Source: Lytechinus pictus
Taxonomy: Eukaryota
Length of the DNA: 64,000 nucleotides
Reading direction: 5' to 3'
Assembly (NCBI RefSeq): GCF_037042905.1
Contig: NC_087245.1
Location: forward strand, 7,318,001 to 7,382,000
Shown: positions 1-64,000 of the stretch, in pieces
Layout of the letters: each line of letters opens with the position of its first letter
Position numbering within the stretch: position 1 is the stretch's first letter
Position numbers and translations under genes: made by a program
Notes under the pieces: model-generated
What the model was told of the DNA's origin: nothing
Seen by the model: only the letters and a program-made list of their open reading frames with translations
Databases searched by the model: none

Positions 1-358
1 CGTACCATGCTAATTTGCTTGTATTTATATTAATATGCTAGCTATCCAAAATACTGTTTCATCTCCATTCACCTTCACAAGTACTAATTCCCATTTGGTC
101 TTTTACTTGGGCAGACTGATTAGAACCAGTTTGGATTTCCAGTCATGAACCCAATCATTAACAAGTTAAATAGTTTTTATGAATAGAAGATATCACAGTA
201 AAGCATCTTAGGACTGGTTTTTCAGCATTTCTATGTGAAGTAAATAATTTACAATTCAGAGTCATTGAGAATTGGGGTATTCAGATAAGTGACTTGATTC
301 AGTCTAAACCAAATAAAAAATAACAATGACACCTCTAACCCTCTTTGTTCTTCCTTAG

Positions 359-601
359 ATGAGGAACTACCAAGCATTTCATTCTGTCCAAGCAACATCT
401 CCAAGTCAGCGGACCCTGGGTCAATGACAAGCACTGTGACGTGGACTTTGCCAGACTTCACTGACAATGTAGGTGTTGTCTTTGTTAAGGATTCACATCA
501 GCCTCCAGATATCTTTTCTATTGGAATGACAAATGTGACCTATACTGCATCTGATGCTGAAGGAAATATGATTGTCTGTGAATTTCAGGTTACAGTTCTA
601 G
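359..601 (+). CDS. HYR exon 1
   Basis: ttag|AT..G|gtgag; DEELPSISFCP...TDNVGVV...CEFQVTVL; 243 nt. Confidence 0.92.
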
Positions 602-3600
602 GTGAGTTGCGCTTTATATGGTTAACTAATGTCTGGTATTTATGGGAAATTTGGAAGTGGATACAATTCCTTACAACATGAACCACAATAAACATGAAGA
701 CATTTTATCTTTCTAAAATATTTTATCTTGTCACCTTGTTGTGTGTTGTATATAGTCTCAGTGATGTTGCATTGACCTCTTGATATAACCATTTTCTGTG
801 GTCACAGAGTTAAAGCAGTTTCTACTTCACTTGAAAGATCTGGGTGGAGAGTGGCAAATATCTTTAAAACTTTTATACCAGGTTTTTTTTTTAATGTATA
901 TTAAATCTGGGCTAAATACTTTGAATATATTGATTCTAAGCACTTTGAAATCCATGTTCTCAAATTACAAATGGCCATTGTGTTTGGATTTTATACACAG
1001 CTATCTTGTCTTTCCTCCGACGAATGTTAAGAAAATGGGAAACTGAACCCATATTTAATTCTTTTTAATCAATATTTCTATCATTTCCTATGACAATCAT
1101 GATAGTAATAGTATGATCCAGAATTTTCATGAATGATTGACGTTGCATATCAATGCTGTATTAATTTATCAACTTTATATTTATGGATACTTGAATTTCT
1201 TTCCATCCAGATACTGAGCTTCCTGTCTTCCTGAACTGTCCATCAAACATGAGTGCCACAACAGATCCTGGGTCAGCATTAGCTACTTTGAGTTGGCCTA
1301 CAGTACTGGCTACTGACAACGATGGTACCCCAGTTATTGATACTGGTCTGACTGGATTTACATTCCCTGTAGGGGTTGAGGCTGTGACTTACAATGCCAC
1401 AGATGCTTCAGGAAATGTAGCAGAATGTACTTTTTATATCACAGTCACAGGTAAGTCATCACTCTCTACATGCCTGTTTCAACAAGGACATATGATGAAT
1501 AGTTACTTTTTCATTATGTTAAAGGCCATGTTAACAGGAATCAGCAGCCCATATGACTATGCGAAATCATTGTTTTTGTTCTATTAGTTCACTACCCTGC
1601 TCAAAACAATGAATAAATATGCATTTATTCATTGTTCAGTCATATACATGTAAGGTCAAAATCATTTTCCTGGGAAGCGTTTCATCAACATTTTTCCGAC
1701 AAGTTGTCAGATCTGACATCTTTTCTTGATTTTGATTGGCTGAGAAGCATAGTTACTATGGTAACTGTCAGGTAAAATGAGACTTGGCGGATGAAGTCTT
1801 TTCATGAAACACCCTCCTGATTTTTTACGACTTTAGATATTCATCACTTTGAATGTTTTCAATTGTGTATGAGTTCTGGACATAATTTTTTATGTAGTTT
1901 TAAGCTTGGATTTGTAAATTCTTGATACATGTACATGTAATTCTCTGCCAGTTATGGCCCATCTTTCAATTAATTTAAGTTTTGAAATATAATTTTTTTG
2001 TTGGTAGTGGAATAAAATTGTAGTTGCTTCATATGTATTTATGCAGGACATGTTTTGTTTTTAAAAGTACCAATGCGATCTAGAGTTACTATGACATTGT
2101 TCTCATTTGCAGATAATGAGGCTCCCAGTTACACAAACTGTTCTTCTGACTTCAGTGTAGCCGCAGACAAAGGTTCAATCAATACCACTGTTAACTGGCA
2201 GGTTCCTACAGCTATGGACAATGTCAATACAATGGCCCTAGTCCTATCTTCTAACTATCAACCACCGGTTGTGCTTGACATCGGATCATATCTCATCAAC
2301 TATACAGCTGTAGATATTGCTGGACTTGTTGGAGAATGTCTTTTTACAATCACAGTAACAGGTAGGTTTCTGTCACCACATATCACCTAGGGACCTATTT
2401 CATGAAACAATAGTTGGTGAATACCATTATTTTGTTACAAGCTGCTAGAATGCTTGCATCTGATTGGTTCAGAGCAAATTTGTCAGTGGAAATCAATAAG
2501 AAGAGGCATCTTGAAATACTCCCCTGTTCTTCATGCATCCATATAGTGCAGGCCTGTCAACTGTCCTTGATAACCATGCACCCTTCATTTTGTTTTAAAA
2601 GCAATGTACAGCAAATCAAGGAATTTAGTCAATCCTAATTCTAACCGGTTTTGAAAAAAAAACTCCTGATGTTTAGCATTAACAAGTATTCTGACGTGTA
2701 TCAAGCTGTGTTTTAAGCATATTTCAGGTCATAACCTGTCTCTAGACTTTGTTCTTCTTAAATGTTCCCCCCCCCCACAAATGGCCGTCTGTTCTCTGCT
2801 CATGTGAACAAATTCCTGCCATCTAGCATTCAAGTTCATTGAAGAGCAGTAAAAGAGTGTTCGGATAGCTTCACTCTCTTTTATGGACCTGTGTTAAATA
2901 CAAATATATTAATGATCATATAACCAGTCAGATATAGCAATCAAGTTCCTCAAAGTAATCAATTGAAAAGGCAGAAAAAAACTTTGGTCGTCTATAGTTA
3001 GTGGTATTCTTTAGCTTGAAATGTCTTGAAGAATGTTTGTTTGTTTACTACAGATGGTGAAGTCCCAACCATCACTTGCCCAGCTGACATTGTGAATGTA
3101 ACAGATCCGGGTCTAGCTGTAGCCTCAATCTCCTGGTCTGATGCTGTAGCAACTGACAACACTGGATCTCTCGCAGTCTCTTCAGACATTGCCAGTGGTT
3201 CTAACTTCACTATTGGTGAAACAACAGTTACCTACAGTACTACTGATCCTTCAGGAAACCCTGCTATGTGCTCTTTTACTGTCACAATCTCAGGTATGTT
3301 GCTTGGTATTGGTTCATTAGAATACCTACAAAACGCATATTTAATAAAAGTATAAAGTTATAGGGAAAGAATGCATATGCAATTATCAAATAGCTTTGTA
3401 AGTATCCTTCTCCGTATCCACTTCTATTGTGTTATTAAGCATCGTTTACAACTCTTGATAGCCACCGATTTACTGATAACACATATGTTGCCCAAGCATA
3501 TATATTTATGAAGGTATGTTTATACAGGACACTATCACATAATTTTTCTTTGTCGTTTTAAAAGTTCTTGTGTCCAATCATTGAATGCTAGATATTGCTA

Positions 3601-6600
3601 ATCTGAGTGCAGACATCTTAACCTAACATGATGGTTTAAACTTATTGAGTAATTGCAATATTGCGTTTTTCCCGATGCAGATGAAGAGAACCCAACGCTG
3701 TTGAACTGCCCCTCGGCTATCACCTATAACATCACCAACTCCAGCTCACAGGCTGTTGTCACTTGGCCAGCTCCAACAATTGCAGACAATTCAGAAAGGG
3801 TCTTCACGGTGATCTCCACTCATTCAGGCTCCCTCTTTAACTTTGGTGACACAACCGTTGTTTATCGTGTGCAAGATCTTGCTGGAAACATGGCCTCCTG
3901 TTCATTTGTTGTGTCTGTTAATGGTGAGTTTCTAACCACCAATGGCTTGGAATTCAGTCAAACCCTTGCAGGTTCGACAATCTAATTTTGAAATAATCAG
4001 CTTGTTTACAATGCTTACATTTCCAAAATATAAGATTCAACCAACAATTTTGAAGACTTCATTCATAAGAAACTTTTGCTGCCCATTAATTAGGGAGGAC
4101 CTTGTAAGAATCATCTACAAGGTTTTGGTTGTTAGTTATCCTGTATTTCACCCATTGACTATCAAATTCTGCAATTTAGATAAGGTTTGTTAAGGGACTA
4201 TCCAGTGCGAGTTAGCAGTGGGTTAACCATATGCTATGATATGTTTTGAATCCCTTTTCACCTACATATCTTATCTCCTACAGATCAAACCCCACCAGTC
4301 ATTGAGGGTTGTCCATCTAGTATCAACACAACTACAGATCCAGGATCTCCTACAGCAATGGTGACGTTCCAATCTCCTAACATCACTGACAATCAAGGCA
4401 CACCTAATATCATGTTGAACAAACAGTCTGGCTCAGAATTCCCAGTGGGAGACACAGTTGTTACCTACACTGCTACGGATGGTTTTGGCAATGAGGCTTC
4501 ATGTAGCTTTACTGTATCAGTGTCTGGTAAGCCCCTGATTAGAATAATGTTTTCATTTCCAACAGTGTCACACAACATAATCTAAATTGTGCATATACAT
4601 CTATCTATCCTTACCAAAAAATAAAATTATGCATGCACAAAGATCTTTATAAGACCAGGGTCCTATAACACAAAGCTAAGCGATGAAAAGCAAATATGAA
4701 AGAACGCTTTTGATTGGTTCCTGGCCAGTATTTCAAACCAAATGTGCGTGTAAGATTGATATTGATTGGTCGGTCCATGTAGCAATGATCGCTGATCTTT
4801 GTGTAAAAGAGCCCAGTTCATCGTAATCAAATCATCCTGTCCCAAAATATTCACAAATATTTTGGATATGTTATACTTTTTAACAATTCCAGAATGAAAG
4901 ATAAGCAGTTCTATATTAGATATATTTATTGTTGTGTTGTTATAATTCACATTCATTTCAATTTCTAAAAATATGTTGACAATGCTAATGAGAAGGCCCA
5001 TCTGGTTGTTGTGATGACTTGTATAGATATCTTCTCTTGATGCTTTCAGCCTTGCAAGTGAAAGCTTACCAAACATAAAATTTTCATGATTGTGAAAGAT
5101 TTTGTATTATGTAAACGATGCCATTTGTACAAGAAATTCTGGGTGAATACTTTCAGAAATAGTATTTTTATGTCTGAAATATATCTTGTTTTTCCACACT
5201 CCAGATGAGGAACCACCTGTCTATGTGGGTTGTCCTTTCAATGTGACTGTCCCCACCGATAATGGAACAGCCAGTGCTGTTGTGAACTGGACAGAGCCTG
5301 CCGTGTCTGATAACACGGTAGCAGTCACATCAACCCCTGCTATACCTATAGGAAGTACCTTCAATCTTGGCAGTACAACATTCACCTACACAGCTCAAGA
5401 TGCCTATGGCAATACTGCTCTTTGTCATGTTAATGTCATTGTTTATGGTAGGTTGACATGATAAACCAAGAAGACAATTCCATAAAATAATCAACGCCTT
5501 AGTGTGTACAACCTCCATTTTGCTCCATTTTTTCTTCATTTCATGCAGTATTAAAAAAGTGATGATTTGAGGGCATTGAAATTGTGATAAGAACCACACA
5601 TAGGGGATCAGACATGTTATGTAATTGCCCTGACGGGTGTTTCATAAAGCTGTTTGTAATTTATGAATGTCTGGTAATCCTATCTTGTGCTACATACATG
5701 TAATAGATCCCTGAATAACTTAGAACGTGTACCATCAGTGAACACGTCCCACTGGGAACTGAAGACCAACATGGGATGAGCGAGTCTTACATAAATCAAC
5801 TTTATGAAACACCCTCCTGGAGATATCCATTCATGTCACTTGTTATTGGTAATGCTCCATTAGAATGATTGTTTTCTTTTTCAGGCACTGAAAGCTCATT
5901 AACTTATGATTTCATAACAAATCATATGAAACATGGCCCTTTGTTCTAGTCTCCAGTGACAAATGTTCCTTGAATGCATAAGACAGTGTTGGAAGTACAG
6001 ATGAAAATAAGTCTATTGCAACTTTCTATGACAAGTTGCATGATATATGTTCTGATCCATGAATCATTCTCTTGTTGAGAATTTTCCTCTTTCTTTCTCA
6101 TTTCAGCTTTTAATTCAAATTTAATTCCTGTCTCTCTGAAAGAACAAGCTCAAAGGCAAAATTAAAGATCATTTGCCTCTTATGTCTTTTCCTTCTTGTG
6201 CCATATTTGATCTCATAGAAAAAATCTTGAGCCTGAATGGAGATAATGTCAGATATTCACAAATTTAATATAAGAAGGCTTGTTCTTTTAAATCTTCACT
6301 CCTTGAGATGGAGTTATAATTTCTAGACTTTGAAGGAGTATGTTTCCAACAGGAAGTGACTTTTATGAGCAGTAGAAATTGTTACTTTATTGCCACCCAA
6401 CGTTTCTTTTTGATTAACCTACAGTAATTGTTGTTGACCTACAGATGATGAGCCACCAGTTCTACAGGGTTGTGATTTTGGTGATATCATCCAGGAGGCA
6501 GATGCAGCAACAGATCAAGCAGTAGTTGTCTGGACACCTCCAGTGGGTGTGGATAATTCAGGTGCCCCTACAGTCTCAGAGAACTACGCTCCAGGATCAT

Positions 6601-9600
6601 CCTTCCCTGTGGGTGTCACTACTGTCACCTATACTGCTACCGATGTGGCTGGACTCAATACCACATGCTCTTTCAACATCTCGGTGCTTGGTAAATCCAT
6701 CAAGTTTCTTAATGAAATGTAGAACCATTTAAAGCGTCCTGTATACCTAAGTTATCAGTATTGTCAAATTATTTTGTCAAATACCCCTTCTTTATATAGA
6801 ATATAGGGGAAAATAAGGATACAATAACAGCGTTATAGTAAACATTCCTATGATATGATCTCTTGCAGTAGTGTTTTACCCATATCTTAAGTGAGATATT
6901 TGGTGTCTTGGTTCCCATAGAATTCTGTCTATAGTTTACAATGTCATTGTCTCCTATTGGATTTCTTATTATGCAGATTCAGAGTCCCCAACATACACCA
7001 CATGCCCAAGCAATGTGGTTGGCTACACAGGAAACGACACCACTGGTGAGGTGAGTTGGTCAGTCCCCACAGTGACTGACAATGTTGCAGTGGTCTTTGA
7101 GAATCAGACACACTATCCAAATGACAGCTTCCCACTCGGAATCACTACTGTGGTGTACTCTGCTTTTGATGCGACTGGAAACTTTGGAGAATGCAGCTTC
7201 AATGTTACATTATCTGGTAAGTGAATGCTGAGGGTTCTGTGCTGGAGACTGATGTAAATAGTCAAATTGATATGTAAAATGAATCTTGTTCTATGGACAG
7301 TCGGAGGAGAGAATATTGCTCATCTGATCCTGGGTGCTTCTCACTTCATCAGCCTGTGTGTATTACTGAATGAGTTGAATTTTAAAAAGGTTCTCATGAT
7401 TACATTCCTTGTGTAATCATGATAAGGTACATGTTTATCAATTTATAGTGTCCATTTACAGTTTTCGGTTAAAGACTAAAATTAATTTGTATACGTTTGT
7501 CTTGAGAGAAAATATTGATACTCTTGTCTCAATATCGGAATATTATTTCTTCTCCTCTTTGTTCACTTCTTCCCTTCTTCCTTTTCCTCTTCTTCCTTTT
7601 CCTCTTCTCCCTTTCTCTCTTCCTCCTCCTCATCCTCCTCATCCTTGTCCTCCTCCTCCTCCTCCTTCCAAACACAATAATGTTTCACATTGAAATGACT
7701 ACCATGCTTAAATATCATTGATTATCTTTGCAGATATTACTCCCCCTGTCATCAGAGGATGTCCTTCAAACTTTGATGTCAATGCACCATCAAACGATAG
7801 TGGTTTAGTCGTGACCTGGGATCCCATATCTGCAACAGATGCCTTTGGCATTGATTCACAAAATTCATCCCATTCGAGTGGCTCAGTCTTTGTCATTGGA
7901 CCTGGAGTCACTGTGACTTATATCTTTTATGATCCTAATGGAAACTTTGCAAGATGCTCATTTGTTGTGACTGTACTAGGTAAGGTCCATAATGAAATCA
8001 TCACAAAATATTGTAACAAGGTACTTGTATATACCACATTTTTTGTATATACACTTTTATATATACACAAATATTCTTTGATCATCCTTGAATGTATAAA
8101 GTAGATATTATGTAATATTTTTTACTTTACTATTTGAAAAATGATTTTATTTATAAATGTATATTCTAAATTGTATAAGAGACTATCTCCATGCAATGTA
8201 GATAGTTCATTAGGCCTGATATCTAATCGGTTTTTTTTTTCTGATATTGTCAGATGTTGACAGACCAGTTGCAAGTGGATGTCCAGCAAACATCACTGTG
8301 GAACCTGACCTTGGATCTCTCAATGCAACTGTGAACTGGACAGAACCAGTTTTCAGTGATAACAGTGGCAACTTTACACTGAGCAATATGATACCACCAC
8401 TCTCTGTGTTTGAACCTGGCACTAGTATAGTCCTCTATCAGGCTACAGATTCCTCTGGCAATGTTGGCTCTTGTGCTTTTTACATCACAGTCCAAGGTAT
8501 TCCCCTCTTTGAAATTTTCTCATAAATTGAAATAATTCAGTGGTGATAGAGAATGTTTGGTTGGTTAGGCTTCATGCTCTTTCATGTCTTACTTCATCTG
8601 TTTACCATAGTTTACCACTCTCTCTCTCTCTCTCCTTTTCTCTTTCTTGTCTCTTGTATTTTATTTTTCTTCTCAGTATTCTATCTCTCAGGAAGATCAA
8701 AAGAATTCATTACATACCTTCCCATGTTACCTAATCTTAAGCATGAAATAGAAGACTACATATTTCTGTAGTGTCACTCTGATTTTGTCTCGCCTGCATA
8801 ACAGAGCAAGACTTTGCCCCCCCCCCCAGTCTTATTAGGGTTAAATGTCATAACCCTGAAAGTATATGGATCTTGTTCATGAAACTTGGACAAAAGAGTA
8901 ATCAAGCATAAGTGAACATCCTGCATGAGTTTCAGGTCACATGATTAAGGTCAATGAACTTTGGCCGTGTTGGGGGTTACTTGTTGAATTGCCATCATAT
9001 CTTTGAAAGTTAATGGATTTAGTTCATGAAATGTGAACTTAAGGGTAATCAAGTATCACTGATCGTCTTGCACAAGTCTTCGGTCACACGATCTAGGTCA
9101 AATGTCATTAAGGGTCAATGAACATAGTATTTAATCATCATATGAATGGTGTTTTTTGTAAATGATTATTCTGTATTTGTTTTCAAAGTCAGCACTGCTG
9201 CTATATTGAATCGCGTAATGCAGGCGAGGCGAGACTGCCAGAGGTGCTCCACTTGTTATGTATACATTTGTAGTGTGTTACATTTTCTTCATCGCTCATT
9301 CTCAGTATCTGTCTCTTTCTTTCTCAGACACTATCCCTCCAAAACTGACTGGATGCCCAAGCAACATCAATGTAACGACCGACCCAGGCAGTTCCACAAC
9401 CAACGTATCATGGTCAGAACCAGTGGCAAGTGATAACAGTATTGAGCCCACAGTCACTGTGACCATACCATCTGGTAGTTTGTTCACCATCACAGAAACC
9501 TTGGTTACTTACACTGCTACAGATGCAGCCAGCCTTGTTGCAGAGTGTTCATTCACAGTTACCGTCAGAGGTAATGAAAATGAAAGTCTTCCTACAAATA

Positions 9601-12600
9601 TGAATAATAATGATGCAGTATATATATTTATTTTCTGAATTTATGATTGCTGTAATGTTTGATGATTATCATTTTAATGGCTGTAGATACGTAATGATGT
9701 GATCGGGGGAGGTATTGTGGGGTTGGCTTGAAGTGACCAAGTCACATGTATGACCATTGTATTTTGCCGATTCTAAATATCTTCATTTTATTTTTACCAT
9801 TAATTTTCTGACCTGGATGGAGTTGGGGAGGAAGACCTGTGGGTTATGGTTATTAAGTTAGCCTTTTCCATACCCAGGTAGCCTCTCCAACTCTCATCCA
9901 GGTCTTATTTTCTCTATCATGTAAAATTGTGATTGATCTTCTCTCTGATTTGTTTGTATTCTCTATGTTTTTGATATGCCAAATAAAATAATAATAATAA
10001 CAATCATATACTACATGTACATTGCTGCGCTAAAGACAATGTTTCTAAACGCAGCATACTATAACCGTGACTTTAGCGTTTCTAGTCAACCAATGATTAA
10101 AATTCATTTTCCCAATTGATTGTGGACCTGGCAGCCAGTGAGCAGCCCCTTAGCTGGGCAAAATATCATGGTCAAATGGGATTTTTGTTGAGACTTAGGT
10201 CTACCATATGAAGGCAGTGCTCCAGAAGCTTGATGATCACAAACCCTGTGGTTACATCATATAAAGAATTATCCATGAAAATGAATACTTATGAGCTTTT
10301 TTTTTAAAGAAAATGCTGATATAATCTCACTTATGCTTAATATGAGTACTCACGGTGAGGCAATGGTTCGTGCATCGCTGACACCACTTTCAGGTGGATC
10401 AATAAAGCTTAAGTAATACATATTGGACGTCTTATATGATTAATAACCAAAGGAAACATTACAATTAGAAATTGAAAGCAGGTAATGATATATAGGGGAA
10501 TGATTTTTAGGGTTACATAACTTTCCAAACTAAGCTTTCAAAATCTAAAAACATGTATTTGAAGGATATGGATATTTTGTATGCCTTTTCTTCCAGATGA
10601 AGAGTTACCTGTCTTCACCGAGTGTCCAAGCAGCATCAACCTGACCTTACCTTTCAATGACAGTAGCCTTAATGCAACATGGTCAGATCCTACCGCAACA
10701 GACAACAGCTGGATAGTCACCGTTACCTCTAGTCTACCTCAAGGCTCAGTACTAGCTCTTGGCTCCTCATCTGTCACGTACACAGCGGTTGATCTATCTG
10801 GGAATCAAGCTCAGTGCATCGTTACCCTATTAGTCCTTGGTAAGTTTCAGACCATACTCTTTTTCAGTAAAGATACTGGAGTTATTGTCTTGGATATTAT
10901 GGATCATGGTACGAAGAATTTTGTACCATTTTGTGCTATTTCCATCACCTATAGTATAGTACTACATGGTCAGGATTGTCACATAATTGCCATTGCACAA
11001 CGTCTACTTAGCTTGTTGTACGCAATCAAATGGGAGGCTCAACGTCAATCATTAATACCATTGCATGCGTAATGTCCATAATTTACCATTGCATGGTCAA
11101 GAACAAGGTGACGTCACTATAAAAATTAGGATTCAATTCATTGCGGTTTAAATGCAGGTGCAATACACGTAGGGCTTACTGGCTGAATGCGCATTGTGAC
11201 TGCACGTTTGAGGGATTTTGCATTTCGCTTTCAATAATTATTTTTTTTTTTTTTATAGATGAACATAGGGACAAATTAATTATTGTTCATATTTTCGCTA
11301 ATTTCTTAGGCGTCGTTAAAGTAGCCACCCGAAGAAAATTCATGATAAGTGATAATTATAGACAAGTTTTATATGGATCGAAATGTCTTGTCTTGCTATT
11401 CACAATATGTGACTAAAAAGTCTTATAGCTGTCATGGAAAAGCGAGAAATGCAATTATAAGATACCCTTCTCAGCTCCCTGAATACAGACATTACTGATC
11501 GGACACAGTCTCAATGGTGATGTCACACAATTGGCAACTGAAGTACTCCACACGTATGCATGCATGCATTTCCCTTGCTGTTTTGTTTTTCCTTCATATT
11601 TTTACTGTTTTTTCCATGTAATTAAATATTTGATTCCTGCTTTCGACATCCTCATACACTATAGTGAACAGTAGTTGTGTTATTTCACCCATTGTGCCGT
11701 GGCGTGGCGTCTGTCGTCCGTCCACAATTTCAAAATGCTTCTTCTTCTCCATTTCAAGTCCGATTTCAATTCTGTTTGCTTTATATGATAGCACTAGGTG
11801 GGGGATTCAAAACTTCTACACAGAATTTTGAAACTCATTAAATATGCTTATTTATGCACATTTTTCAAAATTCACAAAAAATGCTTCTTTATTTATTGAC
11901 CGATTCTGAATTTTTTGCTTCCATCTGGTAGAGCTTTATGAGGTTCACCAAACTTCTACATAGAATTTTGAAATTTTGACTAGAACAATTTTTATGCTAA
12001 TTTATGCAAAATTAATTTATGCATATTTTTAAACATTCACATAAAATGCTTCTTCTTTATTTGTTGACCGATTTTGATTTTTTTTCTTCCATCTGGTAGA
12101 GCCTCATGAGGTTCACCAAAATTTTACAAAGAATTTTCAAATATGGAGTAGAAAATTATTCATGCTAATTTATGCAAAATTCATAAATCACAGAAAATGC
12201 CTCTTCTTTATTTGTTGACTGAATTTCAAAATGCTACTTCTTCATCATTTCAAGTCTGATTTCAATTCTGTTCCCTTTATATGATAGCATTAGGTGGGGG
12301 ATTCAAAACTTTTACACAGAATTTTGAAACTCAAAAAATATGCTAATTTATGCGTATTTTTCAGAATTCAGATAAAATGCTTCTTCTTCTTTAATTGTCG
12401 ACCGATTTTGATTTTTTTCTTCCATCTGGTAGAACTTCATGAGGTTCACCAAACTTCTGCATAGAATTTTGAAATTTTCAGTAGAAAATTATTTATACAA
12501 TTTATGCAAAATGTATTCATAAATCACAGAAAATTCCACTTCTTTATTTTTGTTCCATCTGAGAGCTACATGAGGTTCACCAAGGTTCTACACAGAGTTT

Positions 12601-15600
12601 AGAAATTTTGACTAGAAAATTACTTATGCTTAATTTATATGAAATTCATAGATCACAAAAAATGCTTCTATGTCATTTCTTCCTCAATTTCAATTCTATA
12701 TCCTCAATTTATGTCACCAATGTAATTCACTACAGTGTCAACTGGGCTGAAATTAAAATTGTGTTAAATTTCGTTGCGAGATGCCGGATGAGCTCCACAT
12801 CATTGATGTGCTAGTTATTGAATTATAAACTGCAAAGAGATAAGTTAAGCAATCCATGGCTTTTAATTGGTATTCAAGTTCGAGCTGCTACCTCATTAAG
12901 ATCAAATTTTTCCCACCTTGTAGATGAAACTGTCCCTGAGATCACCTGTCCTTCAGATATCATGGTCAACACTGATGCTGGTAGGGCTACAGCCACAGTT
13001 ACATGGGATGCAGCCAATGCCACTGATAACAGTGGTGTAGTGAGCGTCATGACTGATGTAGCAAGTGGAACCAACTTTGCAGTTGGAGACACAGAAGTAA
13101 CTGCCACAGCCACAGATGGATCTGGGAACGTTGCAACCTGTACCTTTACTGTCACAGTGTCAGGTGAGGTTTATATTCTTATATTACGCATCCTCATGAT
13201 GATCTAACTCCATCACTGCTTACTGACTACAACCTACATCTTTGTCTTTGCTTTCATGAATTAATTCTTGAGACAACTCTTTCCTTCCTCACAACAATTT
13301 ATTTCACCTAGGTTAAGACTAATATCGTTACATTTACATTTCTGCGTTAGAAATGATATATTCATATTAAATGCTCTAGTCAATGTTCTATTGTAATCTG
13401 ATTATATAAAGCCGTTTCAAGTCGCAGATATTCCTGTAGCTTGCAGCACATCAAGGTTGCAGCGTAACTCTCAATATACTTTTTTTCTGTTTCCACAGAC
13501 ATGGAAGCACCTGTCTTTATCATCTGCCCCAGCGACCAGACCTTATCCCTCCCAAACACCGGAGCCGCTACCCGTGTGGTTAGTTGGACCACCCCAATTG
13601 CTTCTGATAACACCATAGTTTATCAGCTTTCAGTTAATGCTTCTTCTGGATCTCCGTTCAGTGTGGGCACCACATTGGTACGGTACATAGCCGTTGATCT
13701 CTACAACAATACTGAATATTGTGATTTCAGTATTACTATCAATGGTGAGGATCACATATTTATTGCTCTATGATAGAATTGAATCTTTCAAATTTAAAAC
13801 AAGTTTGGTCAGTGTAATGTAATTTATTTCTCTGTGTAATGAATGGTAAAGCCTGATAACAAAGTGGTTTTCTTTCCGATTTATATAAATTGTAGAATGT
13901 TTAGATTCTATTGTAAATACTCAAACATTCTTTAAATTCAAAACTCTTCAACAGATGCAATCCCACCCACCTTTTCCAACTGCAACACTACCACCCTCAC
14001 ACAGTCTACCGATGTGAACTCGCCCATTGCCATGGTGATCTGGTCTGAACCCACTGCTTCTGATAACTCTGGTGTATTCACTGTTACCTCCACATATTCA
14101 CCTGGTGATTCTTTTCCTGTTGGTGACAATGTTGTGGAATACCTGGTTGTTGATTCCTCAGGGAACAATGCAACTTGTTCCTTCCTTGTCGTTGTTGAAG
14201 GTAGGTTTCAGGTTCTGACTGCAATATACCCTCAAATTTTCAATGATATTTTACCCTTGTAAGTAGTAACAGAGGCCCTTTAAAATGCTATTAAATTCAA
14301 AGGATGTCATTTAGATTAAAAATACGTAGGAAATATAGCCCAAATGTTGGCCTACAGATGATAAATTCTTCCTGGCAGATTCATGTGTCTAAATGTTTTT
14401 CCCGTAAGTCTATTGTGAATGTCCCATCTTATGATTTGTGCATTGCAAGTTGAATTTGCTGAGCAGTGCAAACAAAGACCAAAGTGTTGAGCAACTATCC
14501 CTTGTACAGATAATGCGAGATCAAACATGCTACATGTACACAATTATTGAAATTCAGTGGTGCCATAAAAGTCGCCATTAGAGATGAGCAAATCTGACAT
14601 AGTAATGTTATTAATGTAACAATTGCATCTGCCAAAGTGACTGAGGTGGAGCAATAATTCATTTAATTTTAGCTGAGTACAGTATTTATGTTTTTATAGG
14701 AGTATCAGAAACTTTTTTTTTTATATTAATAGTCTCAAATGCTCATCTTATCCTGGTTGTCTTTGTAAAACTTTGTTAGACTATCATAGATTGACTAAGA
14801 CCCTCTGATTTTACAGACACGGAAGCACCTCAATTCCCTGGTTGTCCCGTGATGCTCCTGACTGCCCAAGATGCTGGAGAGGTTTTTGCTACAGTCACCT
14901 GGCAGCTGGTAGCTACTGACAATGTCCAAGTGGTCAATGAGACATCCAGTCATACCAATGGTACTCAGTTTGATCTGGGTAGCACTGAGGTGTCCCTTGT
15001 AGCTCTTGATGCTGCCGGTAACCTTGGAGTCTGTAACTTTACTGTCATTGTACAAGGTTTGTATCCTTCAATTACAAGCTTATGATACATTTAGAGTAGG
15101 AGGGTTTGGTTTAATGGAAATGATGATGCATATAGCCAGGATAAGGAGAAGGAATAGGTAAGGACTATTTGGAGGAGCATAAGGTAAATCCGGCTGCCCA
15201 TTTAAATGCAAAGTAAACCATTGATTTCAAACCAAATTTCCCAAGTCTGAATACTTGGAAGTTTCATGAGTGGTGTTATAGTGATCAGACAGATAGAATT
15301 GAACAGGTGGAATTATTAGCAAGGGTTCGATTGTGATATTCATGTACATCATGGTTTATCCTGTCATCTCACAACATTGCTAACTTCATAAGACCTCCCG
15401 TCTTGGTATGAATTCTTTTGCTTGGAGGTGGTTTTATGACAGGGAAAGGGGATGGGGTCTATGTTTGTATAACTGCATTGACATCGCAGAATGTATTCAT
15501 ATAAATCATCATGTCTATGAAGTTACTTCTTGAAATATGCATAGCTAATTTGCTCATCAGACCCACCATCACCAGACTTTTGTCCGTCAATTCTACCTGC

Positions 15601-18600
15601 AGATCAAAGTGCTCCTGTCATCATGAACTGTCCTGGAACAACAACGTCAACTGCCTTTGTGAATGCAAACTACAGTGTTGGATTCTGGGTAGCGCCTACT
15701 GCATCTGATCCTGGTGGAGATGTGACACGAACCAGTGACTACCAGCCACTTGATAGATTTTTCATTGGTGACACTCCAGTGACCTATGTCTTCACTGATA
15801 GTGCTGGCAATCAGGCTAACTGTACATTCATTGTAGAAATTACTGGTAAGATACTTTGATTATGAACATTGATAATTGTAATATTGTGTTTCTGAATCAT
15901 GCTTGATGTATTACATGTATGTTACTACATACATGAACATTTTACAGCGACTTTTATCACTCATAGCAAATATGTTTCCCCGGTAATTCTTTAGTCATTT
16001 TGATTGTTTTTTTTTAAGACATATGCAAGAATACTATTTCTCAGGTGTATCATCTACAGTTTAAATTTACTTTTGGTTAATCTTCATGTGTAGCATTTGC
16101 CATGCACAGAGAGGGAACAAAATAATGCCAAAAAATATGTGTCTAACATTATTTATAAGATCAAGTGTCTGGGGCAAAACTATGTGCGAAATGTTAAAAT
16201 TAATTGTAAACATCAGTCATGTCTTTTGAATATGTTACACTTTCTGATGGTGAAAATATCTCTGGATAGTTGTGATGATCCAAGTTTACCCAAATTTTCC
16301 TTTACAGATACCCAAGATCCTGTCATAACTGGCTGCCCATCCGATATCACAGTGGGTCCAGACCAAGGATTAGTGACCGCAGTGGTCAATTGGACAGAGC
16401 CTATCATCACAGACAACTCTTATTCTGTGACAGTCACTCAAAATGAATTCCCCAACACCGTGTTCAGCGGAGGTTCGGTGACTGTCACCTACATGGCTAC
16501 TGATCCCAGTGGAAACCCTTCCACTTGTTCCTTTACAGTCACAGTCACAGGTAACAACAAAATGACAAAAAGATCAAAAAGAGTTTGTTTTTCATGAAAT
16601 CTTGGCACCCAAAGACCCATGTCTTGAATGAAGATTTTAATGTTTTGACAAGCTACATGTAATATGTCTTAAATCAGTTATGGCAGAGGTGCAAATTATT
16701 GTCATATTTGGTACTCAAAATGTTGGGAATTGTCTGGGAGTGACAAGTAATGGCAGTTTTATTGACCAAAATATCGGCTGTCTAACATAATAAACATAAA
16801 TTTCATGCACTTTGGGCTCCCCATGAAACACACAAATGTTAACAATGATATTAGATCTTCAGGATAAAGGTTGAAATGTTCTTTATCCCTATGCAGATTC
16901 TGAACCACCAATGCTCAGTCAATGCCCAGGAAACATAACCCGTGCAACAGATATTGGTAATGCTACAGCCTTGATCTCTTGGGTAGAACCCACTGCCACT
17001 GACAATAGCATACCACCCAATGTTACATCAACGGCATATCCTCCTTCATACTTCAATATCGGAGAGACCACTGTGACATACACTGCTACAGATGCCTTCC
17101 AGCTTACAGATACTTGTTCCTTTATAGTGACTGTTATAGGTGAGAATTATCTTTTGAATAAATTCCATATCAACAGATCCTAATCATTTGATTAAAAATG
17201 TAGTTGGGAGTTTGTTTCGAGTTGAGATAAATCCGATTCAATAAGGGAGTGTTGTAATACGTCCAGAATTTCTGAGGGCGCACAGAAAGAGGCTGAGGTT
17301 TTGAAATCCAGTCATGTTGTCCTTTGTGTTACTTACATGTATATTGGGTATGCATCTTCTTTCTTCATTACCCTCTGAAGTGAAACTAATAAAGAGTTTC
17401 TAATGATTATGAGAGAGGTTGTTAGTTTTGCATTGCGCCAATCTAAATTCTGTCAAGGCAAATTGTAGAAACCTAGCAATCTGCGCAAGAATCATTAACT
17501 ACATGTATCTAATTCTTTGTATTGATTCCAGATGAGGAGTCTCCTGTAATATCCAGCTGCTCACCAGACGTGTCGTTTGTAGTTGACACAGATTCTGACC
17601 GGGTAAACGTGACCTGGGCCCTTCCCACCGTTTCTGACAACAGTGGGGTTGTTGGTCTGATGGCTAACATTGATCCAGGCACTGTATTGATGGTTGGAGA
17701 GTATGCTGTGACTTACACTGCAACAGACTCATCAGGAAACACAGATAATTGCACCTTTAGTCTCAGTGTGCTTGGTAAGCTATCTTATCTTGTATTCAAT
17801 GATAACAATAAAGTACCTATATATTCATTTTTGATGTAGCATAATATCACATTCATTGTCTATGTAGATACTTCAGTCAGCTACGGCACTGATTCGTGAC
17901 CTATGTCACTCAATGTTTATTTCTTGTGGTACTCATTTACACGTACATGTAAGAATCAAAGTCCTGCCAAAAATTATTGACTTAAGTAATTACAGGCGTG
18001 AATACAAGAATAATGATGATATTGATGGCAATAGAAATAAAGACAATGATAAAACGTGCTCTGAATAATGTCGAACCATAATCCATTTTAAGTTTTGTTC
18101 AAGTGTATAATAATCAGATCTCATATAGGAAAAACTCATGTAGCAAGGGTGTAATTGAAAATTTGAAGTGGCTTATTATTTCCATTGTATTTTATGGTTG
18201 TATATGGAACATATTTGGTTTAAAAGTGGCATTCTTACTTTGCATCCTTTCATTCATATTCTATACCTCTTCTTTTTTCTAGATGAAACCCCACCAACTT
18301 TCTCTGATTGTGACCGCACAATCACTGTTAACACAGACCCAGCCACTCCTACTAGTTTAGTTACTTGGAATGTATCTGCAACTGATAATAATGGGGTTCC
18401 TACAGTGCAATCAACAATGGTCTCTGGATCGTTGTTTAGTATCGGCAATACCACTGTTGACTTCACTGCTACAGACTCATCGAATAATACCAATACCTGC
18501 TCACTACTTATTCAGGTTATAGGTGAGGGTCTTTGAAAGCCTTGAAGAAAGGTTATTGTTATCCCTTGACATACCAGACATATTGCAGTTCCATGGGATT

Positions 18601-21600
18601 TGTGTGTGTTGTGTGTAGTGCAAATTCTGTCGACAATTTGATTTGCGTATTTTTTGTGTATCACAGAAAAATCTAGGCTTTTAATGCCCTGTTCTTGAGT
18701 GGATGGATACTGTTGAAATTCCTAAGAACTGTAGGATTATTCATATCTTGTGATTCACAAATATTTTGTTGATATTTTCAAAGTGCATGAATCGCCATTC
18801 CGAAGAATTTTGAAAGTTATACTTATATACAGACTTTGAGGGAATTGTAACAATGTATAGGGCAAAGATACATATTGTTATGTGTTTCATACAATAGTGA
18901 TATTGAATTAGATTGGCATATCTCATTCATGTTTAGAAAATAATGCATATATTCCTGTGTTCTTATCATTAATAGATAATGAAAATCCAAGATTTGAAAA
19001 CTGTTCATCAAACATCACAGTTAACACTGATCCCAACTCCAGTGTTGCAATGGTGACATGGCAAGAACCTACAGCTATTGACCACTCAGGTTCAGTAAGC
19101 CAGCAATCTGATATTGCTAATGGAGCATCATTCTCCATTGGACCTACAACTGTTACCTATACTGCTGTTGATGCAAGTGGAAACACTGCACTATGTTCCT
19201 TCATTGTGACAGTCATCGGTGAGTAGTGTAAAAAGTTGTGGGATTAAGCATGTATTTTTGACAATTTTTCATGGCTAGTCAACCATTTTATCAATGGTGT
19301 CACTCCAGTTCTCCGCAGCTTTCAACTAGTATTCAATGTAATATTAAGCCCATTCATTAGTTCTCGTATATGCTGTGATTTTGTTATGAAAAAAATGACT
19401 GGTCTAATTCCAATAAATCAAGGGGGAGGGGTTTTTGTATTTTAGATACATGTATAAAAGATTGTCATGCCAAATGGGATGTAATATCAATCATTTGATG
19501 TAATATATCATTGTACAAATTTTAATTCAGAGATTTTTTCAATTCAAAGCACAAGATGACCTGAATCTATCATTTTGTTTATCCTCTAATGTTTTTAGTT
19601 GCCCAAGATAATGAACACTTCATAGTTATATATTGTCACATTCAAGCCTTGGGTCTACTTTCTACTTTGAGACCTTATTATGTTTGTATTTTGCTGTTTT
19701 TATACAAGGCATTGTGGATGGAAAGGGAATGCATCATCCACCGTTGCATATACAGATACTGTTTCTTTTTCCAACTAAATAATAATTGATACCTTTCACT
19801 CACCTTTCATATCAGATGACCAATCACCTGTGTTCACTTCCTGCAACACCAGTACCATCTATCAGAGCACTGATCTGGGTGAGAACTATGCAACGGTCAG
19901 TTGGACCCTTCCTACTGCTACGGACAATGATGGGACACCTACAATGAGTTCTACATCTGACCCACTAGATCAATTCTCTTTGGGTCAAACACTGGTAGTT
20001 TACACTGCATCAGATAACTCTGGCAATCAAGTCAATTGTTCTTTCACTGTTGAAGTAACTGGTGAGTATCATGGATCGTGATCAATATTGAACAGGAATC
20101 GTAATGTTATTTCTGTAGGATCCTTCGTCCATTTTCTATTTTAGAGTTTTAACCCTAGTGGCAACCTCTTTTTTCCTTTAAAAAATTCTCTTCAGGATTT
20201 AAGGCTGTTTTTAATACAAAATATGAGGATGGTTACCACCCTTTCCTTTATTCTATTATACTGCTTTTTTGTAGTTGTCCTAAATATATGAAATTATATC
20301 ATTAGACCTAAGGTTTTAACAGCCCATCAGCAATATGCTTTACATGGGAATAATCAATTTCTGCAGTGACTTTGTTGTGATTTATATCTTGCTTCCATCT
20401 CATGTTTTCATGCCACTATATTTGTTTCAATCAAACAGACGATGAGCCACCAATGTTTTCAGGCTGCCTGACAGCAGGTGTTACGACCAACCTTGGATCT
20501 TCCCAAAGCTTTACATCAGTTAGCTGGGCAACTCCAACTCTATCAGATAACGTCATGGTTGCCTTCAATTCATCCTCCGCTACCCCGGGATCCATCTTCT
20601 TCTTTGGAACAACCATTGTAACATACTATGCTAATGATACGTCAGGCAATGAAATGCGTTGCTTGATTCCTGTTAATATTTTAGGTAACTATTACTCAGA
20701 TACATTGAGTTCAGTGATTGGAATCACTAGTCTGTATACATCTTGAATGATATTTATATCATAATATCCTAGTACGACATCCAAAGTCCTTTGGAAGAAC
20801 ATAAATGTGTTGGACAATTATATGATATGCGCTGTACAAGAATTCAATATTATTATTATAATTACTTTGTATTATAATCATTGTTTTGTTGCTCTTTTTA
20901 TTATTGTTGTTATTTTTAAACATTGGTATGAACAGCCATTGCAGACAACAAAATTGATATTCACTAGAAGTCATTAAGAAATCATGAAACCAATTGAAAT
21001 TATATTAGTATGTTTTACAAGATATGATAGTAAATTTCCAATTGATACATGTACCTGTAGGTCAGCTGAACTTTTGAGACTTTGATCTTAATTGTTTTTT
21101 TTCTTGGAAATCTTCAACCCAATAAGTTCACCATGAAACATTGATATTAGCCTGTTGATTAAATTCACATTTATATTTGCTTCTTCATTGCTATTTTCAT
21201 TTGATTGCCATTTAGATGTGACTGCGCCCAGTCTTGTCACTTGTCCATCAACGGTTACATACAACTCTTCTACCTACACACCTGGTCAAGGGCCTCTCTT
21301 TGTCACACCTAATGCTACTGATGCAGTCGGGATTCAGTCTGTCACATCCAATCTAGGCCCCTATGATAACTTCACCCTGGGTGCTACTACAGTTACTTAT
21401 GTCTTCAAAGATCTTGCTAACCTTACCACTTCCTGTGAATTTGATGTTATAGTTGAAGGTGAGTGGCATTTCATCATCTATTTCAGCCATATGCATCTTC
21501 ACATAGAATATCACAGAATCTATATACAATGTTTAAGAATTGTATTCAAAGTCATGAATTGCTATTTATACTTTTATGTGTCATACCTTGAGAGGGGTCA

Positions 21601-24600
21601 CAGTGTGATATAATATTCTACAATGCATTGCTTTGAGTACTACTTAAAAAAATATACTGTGTAGTGGTACGCTGACCTCACAATTTTGAAATCAGAAACT
21701 GGCAAACAAGTAAAATATTACATGTAAATGAGGAGGCAATATTATATTTATGTATCATTAGAGAAAGGTTGTTTTAAATCATCGATGTAAATTGATTAAA
21801 TACCATGTTTAAGTAATCTTTACAGATTGGACTTTATTCTCACGATATAGAGCTTTCAAAGACTATGAAGATTTTGTCTACATAATTTCACTGTGTACAC
21901 TAAGAAAAATTCAATTAAAAGGCACTGAATTCATTATGCGATAATATGAGAAATCTACATAGTCCATTGTACAATTTTTTACAGTTGTAAATTGATAATA
22001 TCAATACAAGCAAAATACAAAAATCCTCATAGCATTTCTCAGAATAAAGATGGAAACCTCTTTTGATAATTCGGGCCAATAAGGCTTGCTAGGAACAACA
22101 CTTTATAGGTAATGCATGCCAATTTGATTTTATTTTATTTCTTAAGAATTAAAGAGAATGCCTCGAGTGATAGAGTCCTTGAAAAAAGATATTAAGTTAA
22201 GAAAAAAATAATAATCCAGTCTAATGTGGTTTCGCATGAAAATATTTGAAATCAGTTGTAAATTTCTTTGCAGTTTTTCAATTGATATACCAATTTTATC
22301 TGTTAAAGATTAATTTAAACTTTTAGTTGCTAAGAGTAGAGTGGCAATCCTGAAAAAGTGCGAATTGGCATCCAAATCAAAGCCCTGTAACTGATTTTCT
22401 GACTATGAATAAACTTGTCACAAGTCTCTTGTAATGCCTCAACGCTTCTCATTTTTTTATTGATCTGATTGTCTCATTGTCTTTCACACAGATGATGAGA
22501 ATCCTACAGTGGACTTCTGTCCCACTGATCAGACATTGATGTTCAATAGCAATGGTTCTAGTGTCATCACAGTGACTTTGATGCAGCCAATCTTCTCTGA
22601 TAACTCTAATAATGTCACCATTGAGTCATCTCATACCAACTTGACTACACTAGCTCTAGGAAACCATACCATCACATATACAGCCTTGGATCCCTCTGGA
22701 AATATGGCTGTCTGTAGCTTTGTCATCACTGTTGAGGGTAGGTTATCTTTTAGATTGGTGCTTTGGAAATCACCAGAAAAGGGTATTCATTGTGGTCATT
22801 TGAAGACCACTTTCAACTAGTATGGGAAGCTAACGTCTGTGATAAGTAGTTTGAAACCTGATGAAGCAAATGTTTAGTGCTATAAAGCAAGTATGATTAT
22901 TACCACCTCTTCTCTGATTAGGTGAGTGGCTCTGTGAGGTCTGTGGGCTATCATACCTTCAAGTAATCATAAATATTCTTGATCTGTTTTGATATTAATG
23001 GGAATTTTATTTCACATGCACATAATTATACACCTGCCGTTATATTGCAGACCAATAAGTTATTACGCTAGTGTGCTAGGTGAATATGAATACATGTAGT
23101 ATTGATGATAACAAATAATAGTAAAAAAATAAAATGTAAGACTATTTTGACATGTCTAGTTATTCTGCCCATTTCCTTTGGTAGCAGTCACGATACAAAT
23201 CATCATTTTCATTTTCTCTTTGCAAGCAAATGTTTAGTGCTATAAAGCAATTATGATTATTACCACATCTTCTCTGATTAGGTGAGTGGCTCTGCGAGGT
23301 CTGTGGGCTATCATACCTTCAAGTAATCATACATATTCTTGATCTGTTTTTAAATTAATGGGAATTTTATTTCACATGTTCATAATCATACACCTGCCGT
23401 TATATTGCAGACCAATTAGTAATTAAGCTAGTATGCTAGGTGCATATAAATAGTATTGATGATAAAAAATAATAATAATGAAAAAAAAAACATTTAAGAC
23501 TATGTTTACCACATGTCTAGATATTCCACCCATTTCCTTTAGTAGCAGTCACAATACAAATCACCATTTTCATTTTCTCTTTGCAGATACCATTCCACCA
23601 GTCTTGTCTGCTTGTCCTGATGATGTCATTTTAGTATTAGCCAATGGTAGTTCAGTAGCCAATGTGACTTGGTCTGCTCCGACTGCATCTGATAATGGTG
23701 AAATTGCAGAGCTTGTGTCATCTCAACAGCCTCCAGCATTATTCCCTATTGGTGTAACTACAGTCACCTATACAGCTAGAGATACGGCTGGACTTACATC
23801 ATCATGCTCTTTCAATGTCACTATCATAGGTCAGAATAATAACTTATCACCCATTATTTGATTCAAATCTTTAGTCCCAATTGACAGGAAAGCATTGTAC
23901 ATTCTTTAACCGTTTTCAGGTCATTTTAATTAAGTCTCGTAAAGCATTTCATGTACTGCACTTTATTAAATTGGCACTTGATGAAATGTGGATAAATTCA
24001 TTTCAGCTCTATTTGCACGTGACATTTGTTTTTTCCGATGTTTTTAACTTTGAACCATGCAGTTGAACAGTATTTGACTATGTATCAATATCATTCTAAT
24101 TCTACTTTGAATAATGCCATAGAACACTGGTGTCCCCACTCCTGAAGCAAAGTCCCCACATCCTCAAATTATGTAAACTGACTAAAAAGAAACGGAAATT
24201 AAAAAAAACATTCATCCATCCCAACCCTGTATATGCGCATTGTACCTTTCTAAGAAATAGTGCTATAGACATGTTAGTATCATTATTATATTCACTATTG
24301 CTGATGTCTGTATTTGTTTATTTGAATACAGATGTTGAGTCGCCTGTAATATCGGACTGCCCTAGCAACATCACAGTGGAAGTAGGACCAATGGACTCAA
24401 CCTCCAATGTATCTTGGGTAGAACCAACTGCCAATGATAACAGCAACAATGTTGGTTTGACTTCCTCTCACTCACCTTACAGCATCTTCTCCATTGGTGA
24501 TACGGATGTTACATACACTGCAACAGACGGCTCAGGAAACATTGATACATGCATGTTTGTTATAACAGTCCTTGGTAAGTGTGTATCATAGTGAAAAGTT

Positions 24601-27600
24601 TCTGGTCACATTGAACTACATTGTATAGGAAGAATTGAACTACATCACATGTACATTTAAACAGTCAGATCATTATTTTTAACAGCCACACCCAACTATT
24701 AAAAAATGAACTTTTTTCATCTTTTTCTTTTATGAAAACGTCATCAGAATTTAAACCTTTAAAAATTAATGACAGTTTTATTAGTAATAATACTAGTAAT
24801 TAATAAAAGATACTTTCATGTTATTTCAATCTTCTATCAATCATTACATTTTTATTTGTTCTTCCTGTAAAGATCTAATTAATTTTTCAGCAATCATTAT
24901 CAACCAGTAGCAAGTATAATTTTAGTTCTAACCTATCAATTACCTCTCTTCTTCCTTTGGGGGGTCAGTTCCTTTATAATGAACAAACTCTCTGATGGAA
25001 GTCAACATGTACTTTCTTTATTAAAATATAGAAAGTGGTCTAGTTATTTGGTGCACACATAGCGCACTTTCCATCTTGATTAGATGCTCAAGGCGCTTCA
25101 GAGCAGAACAACAACAAAAGCTACAGTCAAACATGTATTAGTGGCCACCATTCTTAACAGGTATGTTTTCAGGTTGCCCTAGAAGGTGGTCACTGAAGTA
25201 TTGGTTTTCAAACATCTACCTTATTCAAGAATCAACAAAATGGCTTCATTTTCAGATTTTTAGATTTATTGCAGTAATTGCCAGCTTATGATGGCAGAGT
25301 ATTGACATGTATTCTTTCTCATACTTTTATCACTCAAGACAATGTGAATCCAGTCTTAACTTGCAAATCCGCAATCACCATTGCTACTGACCCCGGTCAA
25401 GCTACTGCTTCCAATATCAGCTCATATAACATGGCTACAGACAATTCAGGGACACCAGTATTGACCTCTAACTTACCCATGGATGAAGCTGGTCTAGGAG
25501 TGACCCCAGTGACCATTACAGCTACAGATGGGTCTTGGAACACAGCTATGTGTCAATTCAACATCACTGTAGTAGGTCAGTATTCAATCAAAATCAACAT
25601 GTTGTGATAACTTGTTAATGGAGGAAAAAAAAAATACACACACACACATATATATTATCATCACATGCATGTGGAAAGGGGCAATATAAATCCGCAGTAT
25701 ACTTGATACAGTGTAAATAGAAGGAACCTAGTCATTGTGAATATTGAAGGAATAGATCTAATTGAAATTTGAAAGGTGAGCCATTATGCCAGCTAATACA
25801 ATGAAATTATATATTTTTCTTATCCAGATAATGAAGGACCGACCTTTACACCATGTCCAGAAGACATGCATCTGAACACAACTAACGTTGCAAGCTGGAC
25901 CATCCCTGTAGCTTCAGATAACACAGGAATCATTGCAAGCTCTGTATTCTCCCATGAACCCGGTGTCTTCCCTGTAGGACCCACCGTTGTCAGTTACAAT
26001 GCCACTGATCAGTTTGGCAACTTTGGCACATGCCAATTCACTGTCACTGTTGATGGTACGTAGTCATCCATCTTTCAAGTCTGGTTTAGTCCACAATTGC
26101 AGGGGTGGGGACACCTTTATCTCATACCCAAAGAATTTGCTGTTCTTATACTTTGCCCTATTCCATGCTGCCTCCTTCAATCCAACCCTCCTACTTTCTT
26201 CCATTTGATTCCATGTCTTTTTCAGTCATTCCCTTTACCCTCTGACCATTCATCTGAAATTCAACCACCTTCCTCCTCAGAACATAATGAACATCATTCC
26301 TCAACACATGTCCGTATGTACTCCATTGAGTCCATTCGCCATTCCCATGTAATCCAACACTTCTTCATTAGGTTCAAAGTCTCCTTCCAGTCAGTTCTGG
26401 CAGAAACAAATTTATTTTGCTTTAACACACAAAAAATGGTAGGGTGGGAATTATCATGAATACATCGATGATCTTAGATGAGTGAGGACTTAGGTACCCT
26501 ACAATCTGTAAAGGGCTTATCACAAAATACAGTGGTATCACATTTTTTGCTCAATTAAAAAAGCAATTATATGATATTTATATTTCCCGAAGTAGTCTCA
26601 TATTGCCAGAGTCTTGACCGGTGCATGTCCATAAATTCATGTGAAAGAAGAATGTTTTATGTTTACCTTAACTCACCTACAGCCTCTGGTAGCCCTGTGG
26701 TATCTGGATGCCCAGCGGACATATCTGTTAACTCATCAGTAGGTACCTTCAGTGCTAATGTGACCTGGGTAGAACCTACTGCTACCGATAGTGATGCGGT
26801 CAACACCACTCAGTCACATTATCCTGGTCAATTGTTCCCTATCGGAGTGACCGAAGTGACCTACATCTTCACAGATACCACTGGCAGGTCTACATCATGT
26901 ATCTTTGATATCACAGTCATATGTGAGTATCTAATAATTACTTTTCTTGCCAGAAGTAAAATGGGTGTGTCAGATTAGTATCTACAAACTTCACATCAAA
27001 TTAACCATCATTTATCATTCATGAAACAGAAACAGATGCATTAAAAATTCAGTTAATATGGCACATAATGATGATATTTAATATTGTTGGTATTAGGGTG
27101 TCATTATTGTGATGATTGTAATAATGGTAATTAAGATGATGATAAAGATTATAGTAATGATATTTATGTTAAGAGCAAATACTTAATTAACAATCACATT
27201 ATTACTTTATTTGTACGTCCAATGTATGTTGTATCTGTATATTAACATGTAGATGGTAATATGTTGTGGTTCCAAATAGGAAAGAGATGCTGTATTGAAT
27301 GCATTTCTTACTAAACAAGGCTTTGTGATATTTCATTTTAGTATTACTAAGTAATCATGATTGCTTTGTATTTAATTCTTCCAGTACAAGGGGACACTGT
27401 GCCACCTGTCTTTGACTTCTGTCCAAGTAACTTCATTGCATACACTGAAGTAGGCAAGGGCTTTACCACTGTCTCTTGGCCTGAACCCATTGCATCTGAT
27501 GCCTCTGGACTACCAGTGACCCTCTCCTCTGACACTGTTAATGGAGATATCTTCCAGGTTTACAACTACACCGTTATCTATACCGCCAAAGATAGCGTCA

Positions 27601-30600
27601 ATAATACTGCCATGTGTGAATTCACCTTTCAAGTCTTAGGTATAGTTTGCTTTCATTTCTTCCCCTTTTTATTTATGAATCCCCATCGATGTTTACTTGT
27701 TGTGTTATACTTTGAATATTATGAGTTAAATTGTCATGGAATGTGCAGTACATTCACCAAAATAGAAGTCCAAGTGTGGCATGAAGACAGACCTTTTATT
27801 AAACATTCTTCCATTTTACCAGAAGGATGGCAGACGGCATACATATTGGGAAACAATTTTTTTGTTTTATCATCTAACAATTGCCAACTGTTCTCTCACT
27901 TTCATCCCTTGTATTCCAGAGGATTTTGCACCAGTTATTGAGAACTGCACTTCAGATATATCACAGGACACTGATGCTGGTGCTGCTAATGCTATGGTCA
28001 CCTGGTTGGTCCCAATAGGCAGCGATGCTAATGGTCCAGTTACCACTACTGCAAACTACTCTCCTGGTGCTATCTTTCCTGTGGGTACAACGGTTGTCAA
28101 TTATGATGTCATTGATGGCACCAATAACACAGCAAACTGCACGTTTAGTGTCACTATTTCAGGTAATAGAAACCTTCTTCAGTATTTTAAAAAGTCCATA
28201 TCTCTGTGATATATGCATGTAAATGTATGGTATTGTTGTTTCTCTTTCCCTCTTTTTAAAGGGGGATGGCTTCACAAGTTAAATGAAACATTTGAGTAAG
28301 TAATGTATACTGAAGTGAATGAAAAGTCCTAACAATGTTTTGTGAAAATTAACTTGTGAAATTCCCATTCTGAATCATGTATGAAATGTGTATATATATA
28401 TCATACAGCTCCTAGCTATAGAGTGAAAGAGATATCTGATAAAGATCAGATTAATCTATATATTCTTATGAAAATTCTTCGGAATTTTATGCCTCTTTGT
28501 TTAACAGACAATGAGATGCCTGCTTTCACGTTCTGCCCATCTGATGTGAATGTCTATGTTCAAGCCAATGAAACCTCTGGCAATGTGACCTGGCCGTTAC
28601 CCGTTGCTGTAGACAATGTGGGTGTAGTCAGTCTCGTAACTACTTCCTCGCAGGGTACTTATAATCTTGGACCTGTCAAGGTAGTGTACAATGCCCAAGA
28701 TGCTGCTGGCAATCAGGAGATCTGCTCGTTTACCGTTCAAGTCATTCGTAAGTATACATGTACTTGCATTTGCCTTTTCAAACAATTTTTGTTGCCATAC
28801 ATGTAATGGTATTTCTAAAATAATTTGGTCCCGTCATAGCTCTATTAATAAACAACAAGATACTGGGCATTGTAGATTCCCATTCTTCATCAATTAACCA
28901 TTAAACTTTTGTAATTTTGGCAAAAATGCTGTGATTAAGTTTGTACAAGGTGACTTGATGATAAGATTCAATTTTTCAATTCAATTTCAATTAATTTACC
29001 ATCTTTAAAAATCAGCATACATGTACATAAAAATATGACATGTAATAAACTTACATGTAGTACATACTATTTAAAAATGAACGATTACCCTTAATAAGCA
29101 AAGATATTTCAATTTTCATTTTCCAACCCAGATAAACCTCTTTCTGTCTGAAATGTAATGAGAAGTCGTTGTTCTTGCTCAGATAATCTCTGTGATATCT
29201 AGGCCCTGTAACACAAACAGATACAATTGATTGTTCAATTAGGCATAACTGTAAGTCTATGGATGACCATGTACAAAGAAGATATAATCAGTTGTAAACT
29301 TAATCATATCTCTCTATGTTACTCCCCTATTACAGAGGATCAAATACCAACCATAGAAGGCTGCCCCGATGACATCACCCAGTCTACTGACCCTGGTGTC
29401 AACAATGCCAGTGTGTCCTGGACTGAGCCTACTGTGACAGATGACAGAGACAATGCAACCATCTCCACAGACAACTACTCTCCTGGAGACACATTCCCTA
29501 TTGGGTCAACAGCAGTCATGTATACTGCCACTGATATCTCAGGCAATACTGTTACTTGCTCATTCACTGTCTTAATAAGGGGTAAGTAAGAGCATGAACA
29601 GATTCTCAACAAGAATCCTCAATCTCCCCGACCCACCAACTTCTCTCTTTGCAATACTTCACGACTTAATGAATAAAAATGAAAGCTTACTGCTTGCTTA
29701 AGATTCATTCTGTATAAGTCAGTGTAATAGACCCGTGGACAGAGATTTAGAATTACCATTGTGCTGCACTCTACCCAGCTGAGGTGAATGGATACCTGCT
29801 AGATTTGGTTTCTTGAATGTACTGAATGCTTAAAACAGAAGTTAGGGCTTGAGCTGGAATATACTGCGCCTCTGAATAGGCTGGGGTGAACATTCGAGCA
29901 TTTTTAATCTCAAGGCCTAGGAACTGACCGGCGTTTTGGCATGCCTACAATGCGTAATACACAAACATCGCATTCACACTTTGTGCTGAACGTCATGATA
30001 ATCGAGTTTACCCATTTCGTTATCTGGAAGTTTACTAATCTTTCTGAAATTTTCATTGCTGTTTCTAACATTATTTTATTGTGTTTCTTATACTTTATTT
30101 TCATCGCACTAAGGTCAGTGCTGTCATCATTAAGCGGATGTGACGTCACTCCGCCCCCGCCTATAGGCAACTAGATATAATATATCTAGTTCTGTGTTGA
30201 TGTTATATCTTATCAATTTAGGGGATGGTTTACACAAAGTATAGTGTGACTACATGTCGCAGTTGAATTCCCAGTCTCGTGCAATATATCACATATCACT
30301 TCATTGCTCAGATCATTATACTCTGGGCATGCGAATTACTGCGTATTAATCAATGAGATTACGTATTAGATATAATATGCATGTTGGCACTAAAGCATAA
30401 CTTTTAGCTACACTTAATTCTTTGTGAAACATCCTCAGATCCCAGTCTAACAAATAGTTACGATTGACCCAATCAATCACATCTATATGGAAATCCATCA
30501 GTGTCATAATTTTTTCTACCGGATATTTGCAAATTGTCCTTTGTAAATAAAGGAGAACACACCATGTTGTCAAGAAATTGATGAACTTATGAATATACAT

Positions 30601-33600
30601 CATATCTAGACATTTTTTTGAACAAACATGCATTATATATGTTTAGTTTGGTGGATTTCCATAGTTGCGATTGATCGGATCAATCGCAACTCTTTGTAAG
30701 ACGGGGCCCAGATCTGTTTACATCTATTATATTAATCCTTATGTTTACCTTTAATAGATGAGGAAGATCCTGTGATTGTAAACTGCCCCATGGCAATCAC
30801 AGAGTACATCCCTGTCTCTACGACTATCATGGTAACGTGGACAGAACCCACAGCAACAGACAATAACGACGTAGCAAGTCTGACGGCCAATGTACAATCT
30901 GGTACAGCTCTTGGAATAGGAGTCACTGATGTCATCTATACTGCTCTTGATGATTCATCTAACACTGCTACTTGTACCTTTAGGATTAAAATCATAGGTA
31001 AGAATGGATACTGTCTTGAATTTCTTGTGTGCTCAAAGAAATCAAGAGAGTGTGAGATGTGAAACGACTTAAGATATACACATGTTGCTTTATATTGTTT
31101 TTAGGAGTTTTCTTAATGAGAGATGTGTATTAAATTAAAAAATAAAGGATGTTAAGTTCAATTTAAAATGAAAGGGTGCAATATTGAATCTTGACACTTG
31201 TGTGTCTTTCCTTCTCTCTTTTTCTTTCTCTTCAGAGGACATGCCTCCAACTATATCTGGTTGCCCCTCAGACCAGTCAGTAAACACAGACTTTAATAGT
31301 TCCACCGCAGTGGTTACCTGGAGTGAACCATGGGCTTCAGATGACCTTGGAAATGTTACCCTAAGCTCAGACTTTGCCTCAGGTTCAGCCTTTGGTATAG
31401 GTGCTACTCCGGTTACCTATACTGCTACAGACTCGAGTGGCCAGACAGAAACCTGTACTTTCCGTGTGACAGTTCAGGGTAGGTATTCTACCTCTTGCTT
31501 CTGACAGATTCTGCTAACTTGATTGATTTTGATTTCCTGTGTTTGATTAAATAGATATTTTCTAGAACATAAAGGTGACATTCAAGGGTCTTACTTCATG
31601 TATAAATGAAAAAATTATATTGTTTTTCACCTTAACTAGACCAAGAGGATCCTGTCCTGCTGAACTGCCCAACTGCTGTATCTGCCATTATCGGCCCTGA
31701 TGAGACAACCGTCCCTGTTACTTGGACTCCTCCTACGGCTACTGATAACTCTGGTGTAGTGACTTTGACTGGAACTAGAAATCCTGGTGTTGAGTTATCC
31801 AGGAATCTCTATCCTGTAATCTACATTGCCTTGGATGCATCAGGCAACAGTGCCACATGTAGCTTTATAATTACAGTCTCAGGTAGGATGATCACTTGGT
31901 AACCAAAAAAAAAAGTTGACATAAAGTAACTGATAGTCCTTGACATTCACTACTTTATTTGATAATTGGCATCATTGGTTTCGTTATACAAGTTTATATT
32001 TGCTGGGCCATGTATCCTGATATTTTTAACACATCACATTGCATTATACCTATGGTCTTTCTTTAACTATAATTATGATGATGTGTAAATACAGTGAAAT
32101 TAGATGTAAAAAGAAATTAATTCCAATGTCTTCAATTCCCACATTTATACAATTCAGCGCATGTATTTCAACCTTCCATACTGGATTTTTTTTTTTCAAC
32201 AGAGGACCAACCTCCTGTGATATCAAACTGTCCTAGTGACCAGACTGTCAGCACAGATGCTGGCCAAAACTATGCTTCTATATCCTGGACAGAGCCATCA
32301 GCCACTGATGATACAGGCAATGTTTCAGTCTCTATCTCTCCATCATCAACGCAGTACCCACTAGGAACAACACCTGTCATATACACCTTCACTGATGCTA
32401 TTAATCTAACCAGTACATGTTCATTCTCAGTGACAGTGCAGGGTAAGTTGTATGCAGTCAACTGCATCGATTAGAGATGAATTGGAATAGCTTTTCATCT
32501 GGTCATCAGATGTCTTCTCTACCATTTCAGGCCCAAAATGATTATTCTGTCATTTAAATGAGTATTAATGAACATTCATGTTTGAAAAAAAAACTATTTT
32601 GAACTTTTTTCTCTTCAGCATTATTTTATCATGTATTGTTTTGTTTGTCACCATGATTAGACAATGAGGATCCCGTCATCACTGAATGTCCAGTGGACAT
32701 TAATATGTTGCTGCCTGCCTCTCAGCTACCAGTGACTGTTACCTGGACTGCACCATCGGCTACTGACAATACAGGAAATGTGTCCTTGTCTGTCAACATT
32801 GAATCTGGGATGTCTTTCCCAGAAGGTACTCATGAAATCAGCTACACTGCTACTGATAGCTATGGCAACTCAGACACCTGCTTGTTTAGTATCATTGTAG
32901 CAGGTTAGTCAATCAATGCATTCTATTCCATAGGAAGTTATTCCTTGGACAAAGCTGAAATCTTTTTCATAGATTTATGAATAGGAGAATATAGGATTAC
33001 TGTTTATCGAACCAATAATTAGATTTAGATTGTATTGAAAAAGTACATGAAATGAAACTGTCTCTAGGCTAGAGGTATAATTGTTGAAAAAATGTGTCAA
33101 ATTTCTTGTATGAGCATTTTTCTGATTAAACTTCTCTGTTTAAGTTATTTCTTTTGGTATTCTGTCATAGCATTTGATTGAAGGAAGGGTCGAAAGATGA
33201 AGATGAGCCCCTCGTTTGGGTGATGCAAAAAATATTCTAATCTGTGATTCCACTTTTATTTTTACACAAGTAGAAGTGCATTGGAATTCATCCATGTTTT
33301 TCTTTTATCTTCTGTAGTTGATGAGCCACCTACGTTCACATTCTGCCCATCTTCAATCAACATGGCTACTGAAACTGGTGTGGATTATTCTTCAGTGTCA
33401 TGGTCTCCAGCTACAGCTACTGATGATAATGGTGATGCTACCCTCTCATCAGACTATCAGTCAGGGGCAAACTTCAACATTGGAACTACAACGGTTACCA
33501 TTACAGCTGTTGACTCAGCTGGATCTTCCTCAACTTGTACTTTTGATGTCACTGTTAATGGTATGGATATCATGATAAAGTATAAACATAATTCTAATGC

Positions 33601-36600
33601 GTTGAGTCAGAAGTTGTATATAGTGCTGCTATGTTCTATTGGTATAAATCGCGAAATGGAAATCTTGTGTGAAAATAGATTATTTATTGTACAGCACTCA
33701 ATACATCAGAATAGATCAGAATGTTTCCAAGTGCTTTCTAGATATATCATTACCCCTGTCATTGGATTAATGCCACAGTATTCTAGCACAAGTATTATCT
33801 CTCACTATCATTATTATGATTATTATTATTTTGTTGATCAGATGAAGAGAATCCAGTGTTATCAAACTGCCCATCAGACATCACAGTGTACGTATCCAAC
33901 TCATCAGAATCAGCCATTGTCACTTGGACTGAGCCATCAGTAACTGACAACTCTGGAGAGAGTATCGTACCAAGCTCAAATGCTGCATCTGGAGCCAGCT
34001 TTGGACAGGGTAGCACCATAGTCCTCTATTCCGCCACCGATTCTTCTCAGAATCTCGATACCTGCAGCTTTGTTGTTATTGTACAAGTTGCTACCAGTAA
34101 GTATTGCTCTTATTATCGTCTTTGTTGAAAAATAATCTCAAATATTGTGGCATGGCATAAATATCCACAAATCCCATATCATTCTGTATTGACCCTGCTC
34201 AAAATAAATTTTTCAATATCCTAAAAAGGAATGTGATGTATTTTCCTGACTTAAATGATCACATAGACTTCAAGAAATGTTGTCTAATTTAAATGATTAT
34301 AGTATCCAGTATCTTCATAGACCAAGATAGTAGTGTATTGAAATGACAAGCTTGCAATTTTGTACGCATGATATTATTAAGATTCAGGCTGTTTCCTATA
34401 GATTGATATAATGTCATTTTGTTCATATCCAGGCCTTAGTCAATTTGAAGCTAACTTGAAATTGAACAGGATCCAAGATCAGGTTGGTCCCTATACATCT
34501 GGTGATGTGACTTCTAGTGCATCCAAGTTACGAGATGATGTAAGTAGCTATTGTCAAATCAAAGTTGTGGTTTCCCAAGTACATTGTCATTAAAAATATA
34601 ATTTTCGTCACTTTGCTTTGATAGTTACAAAGCAATTCTAAAAACAGGGTAAGGGATAGAAAATGAGCTAGCTCTTTGGGGATGAGGCATCTGCATTTTA
34701 ATTTGAAAAAAAAAAATCTATTTATAGAGGGTAGTTCATTCCTAGGAAGGCAGAAGGGTGTTGTGATAGTCACAATTTTTTTCTGAACAGTGTGACAATT
34801 TTTTTTTTCAAGGCAATTTTTTTATAAGATTTTTATAATTTATAGATCTCAAGGCATGACTTGAACTGTAGGCCTATAGTTTTGAAAAGGAGTTAGATAC
34901 TGAATGTTGCTTTGCCTTTGATTGTACTCTCATGAATGGATCTTATATTGAAATTAAAACACGCTACGGTATACACTTCATCTCAAATTGTTCTGCACAG
35001 CTTGAAAACCTGTTCCGTCAGAGCTCAGTCAGCACTTACTTTGCTGGGGTTCAGATCACGTCATCTACCGTAGATCCGGCCGACAATCTCTCTGCAGACT
35101 ATTTACTCACTCTCTACTTCAGAGACAATGTAGCTGTCACTGAAACAGCAATAGAGGGTGCTTTTGATGCAGCTCTTGTCAATAACAAGTTTAACGTCAA
35201 CAATGGAGTGGCTCAAGCTAATGACTTCTACATCTGTAAGTAACCTTGGCAAATAAAAATCAATCTATACTCAAATCTACACCCTCCTTGTGCATCACAT
35301 TAAGGTTATGCTTTTAAAGTACTTGAGAAGTGAATAGAATTGAATGTTTATTTTTTTTTTATCTCCTTTTTTTGTTTAATATGTGGAACATTTGAGATAC
35401 TGATAAGCATTCAATAAATCAGAAATAATGTATATTGATGATTGTGGTGATGATGACACACTGATCAGTTTGTCACAGACTAGACTTAATTTTTCTGTTT
35501 CCTAGTTATGTATATTTGATATCTCATTTTGAGCTCTCAATATCCAATATTTATTCATTTGATTTAATAGCCCCAGGCGCATGCTCAAGCACACCATGCC
35601 AGAACTTCGCTACTTGTATAGATTTGAACAGGGTGGACTTTGAATGCACATGCACCTCTGCCTACACCGGTACACTCTGTACAGATGGTAAGAAATATCA
35701 CCCCCATTATTGTCTACTTCAGTTCAATGGAATGCATTCTCTATATAGACAGATTTAACATGAGAAGCATTAAACAAACGGGTTTACACCAGATATCAGT
35801 TCACAGACCTTTTTTTGTTGGGGGGGGAGGTATATTTGTGATTATCAAATCAACAACTTTTCTGCAGTTTCTTGAAATGGTGTCAAATCTAAATATATCT
35901 ACTCAGATCGAACCATTCATCCTTATGTGCTTATGTCTTTGTGCTTATGTTGAATAACCGTTGGCTGACTACTCTCATTAACATGCCTTACCTCAAACAG
36001 ATGTTAATGAATGTTTAAACAATCCTTGTGGAGTGAACCAAGACTGTAATAACAACATCGGAAGCTACACCTGTCAATGTTCAGAAGGATTTACCATTGT
36101 CGGTGATCAATGTATTAAAGGTAGGATCACTTAATCATTCATTTTCTTGATGTTAGTGTGTCCCTGTGAGTATTTCATTAAATTGTATTTAAAGTTGCAT
36201 CTTATGAATGAAGACTTTTACCTGACTATAAAGAAGAGTAAATAGGGATACCTATACTTTCCTTATTGTATTTACAGTGACCTCAATTGAATTAGTAGAA
36301 TTCATGCTTCATGTGAGTTGATTGGAGAGTGTATACCTGCACATTGTTCATTTCAATTATCCATTGAAGATGATTTTTCATGAGATGACTGATGACAATC
36401 CTCGAGAGACATACTCTCCCACACCTTGGACATATATGGACTTGGAGAGAAGCATCCTTATTTTAGACTGAGAATTTCCATAATTTTACTTCTAGAATAA
36501 AACCCTAGAGTAGAGATGTGCAACTTTGGCAATCAGAAGTGATTTCAAGTCAAATGTATAGATAATAATAAGTAATAGATAATAAAACCTGTTTCATATT

Positions 36601-39600
36601 CATTCAATGTGTATTGTAGTGGCGACATCGCTTGGTGGTGCATTTGATATTGAGATGATTGATGGAGCTCCAGCTGTCTTCAGTTCAGACCTTAATGATG
36701 AGAATTCTGCAGCTTATACAAACCTTGAATCTAAGGTCACTTCTGCTGTAAGCATGATTTTGGAATTCCTTTTCAAATCTTGGCATACCTTGTGAACAAG
36801 AAAAATGAAGCATTGTAGATACTTTAATTTGACTAAAAAATGTTTTATCAAGTTGTTATGATACTTTCCTAAAATTTAATTCATAAGCAATAATAATCTC
36901 TTTTAGAATACCTTTGGAATAAAGTTTAACATGTATGATTTTTTTTATTGAGAGGTTTTCTTTGTACATGCCGCACACAGAAATAGAAAAAAAGTTAAAC
37001 TGGGAGTCTTTTTCTGAGATATCATGGTCCATCCATGAGCTACGGGTTTAGCATTGATCAGTAAAGGTTTTCATCAAGTTGCTTAAGAAATAAAAGGGGG
37101 AGGGGTCTTCATAATTACACAACCAATTTATTCTTTTGCTTTTGTGCCTGTTTTTCTTGGCATTTACTTTTGATATAGTTTATTTTTATTCCAACTGGCC
37201 CTGACTAACTGTAGCTTTGATGCGGAGTGTGATGCTTGATATTAAAGACTTTTTCATCTTCTGTTTAACAGCTTGATGGCATCTACAACGGTACCACTGG
37301 ATACCTTGGGTCAGGGGTCATTTCGTTTGCTAGCGGTAGTATCAAAGTGGAATATGAACTTCTCTTTGAGAGTGAAGTGGATGCCACAAGCATAGATAGC
37401 ATGCTCAATAGAAGTATCAGTCAATCGACCGGTGAGATTGGTCAGACTAATATTATCGTCGAACCTTCTACAGTTGTAACAGTACAAGGTAAGGAATGAT
37501 TGGTCATATCATTTACCATGATTCTGCTCACTTCTTTATGATTAGAAAGATAGGGAATAATTACATATTGATTATCTTAATCATAATAATTTTTTGAAAG
37601 TTTGCCTCGTTAACTTGAATATGAGGAGCGTTGTGTCATTAACTTGAATATGATGAGTGTTGTTTCTGACTATCATTTTAAGCATGAATAAAATTTTGGT
37701 TTTTATTTGACTACAATACATGCATGCATGTTAGTGCATAGTATCCTCATGTTTTTTTATAAATCGTGAATTTATTGTTGTGATGTGTTCTTTTATATTC
37801 ACTATTTTACTTGGAATGTTTTTTTTTTTTTTATTGATATGATGCATATAGACAGCTTTCTACATGTATATTCATGTATAGTTATAGCATTTTTTTTCAT
37901 ATATATTGTGATTGCTAAGAATAAAATATGAAGGGAGGCAAAATGGTCACTCAAACAGATTTATCACAATGCTATCCTAGCAGCCAGTAATGGGATTAAT
38001 TTAATGATTTTTTTTCTCTCCTAGAACTCTGCCCAGCGGATTACTGTGGGAATAATGGTGTTTGTGTCATCACAGTTGGACTTCAGAGCCTTTGCATGTA
38101 AGTGTATCCCTATCAGAATGAAGATAGATTGGGGGTGTACATGAAAATAAGTTTTCCATATCAGATTTTTTTATTTTTTTGGGGGGAGGGACATCATATG
38201 CATTAAATCTGCAGTGGTTTCTCTCTTTTTTTTAATGGTATTAGACATGAAATTCTATTTCTATAAGAAATCATGGATTTTCATGCAGATGTTCAAAATA
38301 AAATATGCTTCAATTAACATTGAGAAGTTGAATTTATGTGCTTAGTTGTCATGTTTGCTTCATCCATCTTCCAGCTGTGACACCAACTTTGAAGGTGACC
38401 AATGTGAGATCAACCTGAACAGTATACCAACTTACATCATTGTCCTGATCGTAGCAGCAGGTCTTCTTGTTGTCATCGTCATTGTCCTCCTTGCATTGTG
38501 CTTCTTCATCATGAGGACGTCCAATGACAAGGAGTCTGGCAACTTCATCTACAGCGTAGAAGGAGGACATGAGAACTTCACGTTTGGTCACACCCGTGAT
38601 GACATGGTCCATATGCGCGGTCCGGGAAGATCAAATGTTAATCATGCCAACGACAGTGGCAGGTCAGATATGAGGATGTCGAGGGAGAATGAAAGGCATC
38701 AAGAAAGAGACTACGACCATCAGCATCATCGACGCAAGAAGAAATATGGAGAGCGCTTCTACCATAATACTCCACCACCATCGTATAACGGTACTGGAGT
38801 GGCAATGGGTAGAGATGCATTAGAACAACCTTCTTCACGATCTCGTCATCAACCTCGACCACTCATCCAGGATATAGGTTCTGCTCCAAGGGTAAGATCA
38901 ACCTTCTTTTTAATTCATATGACTCACCCGAGTCACCTGTCAAATAGTCAGAGCCACATGAATCCTGCACGCATCTTTTCATTGCTTATTCTCTCATTTC
39001 ATCATAGACAAGCCAATAGGGCAACGGGAACGCTGCATAATGCCTTTATCATAGACAAACCAATAGGGCAACAAGAATGCTGCATAATGCCTTTTTCATA
39101 GACAAACCAATAGGGCAACGGGAATGCTGCATAGTGCCTTTATCATAGACAAGCCAATGGGGCAACGAGAATGCTGCATAATGCCTTTATCATAGACAAG
39201 CCAATGGGGCAACAGGAATGCTGCATAATGCCTTTATCATAGACAAGCCAATGGGGCAACAAGAATGCTGCATAATGCCTTTATCATGGTCAGTCTTTAT
39301 CATAGACAAACGAATGGGGCAACGGGAATGCTGCATAATGTCTTTATCATAATCAAGCCAATGGGGCAACAGGATTGCTGCATAGTGCCTTTATCATAGA
39401 CAAGCCAATAGGGCAACAGGAATGCTGCATAATGCCTTTATCATAGACAAGCCAATGGGGCATCGGTAATGCTGCTTAGTGCCTTTATCATAGACAAACC
39501 AAAAGGGCAACAGGAATGCTGCATAAGGCCTTTATCATAGACAAGCCAATGGGGCAACAAGAATGCTGCATAATGCCTTTATCATGGTCAGTCTTTATCA

Positions 39601-42600
39601 TAGACAAACGAATGGGGCAACGGGAATGCTGCATAATGCCTTTATCATGGTCAGTCTTTATCATAGACAAACGAATGGGGCAACGGGAATGCTGCATAAT
39701 GTCTTTATCATAATCAAGCCAATGGGGCAACAGGATTGCTGCATAGTGCCTTTATCATAGACAAGCCAATAGGGCAACAGGAATGCTGCATAATGCCTTT
39801 ATCATAGACAAGCCAATGGGGCAACGGTAATGCTGCTTAGTGCCTTTATCATAGACAAACCAATAGGGCAACAGGAATGCTGCATAAGGCCTTTATCATA
39901 GACAAGCCAATGGGGCAACGAGAATGCTGCATAATGCCTTTATCATAGACAAGCCAATGGGGCAACAGGAATGCTGCATAATGCCTTTATCATAGACAAG
40001 CCAATGGGGCAACAAGAATGCTGCATAATGCCTTTATCATGGTCAGTCTTTATCATAGACAAATGAATGGGGCAACGGGAATGCTGCATAATGCCTTTAT
40101 CATAATTAAGCCAATGGGGCAACAGGAATGCTGCATAATGCCTTTATCATGGTCAGTCTTTATCATAGACAAACGAATGGGGCAACGGGAATGCTGCATA
40201 ATGTCTTTATCATAATCAAGCCAATGGGGCAACGGTAATGCTGCTTAGTGCCTTTATCATAGACAAGCCAATAGGGCAACAGGAATGCTGCATAATGCCT
40301 TTATCATAGACAAGCCAATAGGGCAATGGAAATGCTGCATAATGCCTTTATCATAGACAAGCCAATAGGGCAATGGAAATGCTGCATAATGCCTTTATCA
40401 TGGTCAGTCTTTATCATAGACAAACGAATGGGGCAACGGGAATGCTGCATAATGTCTTTATCATAATCAAGCCAATGGGGCAACAGGATTGCTGCATAGT
40501 GCCTTTATCATAGACAAGCCAATAGGGCAACAGGAATGCTGCATAATGCCTTTATCATAGACAAGCCAATGGGGCAACGGTAATGCTGCTTAGTGCCTTT
40601 ATCATAGACAAACCAATAGGGCAACAGGAATGCTGCATAAGGCCTTTATCATAGACAAGCCAATGGGGCAACGAGAATGCTGCATAATGCCTTTATCATA
40701 GACAAGCCAATGGGGCAACAGGAATGCTGCATAATGCCTTTATCATAGACAAGCCAATGGGGCAACAAGAATGCTGCATAATGCCTTTATCATGGTCAGT
40801 CTTTATCATAGACAAATGAATGGGGCAACGGGAATGCTGCATAATGCCTTTATCATAATTAAGCCAATGGGGCAACAGGAATGCTGCATAATGCCTTTAT
40901 CATGGTCAATCTTTATCATAGACAAATGAATGGGGCAACGGGAATGCTGCATAATGCCTTTATCATAATCAAGCCAATGGGGCAACAGGAATGCTGCATA
41001 ATGCCTTTATCATGGTCAATCTTTATCATAGACAAAAGAATGGGGCAACAGGAATGCTGCATAATGCCTTTTTAATGGTCAATCTTTGTCATAGACAAAC
41101 GAATGGGGCACCCGCCAATAGGAATGCTGCATAATGCCTTGATCATAGCCAAGCCAATGGGGCTATGGGAATGCTGCATAATGCCTTTATCATAGACAAG
41201 CCAATGGGGCTATGGGAATGCTGCATAATGCCTTTATCATAGACAAGCCAATGGGGCAACAGGAATGCTGCATAATGCCTTTATAGTGGGATTCCTGCAA
41301 AATGTCTTCCTGCAGCCCTGTCTGTCAACAATGACAATGACAATACAGTTGTGTGATTAATGCAGGAAAGATGCAGTTCTGATTTGTAATTAAGGTATCT
41401 AAATTTTGTGCCATATGGTAATAAAAGTTTTTCTGCGTTATATATTGAAATATTGAGATATTAAGATTGCTAATACTAAGATCAAGGTCTCATGAGATTT
41501 ACTATATCATGATTTCTTTGTATACTGTTGGTAGGCAGTTGAATTGTGTAGGATCTCCCAATGCTCACAGAGTTGTGATTCTCTCATCTTTGACCCATAA
41601 ACTTACAAAGGACAATAACACAAAGTCGTTTATTAATAGAGGTACAACTAACAGATTAAAGAAAGCAGTAGTTCTCTCTCTGTGAACAAGAGGCCTAACT
41701 TCAATTTTTAATTTAGATTTCATACACAACCTTCAAGTCAATATTTCTGCTTTATATTAAAACCCTTAAGGGTGAATTATAGCTTTCAATTATCATGTTA
41801 ATATTTTTCTTCAGGATGATGATGTGAATATTCATCAACTCTATGCAGACAGACGAGGCAATGATCCTCAACTTATTGTAAGTTAGCCTCTACATGTATA
41901 TATAAATTCATGTTCTTTTATTAACCCTTTGATATGAGTTTACTGGTGTATAACTAATGAAATAGAGGTTACAACTTATGTGTATAAATGTACATTGATA
42001 ATATATCTTGTTTGCCAGAGGCAATCTTGTGATTGTTTAAGGCCATTTATTGCCTAACCTTGTTTATTTTTTCATAACTTTTTCTAATACTCCTGTTGTA
42101 TTTATTCATGGACTTTATCTTTCTTCCATTTCTAATTCCATGATTATCTAATAATATTCTATGAAGACTGCAAAATCATAGCACTAAGAAAATGTAGGAA
42201 GTCAATTTGGGTCAGTTTGTTTCATGAATCAATGTGATTAATCAATTTAACACAAACTGAAACTAATCTAGCATGAGTCTTTGGTCTTGCAGCTTCCGTT
42301 ATAGAATTTCTATTTTGTTACTCTTTATTATACATATTTTCTTATAATTGCTATTCTGTTATAATTAACTCTCCATATCTATATCCTTATGTCATTTTCT
42401 ATTCTGTTAATCTTCACTGTGCATATTTTGTTTTATATAGTGTAATTTTGTATAATGTAATGTAATATTTGTTTCTAACATTTTCATCTCATAGCCTGAG
42501 GACCATGAAAGTAGCAATGATACAAGTCAGAATTCTAACCCAGCTGATGTTGTCAGGGACTCTATGGTAATACTACCATGCTCATAAACTAATGCCATAC

Positions 42601-45335
42601 TCAGTAGTCTAGAGATAAAGCATCTTTGTCTCTTGATTTTTCAGAAATCTGTTGCTATGGTATTGGTACAATACAGAAAAAACCCAGATCACATTACATT
42701 TACATGTACTCATTCAAAAAGGGATGGGCTATAGATATGACAAACTATTCCACTCAATCTAAAATATGGATTGTCCATGTATGTCCTTTCACTTTCCTTA
42801 CAACATAATGGACACGTGTATATACATCTTTGCTCCTTGTTTCTTTTATACAATGTGATAATGTACAGTATTTAATTCTGGTTTTACTGTGTCTTAATGA
42901 AGTCATGAAACATAAATTTATTTCTTGCAAGTCAATGTGTGTCTGTTGGGCTTTCCATGTCTTTGCATAATGAATTCATGTGAGATTGAAGTGTTTCATA
43001 TTGGGAATATTGATAAAGTGATAATGAGTATGTCAACTAACATAGTAGTTCTGTTATGTGTTATGTAGAGTGATGCACCCAACACAACATCAAACCAGCA
43101 GCCATATATAGCCACTGGACAGGAGGCAGCTACGGTAATTAATTTGATTTACCACATCATTCCTTGAGAAAGAAATTCACTTTCCAACAGTTGGTCTAAT
43201 TTAATGATTATGTTAACCACTTTATCAAACATCCATTGGTCTAATACCCGTTTGGTCAACTACCCCTTACTTGATCCAACCATCAATTGGTCTAATACCC
43301 ATTTGGTCTACTACCCTTCACTTGGTCCAACCAACATTGGTCTAATACCCATTTGGTCTACTACGTTTTACTTGATCCAACCATCTATTGGTCTTATACC
43401 CATTTGGTCTACTACCCTTCACTTGATCCAACCATCATTGGTCTAATACCCATTTGGTCTACTACCCTTTACTTGATCCAACCATCATTGGTCTTATACC
43501 CATTTGGTCTACTACCCTTTACTTGGTCCAACCATCATTGGTCTAATACCCATTTGGTCTACTACCCTTCACTTGGTCCAACCAACATTGGTCTAATACC
43601 CATTTGGTCTACTACGTTTTACTTGATCCAACCATCAATTGGTCTTATACCCATTTGGTCTACTACCCTTCACTTGATCCAACCATCATTGGTCTAATAC
43701 CCGTTTGGTCAACTACCCCTTACTTGATCCAACCATCATTGGTCTAATACCCATTTGGTCTACTACCCTTTACTTGATCCAACCATCAATTGGTCTTATA
43801 CCCATTTGGTCTTCTACCCTTCACTTGGTCCAACCATCATTGGTCTAATACCCATTTGGTCTACTACCCTTTTCTTGATCCAACCATCATTGGTCTAATA
43901 CCCATTTGGTCTACTACGTTTTACTTGATCCAACCATCAATTGGTCTTATACCCATTTGGTCTACTACCCTTCACTTGATCCAACCATCATTGGTCTAAT
44001 ACCCATTTGGTCTACTACCCTTCACTTGATCCAACCATCATTGGTCTAATACCCATTTGGTCTACTACCCTTTACTTGATCCAACCATCAATTGGTCTAA
44101 TACCCATTTGGTCTACTACCCTTCACTTGGCCAACCAACATTGGTCTAATACCCATTTGGTCTACTACGTTTTACTTGATCCAACCATCATTGGTCTTAT
44201 ACCCATTTGGTCTACTTCCCTTCACTTGATCCAACCATCATTGGTCTAATACCCATTTGGTCTACTACCCTTTACTTGATCCAACCATCAATTGGTCTTA
44301 TACCCATTTGGTCTTCTACCCTTCACTTGGTCCAACCATCATTGGTCTTATACCCATTTGGTCTACTACCCTTTTCTTGATCCAACCATCATTGGTCTAA
44401 TACCAATTTGGTCTACTTCCCTTTACTTGATCCGACCATCAATTGGACTGGTACCCATTTGGTCTACTACCCTTCACTTGGTCCAACCATCAATTGGTCT
44501 GATACCAATTTGGTTTACTACCTTTTACTTGACCCATCAATTGGTCTAATACCAATTTGGTCTACTACCTTTTACTTGATCCAACCGTCAATTGGTCTAA
44601 TTCTCATGTGGGTGATGTGTTTAATATCTATGGTTTAATTGTCAATGTATCTGGCTAATGATTTCAATCATGCACTCAAAAGTTATTCAAAAATTAATTT
44701 TGTTATGAAATGAGTCAAAAAAGATATTATAATGATACAATTACTTTCAATTGATTCTTCTGTCATGATTATTAAAGAAGGAAGATGAAACATTGCACTT
44801 TTATGGACTAAAATGCTTGTCAAGTCAGGAGGTAAACTTAGGATTAATGTATCTGAATATACCACATATTGTGATGGTTAGAGTTGTGATAGGGTTTTGT
44901 TATCAATACTTTGAGGATGAAGATTATGAGTTTTTGTTTGGCTGAATACGCTTCCTTAGGAATGATTGCAGCATGATCTAATGTCACATTATCACAAGAT
45001 GGTGAATAAAGACCAAATAGGTTTAAGAAAATGGCTAAAAAGACTAATGGTAATGCTTAATACAGAATAGCCTACAGGATAACAAGTAATAAAATTATGA
45101 TGAGGATTATATTTTGTTTGCTTAGGAATATTTATTTTATGAACAATAATCAAGAGTATTTAAAACATGCATATGAATATTGTTGAAGTAAAGAGTATAG
45201 AATTTTTAGTATGCAACCTTTGGAATGTTAATTATCTCATGTTCATTTATTGACATTTTATTTTGATTATATTATTTTTTGCCAACTTAGGTCTATGGTC
45301 ATCGTAATGTGGAAAATGAACCTGGATATTTCTGA
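359..45335 (+). CDS. 5'-truncated multi-exon gene: hyalin-like/mucin-like type I membrane protein (43xHYR, SEA-like, EGF, cbEGF, SEA, EGF, TM, cytoplasmic tail); 55 coding exons, ~4070 aa in window
   Basis: All exons bounded by AG/GT with matching phases; summed exon length 12212 nt plus 1 upstream phase base = 4071 codons ending in TGA at 45333-45335; HYR consensus DxxPPxxxCP...VxW..P.A.DN.G...F.G.T.V.Y.A.D..GN...C.F.V.V. Confidence 0.9.
1211..1450 (+). CDS. HYR exon 2
   Basis: ccag|AT..AG|gtaag; 240 nt, phase 1-1. Confidence 0.92.
1670..1819. mobile_element. Short MITE, PIF/Harbinger-like (related copies at ~2388-2526, ~5630-5820, ~48221-48402)
   Basis: Degenerate terminal inverted motifs ctggg..gtttcat / atgaaacaccctcctg recur in several introns. 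Confidence 0.5.
2113..2361 (+). CDS. HYR exon 3
   Basis: gcag|AT..G|gtagg; 249 nt. Confidence 0.92.
3054..3293 (+). CDS. HYR exon 4
   Basis: acag|AT..CAG|gtatg; 240 nt. Confidence 0.92.
3681..3923 (+). CDS. HYR exon 5
   Basis: gcag|AT..G|gtgag; 243 nt. Confidence 0.92.
4284..4526 (+). CDS. HYR exon 6
   Basis: acag|AT..G|gtaag; 243 nt. Confidence 0.92.
5205..5447 (+). CDS. HYR exon 7
   Basis: ccag|AT..G|gtagg; 243 nt. Confidence 0.92.
6445..6690 (+). CDS. HYR exon 8 (correct frame missing from ORF track)
   Basis: acag|AT..G|gtaaa; DDEPPVLQGCDFGDIIQEADAA...CSFNISVL; 246 nt. Confidence 0.92.
6977..7216 (+). CDS. HYR exon 9
   Basis: gcag|AT..G|gtaag; 240 nt. Confidence 0.92.
7545..7668. repeat. 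(CTT/CCT)n polypyrimidine microsatellite
   Basis: Visible directly. Confidence 0.85.
7734..7979 (+). CDS. HYR exon 10
   Basis: gcag|AT..AG|gtaag; 246 nt. Confidence 0.92.
8254..8496 (+). CDS. HYR exon 11
   Basis: tcag|AT..AAG|gtatt; 243 nt. Confidence 0.92.
8783..9257 (+). mobile_element. Non-autonomous Helentron/HINE-like element
   Basis: 5' ttttgtctcgcctgcat with subterminal inverted copy atgcaggcgag(gcgag)ac at 9218-9235; ends cttgtt; internal aggtca repeats. Confidence 0.6.
9328..9570 (+). CDS. HYR exon 12
   Basis: tcag|AC..GAG|gtaat; 243 nt. Confidence 0.92.
10597..10839 (+). CDS. HYR exon 13
   Basis: ccag|AT..G|gtaag; 243 nt. Confidence 0.92.
11682..12816 (+). mobile_element. Helitron/Helentron-like element with internal tandem repeats
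   Basis: GTCT/GTCC microrepeat near the 5' end; repeated aaatgcttcttc and gaggttcaccaaacttctac units; 3' hairpin cacatca-t-tgatgtg followed by CTAGTT. Confidence 0.6.
12924..13163 (+). CDS. HYR exon 14
   Basis: gtag|AT..CAG|gtgag; 240 nt. Confidence 0.92.
13499..13744 (+). CDS. HYR exon 15
   Basis: acag|AC..G|gtgag; 246 nt. Confidence 0.92.
13955..14200 (+). CDS. HYR exon 16
   Basis: acag|AT..AAG|gtagg; 246 nt. Confidence 0.92.
14817..15056 (+). CDS. HYR exon 17
   Basis: acag|AC..AAG|gtttg; 240 nt. Confidence 0.9.
15603..15845 (+). CDS. HYR exon 18
   Basis: gcag|AT..G|gtaag; 243 nt. Confidence 0.92.
16308..16550 (+). CDS. HYR exon 19
   Basis: acag|AT..CAG|gtaac; 243 nt. Confidence 0.92.
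16897..17139 (+). CDS. HYR exon 20
   Basis: gcag|AT..AG|gtgag; 243 nt. Confidence 0.92.
17532..17774 (+). CDS. HYR exon 21
   Basis: ccag|AT..G|gtaag; 243 nt. Confidence 0.92.
18283..18522 (+). CDS. HYR exon 22
   Basis: ctag|AT..AG|gtgag; 240 nt. Confidence 0.92.
18976..19218 (+). CDS. HYR exon 23
   Basis: atag|AT..G|gtgag; 243 nt. Confidence 0.92.
19816..20061 (+). CDS. HYR exon 24
   Basis: tcag|AT..G|gtgag; 246 nt. Confidence 0.92.
20439..20684 (+). CDS. HYR exon 25
   Basis: acag|AC..AG|gtaac; 246 nt. Confidence 0.92.
21216..21458 (+). CDS. HYR exon 26
   Basis: ttag|AT..AAG|gtgag; 243 nt. Confidence 0.92.
22492..22737 (+). CDS. HYR exon 27
   Basis: acag|AT..G|gtagg; 246 nt. Confidence 0.92.
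22864..23586 (+). repeat. 360-bp tandem duplication in intron 27
   Basis: aagcaaatgtttagtgctataaagcaa at 22864 and 23224; both copies end ttttcattttctctttgca. Confidence 0.92.
23587..23829 (+). CDS. HYR exon 28
   Basis: gcag|AT..AG|gtcag; 243 nt. Confidence 0.92.
24332..24574 (+). CDS. HYR exon 29
   Basis: acag|AT..G|gtaag; 243 nt. Confidence 0.92.
25339..25575 (+). CDS. HYR exon 30 (weak AAG acceptor)
   Basis: caag|AC..AG|gtcag; 237 nt. Confidence 0.85.
25828..26055 (+). CDS. HYR exon 31 (shortened)
   Basis: ccag|AT..G|gtacg; 228 nt. Confidence 0.9.
26066..26400 (-). mobile_element. Degenerate 3' fragment of an RTE-clade LINE
   Basis: Minus-strand frameshifted translation YGHVLR...VLRRKVVEFQMNGQRVKG...KKTW...ESRRVGLK...AWNRAK resembles the RTE C-terminal W.GH..R / GRP...W / A.DR motif series. 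Confidence 0.55.
26683..26922 (+). CDS. HYR exon 32
   Basis: acag|CC..AT|gtgag; 240 nt. Confidence 0.9.
27385..27639 (+). CDS. HYR exon 33
   Basis: ccag|TA..AG|gtata; 255 nt (an alternative in-frame AAG acceptor lies 6 nt downstream). Confidence 0.87.
27920..28162 (+). CDS. HYR exon 34
   Basis: ccag|AG..CAG|gtaat; 243 nt. Confidence 0.92.
28508..28747 (+). CDS. HYR exon 35
   Basis: acag|AC..C|gtaag; 240 nt. Confidence 0.92.
29336..29581 (+). CDS. HYR exon 36
   Basis: acag|AG..G|gtaag; 246 nt. Confidence 0.92.
29720..29885 (+). mobile_element. Possible SINE core fragment
   Basis: gctgcactctacccagctgaggtgaatggatacc resembles metazoan SINE core boxes; degenerate. Confidence 0.3.
30758..30997 (+). 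CDS. HYR exon 37
   Basis: atag|AT..AG|gtaag; 240 nt. Confidence 0.92.
31236..31478 (+). CDS. HYR exon 38
   Basis: tcag|AG..G|gtagg; 243 nt. Confidence 0.92.
31640..31882 (+). CDS. HYR exon 39 (absent from ORF track)
   Basis: ctag|AC..CAG|gtagg; DQEDPVLLNCP...VTWTPPTATDNSG...CSFIITVS; 243 nt. Confidence 0.92.
32203..32442 (+). CDS. HYR exon 40
   Basis: acag|AG..G|gtaag; 240 nt. Confidence 0.92.
32661..32903 (+). CDS. HYR exon 41
   Basis: ttag|AC..CAG|gttag; 243 nt. Confidence 0.92.
33318..33560 (+). CDS. HYR exon 42
   Basis: gtag|TT..G|gtatg; 243 nt. Confidence 0.92.
33842..34096 (+). CDS. HYR exon 43 (last HYR)
   Basis: tcag|AT..CCA|gtaag; 255 nt. Confidence 0.9.
34433..34539 (+). CDS. 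SEA-like domain 1, N-terminal exon
   Basis: ccag|GC..GAT|gtaag; phase 1-0; LSQFEANLKLNRI...ASKLRDD. Confidence 0.8.
35001..35235 (+). CDS. SEA-like domain 1, C-terminal exon
   Basis: acag|CTT..T|gtaag; phase 0-1; LENLFRQSSVSTYFAGVQITS...YLLTLYF. Confidence 0.82.
35571..35687 (+). CDS. EGF-like exon
   Basis: CSSTPCQNFATCIDLNRVDFECTCTSAYTGTLC; six Cys; phase 1-1. Confidence 0.92.
36001..36120 (+). CDS. Calcium-binding EGF exon (not in ORF track)
   Basis: DVNECLNNPCGVNQDCNNNIGSYTCQCSEGFTIVGDQC; DxNE and CxNxxGSYxC motifs; phase 1-1. Confidence 0.92.
36620..36747 (+). CDS. SEA domain 2, N-terminal exon
   Basis: FSSDLNDENSAAYTNLESKV is a typical SEA helix-1 motif; phase 1-0. Confidence 0.88.
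37272..37488 (+). CDS. SEA domain 2, C-terminal exon with FASGSIKV motif (not in ORF track)
   Basis: LDGIYNGTTGYLGSGVISFASGSIKVEYELLF; phase 0-1. Confidence 0.88.
38025..38097 (+). CDS. Juxtamembrane EGF, Cys1-4 exon
   Basis: ctag|AA..AT|gtaag; ELCPADYCGNNGVCVITVGLQSLC; phase 1-2. Confidence 0.88.
38375..38891 (+). CDS. EGF Cys5-6, transmembrane helix and proximal cytoplasmic tail
   Basis: ccag|C TGT..AGG|gtaag; CDTNFEGDQC; TM IIVLIVAAGLLVVIVIVLLALCFFIM; PPPSY. Confidence 0.9.
39001..41283. repeat. Intronic minisatellite, 47-bp unit (63-bp variants), ~45 copies
   Basis: Unit atcatagacaagccaatggggcaacaggaatgctgcataatgccttt; optional 16-bp insert atcatggtcagtcttt. Confidence 0.97.
41815..41877 (+). 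CDS. Cytoplasmic tail microexon (DDDVNIHQLYADRRGNDPQLI)
   Basis: tcag|GAT..ATT|gtaagt; 63 nt, phase 0-0, open frame. Confidence 0.72.
42495..42566 (+). CDS. Cytoplasmic tail microexon (PEDHESSNDTSQNSNPADVVRDSM)
   Basis: atag|CCT..ATG|gtaat; 72 nt, phase 0-0. Confidence 0.7.
43069..43134 (+). CDS. Cytoplasmic tail microexon (SDAPNTTSNQQPYIATGQEAAT)
   Basis: gtag|AGT..ACG|gtaat; 66 nt, phase 0-0. Confidence 0.72.
43232..44600. repeat. Intronic minisatellite, 50/51-bp unit, ~27 copies
   Basis: Unit ttggtctaatacccatttggtctactaccctttacttgatccaaccatca. Confidence 0.97.
45291..45335 (+). CDS. Last coding exon (VYGHRNVENEPGYF*)
   Basis: Long T-rich tract then ttag|GTC; TGA at 45333; a donor gtaagt follows at 45349. 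Confidence 0.68.
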   Translation, partial: VYGHRNVENEPGYF

Positions 45336-46173
45336 GCAAAGATAGATGGTAAGTAAAGATCAGCAATAGAAGCATTGATTATTTTGATAGGAAAATATAC
45401 AGTCATTTTTAAAGTTGCCACATTGGAATGAAATTCAGATGTTTTAAAAAAGTTGCCTTTGTTTCCTGTGTAGTAGCCAAACAAAATCAAATGGAAACTG
45501 TATGGCATCTTAACAGTGACCACAGCCAAGGTCTTTTATGTAGGAATCCTTTATCCTTACATCATCATAGACACCACAAAACAATAGGGGAATTGAGGAT
45601 CGCTACTGTGAAAGAAGCATAGCGCCTAGCAGCATTCGTGCTTATAAAGGTGCAGCAAAGACCTCAGTTGATGAGTTCAGTATTGATAATAATTACCTAT
45701 ACAAGGCATTTTAGCAGGTAAATAAAAGTCATCTTTCGCTCGCTACTTTCAATCCGAGAGCAACAGGGTTAACATTTTGCCCTCCCTGGGCTTTGCCCAT
45801 ATGATTAGTGTACCGAAACAGAGGGCAACATTGGCCATATCTCTGCTAGTGCAGTAAGAGCCGATTTTGATCACTAATTTCAGTATTTGAGAAATCTGGT
45901 TGGAACCAGTTTGTGAACCAAAGCATTGTAGATAATGTGCGGCGCAGCCAGTGCATATGCATTCCCAGCTGATATTTACGTGTTAAGTGTATGTGCGCGC
46001 CATGCATGATGGGCGACTGCGCGGTAACAATTTACGTCACAATTGCTTAGCAAGGATTACTTCGCCAAGTTCGTGATTAACCTGACATCAGAAGTAGTGC
46101 TAAGCAAACAGGCATATAAATTGTTCAAAATAATCCCTTGAATTAAAAATTATACAGCTGTCAGTAATAATAA

Positions 46174-46300
46174 TAATATTGACTGGCTCTTCTTTCGGGA
46201 AACATCAAATATATTGCCCTTAATAGAACCATTAAAGACTCGTGTCAATATGATTTGCGGGCAACATGTTTGATGTACCCCTCAAGGCCAGTCAATATTA
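46174..46300. repeat. Small inverted repeat / MITE
   Basis: taatattgactggc...catcaaatatattgccc versus gggcaacatgtttgatg...gccagtcaatatta. Confidence 0.7.
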
Positions 46301-46479
46301 TATGAATATACTCTAAAATGCTAAATATTCAATTACATGTATCATGCTAACTAAATTATAAACCATGTAAGATCAGTATGATTTGATTATTCAATCAGTC
46401 TCATCATCATCTACATTTCTCAATAGGTCAGGCGGATACCTTATTAATATACCTTGTCTGTTTCTCTCTTATATTATAG

Positions 46480-48194
46480 CAATTGTGTCATCTGATAATG
46501 AATGTTACATAAAGTAGATGAGATGTTGAAAAGCTGATGGACAGGGAAGCTCTCCTCTCTCTGGGTTGAACAGCGACGGTTCAAAGGTCATCTATACAAA
46601 TCAGGCTGAATTCGTATTAAAAACAATTTTTATGGCTTTCTTAATTGACAGTACTAATATTTTTGCATTAAAAGTATTCATACATCTATCATGCTTATTT
46701 TTTTATAGAAATATATTTTGTAATAGACATTAAGATATTCTTCAAACCAAAGTCTGATGCATTGTGCTTTTCTATGTACCAAAGAGCTGCCAAATTGTTG
46801 AATTTGTAGAAAATAATTTGGAAAAGTGCGAGAAAAAAGCGCTATTACTGATACATGCGTAATTGACATGATTTTATTTAGGTTAGATTTTACATTATTT
46901 ATTTCTGAGTAAGATTTTTAAATGGAGGTGCTTTTTTAATAAAGGTAGAATTAAAAATCATTCACACAACAAACAACTCATGAGAATAAACAAGTAAACA
47001 TTTTCACTCTTCTCTTTCTCCCTTTCTCTCTCTTGTGATTTATTTATGATGGTAATATTTATTCAACATATCATATATGATGAGCTCATGAAAGAAAAAA
47101 GGCACGAAACAAATTTTGATTACTATGATATATGTAAAATGATCACCTTTGAGAAAACCTGGAAACTCTCATCATACTCTCTTACATCACTGTTAAATGA
47201 TAGATATCATCTGTCCTTATATATCTTCACTTGTAAAAGAGATATATTCCCTTGAAAATATAGTATAGCTTAAAAAGTGAACTTTGGTTTAAGAAAACAA
47301 ACGATTGTATTGCCTTTGTGTTGACGCTCATGTCTTTTCAAGACTAATATGTGAAATGTTAAAGAATTAACTTGTGCAAATAATCTTGTGATTTGTGTCA
47401 AGGTAATTTACAAATAATAGTTTCAACTTTTTAATTCTAGATTTTTGCAATGTTACAATGTAATTTGTCTTCATAGGAGACATTTTTTTGCAATTTCAGG
47501 AATCCATGAATGCTTATGCAATATTTAGTATGCTGCTACTGGTGAACTTTTACAACCTTTTCTCCTTTCCATTGTTTTTAACATGTTTAAAATGATTCAT
47601 TTTGCATGTTCTTTAAATAAAAAACTTCATTGTTCTTTTAAAGTGTGTTTGATATGTGACACGGGATTATTCATACCTCCTCCACAAATGCGCTCACAGT
47701 TTTTTTATACAGAACTTTGCATATGATTTATATCTTGAGTCATACAAGTTTAAAGATATGTTCCATCACTGTTTGTCTGTCTCGTTTTAAAGAAAAGCTT
47801 TATGAAACATGTTAATGTGTGCTGTCATGCCAATGATGTTACTATTTTGTATTTGATTTTAATGTAGATCTTTTTATGTATACTTCTACTCAGAAAGATT
47901 AATTAGTTTTAGATTTTCCTTTGTATGTATGAAAAATATTAACCTATGAGGTACTTTATGGATATTACTCTTTTTAACTATGAATAATAAATATCTATAT
48001 ATATTGGTGACTTCGCTCTATTCTTCTTCATTGTTCAAATGTATTCTATTTTTTATTCATGTTTATGATTGCTCAGGGTAACTTTGGTATTCTGTGAGGT
48101 GTTTCATCATTGTTTTCTGATTTTATATTTGATATTTATATACTATTTGTGTTTCAGAAATATGTGTCATTTGATATGTAATGTGATGAATAAA
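46480..48194 (+). other. Probable terminal 3' UTR exon of the HYR gene
   Basis: Pyrimidine-rich acceptor tttctctcttatattatag at 46461-46479; AU-rich tract with several AATAAA, last at 48189-48194. Confidence 0.4.
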
Positions 48195-48544
48195 TGAGAT
48201 TATAAATGAAATCATACTGATCAGGGTAGTTTGTTCATTTTCAACAATTGTTCGAATTTATCATTAAGACTTACAACTATCTTATAAATTTTCTATGATT
48301 GTAACATCTATGAAAACCTCGATAGTGATTGGTGGCTGAAACTCTATTACCATGATGGTAGTTGCCATAATGGCAAAGATACAATAGTTATCATGCCCCT
48401 GGTCTGTGTCTTTGCTAAATCAAGAAATCCAATCCATTGAGTATTTTGCTTCACAATTTGCCAAATTAGATAAACAGTGTTCAGCTTATATTGGTACATT
48501 TTGTGGGACAGAATAAAGATTAGATATGAAAGTGTCAAGGGAAG

Positions 48545-48814
48545 ATAGATGACAGGAAAGAGAGGAGGGACAGAAGAGAGGGGAGATAGGTCCAGGGGGG
48601 GCAGAAGAGAGTCTTAGGTCCAGGGGGAGGGGGGGCAGAAAAGAGAAAGAAAGGGGAGATAGAGTCATATGTCCAGGGGGGCAGAAAAGAGAAAGAGGGG
48701 AGATAGAGTCATAGGTCCAGGGGGGCAGAAAAGAGAAAGAGAGGGGAGATATAGTCATAGGTCCAGGGGGGTAGAAAAGAGAGGGGAGATAGAGTCATTG
48801 GTCCAGGGGGGGGG
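48545..48814. repeat. Purine-rich ~45-bp tandem repeat with G runs
   Basis: Unit ggtccagggggggcagaaaagagaaagaggggagatagagtcata, about 5 copies. Confidence 0.85.
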
Positions 48815-50114
48815 CTTTAACACACACAACAATTGGTTATCAAAACCACCAAGAAATGTACATTTTCATGTGTAAAAATGTGTGTAACGTCTATTCCAAT
48901 GTGTTTTCTATATATGTACCTCGCAAGGAACGTATTTAAGAGGTATTCCAGGCTGAAAATTATCTATATAGAGTAAAATTCACGAATTAAAACACTAGAA
49001 ATTACATTAAATTTGTAAGCCTTTTTTAAACAATTAAATGCTTGCCGTCATTAATGCAAGAGATGATCTGATGTCAAGTCCCAACTTTTTTTCTATACAC
49101 GAATCAATAGTTACATCATATTATCATGTCTCCCTAAAATAAGTTACAGCAACGATTATCTTTCAAAGTAAGCAGTAGCTAGTCGATCCAATCTTTCCAA
49201 TTATTAGATAACAAAATTTCCCGAGAACGAAATTTGAATGAATATAACTTCTTATAATAAACTAAAAAAGAATAAGGTAATTTGACACCATAGACTTGCT
49301 AATTGCTTTGGTGTGAAAAAGTTGAAAGATGTTGATCTCTGTGACTGAGGAGGAAAAAGAAGTAGATCAAAGCAGTAAAAAAAGGGAAGAGGTAAGAGAA
49401 TAAGGGGAGATCGAGGGGAAAGTGAATTAAGAAAATAAAGATATGTACAAATATAAAGTAAGAAGAAATGGAATGAGAAGAAAATAGCAGAGAATGAATG
49501 GAAGAAGGAAAAGAATATGATGTCATCATGGAGATGATGGAGAGATAGATGAAAAGAGAGATTAATACGTACAGTTAATACGCTAATTTAACAAAGCCAT
49601 ATCACAACTATACAGTTATCATATTAGCTCAAACCCTAGTTATGGGCGGCGCTATATTATCAAATATGCGGGAAATATCACTCAAAAGTGAATTTAGTTC
49701 TTTTTATCATAAAAAAATATTATCCTCTCTTCATTTGAAGTTCTTCTTTTTCTTTCTCTACCGCCCCCGCCCCCCCCCCCCCCTTGTTTTAAGGTCAAGT
49801 CCACGGTTTTGAAAGTGGGCGGGGGACTGACCATATCATGCAAACAATCGCAATCAGATTGTCATTTACTTACGTTTTTGTGCACATCAATCGGTTTTGG
49901 ACCCGACCCCCCCCCCCCCCCCCCCCCCCCCCCATGCATGCATGCCCCCGCGGTCCACATGCAGCTAGCCCCTGATAGGCCGAATTCGCTGAAAATTAAA
50001 AAAAAAGTACTTATTCCAGCCATACGTACAGCAATCATTCGTGTCATGATTGATGTCACTTTTGGTTCTATTGTTTGATTTACCCAGTATTTTAAGTTCA
50101 CAGATTTGAAAACA

Positions 50115-50947
50115 AGGGGTGGTATTCTGAGATCCATTTTATCTCAGATAAAATAAAATATTTTATCTCCGTTAAAATCAGAAAGATAAAATACCCTTAA
50201 AATCTCTCCGAATCGGTATTCTGAGAACAATTTTAACTTCATTTTATCTCTGTAAGACACACCTATTTCAAAATCAATATCCAATTGGAAACGCGCTTTT
50301 ATAGCTCTCTCATATCACTCAACCAATGGAAATCCATTCCACCAGGAGGTGTGGCAAAGGAGTGACATTGCGTCAATTTTTTGACTTCAAATACGCTTGC
50401 ACTATACGCTTGCGCGTCTTTACAGAGATTTCTTTTTTAAAAAATGACAATACTCTAATCTTTTTTTCGAAGTCTATATCGCATCTTTTCAAGCATCATT
50501 TCAAAGACGATATTAGTCAAGAAAAGTCTTATGAAATACTTCCTGATTGTACAGGAATAACGTTAAGGTGTTGTTCTCAATAAATATATAATTTTTCTTC
50601 ATTTTCATGTCAACATTTGGAGTAAATTCACCTAGAAAGAATGATGAAATCAACGTCGCGGAGATAAAATAGCGCCGACCCTCTTTTAAGTTTATTTTAT
50701 TTTTTCTTCAAAGTAACGTGGGCGCAAGCACATCATTCGCGTTGCAATGGCCAGATACGCGATGGGTATGTCTACGCAGGCATTGTTCTGCTGCGTATCA
50801 TCTATAGATACGCAAGATAAAATTTATATGCAAGATAAAATTGAAAATTTTATCTGAGAGATAAAATGTCATCTCAGAATACCAATTTCATTTTAAGAGA
50901 TAAAATCAAATATTTTAAAGATAAAATGACCTCAGAATACCGCCCCT
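50115..50947. mobile_element. MITE with 17-bp TIRs and subterminal agataaaat repeats
   Basis: aggggtggtattctgag ... ctcagaataccgcccct (1 mismatch). Confidence 0.78.
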
Positions 50948-51009
50948 GGATTGAAAATGTTTTTAAAAATCCGGATCGTGACTGCGCGGATACACGGTAA
51001 TGTAGTTCA

Positions 51010-51171
51010 CCGCAAGGTCTATATTATAGGAGCGTGGTCACGAGGTAATATGTGGGCGTGGTATATATATCGCATCGCGTTATATAGCGCGCGATCGAGC
51101 TAGGCGCTAACGTTAGATTGCATCCAAGCAAACAAGGCTTGATATTTCGTGCAAATGCAATTTCTGTAAGT
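51010..51171 (+). promoter_or_regulatory. Candidate promoter and non-coding exon 1 of gene 2
   Basis: Local CpG enrichment, GC box gggcgtgg at ~51054, TATA-like tracts, donor CT|gtaagt at 51166. Confidence 0.4.
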
Positions 51172-51609
51172 TATTACCATCTTTTACCTCTGACACGCCT
51201 TATTTGAACCAAGAAAGCAACGAAAATGACAAACTTTAGTTGTAGTCTGGTCTGTCGTCATTAAATTAACGCCGAAGCTGCTTTTTAGCTCGAATTTTGG
51301 AACAATGGACATGTCATGATTGATGGACATGGTCCATGGACATCATGCCATGGGCCCCGTGTATTGTCTTTTGTGTTACTGTTACTTATAAGTTATAGTC
51401 ACTTTTATATTAACTCAGTGTTAATGTTAGATCTGGAATCCTGGGCTCCGTAACACAAAGGTTTGTGATGGATTGCAAATATGAAAGAACCACACTGATT
51501 CGTCCCTACCAAATGCGCATGTAACATTGATGATACATCATGGTCAGTTGTCATAGGCATAGCGATAAATCGCTATCTAAAATAATCTAGATTTAATCGA
51601 GGCCTACAG

Positions 51610-53020
51610 TAGACAGCTGGCAGCCGTCTGTTTCGAGGAGTTTTTTAACATTTTTTTTTTTTTAATTTCTCCTCATACACAGACGGCTCGCTAGCGTGCA
51701 GCCACCATTAGGGGACTTGCAATGCAAAATCCCCCCGTCGGGGCTCTTCAATTTTTGTCTTTAATGAGTAAAAATTTTGAAAATTCACGTGACCAAAATG
51801 CAAATTAATATTCCCTCTTGGCATCAATTGCCAAAAAACGGAGGAAAATCAAGTTAAAAGGAACAAAAACAGTGACTTACCTCGGCTGTCGCGCAAATTC
51901 ACTTCCCCGTTTTATCCGATCTTAAGTACATAAACATATGGCCATTGAGTCCCCTGTACAGATCGCGCTAGAACTTCGGTCTCTGTATTTGGTGAGTGAA
52001 GCCAACGGAGTTCAGCTGAACAACCAACATAACAGAGATCGAAGCTTTTGGTCTAGGCCTACAGTAGAGGCGCACGGCCAATATTGGAGACTGTCTCTAA
52101 TGTGGGAGATTATCTCCAATATCAGAGACTTTTGTAAAGAATTTGGGTATCCAATTTCAGAGACAGTCTCCAGTTTTGGAAACCAATTTCCTTTGTTTAC
52201 ATTTGCTGCAAAAGGATTACCTTAGCGGCAAATAAAAATGTGATACTGATAAGGAGATTCCTCATGAAAAATTACCCCTTTTCACCGCCTACTTTTGTTT
52301 TGATAAGGATTTTTGTTGTCAATCACACACAAAACAAATGGGCTTCTGACCTCGGTGAGACAAACTTTTGGGTGGAAAAAATCATGCTTTTGTTGGTGTT
52401 GACTGTTGTCTCTTTTGTCCTTTTGCAAAGCAAGTCTCCAAATGTGGGAGATTGTCTCCCCTATTGGAGAGAGTCTCCCATATTGGCCGTGCGCCTCTAC
52501 TGATCTAAGACAATAATGAGTGTTAATTAACTTACGGAGCCCAGGTCCAGGATCACTTGTCCCTATATAGGCCTAGACCAAAAACTTCGGTCTCTGTTAT
52601 GTTGCCTTGTTGGTTGTTCCGTTTGCTCCACTCGCCAACTACAGAGACCGAAGTTCTAGCTCGATCTGTACTACTAGTAGTAGTACTAGTACAGGGACTC
52701 AATCATCAATGGCCATATCATAATATGTTTATCTATGTATTAAGAACGGATAAAACAGGGAAGTAAAGTTGCGCGACAGACAAAGTAAATCACTGTTTTT
52801 TCCCCGTTTTGGTGCGTTTCAGGCCAAAAACGGAATAATCTTTATTTTGGTCCAGTTCTTTTTGTATATTTTTATGAACTAAAGACAAAAATCGATGAGC
52901 CCCTCGGGGGGATTTTGCATTGTTTACCCCCTAATAGCGAGCCGTCTGTGTACGAGGAGAAATCTAAAAAAATTAAAAATGTTAAAAAAGTCCTCGAAAT
53001 AGATCGCTGCCAGCTGTCTA
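51610..53020. repeat. Large inverted repeat (arms ~51610-52060 and ~52570-53020)
   Basis: tagacagctggcagc / gctgccagctgtcta; gaacaaccaacataacagag..ttttggtctaggcct / aggcctagaccaaaa..ctctgttatgttg; cacagacggctcgcta / tagcgagccgtctgtg. Confidence 0.85.
52062..52502. mobile_element. Tc1/mariner-type MITE (CAGT... TIR)
   Basis: Perfect 23-bp TIR cagtagaggcgcacggccaatat / atattggccgtgcgcctctactg; TA on the left flank only. Confidence 0.8.
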
Positions 53021-53472
53021 GTCCGTGTAATACTAGGCAGACATGTACTCTCGAAAATGGGGTTGCAATAGCACTCCAAATAAAAGGAGAAAAAATAAAT
53101 TATGCACTTACCTCGATTATATGGACATGATGGATAAATAAGGTCTATCGTGACACAGAATCCTGACATCAAGGCACAAACTGGAACCTCGAAAAAAGGA
53201 AAAGTTAGACCTCTATGTCGCATTCGTTATTGGTATCGATCGGCCATTTTGTTTTCAATTTTGAAAGAAGGAGAACGAACGAGACAGAAATTTCCTTTTT
53301 TAGGTCCAGTTTGTGCCTTTATGTCGGGATTCTGTGTCACGATAGACCTTCATCCATATAATTGAGGTAGATCTAAGTGCATAGTTTATTTTCCCCCCTT
53401 AAATTTGGGGTGCTATTGCGACCCCATTCTACCTCATTTTGGAGAGTACCCTCTGCCTAATATTACACGGAC
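53021..53472. mobile_element. Palindromic (foldback) MITE
   Basis: gtccgtgtaata..ggtctatcgtgacacagaatc mirrored by gattctgtgtcacgatagacc..tattacacggac; arms ~185 bp. Confidence 0.82.
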
Positions 53473-53795
53473 GAGTCCTGAGCTCCCTGGGTTAGGCCCC
53501 TGGCTGGATGGGTTTTTTTTTTTGTAATTTCATTACCGGTATTCACTCCAAATTTGTATAACAACCCAATGCGTAGTGTATTATGGTGGGTATAGACTAG
53601 CCTTGAGGACTCTGTGATGATATTTTAAAAATATTTTTAGTCTACATAATACTTTAACATCACAGAGCCTTGACATGATCCCCATGTGCCTAAGCGCGAC
53701 ATGTAAACACAGATTGATTTTCCTAGGAAATCCATCGATGAATAAGGAGCATTGACTATAATTGTTATTTTTTGCCACCTTTACTTTTTGCCCAT

Positions 53796-54137
53796 GACCC
53801 TGTTTACAGTGAAAAAAAAATTAACTGTAAACGCACGCAGGGCCAAATGCGGTACCAAATGCGACACCGGAAGTGAAACTGAAAGGATCGTTACATCATA
53901 GGAAATGACTTTTAGCTTTGCATTTCGCAATTTGGTCTTTATGCTTTTTCCCGCGCCAGCACGACCCCGGCATGCCACAAAATAATCGTTTGTTTACATG
54001 TAGAGTGTCACAACGACAAAGTATTGAAAGGCTAAAATCTAGACAGGACCAAGCCCGCCACTGTAAATGCACAAAATAGGGAGGCCATCAAGTACCGCAA
54101 TTCAGCCCGGGCTCGGCCCTGCACTGTAAACGGGGTC
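53796..54137. mobile_element. MITE with 16-bp TIRs, PIF/Harbinger-like
   Basis: gaccctgtttacagtg ... cactgtaaacggggtc (1 mismatch). Confidence 0.72.
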
Positions 54138-55065
54138 TGAAAAGACAACCAAAATAAATGCCAAAGTGTTATGATCTTTCCAATGCAATAATTCATATCA
54201 AATATACATGTATGATAAAAAATCTATTGACAGGTTACATGTAGGACATATTTGCCAACAAAGCTTGACCATTTCGTCAGTGGTTATCCGAACTGTCGTA
54301 TCACACATACGACAATGCAAACCCATTTCAGATAAAATCAACTTCAAAGTTTACTATTATTTCCACACTTTTTTCCCTTGAGCCTTGCATCATGTTCATT
54401 GCCAGAAGTAACATGGTTGGAAAGATCAAGACAATGGTTTAACATTGGTATCTTTATTGTTACACAAAACCAAAAATCAGAGAAAATATTGCAAAAGAGC
54501 TACATGCTTGTAATTTCTGTTTGAGCCCTTTAGATTTTCCCTGTACAAAAACGCCATCTGTAGGGATACAACCCTGACCACAATTTTAATGTGCGAGATT
54601 AAGCAAAATGTATCGCTCTTTCACATGCAAAGTCGGTGCATGCAGATACGATGGTCTGATCATGCATTTGGTCCAGTACATGTACATGTTTCCAATGGGA
54701 TTTGTGCATTTTATCAGAAATTTTTACGGCATCGCCGTGAAAATCCCCATATATCTCAGAAACTAAATTAAATTGTTGCCTAGAAATTTAAAGATGTATA
54801 GAATAGGACTTATCCATTTCTGCAAAAATCTTTAAATCATTTTTTTTTTTTTAAACAACCAAAATTAACTGATACGATGATTCGGATGAACACTGACGAT
54901 TGCGCAGTTTGTATACCTTTTTTTTGTGAGTAACAACAAAGGATGCTTCCATGTTTAAAATGGCTAGACAGTGCATGACTGTGAGACCAGGCTTTAAATG
55001 CATCTGCTTCTTGTTTTGTTATAGGTAATCTGATCTCGACCTACATTCTATGATCATTGTTTAAA

Positions 55066-55247
55066 ATGACCGATGGAAAGAATGAACTTCATTCATCAAG
55101 TAGAAAATCTTCCAGACTCGCCTCCAAACAGGCCTTTGAAATGCCAACCCGAGAAGCGGTTCTTGGAAAGATTGAAGTAGACAAGACACCCCATAAGAGC
55201 TTCCAGCATCTCAGACATCGAAAATTGGTTTTTAATTTGGTGAAGGG
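55066..55247 (+). CDS. Gene 2, first coding exon (MTDGKNEL...FNLVKG)
   Basis: Acceptor gttatag at 55024; ATG in aaaATG context; donor GG|gtaag in phase 2 matches the next exon. Confidence 0.75.
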
Positions 55248-55561
55248 GTAAGTTTCTGATGAAAAGAATTAGCTAGGTGGAAAAGAAATCATAACATTTA
55301 ATCTGATCAGATTAAATGATATGCCATCCTGTCATAAGAATTCAAGTTTGGCATTACTTTAAATAATATCATACATCATCTCACAACCATTACATCACTG
55401 TAATAGCTAGTACATTGTTTGAGTAAACCCTAGGTAGTGTTTTTGTAGTCCTTATTTGGAAAGATGGAAGGTGTAGTATCTATGTCATTGTATTTGATTT
55501 GCTCATTTGCTCACATTTGATCATTTACTGTTTTCCTTCTGATTTTGTTCTCTCTTTTCAG

Positions 55562-58546
55562 ACACAATAGATACAACAACACTGATCCCATATCTCTCTG
55601 GGAAGACGATGCTTTAGCAGATTTTATTGTGGACGAAAATGAGGAAGAAGATAGCGAGGAACATAGTTCCAGCGATGGAGACGACGGAAGCAGTAGTGAA
55701 GACAGCAGTGCTGATGACAACAAGGACTTCAAATCTTCCAAATCTGAAAGAACAACAAGTAGACAGAAAACAAGTGGAAAAATTAAATCAAATGGAACAA
55801 GAAATGATTCTACAGGACCAAAGAAGACCAAATTACAAATGGATGGGAGTAGATACCATAGGAACCAAAGGAAAGATGATGATCGTAATCATCAGAGTGA
55901 TGATGAAGACACATCAATTCAGAGGAGCCAAATAACGAGAAGACGGAGAGTAACTATCAGTAGTGATGATGATGATGACGATGATGATGACGACGATGAT
56001 GATGACGATGATAATGATGGTGGTCATGGTGGAAGTAGTGATGATGATGATGATGATGATGATGGTGATGGTGGTCATGGTGAAAGTAGTGATGATGATG
56101 ATGATGGTGATGATGACGACGATGATGACGATGATAATGATGGTGATGGTGGTCATGGTGGAAGTAGTGATGATGATGATGATGATGATGATGAAGAAAT
56201 TGGCCAAAACTCAAGTAGTACATGTTCACAGAGAAAAAAAATAGGGGAAGAAGAAAGAAATGATGATGCTGTTGCTAATGGAGTGGTCCATAAATCAAAA
56301 CGCAAACATGTTCTTAAGAAGAAAATGAGGTCACAGATTGAAAGCAGTAGTGAAGAAAGCAGTGATGATAAAGATGAAAATGATAGTGCTGTTGATGATG
56401 AGGAGGACAAAGAAATAATTAAGAAATCAAGAAACACACTTGGGAAAAGAATGTCAAATATAACAAGTAGGAAAGATGAATACAGTGATAGTGATGATAG
56501 TGATTTCAACAACATAATCCAGAAAGCTAGGAACACACCTGGGAAGAGAAGAGTGATAAAGATTGAAAGTAGTAGTGAAAATGATGAAAGTGATAACCAA
56601 ATTACCAAGAAATCAAAGGGTAAACCCAAAAAGAGAAGTACAAGAGCTACTTTTAAAAGTGACGTTCAAAAGGACAAAAATGCTAATGCAGAGGAGGAGG
56701 ATGCTGATGAAATCTGTAAATCCAGAACCACTCCTAGGAAGAGAAGAGTGATAAAGAGTGAAAGTAGTAGTGAAGATGACAGTGGTGATAACATTACCAA
56801 GAAAGTGAAAAACACCCACGAGAAGAAATTGAGAACAAAGGGCCAGAGAACCAATAAAAACAAAGAACTTGTACATAAATCGGAAAGTACCATTATGAAG
56901 AGAAGCTTGAGATCACCCCGCAGAATTAAGTATAGTAACAATGAAAGTGGCAATGGCATTATCCAAAGGGCTCGAAGTACCCCTGAAAATGAAAACAGAA
57001 ACAGATCGAAGATTGAAAGCAGTAGTGACGATGAGATTGATAAGAAACCCATTAAGAGAACAAGATCACAGATGAGAAGTGCTGAAGAAGGAAAAGCTCA
57101 AGATGAAGATGATGATGGTGATAAAATTATTAATTCAAGAACCACACCTAGGAAGAGGGGAACAAAAATTGAAAGCAGCAGTGATGAACTTACCAAGGAA
57201 CCGATAAATACCCCTCACAAAAGGACAAGATCACAAATCAGAGGCGTTGTAAAAGATCATGATAACAAAGATGTTGATTGTTATGGTAATAACGTAATTA
57301 TCTCTAAATCCAGAACCACACCTAGGAAAAGAAGAGTAATTGAAAGTAGTAGCGAAGATGACAAAAAAGTCAAAGGTACCCCTAAGAAGAGAATGAGGAC
57401 AAAGCCCAATAGTGAAGATAAAAATAGCAAAGTTGATGAACTTAAACAGAGATCCAAAAGTACTGTATTAAAGAGAAGCTCTAGATCACCATGCACAATT
57501 AATGAAGATGAAAGTGATGAAGCAATTATCCAAAGAGCTCGAAGTACCCCCGAAAAAAAAAATGGACCATTGCTCGATATCAGTAATGACAATGAAATTA
57601 TCAACAAATCCATAGATATTTCTAAGAGAACAAGATCACAGAACAGAAGTGCGAAAGAAGAAAAAGCGCATGATGACAAAGATGATGATGATGATGATGA
57701 TGATGATGACGGCTATGAAATTATCCATAAGTCCAGAACCACCCCTAGTAGGAGAGGAATAAAGATTGAAAGCAGTAGTGAAGGCAGCAGTGAAGATGAA
57801 CTTGCCATAATTACACCTCAGAAAAGGGCAAGATCACTAGGCAGAAGCTATGCAAACGAGGACAAAGATCAAGATGACAAAGATGTTGATGATGATGTTG
57901 ATGGAGTAGATGAGAAGTCCAAAAGGAACATAAGAACTAGACAGGTGAGAGTAAAGCTCATGAATATTTGTAAAGAAAGAAAAGGCGATGATGCTAAAGA
58001 TGATGGTAGTGGTGGTGATGATGATGATGATAGAAACCTGAAGCAATCCAAAAGCATCCCTGGTCAGCAGAGAAAGAGATCACAGCTTAAAACAATTACT
58101 GTTGATGAAACAGAGTTTGATGATGATGATGACTATGAAATTATCCATAAGTCCAGAACTACTCCTAGTAGGAGAGGAACAAAGATTGAAAGTAGTGAAG
58201 GCAGCAGTGAAGATGAACTTGCCATAAATACGCCTCAGAAAAGGACAAGATCACCAGTCAGAAGCTATGCAAACGACAAAGATCAATATGACAAAGATGT
58301 TGATGATGTTGATGGAATAGATGAGAAGTCCAAAAGTAACAGAAGAACTAGACAGGTGAGAGTAAATCTCATGAATATTTGTAAAGAAAGAAAAGGCGAT
58401 GATGCTAAAGATAATGGCAGTGGTGGTGATGATGATGATGATAGAAACATGAAGCAATCCAAAAGCATCCCTGGTCAGCTGAGAATGAGATCACAGCTTA
58501 AAACAAATGCTGTCAATAAAACAGAATTTGTTGTTGATGATGATGG

Positions 58547-58602
<56 letters not shown>

Positions 58603-58886
58603 ATGATGATGATTATGATGATGATTGTGATGATGATAGTGACAATGATATCCAGAAAAATAGAAACAGCCTTAGAAAAAGGACACTGAAGATTGAAAGT
58701 AGTAGTGAAGACAATGACAGTGATGCACTAAATTCCCCTGGTAGAAGGTTGCGATCACAGCTCAAAAGGAATGCTAATGAAGACGAGAGTATCGGTAGAA
58801 GGGGGAAAGGTGGTAGTCGAGTAATCCAGAAACCTATTGGTACTCCAGAGAAGAGAAGAACCCAATCACAGGTAGAAACAGTCTAG
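55562..58886 (+). CDS. Gene 2, large exon: acidic/basic low-complexity repeat protein, probably nuclear and disordered (~1165 aa in total)
   Basis: tttcag|A CAC phase-2 acceptor; 3.3-kb open frame; poly-Asp, TPxK/R, IESSSE and LADFIVD motifs; the end is either TAG 58884-58886 or a splice at 58871. Confidence 0.82.
57714..58505 (+). repeat. Intragenic 420-bp (140-aa) tandem duplication in gene 2
   Basis: tatgaaattatccataagtccagaac at 57714 and 58134; YEIIHKSRTTPSRRG...RSQLKT occurs twice. Confidence 0.92.
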
Positions 58887-59571
58887 CTGTTGATTCAAAC
58901 TCATTCCATTCATGATCTGGACTAAGCATTTTAAATATTATTTGTAGATGAAGAGAGTGTGAACAAGAATAATACTGTTAGTAAAATAAGTTGACCAATC
59001 ACTTGCCAGCTGCTTAAACAGTTTTGTTTTCTCTCCCCTTTCCATCTCTGTCCATGTTTACCAAGTGTCACTTTGCTTCATCAAAAATATAAGGTCTTAT
59101 AAAAAGCTATTAATTTTCAGCTTGCTGCTAATTTGAATATATTTTTTTCATGATTTTACCAATCCAGTTTAGCTGTGATATTTGTAATAATGACATATTA
59201 TTGTCTTCTAACTCTGGAAACAAGACAAATCATAGTGAATGTATGTATATTAAGACTGTTGTGCATATGGTATCACTATACAGTATACTAATTTGCTTAA
59301 TTTTGTGATATTTCAAAATTCATGTAATAAACTAGTCTGATGTGCAAACCCTTCACTCGAGTTAAGGGTCTGAATGTGCAGCCTACTCATGCCTTGTGTA
59401 CTGAAGGCCCTCTGAAAGCGGCAAGTTTTTAATGTACTAGTCTTTGCGTGGAGATACTCGTTGATCAAAGTTTCAATCAGGGTCTGTGCCTGCAGACCAG
59501 TAATAACCCTCAGCTGAATGTGTTTGGGTGCAGGCTTGAAGTGTAGAAATTGCACTTAGAGGGGGCTTTAA

Positions 59572-60084
59572 AGGACAAGTCCATTCCAACAAATGAGAAA
59601 GCGATGACAGTTTGCTTAATTTCACAAAACAGTTATATATGCACATCCTGGTCGGTATGCAAATGAGGAGACTTATGACGTCATCCACCCACTAATTTCT
59701 TTTGTATTTTATTATATGAAATATTAGAATTTTCTCATTGTCAAGTGAAACAACAATTAATTCCTCCTTGAACATGTGGAATTACCATTGTTTGATATGA
59801 TATGGTTCAGTCAAGTTGGTCTTTATTGTCAAATCTGTAAAAATGAAGTATTATATAATTCAAACAATAAAAAACAAAAGAAATAGTGAGTGAAGGACAT
59901 CATCGTCTGTCCCATTTGCATGTCACTGAGTTGTGCATATCACTGTTTTGTGAAAACTAAGCGAAACTTTAAAATTTCATAACTTTCTTATTTTACATCC
60001 GATTGTGATGAAATTTTCAGCGTTATGCTAGTTTGATTTTTCCTTATTTATTCAAATCAACATATTTCTGGGTGGACTTGACCT
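59572..60084. mobile_element. Non-autonomous Kolobok-like DNA transposon with TTAA TSD
   Basis: ttaa|aggacaagtcca ... tggacttgacct|ttaa. Confidence 0.82.
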
Positions 60085-61091
60085 TTAATGAGTGGGATGT
60101 TCTTATGGTCTTCTAGTTTCATTTATTCATGCAAAGTTTCATCCTATTGTTCTTTATGAAACATACAGTCTTTTGTTTTGTTAAATTATGATTTGAAAGC
60201 AATTTGATTAACCTGTAGCAGTTATGTATTTTATAATGAAATACACAATTAGTGTTAATTCCTATTTGGCATATCAGTTTGTAGGTCTATTGAAGATGAC
60301 CTAATTTTTTATTTGATTATAGGAATGAAGAGAAATATCTATTTCATGAATTATGAATGTGTTTCAAATGAGTTTTTATTCATTATGCAATATGAGGGAC
60401 ATGTAGTGAAAAATTTATTATCAACTGCTGGATCATTTATCAATCGATCAATCAGACAATAATATGAAGATGAATCAATTGTTTAACGCTAAATTAATCG
60501 ATTGTGTGATTACTGATTAGCTGATTACTTGGTTGAGTGAATAAGTTTATAATTGATTTACTGAGCCATTATATGGGTGGTTGATTGAACATACACCCAA
60601 GTACTAAGATTTTCTCATCGATGAAGTTGACCACCAGTTCAATACATATGTTGATATGTCAGACATTGTGTGAAAATATTATTTCATTTTGAGGATGTAT
60701 GCCAAGATCTTTTCATAAAGTACCTCATAATCACCTTTGGATAAAACGTGATGCCTCTGACATAGCAACATTATTGTTGATGTGATAATAAACAGGTAGC
60801 CAACTCTGGTCATTTCAGAGTTAATGATGAACAGATAAACTAGTAATAAAATCTGTGTATAATATGATCAGAAGCTAAAGCAAGTTTGAAACAAAATAAT
60901 ATGTCAACAGACTCATTTTGATTTGGAATACAGGGACCCTTTTCTTGTTACTTGGATGGATGATTGGTTTTGATTCATCTGAGCATTGCTGGGTTTCCCT
61001 GTCAAGCTTTCTTTCTTTTATACATGTACATGCTGTATGTAAATAGCATTATTTTGCCATAAATTAACTGTAAATAATGCATAGATGTGTG

Positions 61092-61097
61092 AATAAA
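61092..61097 (+). other. Candidate polyadenylation signal of gene 2
   Basis: AATAAA after an AU-rich tract with TGTA motifs; GT-rich sequence downstream. Confidence 0.3.
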
Positions 61098-61694
61098 AGT
61101 ACATTTAAAACAGATACAAAGATGACTCTGAATTCATCTGCAGTCTGTCCATTTGTAGATAAGGTCGGATAAAGAACTGTGTTTGGTTTGGACATTGTTG
61201 GTCAACATCCATATGCTCTGGTGCTTAGAGGATTGATTATGTTGTGTGTGTGATTGTGTCTCATTCGATGAAGGGTATGAATTAACAAGCGTTGCAAAGA
61301 GGAAAATCATAACATGATACAACTGCGTAAGATGTATTCACCAAATACTGAGAATGGATGAATTGAGAGAGGTAAGAAAGAGAAAAAAAGAATGAGATAA
61401 ACGGGAGATAAAGTGGGGGGGGGGGGGGGGGGTGGTCAGTCGCAGATTTGAAAGTGTGTAGTGACTAATATTTCTCCTTTCATATGACGGTTCTCTGAAT
61501 ATATATAGTTTGAAGTGATAACATCTGCATTGTGGTTATGTGTCTGCTTCTCTGAAATTATGATTATTTGAGGAACTTCAATCAGTGACCAACTATACTT
61601 CGCCGTATGAAGAAAACTAGCTGAACATTATTCGGATATTTCTGTTTCCTGTTTTTTTTGTGGAGAACCTGATTCGCCCCTTTTTCAAATTTAA

Positions 61695-62170
61695 AGGGGG
61701 AGATCACCCTGACAAAAAAATTGTAAAAATAGCATTAAAAAAATAACTAAGAAATATTAGCGAAGGTTTGAGGAAAACCAATCAAAGATAAAAAGTTGTT
61801 AAAATATTGATGTTTTTATCTAAGACATCATAAGCGAGCAGCTTCCCTTTGTGTAGAAAAAAATCAATGGAATGTCATTTTCTCAAAAAAAGAAAATGAC
61901 AACGGTTTTTATTGTACCTTCAGTATATCGACAGACAATTTATATCACTCCCGCTCCTGAAATATTTTTGTGTCACCCTTAACCATTATAAAATTGAAAT
62001 TTATGCTTGTTATTTTACATAACATGGGGCAGCTGCTCGTAAATGACGTCACAAAACAAAATCTTAAATAATCCAATAACTTCCTTAATCTTTGATTGAT
62101 TTTTCTCAAACCTTCACCAATATTTTCAATTATTTTTCCTTGTGTTTTCACAAGAAAAATTTTCAATAAG
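61695..62170. mobile_element. Kolobok-like element, right end eroded
   Basis: ttaa|aggggg start; internal inverted repeat aatattagcgaaggtttgagg..aatcaaagat / atctttgatt..ctcaaaccttcaccaatatt. Confidence 0.5.
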
Positions 62171-62323
62171 AAAGACAAAATATACTTTTTTAAAAGTAGA
62201 AAAGGAAAATAAGAAGAAGGAGCAGGGGAAGAAATCAAAAGGGGTAGAAAACCAAGATCAGTGTATTGATTACAATTGACAATACGAGAAAAAAAAATGA
62301 AGAACTGCTTAGAATGAAAAGGG

Positions 62324-62472
62324 TTAACCATATTACACTCAGTACAAACTACATGAAATTATTTTTTTTAAATAGCTCGCGCTTCGCATTATCTAATTAG
62401 ATATTTATGTTCTTTTAAAAGATAAAGGTAAGAAGTGACTATCATATATACATATATATACATGATAGTCAC

Positions 62473-62506
<34 letters not shown>

Positions 62507-62623
62507 GATAGTCACTTCTTACCTTTATTCTTATAAAGGAACATAGATATCTAATCAAATAATGCGAAGCGCGAGCTATTTTTTTTTATTTCATGTAGTT
62601 TGTCCTGAGTGTAATATGGTTAA
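62324..62623. repeat. Near-perfect ~300-bp palindrome centred on (TA)n
   Basis: ttaaccatattacactcag..aagaagtgactatcat / atgatagtcacttctt..ctgagtgtaatatggttaa. Confidence 0.9.
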
Positions 62624-63255
62624 AGGAAAGAACGATATGAGAAGAAGAAAAATAAGGGAATGACAAGTGTAAAATTCACAAAGCTGCATGTTCGTAAGTT
62701 ATACGTGTTAGGCTCGGGATCTTCCCCACTTCATTTTTTAATATTGTTTATTAATTATTTCATAATTTGTAACAATGCTTGTGATCATGAGCGTCATCGC
62801 AGAGGATTATCCTTTATTCATGGGGGGACCTCTATTCTTGCGTTCCCCCCCCCCCCCATACAAGAGGTAATCCTCTGCTCTGACACCCGCGCTTAACCCT
62901 AATACGAAAGTCCTTATATCTTTTTTTTAATTAATTAATTTAATTATGCGAGAATAGATATTGGTATTTTTCACTAAATAAAGCCTCAGGAATGGCAATT
63001 TTTGGTACAAATGTCTTTCATAACTCATCAATTCCTGAAAGAAAAAGATAGGTTGTGGTAATTATTTCGCCTATGTATTTTATTGTTTTTTAAATTTTCT
63101 TATGTATTTCTCTGTTTTCGTCAAGCGTTTTCAGATGCGTATGTGTGGGAGTTTTTGTGTGTGGTAATTATTTACACTATTTGAAACAATGATGATAGGA
63201 CCTACTTACTAGAAAAGTATTTACGTAAAATGGAAAGCTTGATTTTGTCCATAGG

Positions 63256-64000
63256 CAGGGGCGGATCCAGCCTTCGCCAATAGGGGGCCCGGAGTTTTTT
63301 TCAGCCATATTTTCCCCGATCGGCCGCTAGCTCGAACATGATTTTTTTTTTTTTTTGAATGGGTAGTCCTAATAGTTCTATTAGCTTTATTCTTATAAAT
63401 CAAAATGAATATATGATATCATATTTATATAATGCGAGCGCGAGCAATTTTTGTTGTTGAAATTTTACGTATTTTTTCCTAAAATTTGAACATTCTAGGC
63501 AAACTTTGATATCCTGAAAAAGATGTGTATGCAACTAAATAATTACTATAAACGCGAAGCGCGAGCAGAAATTTTTGATACACGTACGTTTTGAACTGAT
63601 CGAAAAGATAGGCCTACCTACTGCTTGCAGTTAGCCATGAAGACGTTAAAAATTTTCAACAGTCAAATAATGCGAGCGCCAGGCGCGAGCTGAAAGTTTT
63701 TGACATTTTTACCTAAAGAATGGAAATTCTGAGCACTTTTTGTAACTTAAACAGAATAGATATATAACTTAATAATTGATGCGAAGCGCGAGCGGAAAAT
63801 TTCGAGGTTTTGTAAATCATAAAAAGGAAAAGTAATTGGGAATCTTCCTTACATTGATAATGCGAGCGCAAAGCGCGAGCAGACATTTTTTTAATATACG
63901 TTTTGAACTCATCGAAAAGGTAGGCCCTACCTGTTAAGGACTGCTTGCACTTAGCCATGGAGACGTAAATATTTCAACAATCAAATAATGCGAGCGCGAA
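63256..64000 (+). mobile_element. hAT-like non-autonomous element (CAGGGGCGGATCCAG end) with repeated gcgagcgcgaagcgcgagc motifs; runs off the window
   Basis: Terminal motif at 63256; about 6 copies of the aatgcgagcg..gcgcgagc motif. Confidence 0.6.

What the first reader, a model, noticed from the sequence alone, without database searches (positions are those of the whole stretch)
359..45335. Giant membrane-tethered HYR rod with a mucin-type SEA/EGF/TM base
Seen: at least 43 tandem HYR domains followed by SEA-like, EGF, cbEGF, SEA, EGF, TM and a cytoplasmic tail, with an intact spliced frame. Established: sea urchin hyalin is a secreted hyaline-layer protein, and vertebrate membrane mucins MUC3/12/17 end in EGF-SEA-EGF-TM but use PTS repeats as the stalk. 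Inference: this is a mucin-equivalent whose stalk is a folded Ig/FN3-like rod rich in N-x-S/T sequons, likely more than 100 nm long. It may anchor the hyaline/apical ECM or act as an adhesion or gamete-recognition molecule (the S. purpuratus egg bindin receptor EBR1 also uses hyalin-like repeats).
Basis: partly seen in the sequence, partly recalled or inferred. Interest (0 to 1): 0.75.

Follow-up and report, generated by a model that had tools for sequence, protein, structure and literature searches.

The report
Giant echinoderm cell-surface rod protein
This is a real, expressed sea urchin gene for a huge membrane-anchored protein, a chain of dozens of small folded domains on a mucin-type base, kept in sea urchins, sea stars and crinoids but unstudied, whose inner tail ends like the vertebrate junction receptor Heart of Glass.

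Summary
Observation confirmed. 55 canonical exons splice to one open frame of 4,070 aa: 43 HYR domains (Pfam 43 of 43), SEA, EGF, calcium-binding EGF, SEA, EGF, TM and tail; the 5' end lies off-window. One RNA-like contig joins HYR23 to the TM exon at the predicted offsets, and stranded raw reads cross the HYR43-SEA joint. The gene matches Lytechinus pictus 'hyalin-like'. Its S. purpuratus orthologue (LOC588928, uncharacterised) has about 85-97 HYR, and all 43 window repeats match it one-to-one in order. Sea stars and a crinoid carry the same base under 41-53 HYR, so this is an old echinoderm family. A 7-HYR/SEA/TM urchin protein (Ebr1_5) is already in print. The membrane-proximal SEA keeps a G-S-[I/V] cleavage-type loop in 13 of 13 family members. 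It is not a mucin by definition (no PTS domain) but probably works like one: a sheddable stalk of roughly 0.3 µm. New lead: the EGF-cbEGF-(~110 aa)-EGF-TM order and the C-terminal Tyr-Phe match vertebrate HEG1, whose Tyr-Phe binds KRIT1. Binding is untested. New variant of a known kind; moderate interest.

The parts
359..34096 (+). Array of 43 one-exon HYR domains (228-255 nt each, all phase 1-1); continues upstream of the window
   Evidence: one-to-one collinear with HYR 43-85 of S. purpuratus P0141; exons 23-43 lie in the stretch laid with RNA
27385..27639 (+). HYR33 exon with the RNA-supported acceptor
   Evidence: contig piece starts at 27385, offset 6885 as predicted
34433..34539 (+). SEA1, first exon
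   Evidence: GT..AG joints 34096>34433 and 34539>35001 in all four runs
35001..35235 (+). SEA1, second exon; no G-S cleavage loop
   Evidence: Pfam SEA E 2.4e-5, below cutoff; orthologue model matches MUC16 SEA 1ivz Z 12.3; alignment
35571..35687 (+). EGF domain 1 (39 aa)
   Evidence: Pfam EGF above cutoff; joint 35235>35571
36001..36120 (+). Calcium-binding EGF domain (40 aa)
   Evidence: Pfam EGF_CA above cutoff
36620..36747 (+). SEA2, first exon
   Evidence: Pfam SEA weak; RNA joints
37272..37488 (+). SEA2, second exon
   Evidence: orthologue model matches MUC16 SEA5 Z 12.5 and TMPRSS6 Z 13.7; RNA joints
37335..37349 (+). GSIKV: candidate autoproteolysis site in the hairpin between SEA2 strands 2 and 3
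   Evidence: G-S-[I/V] in 13 of 13 family members; hairpin position in the model; mucin motif G/S[V/I]VV from PMC13643018
38025..38097 (+). EGF domain 3, first exon (phase 1-2)
   Evidence: joint 38097>38375 in 51 raw reads
38375..38891 (+). End of EGF3, TM helix and first part of the cytoplasmic tail
38436..38510 (+). Single transmembrane helix
   Evidence: only hydropathy peak above 1.9 in the whole frame, maximum 3.68
38775..38786 (+). PPxY motif in the tail, shared with the S. purpuratus orthologue only
41815..41877 (+). Tail exon 2
   Evidence: aligns with the orthologue; outside the stretch laid with RNA
42495..42566 (+). Tail exon 3
   Evidence: its counterpart is absent from S. purpuratus isoforms X15 and X16
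43069..43134 (+). Tail exon 4 with the family motif PYIATGQEA (43102-43128)
   Evidence: motif P[YF][IVM][AV][TS]G in 13 of 34 echinoderm HYR proteins examined
45291..45335 (+). Last coding exon, ending Tyr-Phe-stop (45327-45335)
   Evidence: last 30 residues identical in S. purpuratus
45336..47000 (+). Probable 3' UTR of about 1.5-1.65 kb, AATAAA at 46938 and 46985

Best explanation
A type I membrane glycoprotein of an old echinoderm family that works like a SEA-type membrane mucin, with a folded stalk. Shown: one spliced transcript encodes the HYR array, SEA-EGF-cbEGF-SEA-EGF, one TM helix and a tail; each HYR is predicted as a small two-cysteine Ig-like beta-sandwich; the array is strongly acidic and N-glycosylation-site rich. 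Inferred from the orthologue: a signal peptide and about 85-97 repeats in all. Inferred from geometry (3.3-4 nm per repeat, my estimate): an extended rod of roughly 0.3-0.4 µm, perhaps stiffened by seawater Ca2+ bound to the Asp residues at the repeat junctions. Inferred from SEA biology: SEA2 cuts itself at G/S during folding, the halves stay together, and shear or pulling releases the rod. The protein would thus be a cell-surface spacer or tether for the outer matrix that can be shed without tearing the membrane, held inside by tail motifs (PYIATG, terminal Tyr-Phe) that bind a scaffold.
For: Gene model and single TM. RNA contig and joints. HYR fold pLDDT 97, best matches Ig/PKD/SraP domains at Z about 8. 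373 D+E against 35 K+R and 96 sequons. Asp at 35 of 42 repeat junctions, two more invariant Asp per repeat. Both SEA folds. G-S-[I/V] in SEA2 of 13 of 13 members and absent from SEA1. SEA cleavage, force-induced unfolding and shedding as reviewed in PMC13643018 (passages). Same base conserved in urchins, sea stars and a crinoid.
Against: No localisation, tissue, cleavage or binding data. The SEA2 motif is GSIKV, not the mucin G-S-[V/I]-V-V. No PTS domain (best 100-aa window 43% S+T+P). Strict one-to-one retention of 43 divergent repeats between two urchin genera suggests the repeats may have individual partners rather than act as an inert spacer. Ca2+ binding and rod length are estimates; no HYR relative was found in the PDB by sequence.
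Confidence: 0.55

Rival explanations
1. An invertebrate HEG1 (Heart of Glass)-like receptor. The cbEGF-SEA-EGF-TM base and the C-terminal Tyr-Phe anchor the KRIT1/CCM complex through the KRIT1 FERM F1-F3 pocket at epithelial junctions, and the HYR rod replaces HEG1's Ser/Thr-rich stalk. This does not exclude the best explanation.
For: HEG1 order and sizes from PMC5374711 (figure legend): EGF 39 aa, calcium-binding EGF 40 aa, 108-aa 'unknown region', EGF3, TM, tail. Window: 39, 40, 115 (SEA2), EGF3, TM. HEG1's terminal Tyr-Phe is the dominant KRIT1 determinant (PMC3461514 passages). Terminal YF in 7 and YY in 2 of the 13 proteins with this base, against 0 YF in the 21 other echinoderm HYR proteins; YF occurs in urchin, sea star and crinoid lineages. 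The last 30 residues are identical between the two urchins while HYRs are 53-88% identical.
Against: No sequence-level match to HEG1 was obtained: the PDB search with a sea star tail did not return a HEG1 peptide and the Atlas gave no HEG1 cluster. The crinoid protein with the identical architecture (P0014) and two Patiria models end otherwise. The urchin has Gly, not Asp, before YF and lacks HEG1's preceding arginines. EGF exons of 39-40 aa are generic. HEG1 lacks a mucin-type cleavage site. The seven YF rows are only about three independent lineages. I could not check for an urchin KRIT1.
Confidence: 0.2
2. A gamete- or pathogen-facing recognition molecule (egg-surface or epithelial receptor) in which particular HYR repeats bind sperm bindin or microbes.
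For: Sp-Ebr1_5 (7 HYR, SEA, TM; 1,243 aa) ranks fifth for positive selection, confined to three HYR domains (PMC5521101 passages and one supplement row). Its length fits the last 8 HYR plus base of the orthologue (1,236 aa), so it may be a fragment of this gene. The N-terminal repeats of the S. purpuratus models include recent 99-100% duplicates, i.e. a fast-changing tip.
Against: Identity of Ebr1_5 with LOC588928 is not shown; I had no SPU sequence. The Ebr1 name reflects HYR similarity; real EBR1 has CUB/TSP repeats and no TM (PMC8403831). No egg-specific expression data.
Confidence: 0.13
3. A tension-bearing link, analogous to tip-link protocadherin-15/cadherin-23: a Ca2+-stiffened rod of beta-sandwich repeats on a membrane-adjacent SEA domain that tethers cilia or microvilli to each other or to the hyaline layer/cuticle and reports force.
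For: The top Foldseek matches of the HYR-HYR-SEA model are PCDH15 EC10-MAD12 and CDH23 EC25-MAD28. Conserved junction Asp residues. Repeat number and order kept exactly over the 43 proximal repeats.
Against: TM-scores are about 0.2 and reflect generic sandwich-plus-SEA order. A self-cleaving SEA2 would be a weak point in a load-bearing link. No localisation data.
Confidence: 0.1
4. Annotation artefact: a secreted hyalin-like gene and a separate small SEA/EGF/TM gene merged by the reader.
For: In run X15 only a 3.9-kb contig from about HYR42 to the 3' end is seen, and in X5 depth rises from 62 to 227 near HYR42. The current S. purpuratus annotation is split into N- and C-terminal models.
Against: One 12,813-nt contig in X1 runs from HYR23 to the TM exon with all 8 listed offsets within 2 nt of prediction. 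16 stranded raw reads from 14 starts cross HYR43>SEA1. Older S. purpuratus models and sea star and crinoid models are continuous. Even the short contigs keep two HYR on the SEA base.
Confidence: 0.02

Closest known systems
S. purpuratus LOC588928 (RefSeq, uncharacterized; P0133, P0013, P0140, P0141) and L. pictus 'hyalin-like' XP_054749141.1 (P0001)
   Same: P0001 is a damaged model of this very gene. LOC588928 is the orthologue: 43 of 43 repeats collinear, base 70% identical, same C-terminus.
   Different: Automatic models only; no paper in the library names LOC588928 or the L. pictus accession. P0001 lacks cbEGF, SEA2, an intact TM and the tail end.
Sp-Ebr1_5 (SPU_006534), PMC5521101
   Same: HYR repeats + SEA + TM in a sea urchin; described in one sentence as a putative egg receptor under positive selection.
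   Different: Seven HYR and one SEA reported, 1,243 aa. Either a fragment of the orthologue or a paralogue; not resolved here.
SEA-type membrane mucins MUC3A/3B/12/17, MUC1, MUC16 (PMC13643018)
   Same: Very long stalk, juxtamembrane SEA with G-S-[I/V] hairpin, flanking EGFs, single TM, tail.
   Different: Stalk is folded HYR repeats, one per exon, with N-glycan sites instead of a single-exon O-glycosylated PTS domain; two SEA domains; no class I PDZ end.
HEG1 / Heart of Glass (PMC5374711, PMC3461514, PMC4733052)
   Same: Module order EGF, cbEGF, ~110-aa region, EGF, TM; tail ending in Tyr-Phe.
   Different: HEG1 has a Ser/Thr-rich stalk, no reported cleavage site, a ~110-aa tail with NPSF and a Rasip1 site; this protein has HYR repeats, an extra SEA, a ~205-aa tail with PYIATG. 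Homology beyond shared modules is not shown.
Hyalin and EBR1
   Same: Tandem HYR repeats.
   Different: Hyalin is an extraembryonic matrix glycoprotein (PMC9382459 passage); EBR1 has CUB/TSP repeats and no TM (PMC8403831 passage). Neither passage mentions a SEA/EGF/TM base.
Protocadherin-15 and cadherin-23
   Same: Long rod of beta-sandwich repeats on a membrane-adjacent SEA-type domain (top fold matches), so 'folded rod on a SEA base' is a known design.
   Different: Cadherin repeats, no EGFs, 12-14% identity, low TM-scores.

Membership tests
SEA-type membrane mucins | Large PTS-rich O-glycosylated mucin domain | tested here: not met
   stalk is 43 HYR domains; best 100-aa window 43% S+T+P; unseen 5' half is also HYR in the orthologue
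SEA-type membrane mucins | Juxtamembrane SEA domain | tested here: met
   (orthologue); window exons
SEA-type membrane mucins | Cleavage motif G/S[V/I]VV | tested here: inconclusive
   GSIKV at the right hairpin; G-S-[I/V] in 13 of 13, fourth position varies; cleavage itself untested
SEA-type membrane mucins | Single TM and cytoplasmic tail | tested here: met
SEA-type membrane mucins (MUC3/12/17 subgroup) | Class I PDZ-binding C-terminus | tested here: not met
   ends in P-G-Y-F, no S/T at -2; feature from PMC13643018; class I consensus recalled
HEG1 | EGF, cbEGF, ~110-aa region, EGF, TM order | tested here: met
   against the legend in PMC5374711
HEG1 | C-terminal Tyr-Phe | tested here: met
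   PMC3461514
HEG1 | Ser/Thr-rich O-glycosylated stalk | tested here: not met
HEG1 | Sequence orthology or synteny with vertebrate HEG1 | tested here: inconclusive
   no HEG1 sequence was available to me; searches returned none; the only neighbour in the window has no Pfam hit
HEG1 | Binds KRIT1 FERM domain | not testable with these tools
Hyalin | Tandem HYR repeats | tested here: met
Hyalin | Secreted matrix protein without TM | tested here: not met
   TM exon on the same contig as the HYR exons
EBR1 | CUB and TSP1 repeats, no TM | tested here: not met
   no room for them in the window frame or in the orthologue maps; feature from PMC8403831
Echinoderm HYR-SEA-EGF-cbEGF-SEA-EGF-TM family (unnamed) | HYR array + two-SEA base + PYIATG-type tail motif | tested here: met
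   groups with the sea star genes at 85/87 support

The most novel reading that the evidence does not exclude
Echinoderms have a HEG1-type receptor: a family whose cbEGF-SEA-EGF-TM base and terminal Tyr-Phe recruit the KRIT1/CCM complex, carried on a rod of up to about 90 folded HYR domains. The HEG1-KRIT1 link, known from vertebrate endothelium, would then predate vertebrates and blood vessels, and mucin-like receptors would have swapped between folded and O-glycan stalks on one conserved base.
Probability: 0.2. Interest if true: 0.75.

Novelty: new variant of a known kind. Interest (0 to 1): 0.5.

Why it matters
It defines an unstudied, echinoderm-wide class of 4,000-8,000-aa surface proteins in a genetically tractable urchin, and shows a SEA/EGF mucin-type base carrying a folded stalk of conserved repeat order. 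It gives a candidate membrane anchor for the embryo's outer matrix or the adult surface coat. If the terminal Tyr-Phe binds KRIT1, it supplies an invertebrate receptor for the cerebral cavernous malformation complex and a simple embryo in which to study it. If Ebr1_5 is a fragment of this gene, a published positive-selection signal has been read on a wrong gene model and under a misleading name.

Tried and rejected
Whole-genome search: no genome is held for this window, so the 5' half, copy number and synteny could not be read. Homologue search with the TM+tail exon among 302-2000-aa proteins found nothing (the relatives are longer). The phmmer search with the SEA1 exon gave 11 hits: the L. 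pictus model, one 145-aa SEA fragment (58% identical) and nine hits I set aside as compositional; eight of these were scanned with Pfam and none showed SEA, the ninth (P0002, 5,033 aa) was over the size limit. PDB sequence search with a sea star tail returned two chance hits and no HEG1 peptide; with a HYR exon, nothing below E 0.6. The Atlas gave no usable hit for the EGF-SEA-EGF unit and only leads under 0.9 for TM+tail. The look-up of sequencing runs listed no holder on record as RNA; the RNA evidence rests on the lay, chiefly raw-read run X19. I looked for a signal-peptide first exon in intron 41 to explain a short form and saw no usable donor site. Repeat-by-repeat collinearity with sea star and crinoid proteins is not detectable apart from the last one or two repeats. 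Ebr1_5 = LOC588928 could not be settled. An L. pictus in-situ screen lists one 'hyalin-like' probe that I could not tie to this gene. A search for KRIT1 in echinoderm papers listed none with KRIT1 among the 15 shown. Earlier findings of this scan: none bear on this gene. No complex prediction was sent.

Full report
1. The observation. The + strand carries 43 exons of 228-255 nt between 359 and 34096, each phase 1-1 with AG/GT ends and each encoding one HYR domain. Pfam HYR is met by 43 of 43 at E < 1e-5. The repeats are old, not a recent expansion: mean pairwise identity 36%, range 22-55%. Each has two invariant cysteines, and Pro4, Asp35 and Asp65 are invariant too. Twelve more exons follow: 34433-34539, 35001-35235, 35571-35687, 36001-36120, 36620-36747, 37272-37488, 38025-38097, 38375-38891, 41815-41877, 42495-42566, 43069-43134 and 45291-45335. 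All introns are GT-AG and the joined frame has a single stop, at its end; with the RNA-supported HYR33 acceptor it is 4,070 aa. There is one hydrophobic peak, the TM helix. EGF and EGF_CA pass their Pfam cutoffs; the SEA halves do not on their own, because each SEA is split by an intron. The HYR region has 96 N-x-S/T sequons against 60.8 +/- 6.7 in 1,000 shuffles (none reached 96), and 373 acidic against 35 basic residues.

2. One transcript. Four runs held 0.33-0.34 of the words of 30700-38950; exons alone predict 0.337. I laid 4 of the 21 listed runs on 18960-38950. In X1 one contig of 12,813 nt carries the listed pieces from HYR23 to the TM exon, and all 8 listed offsets agree within 2 nt with a model that includes every exon between them. 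In the stranded raw-read run X19, 16 reads from 14 starts cross HYR43>SEA1 and 23-51 reads cross each of the six later joints shown; the EGF1>cbEGF joint was listed only for X5, and 169 joint rows were not shown. Over most exon bins the first mates lie almost only on the - strand, as expected for a + strand RNA; three bins with repeat pile-ups are mixed. Limits: HYR1-22 and the four tail exons lay outside the stretch; they rest on the orthologue and on contig arithmetic (the X1 contig would start in HYR4 and end about 1.5 kb after the stop). Against a simple picture, X15 shows only a 3,946-nt contig starting 273 nt before HYR43, and in organism B (X5) depth rises from 62 to 227 near HYR42. That may be a short two-HYR isoform or 3' bias; X19 shows about even depth (roughly 30-45 at listed HYR and EGF positions, 57 in the TM exon).

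3. What gene it is. The SEA1 exon found P0001, named 'hyalin-like [Lytechinus pictus]', a damaged model whose HYRs read almost letter for letter as the window's. Searching with it gave S. purpuratus LOC588928. All 43 window repeats find their best match, in order, in repeats 43-85 of the 7,522-aa model P0141 (53-88% identity), which starts with a signal-peptide-like stretch. The current split models add up to about 97 repeats. The window therefore holds about the C-terminal half. The N-terminal S. purpuratus repeats include 99-100% duplicates, and the counterpart of HYR4 has 81-90% copies upstream, a likely reason why the RNA contigs stop in HYR4 (inference).

4. An echinoderm family. I mapped 41 of the proteins returned (those named as echinoderm), plus P0001 and the window frame. 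The same SEA-EGF-cbEGF-SEA-EGF-TM base lies under 52 HYR in Acanthaster (P0015), 40-41 in Patiria (P0033/P0169, P0171), about 45-48 in Asterias (P0023, P0159) and 53 in the crinoid Anneissia (P0014); paralogues have one or more cbEGF-SEA-EGF units (P0024, P0026, P0035, P0066). All 4 members scanned have HYR, SEA, EGF and EGF_CA. A tree of the last unit groups the urchin genes with the sea star genes at 85/87, moderate support with long branches. All are 'uncharacterized' or carry automatic names. A separate echinoderm family of long HYR-EGF-TM proteins with 12-20-residue tails also appears, so giant HYR membrane proteins are common in this phylum.

5. Structure. A window HYR folds with pLDDT 97 as a small beta-sandwich; best matches are Tyro3 Ig, SraP and a PKD domain at Z 8.2, a level that shows only a general Ig-like fold. 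The orthologue's HYR-HYR-SEA-EGF-cbEGF-SEA-EGF model (pLDDT 75, four-sequence alignment) has two beta-alpha-beta-beta-alpha-beta domains matching MUC16 SEA domains (Z 12.3, rmsd 3.0, 116 aligned; Z 12.5, rmsd 2.4, 107 aligned) and TMPRSS6 (Z 13.7). The G-S pair of SEA2 lies in the hairpin between strands 2 and 3. G-S-[I/V] is present in 13 of 13 family members and absent from SEA1. The mucin motif is G/S[V/I]VV, with strain-driven self-cleavage and force-dependent release (PMC13643018, passages). Repeats abut with no linker and Asp stands at 35 of 42 junctions; Ca2+ stiffening is my inference from the likeness to cadherin junctions (recalled). At 3.3-4 nm per repeat (estimate, not measured) the visible part is 140-170 nm and the whole 280-390 nm.

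6. The tail. The last 30 residues are identical in the two urchins, more conserved than any HYR. The motif P[YF][IVM][AV][TS]G occurs in 13 of 34 echinoderm HYR proteins examined, namely those with the SEA base; of these 7 end in YF, 2 in YY and 4 otherwise, while none of the other 21 ends in YF. The 7 are about three independent lineages. Vertebrate HEG1 has the order EGF (39 aa), calcium-binding EGF (40 aa), a 108-aa unknown region, EGF, TM, tail (PMC5374711, legend and passages), and its terminal Tyr1380-Phe1381 is the dominant determinant of KRIT1 binding (PMC3461514, passages; PMC4733052, passages). The match in order, sizes and end is a lead, not a test: I obtained no HEG1 or KRIT1 sequence, searches returned no HEG1 hit, the crinoid P0014 lacks YF, and the urchin lacks the Arg-Asp that precedes YF in HEG1.

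7. What is in print. Ten library searches on HYR/hyalin with SEA, EGF, TM, mucin and echinoderm, on the accessions, and on HEG1/KRIT1 with invertebrates gave one relevant description: Sp-Ebr1_5 (SPU_006534), 1,243 aa, seven HYR, a SEA and a TM, fifth-ranked for positive selection (PMC5521101, passages and one supplement row; supplement file 1 was not searchable). Its size fits the last eight repeats plus base of the orthologue (1,236 aa), but identity is unproven. Other papers seen as passages only: PMC8403831 (EBR1), PMC9382459 (hyalin), PMC10381214 (no HYR mention), PMC12516323 (passages and supplement rows). The library lacks most subscription papers, including the original hyalin, HYR and urchin adhesome papers, and bioRxiv supplements were closed, so a prior description cannot be excluded.

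8. Verdict. The feature is real, expressed and conserved across echinoderm classes. It is not a mucin, hyalin or EBR1 by their defining features, but most likely works like a SEA-type membrane mucin with a folded stalk (0.55). Folded rods on a SEA base are known in vertebrates (PCDH15/CDH23, top fold matches), and the architecture already sits in RefSeq, so it is a new variant of a known kind. The HEG1-like base and terminal Tyr-Phe give one sharp, cheap test (KRIT1 binding) that would raise its interest considerably. Interest 0.5.

Noticed in passing
window 32661-33842 (HYR41-43): Contigs of two runs (X15, organism A; X5, organism B) begin at or near HYR42 with higher depth downstream: a possible short two-HYR isoform from an internal start, or 3' bias. 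No signal-peptide exon was evident in intron 41.
   Followed up: partly
window 55521-58883 (+): A 1,121-codon open frame, very rich in Asp/Glu/Ser/Lys with poly-Asp runs and an internal ~411-nt duplication; no Pfam hit. Probably a large exon of the next gene.
   Followed up: partly
window 39001-41284 and 43219-44601: Two long minisatellites (47/63-nt and 50-nt units) fill introns between the tail exons.
   Followed up: no
window about 29750-30715 and about 25050-25200: Intronic stretches with very high RNA/contig depth, many loose ends and strand-switch joints (30483-30487 to 30669-30671): high-copy interspersed repeats, perhaps a fold-back element.
   Followed up: no
window 11726-12681: Degenerate ~140-170-nt tandem repeat making intron 13 the longest in the HYR array.
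   Followed up: no
P0133, P0139, P0138: S. purpuratus isoform models drop one or two small tail exons, including the PYIATG exon, but keep the Tyr-Phe exon: tail motifs may be switched by splicing.
   Followed up: partly
P0017, P0025, P0031, P0036-P0039, P0041, P0049, P0050, P0055, P0064, P0073-P0075: A second echinoderm family of 3,500-5,000-aa HYR/EGF membrane proteins with very short tails ending in a conserved D-E-x-x-hydrophobic stretch; all automatically named.
   Followed up: no
P0091, P0023: Asterias paralogues carry repeated HYR-HYR-EGF-SEA-like blocks, each with a G-S-V-[V/I]-A motif, upstream of the HYR array: several potential self-cleaving domains in one chain.
   Followed up: no
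P0169, P0171: The two Patiria models end in an unconserved run right after the tail motif, where the urchin gene has its last intron; they may read through a donor site and miss the Tyr-Phe exon (inference).
   Followed up: no

Follow-up and report, generated by a model that had tools for sequence, protein, structure and literature searches.

The window, a 64,000-nt stretch of Lytechinus pictus DNA, contains 43 HYR exons of a gene whose product is a giant type-I membrane glycoprotein with ~99 Ig-like HYR domains. These exons span 359-34096 on the + strand, each encodes one domain, and all are phase 1-1 with AG/GT borders. An earlier note on this DNA had claimed the full set, and both the exons and the motifs quoted there are present in the sequence. 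All six exons tested matched Pfam PF02494 (HYR) at 37-77 bits against a cut-off of 21.7. A structural model of the domain (pLDDT 94) matches PKD, cadherin-like and Ig folds at Z 7.1-7.7, a level that, according to the search tool, may signify mere common arrangement. Foldseek returned nothing for this model at E <= 0.001, and a search by sequence turned up no solved structure close to HYR; the best full-sequence match, a partial one, had E 0.00056. The 43 domains hold 96 N-sequons.

The L. pictus protein XP_054749141.1 ('hyalin-like') is this gene, with 96-100% identity in those of its domains among exons 23-43 that are intact; the ortholog in S. purpuratus is LOC588928 (XP_030830199.1, XP_030830190.1, XP_011662071.1). 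RNA evidence joins consecutive exons by splicing, and a sequence-run search gave no holder recorded as RNA among the matches listed. The HYR array is followed by SEA-EGF-EGF-SEA-EGF, a transmembrane segment (TM) and a tail. Membrane-proximal SEA and EGF domains, TM and cytoplasmic tail are present as in transmembrane mucin-like SEA/EGF proteins; a long Pro/Thr/Ser O-glycosylated region is absent from the ectodomain seen, which is made of folded HYR domains and excludes the extreme 5' end. We found no 5' signal-peptide or EGF exons in 100 kb upstream. The upstream exon -53 sits 14 kb from the remaining exons and may be foreign to the gene. Used as a homolog query, the TM/tail exon had no match among proteins of 320-2000 aa. 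Judged by its architecture, the protein probably serves the cell coat as a long, glycosylated rod. Its features, with position classes t1-t8, are as follows.

359-601, 1211-1450 (+): HYR exons 1 and 2, classes t5 and t6; exon 2 clear, exon 1 ambiguous
2113-2361, 3054-3293, 3681-3923, 4284-4526, 5205-5447, 6445-6690, 6977-7216, 7734-7979 (+): 8-domain block, exons 3-10 (t3, t4, t5, t6, t7, t8, t1, t2)
8254-8496, 9328-9570, 10597-10839, 12924-13163, 13499-13744, 13955-14200, 14817-15056, 15603-15845 (+): 8-domain block, exons 11-18
16308-16550, 16897-17139, 17532-17774, 18283-18522, 18976-19218, 19816-20061, 20439-20684, 21216-21458 (+): 8-domain block, exons 19-26
22492-22737, 23587-23829, 24332-24574, 25339-25575 (+): half block, exons 27-30 (t3-t6), where the lag-8 zone ends
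25828..34096 (+): HYR exons 31-43, not in the 8-register; exon 31 is a short 76-aa domain, a landmark for comparison with other species
34435..35237 (+): first SEA domain, two exons (Pfam SEA E=6.6e-5, 23.4 bits, under the 26.4 cut-off, half-exon; tblastn to the S. purpuratus ortholog)
35570..36121 (+): EGF exon and calcium-binding-type EGF exon (Pfam EGF E=1e-7 for the first; tblastn; EGF_CA in the ortholog)
36620..38098 (+): second SEA (two exons) and first half of the third EGF (tblastn to the ortholog C-terminus; Pfam SEA in the ortholog; edges approximate)
38376..38891 (+): exon with the EGF end, hydrophobic transmembrane stretch and start of the cytoplasmic tail (translation; 62% identity to the ortholog)
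41818..45332 (+): short tail exons, with family motif PYIATGQE (~43069-43137) and C-terminal EPGYF (45291-45332) (tblastn)

An eight-domain period in part of the array

The 8-domain periodicity is real. All-versus-all comparison of the domains gave the two peaks that the earlier note had predicted, at lag 8 (residual BLOSUM z=6.67 for exons 1-30 and 5.06 for all 43; p=0.0002, the floor of 5000 shuffles of domain order) and at lag 16 (z=3.1-3.4). Across exons 1-30, identity is 41% at lag 8 vs 35-39% at other lags up to 15. The top ungapped diagonal in region -21..43 also lies at lag 8, pairing exons 1..22 with 9..30 (family-wise p=0.0005), and leave-one-out class assignment was correct for 20 of the 28 exons from 3 to 30, where chance is 1 in 8. 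Exon pairs 15/23 and 2/10 are exceptions without excess similarity at lag 8. As had been claimed, the introns carry no matching similarity (mean local score 23.3 at lag 8 vs 23.4 elsewhere). The signal is limited to exons ~ -8..30 of ~99, with two upstream exons that have GC donors left out of the 97-domain matrices.

The motifs proposed as diagnostic of each position do occur, but singly they are not diagnostic. The 246-nt length is found in 8/43 exons, Cys-not-Pro in 10/43 and terminal VL in 7/43, while DNV.V recurs in exon 35 and TDN.G.P in exons 2 and 24. The columns of highest class specificity (z >= 4) are 18, 23, 24, 26, 37, 40, 41, 52 and 64, and class-specific columns are scattered over core, loops and sequons. 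F stands at column 64 in 6/7 class-2 copies, and L replaces N at column 70 in exons 12/20/28 and both cucumber class-4 domains. Counting Lytechinus plus Apostichopus rows, the sequon N falls at column 24 in 6/9 class-3 copies and at column 26 in 5/8 class-5 copies. Within urchins, same-class identity is 41% vs 36%, 5 points above background.

The proposed 8-register holds for exons 3-30, but not for exons 1 and 2. Exon 2 is assigned to the class of 6/14/22/30. Exon 1 is not placed with 9/17/25; among single exons it matches 29 best, and in its S. purpuratus ortholog the motif is DNAGFV, not DNV.V. We read the two as t5 and t6 closing an upstream partial block (-1,0,1,2 = t3-t6), not as t1 and t2, with exon 1 ambiguous. 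The grouping expected in a domain tree did not emerge as a whole. The single-domain maximum-likelihood tree (81 columns) pairs 11+19, 18+26 and 6+14, clusters 10/18/26 together with 32 and joins 24 to 30 weakly (90/71); it does not recover 8/16/24, 12/20/28 or 13/21/29, yet with 1/40 inner branches starred it is too poorly resolved to contradict them.

Upstream, the register is broken three times. The class order there, set by eye and matched by a classifier in 12/15 calls (partly circular), reads t3 t4 t5 t6 / t3 t4 - t6 t7 t8.. t3 t4. t6, or blocks of 4, 7 and 4, with joins t6-t3, t4-t6 and t6-t1. Gene regions outside the lag-8 zone show periods of 1, 2, 3, 4 and 11; these include the alternation of exons 32-43 at lag 2 (family-wise p=0.003) and recent, near-identical upstream copies at lags 3, 4 and 11. 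Neighbouring domains share 36% identity in the old part vs 83-94% in the N-terminal part.

The class order in other echinoderms

The register extends to orthologs, where the earlier note had suggested looking for it. Sixty-two domains (-18..43) correspond one-to-one in Lytechinus and Strongylocentrotus with zero gain or loss, at 54-88% identity domain by domain; both urchins have three and a half unbroken blocks. S. purpuratus has its own lag-8 signal (z 6.1-6.8). Each of the two species enlarged its N-terminal array independently, and HYR counts are ~99 in L. pictus, 80-85 in S. purpuratus models and 27 in Apostichopus. Ortholog identity revealed no stronger constraint on the periodic zone, with 72.2% in exons 3-30 vs 72.7% in exons 31-43. 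Class-shared non-consensus residues are 65.6% conserved between urchins vs 61.7 +/- 1.7% with shuffled classes.

In the sea cucumber Apostichopus, the homolog XP_071810838.1 has the eight classes in identical order to the urchins. Domains d2-d14 are in register (p=0.0005), and across d2-d18, 10/17 domains have their best match in the expected class (binomial p=6e-5 after phase correction). Therefore, the 8-domain unit predates the urchin/sea-cucumber split. The cucumber has ~2 blocks vs 3.5 plus partial ones in urchins. Urchin-to-cucumber identity is 38% within classes vs 34%, inside the 32-45% span of putative one-to-one C-terminal pairs. The C-terminal tree places Apostichopus beside asteroid proteins (94/96, not starred), and a clade with S. 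purpuratus is not rejected (p-AU 0.073). A block-concatenated urchin/Apostichopus tree, which bears on shared vs independent duplication, is star-like: neither a clade of the two cucumber blocks (p-AU 0.365) nor cucumber X with urchin block b (p-AU 0.138) is rejected, and cucumber Y joins block c at 67/74.

Echinoderm HYR(n)-SEA-EGF-EGF-SEA-EGF-TM proteins share a PY(I/V)ATGQE-like tail motif with this gene, and its C-terminal layout recurs in Apostichopus XP_071810838.1, Acanthaster XP_022088734.1, Asterias XP_071804897.1, Antedon XP_071961171.1 and Anneissia XP_033099723.1. The 8-class order is found only in Apostichopus; the other homologs show lags 3/6, 7 or none. Among 12 same-architecture proteins or models compared, Apostichopus has the sole lag-8 peak (z 3.1), whereas the peak lags are 3/6 in the Asterias homolog (z 3.4-5.1) and 7 in Antedon P0005 (z 5.5). 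Crinoid domains map weakly: for Antedon the DP is 24.2 against a null max of 22.8, and the in-register p of 0.023 is for one protein out of 10 put to that test. In other long HYR arrays, 20/71 have a significant peak at lags 2-11, with zero at lag 8. P0152 (S. purpuratus LOC105446087), considered as a block-sharing paralog, was rejected with a score of 41.4 inside the null (max 47.5).

Hyalin is a hyaline-layer protein with long HYR arrays. Hyalin proper and this protein share that feature but are different genes (a database-named hyalin match is XP_041472953.1). The L. variegatus 'hyalin isoform X45' (P0007) could not be mapped domain by domain (mean best identity 45%), and its register score of 12.2 is weak.

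Origin and function of the super-repeat

How did the period arise? We think it probable that it is a relic of an old multi-exon tandem duplication and that block number sets length only. HYR domains are single symmetric phase-1 exons, so that intronic unequal crossing-over could copy whole domains, in any number, with the frame intact. Eight domains that had already diverged would have formed an ancestral run, and several rounds of tandem copying would have multiplied it around or before the time when urchins and sea cucumbers separated. Subsequent partial copies of 4 domains and one loss would have disrupted the register, and the remaining regions may have expanded by units of 1, 2, 3, 4 or 11. 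Position-specific residues would survive because each domain of the old part is under ordinary purifying selection, which would preserve the core substitutions, loop shapes and glycosylation sites particular to it. The proposal that the block duplications are old, with such residues retained, is supported, and the shared cucumber order makes them older still. Growth by multi-domain duplication is described as usual for repeat proteins in PMC1553488.

Three observations count against a relic. Some class signatures (columns 64 and 70) persist through all copies in both lineages, and class-shared residues are somewhat better conserved than under shuffled classes. Moreover, since domains -18..43 are kept one-to-one between urchins, this part of the array is not freely elastic.

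The I-band of titin/connectin offers a close parallel. Its middle-Ig 6-Ig/10-Ig super-repeats also involve one Ig-like family, one exon per domain and multi-domain block duplication, with position classes recognisable over ~450 million years and block number differing by lineage (PMC12241362, which also reports tissue-specific block skipping). We saw no such skipping in the HYR gene among the RNA junction matches listed. The titin I-band is an intracellular muscle spring, whereas this is an extracellular glycosylated HYR rod with SEA, EGF and TM, and the HYR classes are far fainter (41% vs 36%).

A selected structural unit is, in our view, an unlikely alternative. Class-specific junction loops and N-glycan sites, with neighbours co-adapted, would give the rod repeating stiffness, bends or glycans; duplications keeping neighbour pairs would be favoured, and dissimilar adjacent domains might limit misfolding, an argument made in PMC12241362. 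The D-N loop and a sequon position particular to its class are indeed among the top class-specific columns; the N-terminal D/E, D-N loop and D-x-x-G-N are predicted from the fold to converge at one pole of the Ig-like sandwich; and adjacent identity in the old part is low enough (36%) to fit. However, neighbour pairs are disrupted at t6-t3, t4-t6 and t6-t1 without visible cost, N-terminal neighbours are 83-94% identical, and the periodic zone lacks added conservation. A periodic glycan/junction pattern is possible. A stronger version, which we hold to be quite improbable, is that the 8-domain unit works as a module that has been preserved for its function since before sea urchins and sea cucumbers diverged. 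Variant D-N and D-x-x-G-N motifs would then define junction types, perhaps dependent on calcium, that together with the positions of N-glycans form a repeating code for a ~30-nm periodic shape or ligand spacing of the extracellular rod, each echinoderm class having its own period (8, 7, 3/6). Such a super-repeat would serve a structural purpose beyond muscle.

The earlier note suggested a molecular ruler or periodic binding sites, and this we consider very improbable. Each 8-domain block (an estimated ~30-35 nm) would fit a periodic extracellular filament or lattice with repeated binding sites. The period is old and statistically clear, and the three and a half blocks stand intact in both urchins, but the register is broken upstream, block and domain numbers vary, and relatives have different periods (lags 3/6 or 7). 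Same-class identity is just 5 points over background, and the stronger constraint expected of a ruler is absent (72.2% vs 72.7%). We know of no periodic partner for this HYR protein, and we infer that it has none and serves as a spacer. Titin A-band 7-/11-domain and nebulin 7-module super-repeats do show similarity that peaks at one fixed lag and at multiples of it, as here, but according to PMC10665226 and PMC1553488 they fit the 43-nm lattice of a partner, carry surface clusters specific to position and were deletion-tested for ruler function. The HYR array differs in its broken register, varying block number and lack of a known partner. In the titin C-zone, conservation is confined to two positions with surface clusters (PMC10665226), whereas HYR signatures are scattered across many classes and columns. 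Finally, although individual motifs discriminate weakly between positions and the tree of domains is poorly resolved, chance or an assembly artefact has a negligible probability, refuted as it is by independent species (S. purpuratus z 6.1-6.8; the out-of-sample Apostichopus order, 10/17 domains); the family-wise p=0.0005 and the splicing of consecutive exons in RNA also speak against it.

We found no literature on LOC588928 or an HYR-domain super-repeat in a search that lay outside most subscription journals and all supplements, and databases, which name the gene 'uncharacterized' or 'hyalin-like', gave no account of the periodicity. What is new is the domain-by-domain retention in S. purpuratus and the identical class order in the Apostichopus homolog. 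Periodic similarity is common in long domain arrays, and as the evidence stands it requires no special function. If the class-specific junction and glycan features do prove functional, super-repeat function, known from sarcomere proteins, would extend to a HYR rod outside the cell. The array is a datable case of multi-exon block duplication, with a signature still legible between sea urchins and sea cucumbers. Moreover, expansion and homogenisation continue in its N-terminal part, which allows an old frozen and a young fluid regime to be compared within one array.

The array and its gene

In the window lies the 3' part of a single gene with many introns, encoded on the + strand; the animal genome it belongs to measures 812 Mb. 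The features are as follows.

359-34096, + strand: 43 HYR exons of 228-255 nt each, one domain per exon, with AG/GT ends and phase 1-1
After 34096, tail ending at about 45332, + strand: SEA, EGF, EGF, SEA, EGF, transmembrane stretch, tail
39001-41284 and 43218-44601: minisatellites in introns between tail exons (47/63-bp and 50-bp units)
About 8850-9230 and 11850-12750: interspersed repeats in introns, which pick up many reads from other parts of the transcriptome
11850-12181: intronic 168-bp tandem pair
55521-58883, + strand: frame of 1121 codons without a stop, whose translation abounds in Asp, Ser, Lys and Arg and has poly-Asp runs; 411 bp are duplicated internally, and a Pfam search gave no match; probably a single large exon belonging to the next gene

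All six exons tested have a Pfam HYR match. The 100 kb upstream holds 56 additional HYR exons (54 GT donors, 2 GC donors; numbered negatively), which brings the total to about 99, although the most distal may not belong to the gene; the gene's first exons were sought in the same 100 kb and none was found. A LINE reverse-transcriptase-like fragment, recognised by eye in translation, lies in a 9-kb upstream intron (about -41000..-39900 relative to the window). Exons 23-43 match the 'hyalin-like' L. pictus protein XP_054749141.1 at 96-100% wherever the domains of that model are intact. The database model itself is truncated and garbled, in contrast to the clean gene of the window: it starts inside exon 23 and, past the tail, repeats exons 36-43 in degraded form.

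Reads from two stranded RNA runs fall on the exons in the sense direction. The 15 junctions listed all link consecutive exons with GT..AG; minor exon skipping may occur among the 265 further junction rows. In a third run, which is RNA only by guess, exons 9 to 27 occupy successive positions along one 9,999-nt contig. The protein is probably a long glycosylated surface rod; at an estimated 4 nm or so per domain, it would measure some 350-400 nm when extended.

Eight-domain periodicity and its age

An earlier note had proposed an eight-domain super-repeat marked by diagnostic residues, and the periodicity is borne out. With each domain's overall likeness to the consensus taken out, similarity peaks at a distance (lag) of eight domains (z 6.67 for exons 1-30, z 5.06 for all 43, p 0.0002) and also at lag 16 (z 3.1-3.4). 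A family-wise search of all diagonals found lag 8, exons 1..22 against 9..30 (p 0.0005), and leave-one-out assignment placed 20 of 28 exons in the correct position class of the block. The effect is small, with 41% identity within classes versus 36% between them. Introns compared at lag 8 showed no likeness, as the note had said. Its diagnostic motifs are all present, but most occur off register too. The periodicity is clean over exons 3-30, which make up three and a half blocks, and the proposed register does not hold for the first two exons: exon 2 groups with 6/14/22/30, and classification does not place exon 1 with 9/17/25. Branching in the single-domain tree is unresolved, and the tree therefore neither supports nor contradicts the proposed groups. 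By the sequence definition, the array is a super-repeat.

In the urchin Strongylocentrotus purpuratus, LOC588928 has a one-to-one counterpart of each of the 62 domains -18..43 (54-88% identity) and the same lag-8 peak (z 6.1-6.8); its long models have 80-85 HYR domains, the N-terminus having expanded separately. XP_071810838.1 of Apostichopus japonicus has the same layout, with 27 HYR domains and a signal-like N-terminal stretch, and it too peaks at lag 8 (z 3.1). The urchin class order recurs in its domains 2-14 (score 26.0 against a null 99th percentile of 14.4, p 0.0005), and the expected class is the best match in 10 of 17 domains (d2-d18). When 363 HYR proteins, many of them isoforms, were scored, the top 20 by z were models of the gene from both urchins or the Apostichopus protein; those ranked next reached 3.7 or less. 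Because the same order occurs in both urchins and Apostichopus, the eight-class order is no younger than the last ancestor that these genes shared. The underlying duplications were either shared or happened twice, and a C-terminal tree does not reject one-to-one orthology of the Apostichopus gene, nor does it demonstrate it. Echinoids and holothuroids parted in the Ordovician, more than 450 million years ago.

The register test was applied to nine proteins of starfish and crinoids whose C-termini are similar, and none reached p < 0.02 (best 0.023); their periods are lags 3/6 (Asterias), 7 (Antedon) or not clear. Domains 12-19 of the Asterias proteins P0160, P0378 and P0379 form a run like urchin -17, -16, -15 in order (z 3.4-5.1), which hints that this upstream stretch may be older than the eight-block.

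Other unit sizes and recent copying

Exons -12..2 bear the same classes (t1-t8) in blocks of 4, 7 and 4: t3-t6; then t3, t4, t6, t7, t8 and two uncertain; then t3-t6. A lag-11 diagonal (p 0.0035) is the trace of this arrangement. Exons 32-43 (26683-34096, adjoining the SEA domain) alternate at lag 2 (p 0.003); the Antedon homolog likewise shows 52/54 and 53/55 pairs. In the N-terminal part, where neighbouring domains are 83-94% identical, there are recent near-identical copies at lags 3, 4 and 11. Across the whole of -18..43, lag 2 rather than lag 8 gives the highest peak.

At upstream loci L003-L008 (-67265..-19261 relative to the window), many of about 32 HYR exons are 83-100% identical, and recent duplications have lags of 3, 4 and 11. 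A paralog that contains CUB and trypsin domains (S. purpuratus LOC105446087, L. pictus XP_054749016.1) is also filled with a consensus domain much like theirs, which suggests exchange between genes. Exon 4 (3054-3293) and upstream exons -615..-376 and -8255..-8016 (locus L002) are about 93-94% identical in DNA. These three are non-adjacent (lags 4, 11, 15) and have old neighbours. Since their identity is limited to the exon and at most about 20 flanking bases, and protein identity within species (0.89-0.93 in Lytechinus, 0.78-0.90 in Strongylocentrotus) mostly exceeds that between orthologs (0.80-0.85), this looks like exon-limited gene conversion.

Origin and possible function of the period

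Symmetric one-domain exons would permit unequal crossing-over within introns. We consider it likely that an eight-domain run was copied several times in this way long ago and that ordinary per-domain constraint has kept the faint trace. Bjorklund et al. describe several-domain duplication as usual, with unit size varying within families (PMC1553488). Periodicity is common in the HYR family: among 71 other arrays of at least 20 consecutive HYR domains, drawn from 149 representatives, 20 peak significantly at some lag from 2 to 11, none of them at 8. Three of the 20 are old and long, with lags of 6, 7 and 11.

A co-adapted junction or glycan module is a possible but much less likely reading of the period. 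A few signatures do last in nearly all copies of both lineages, namely F64 in class 2, L70 in class 4 and sequon asparagines at alignment columns 24 (class 3) and 26 (class 5), and residues shared within a class are conserved a little above expectation (65.6% versus 61.7 +/- 1.7%). The domain is predicted to fold as an Ig-like sandwich (pLDDT 94), moderately similar to PKD, cadherin-like and Ig domains; judging from this fold and from bacterial Ig-like repeats, the D-N loop and D-x-x-G-N may face the preceding domain, possibly binding calcium. Against a functional period, however, the register breaks, block number differs, relatives have other periods, periodic arrays are common in the family, and urchin-urchin conservation is 72.2% in periodic exons versus 72.7% in exons 31-43. 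The breaks, the differing block number and the lack of extra conservation also tell against the molecular ruler of the earlier note, and a lattice-matched ruler is improbable.

Searches of open-access text turned up nothing published about this gene or about HYR super-repeats. The 6- and 10-Ig blocks of the titin I-band resemble the array in one exon per domain, block duplication and lineage-variable number (PMC12241362). In titin's C-zone, by contrast, block length equals the 43-nm myosin repeat and conservation is concentrated at two positions (PMC10665226), whereas signatures of the array are scattered among many classes and lie in core, loops and glycosylation sites alike. The array lacks two features of ruler-type super-repeats that were tested. 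Because blocks of 4, 7 and 4, lag 2 and lags 3, 4 and 11 occur alongside lag 8, growth of this gene used many unit sizes, eight being one.
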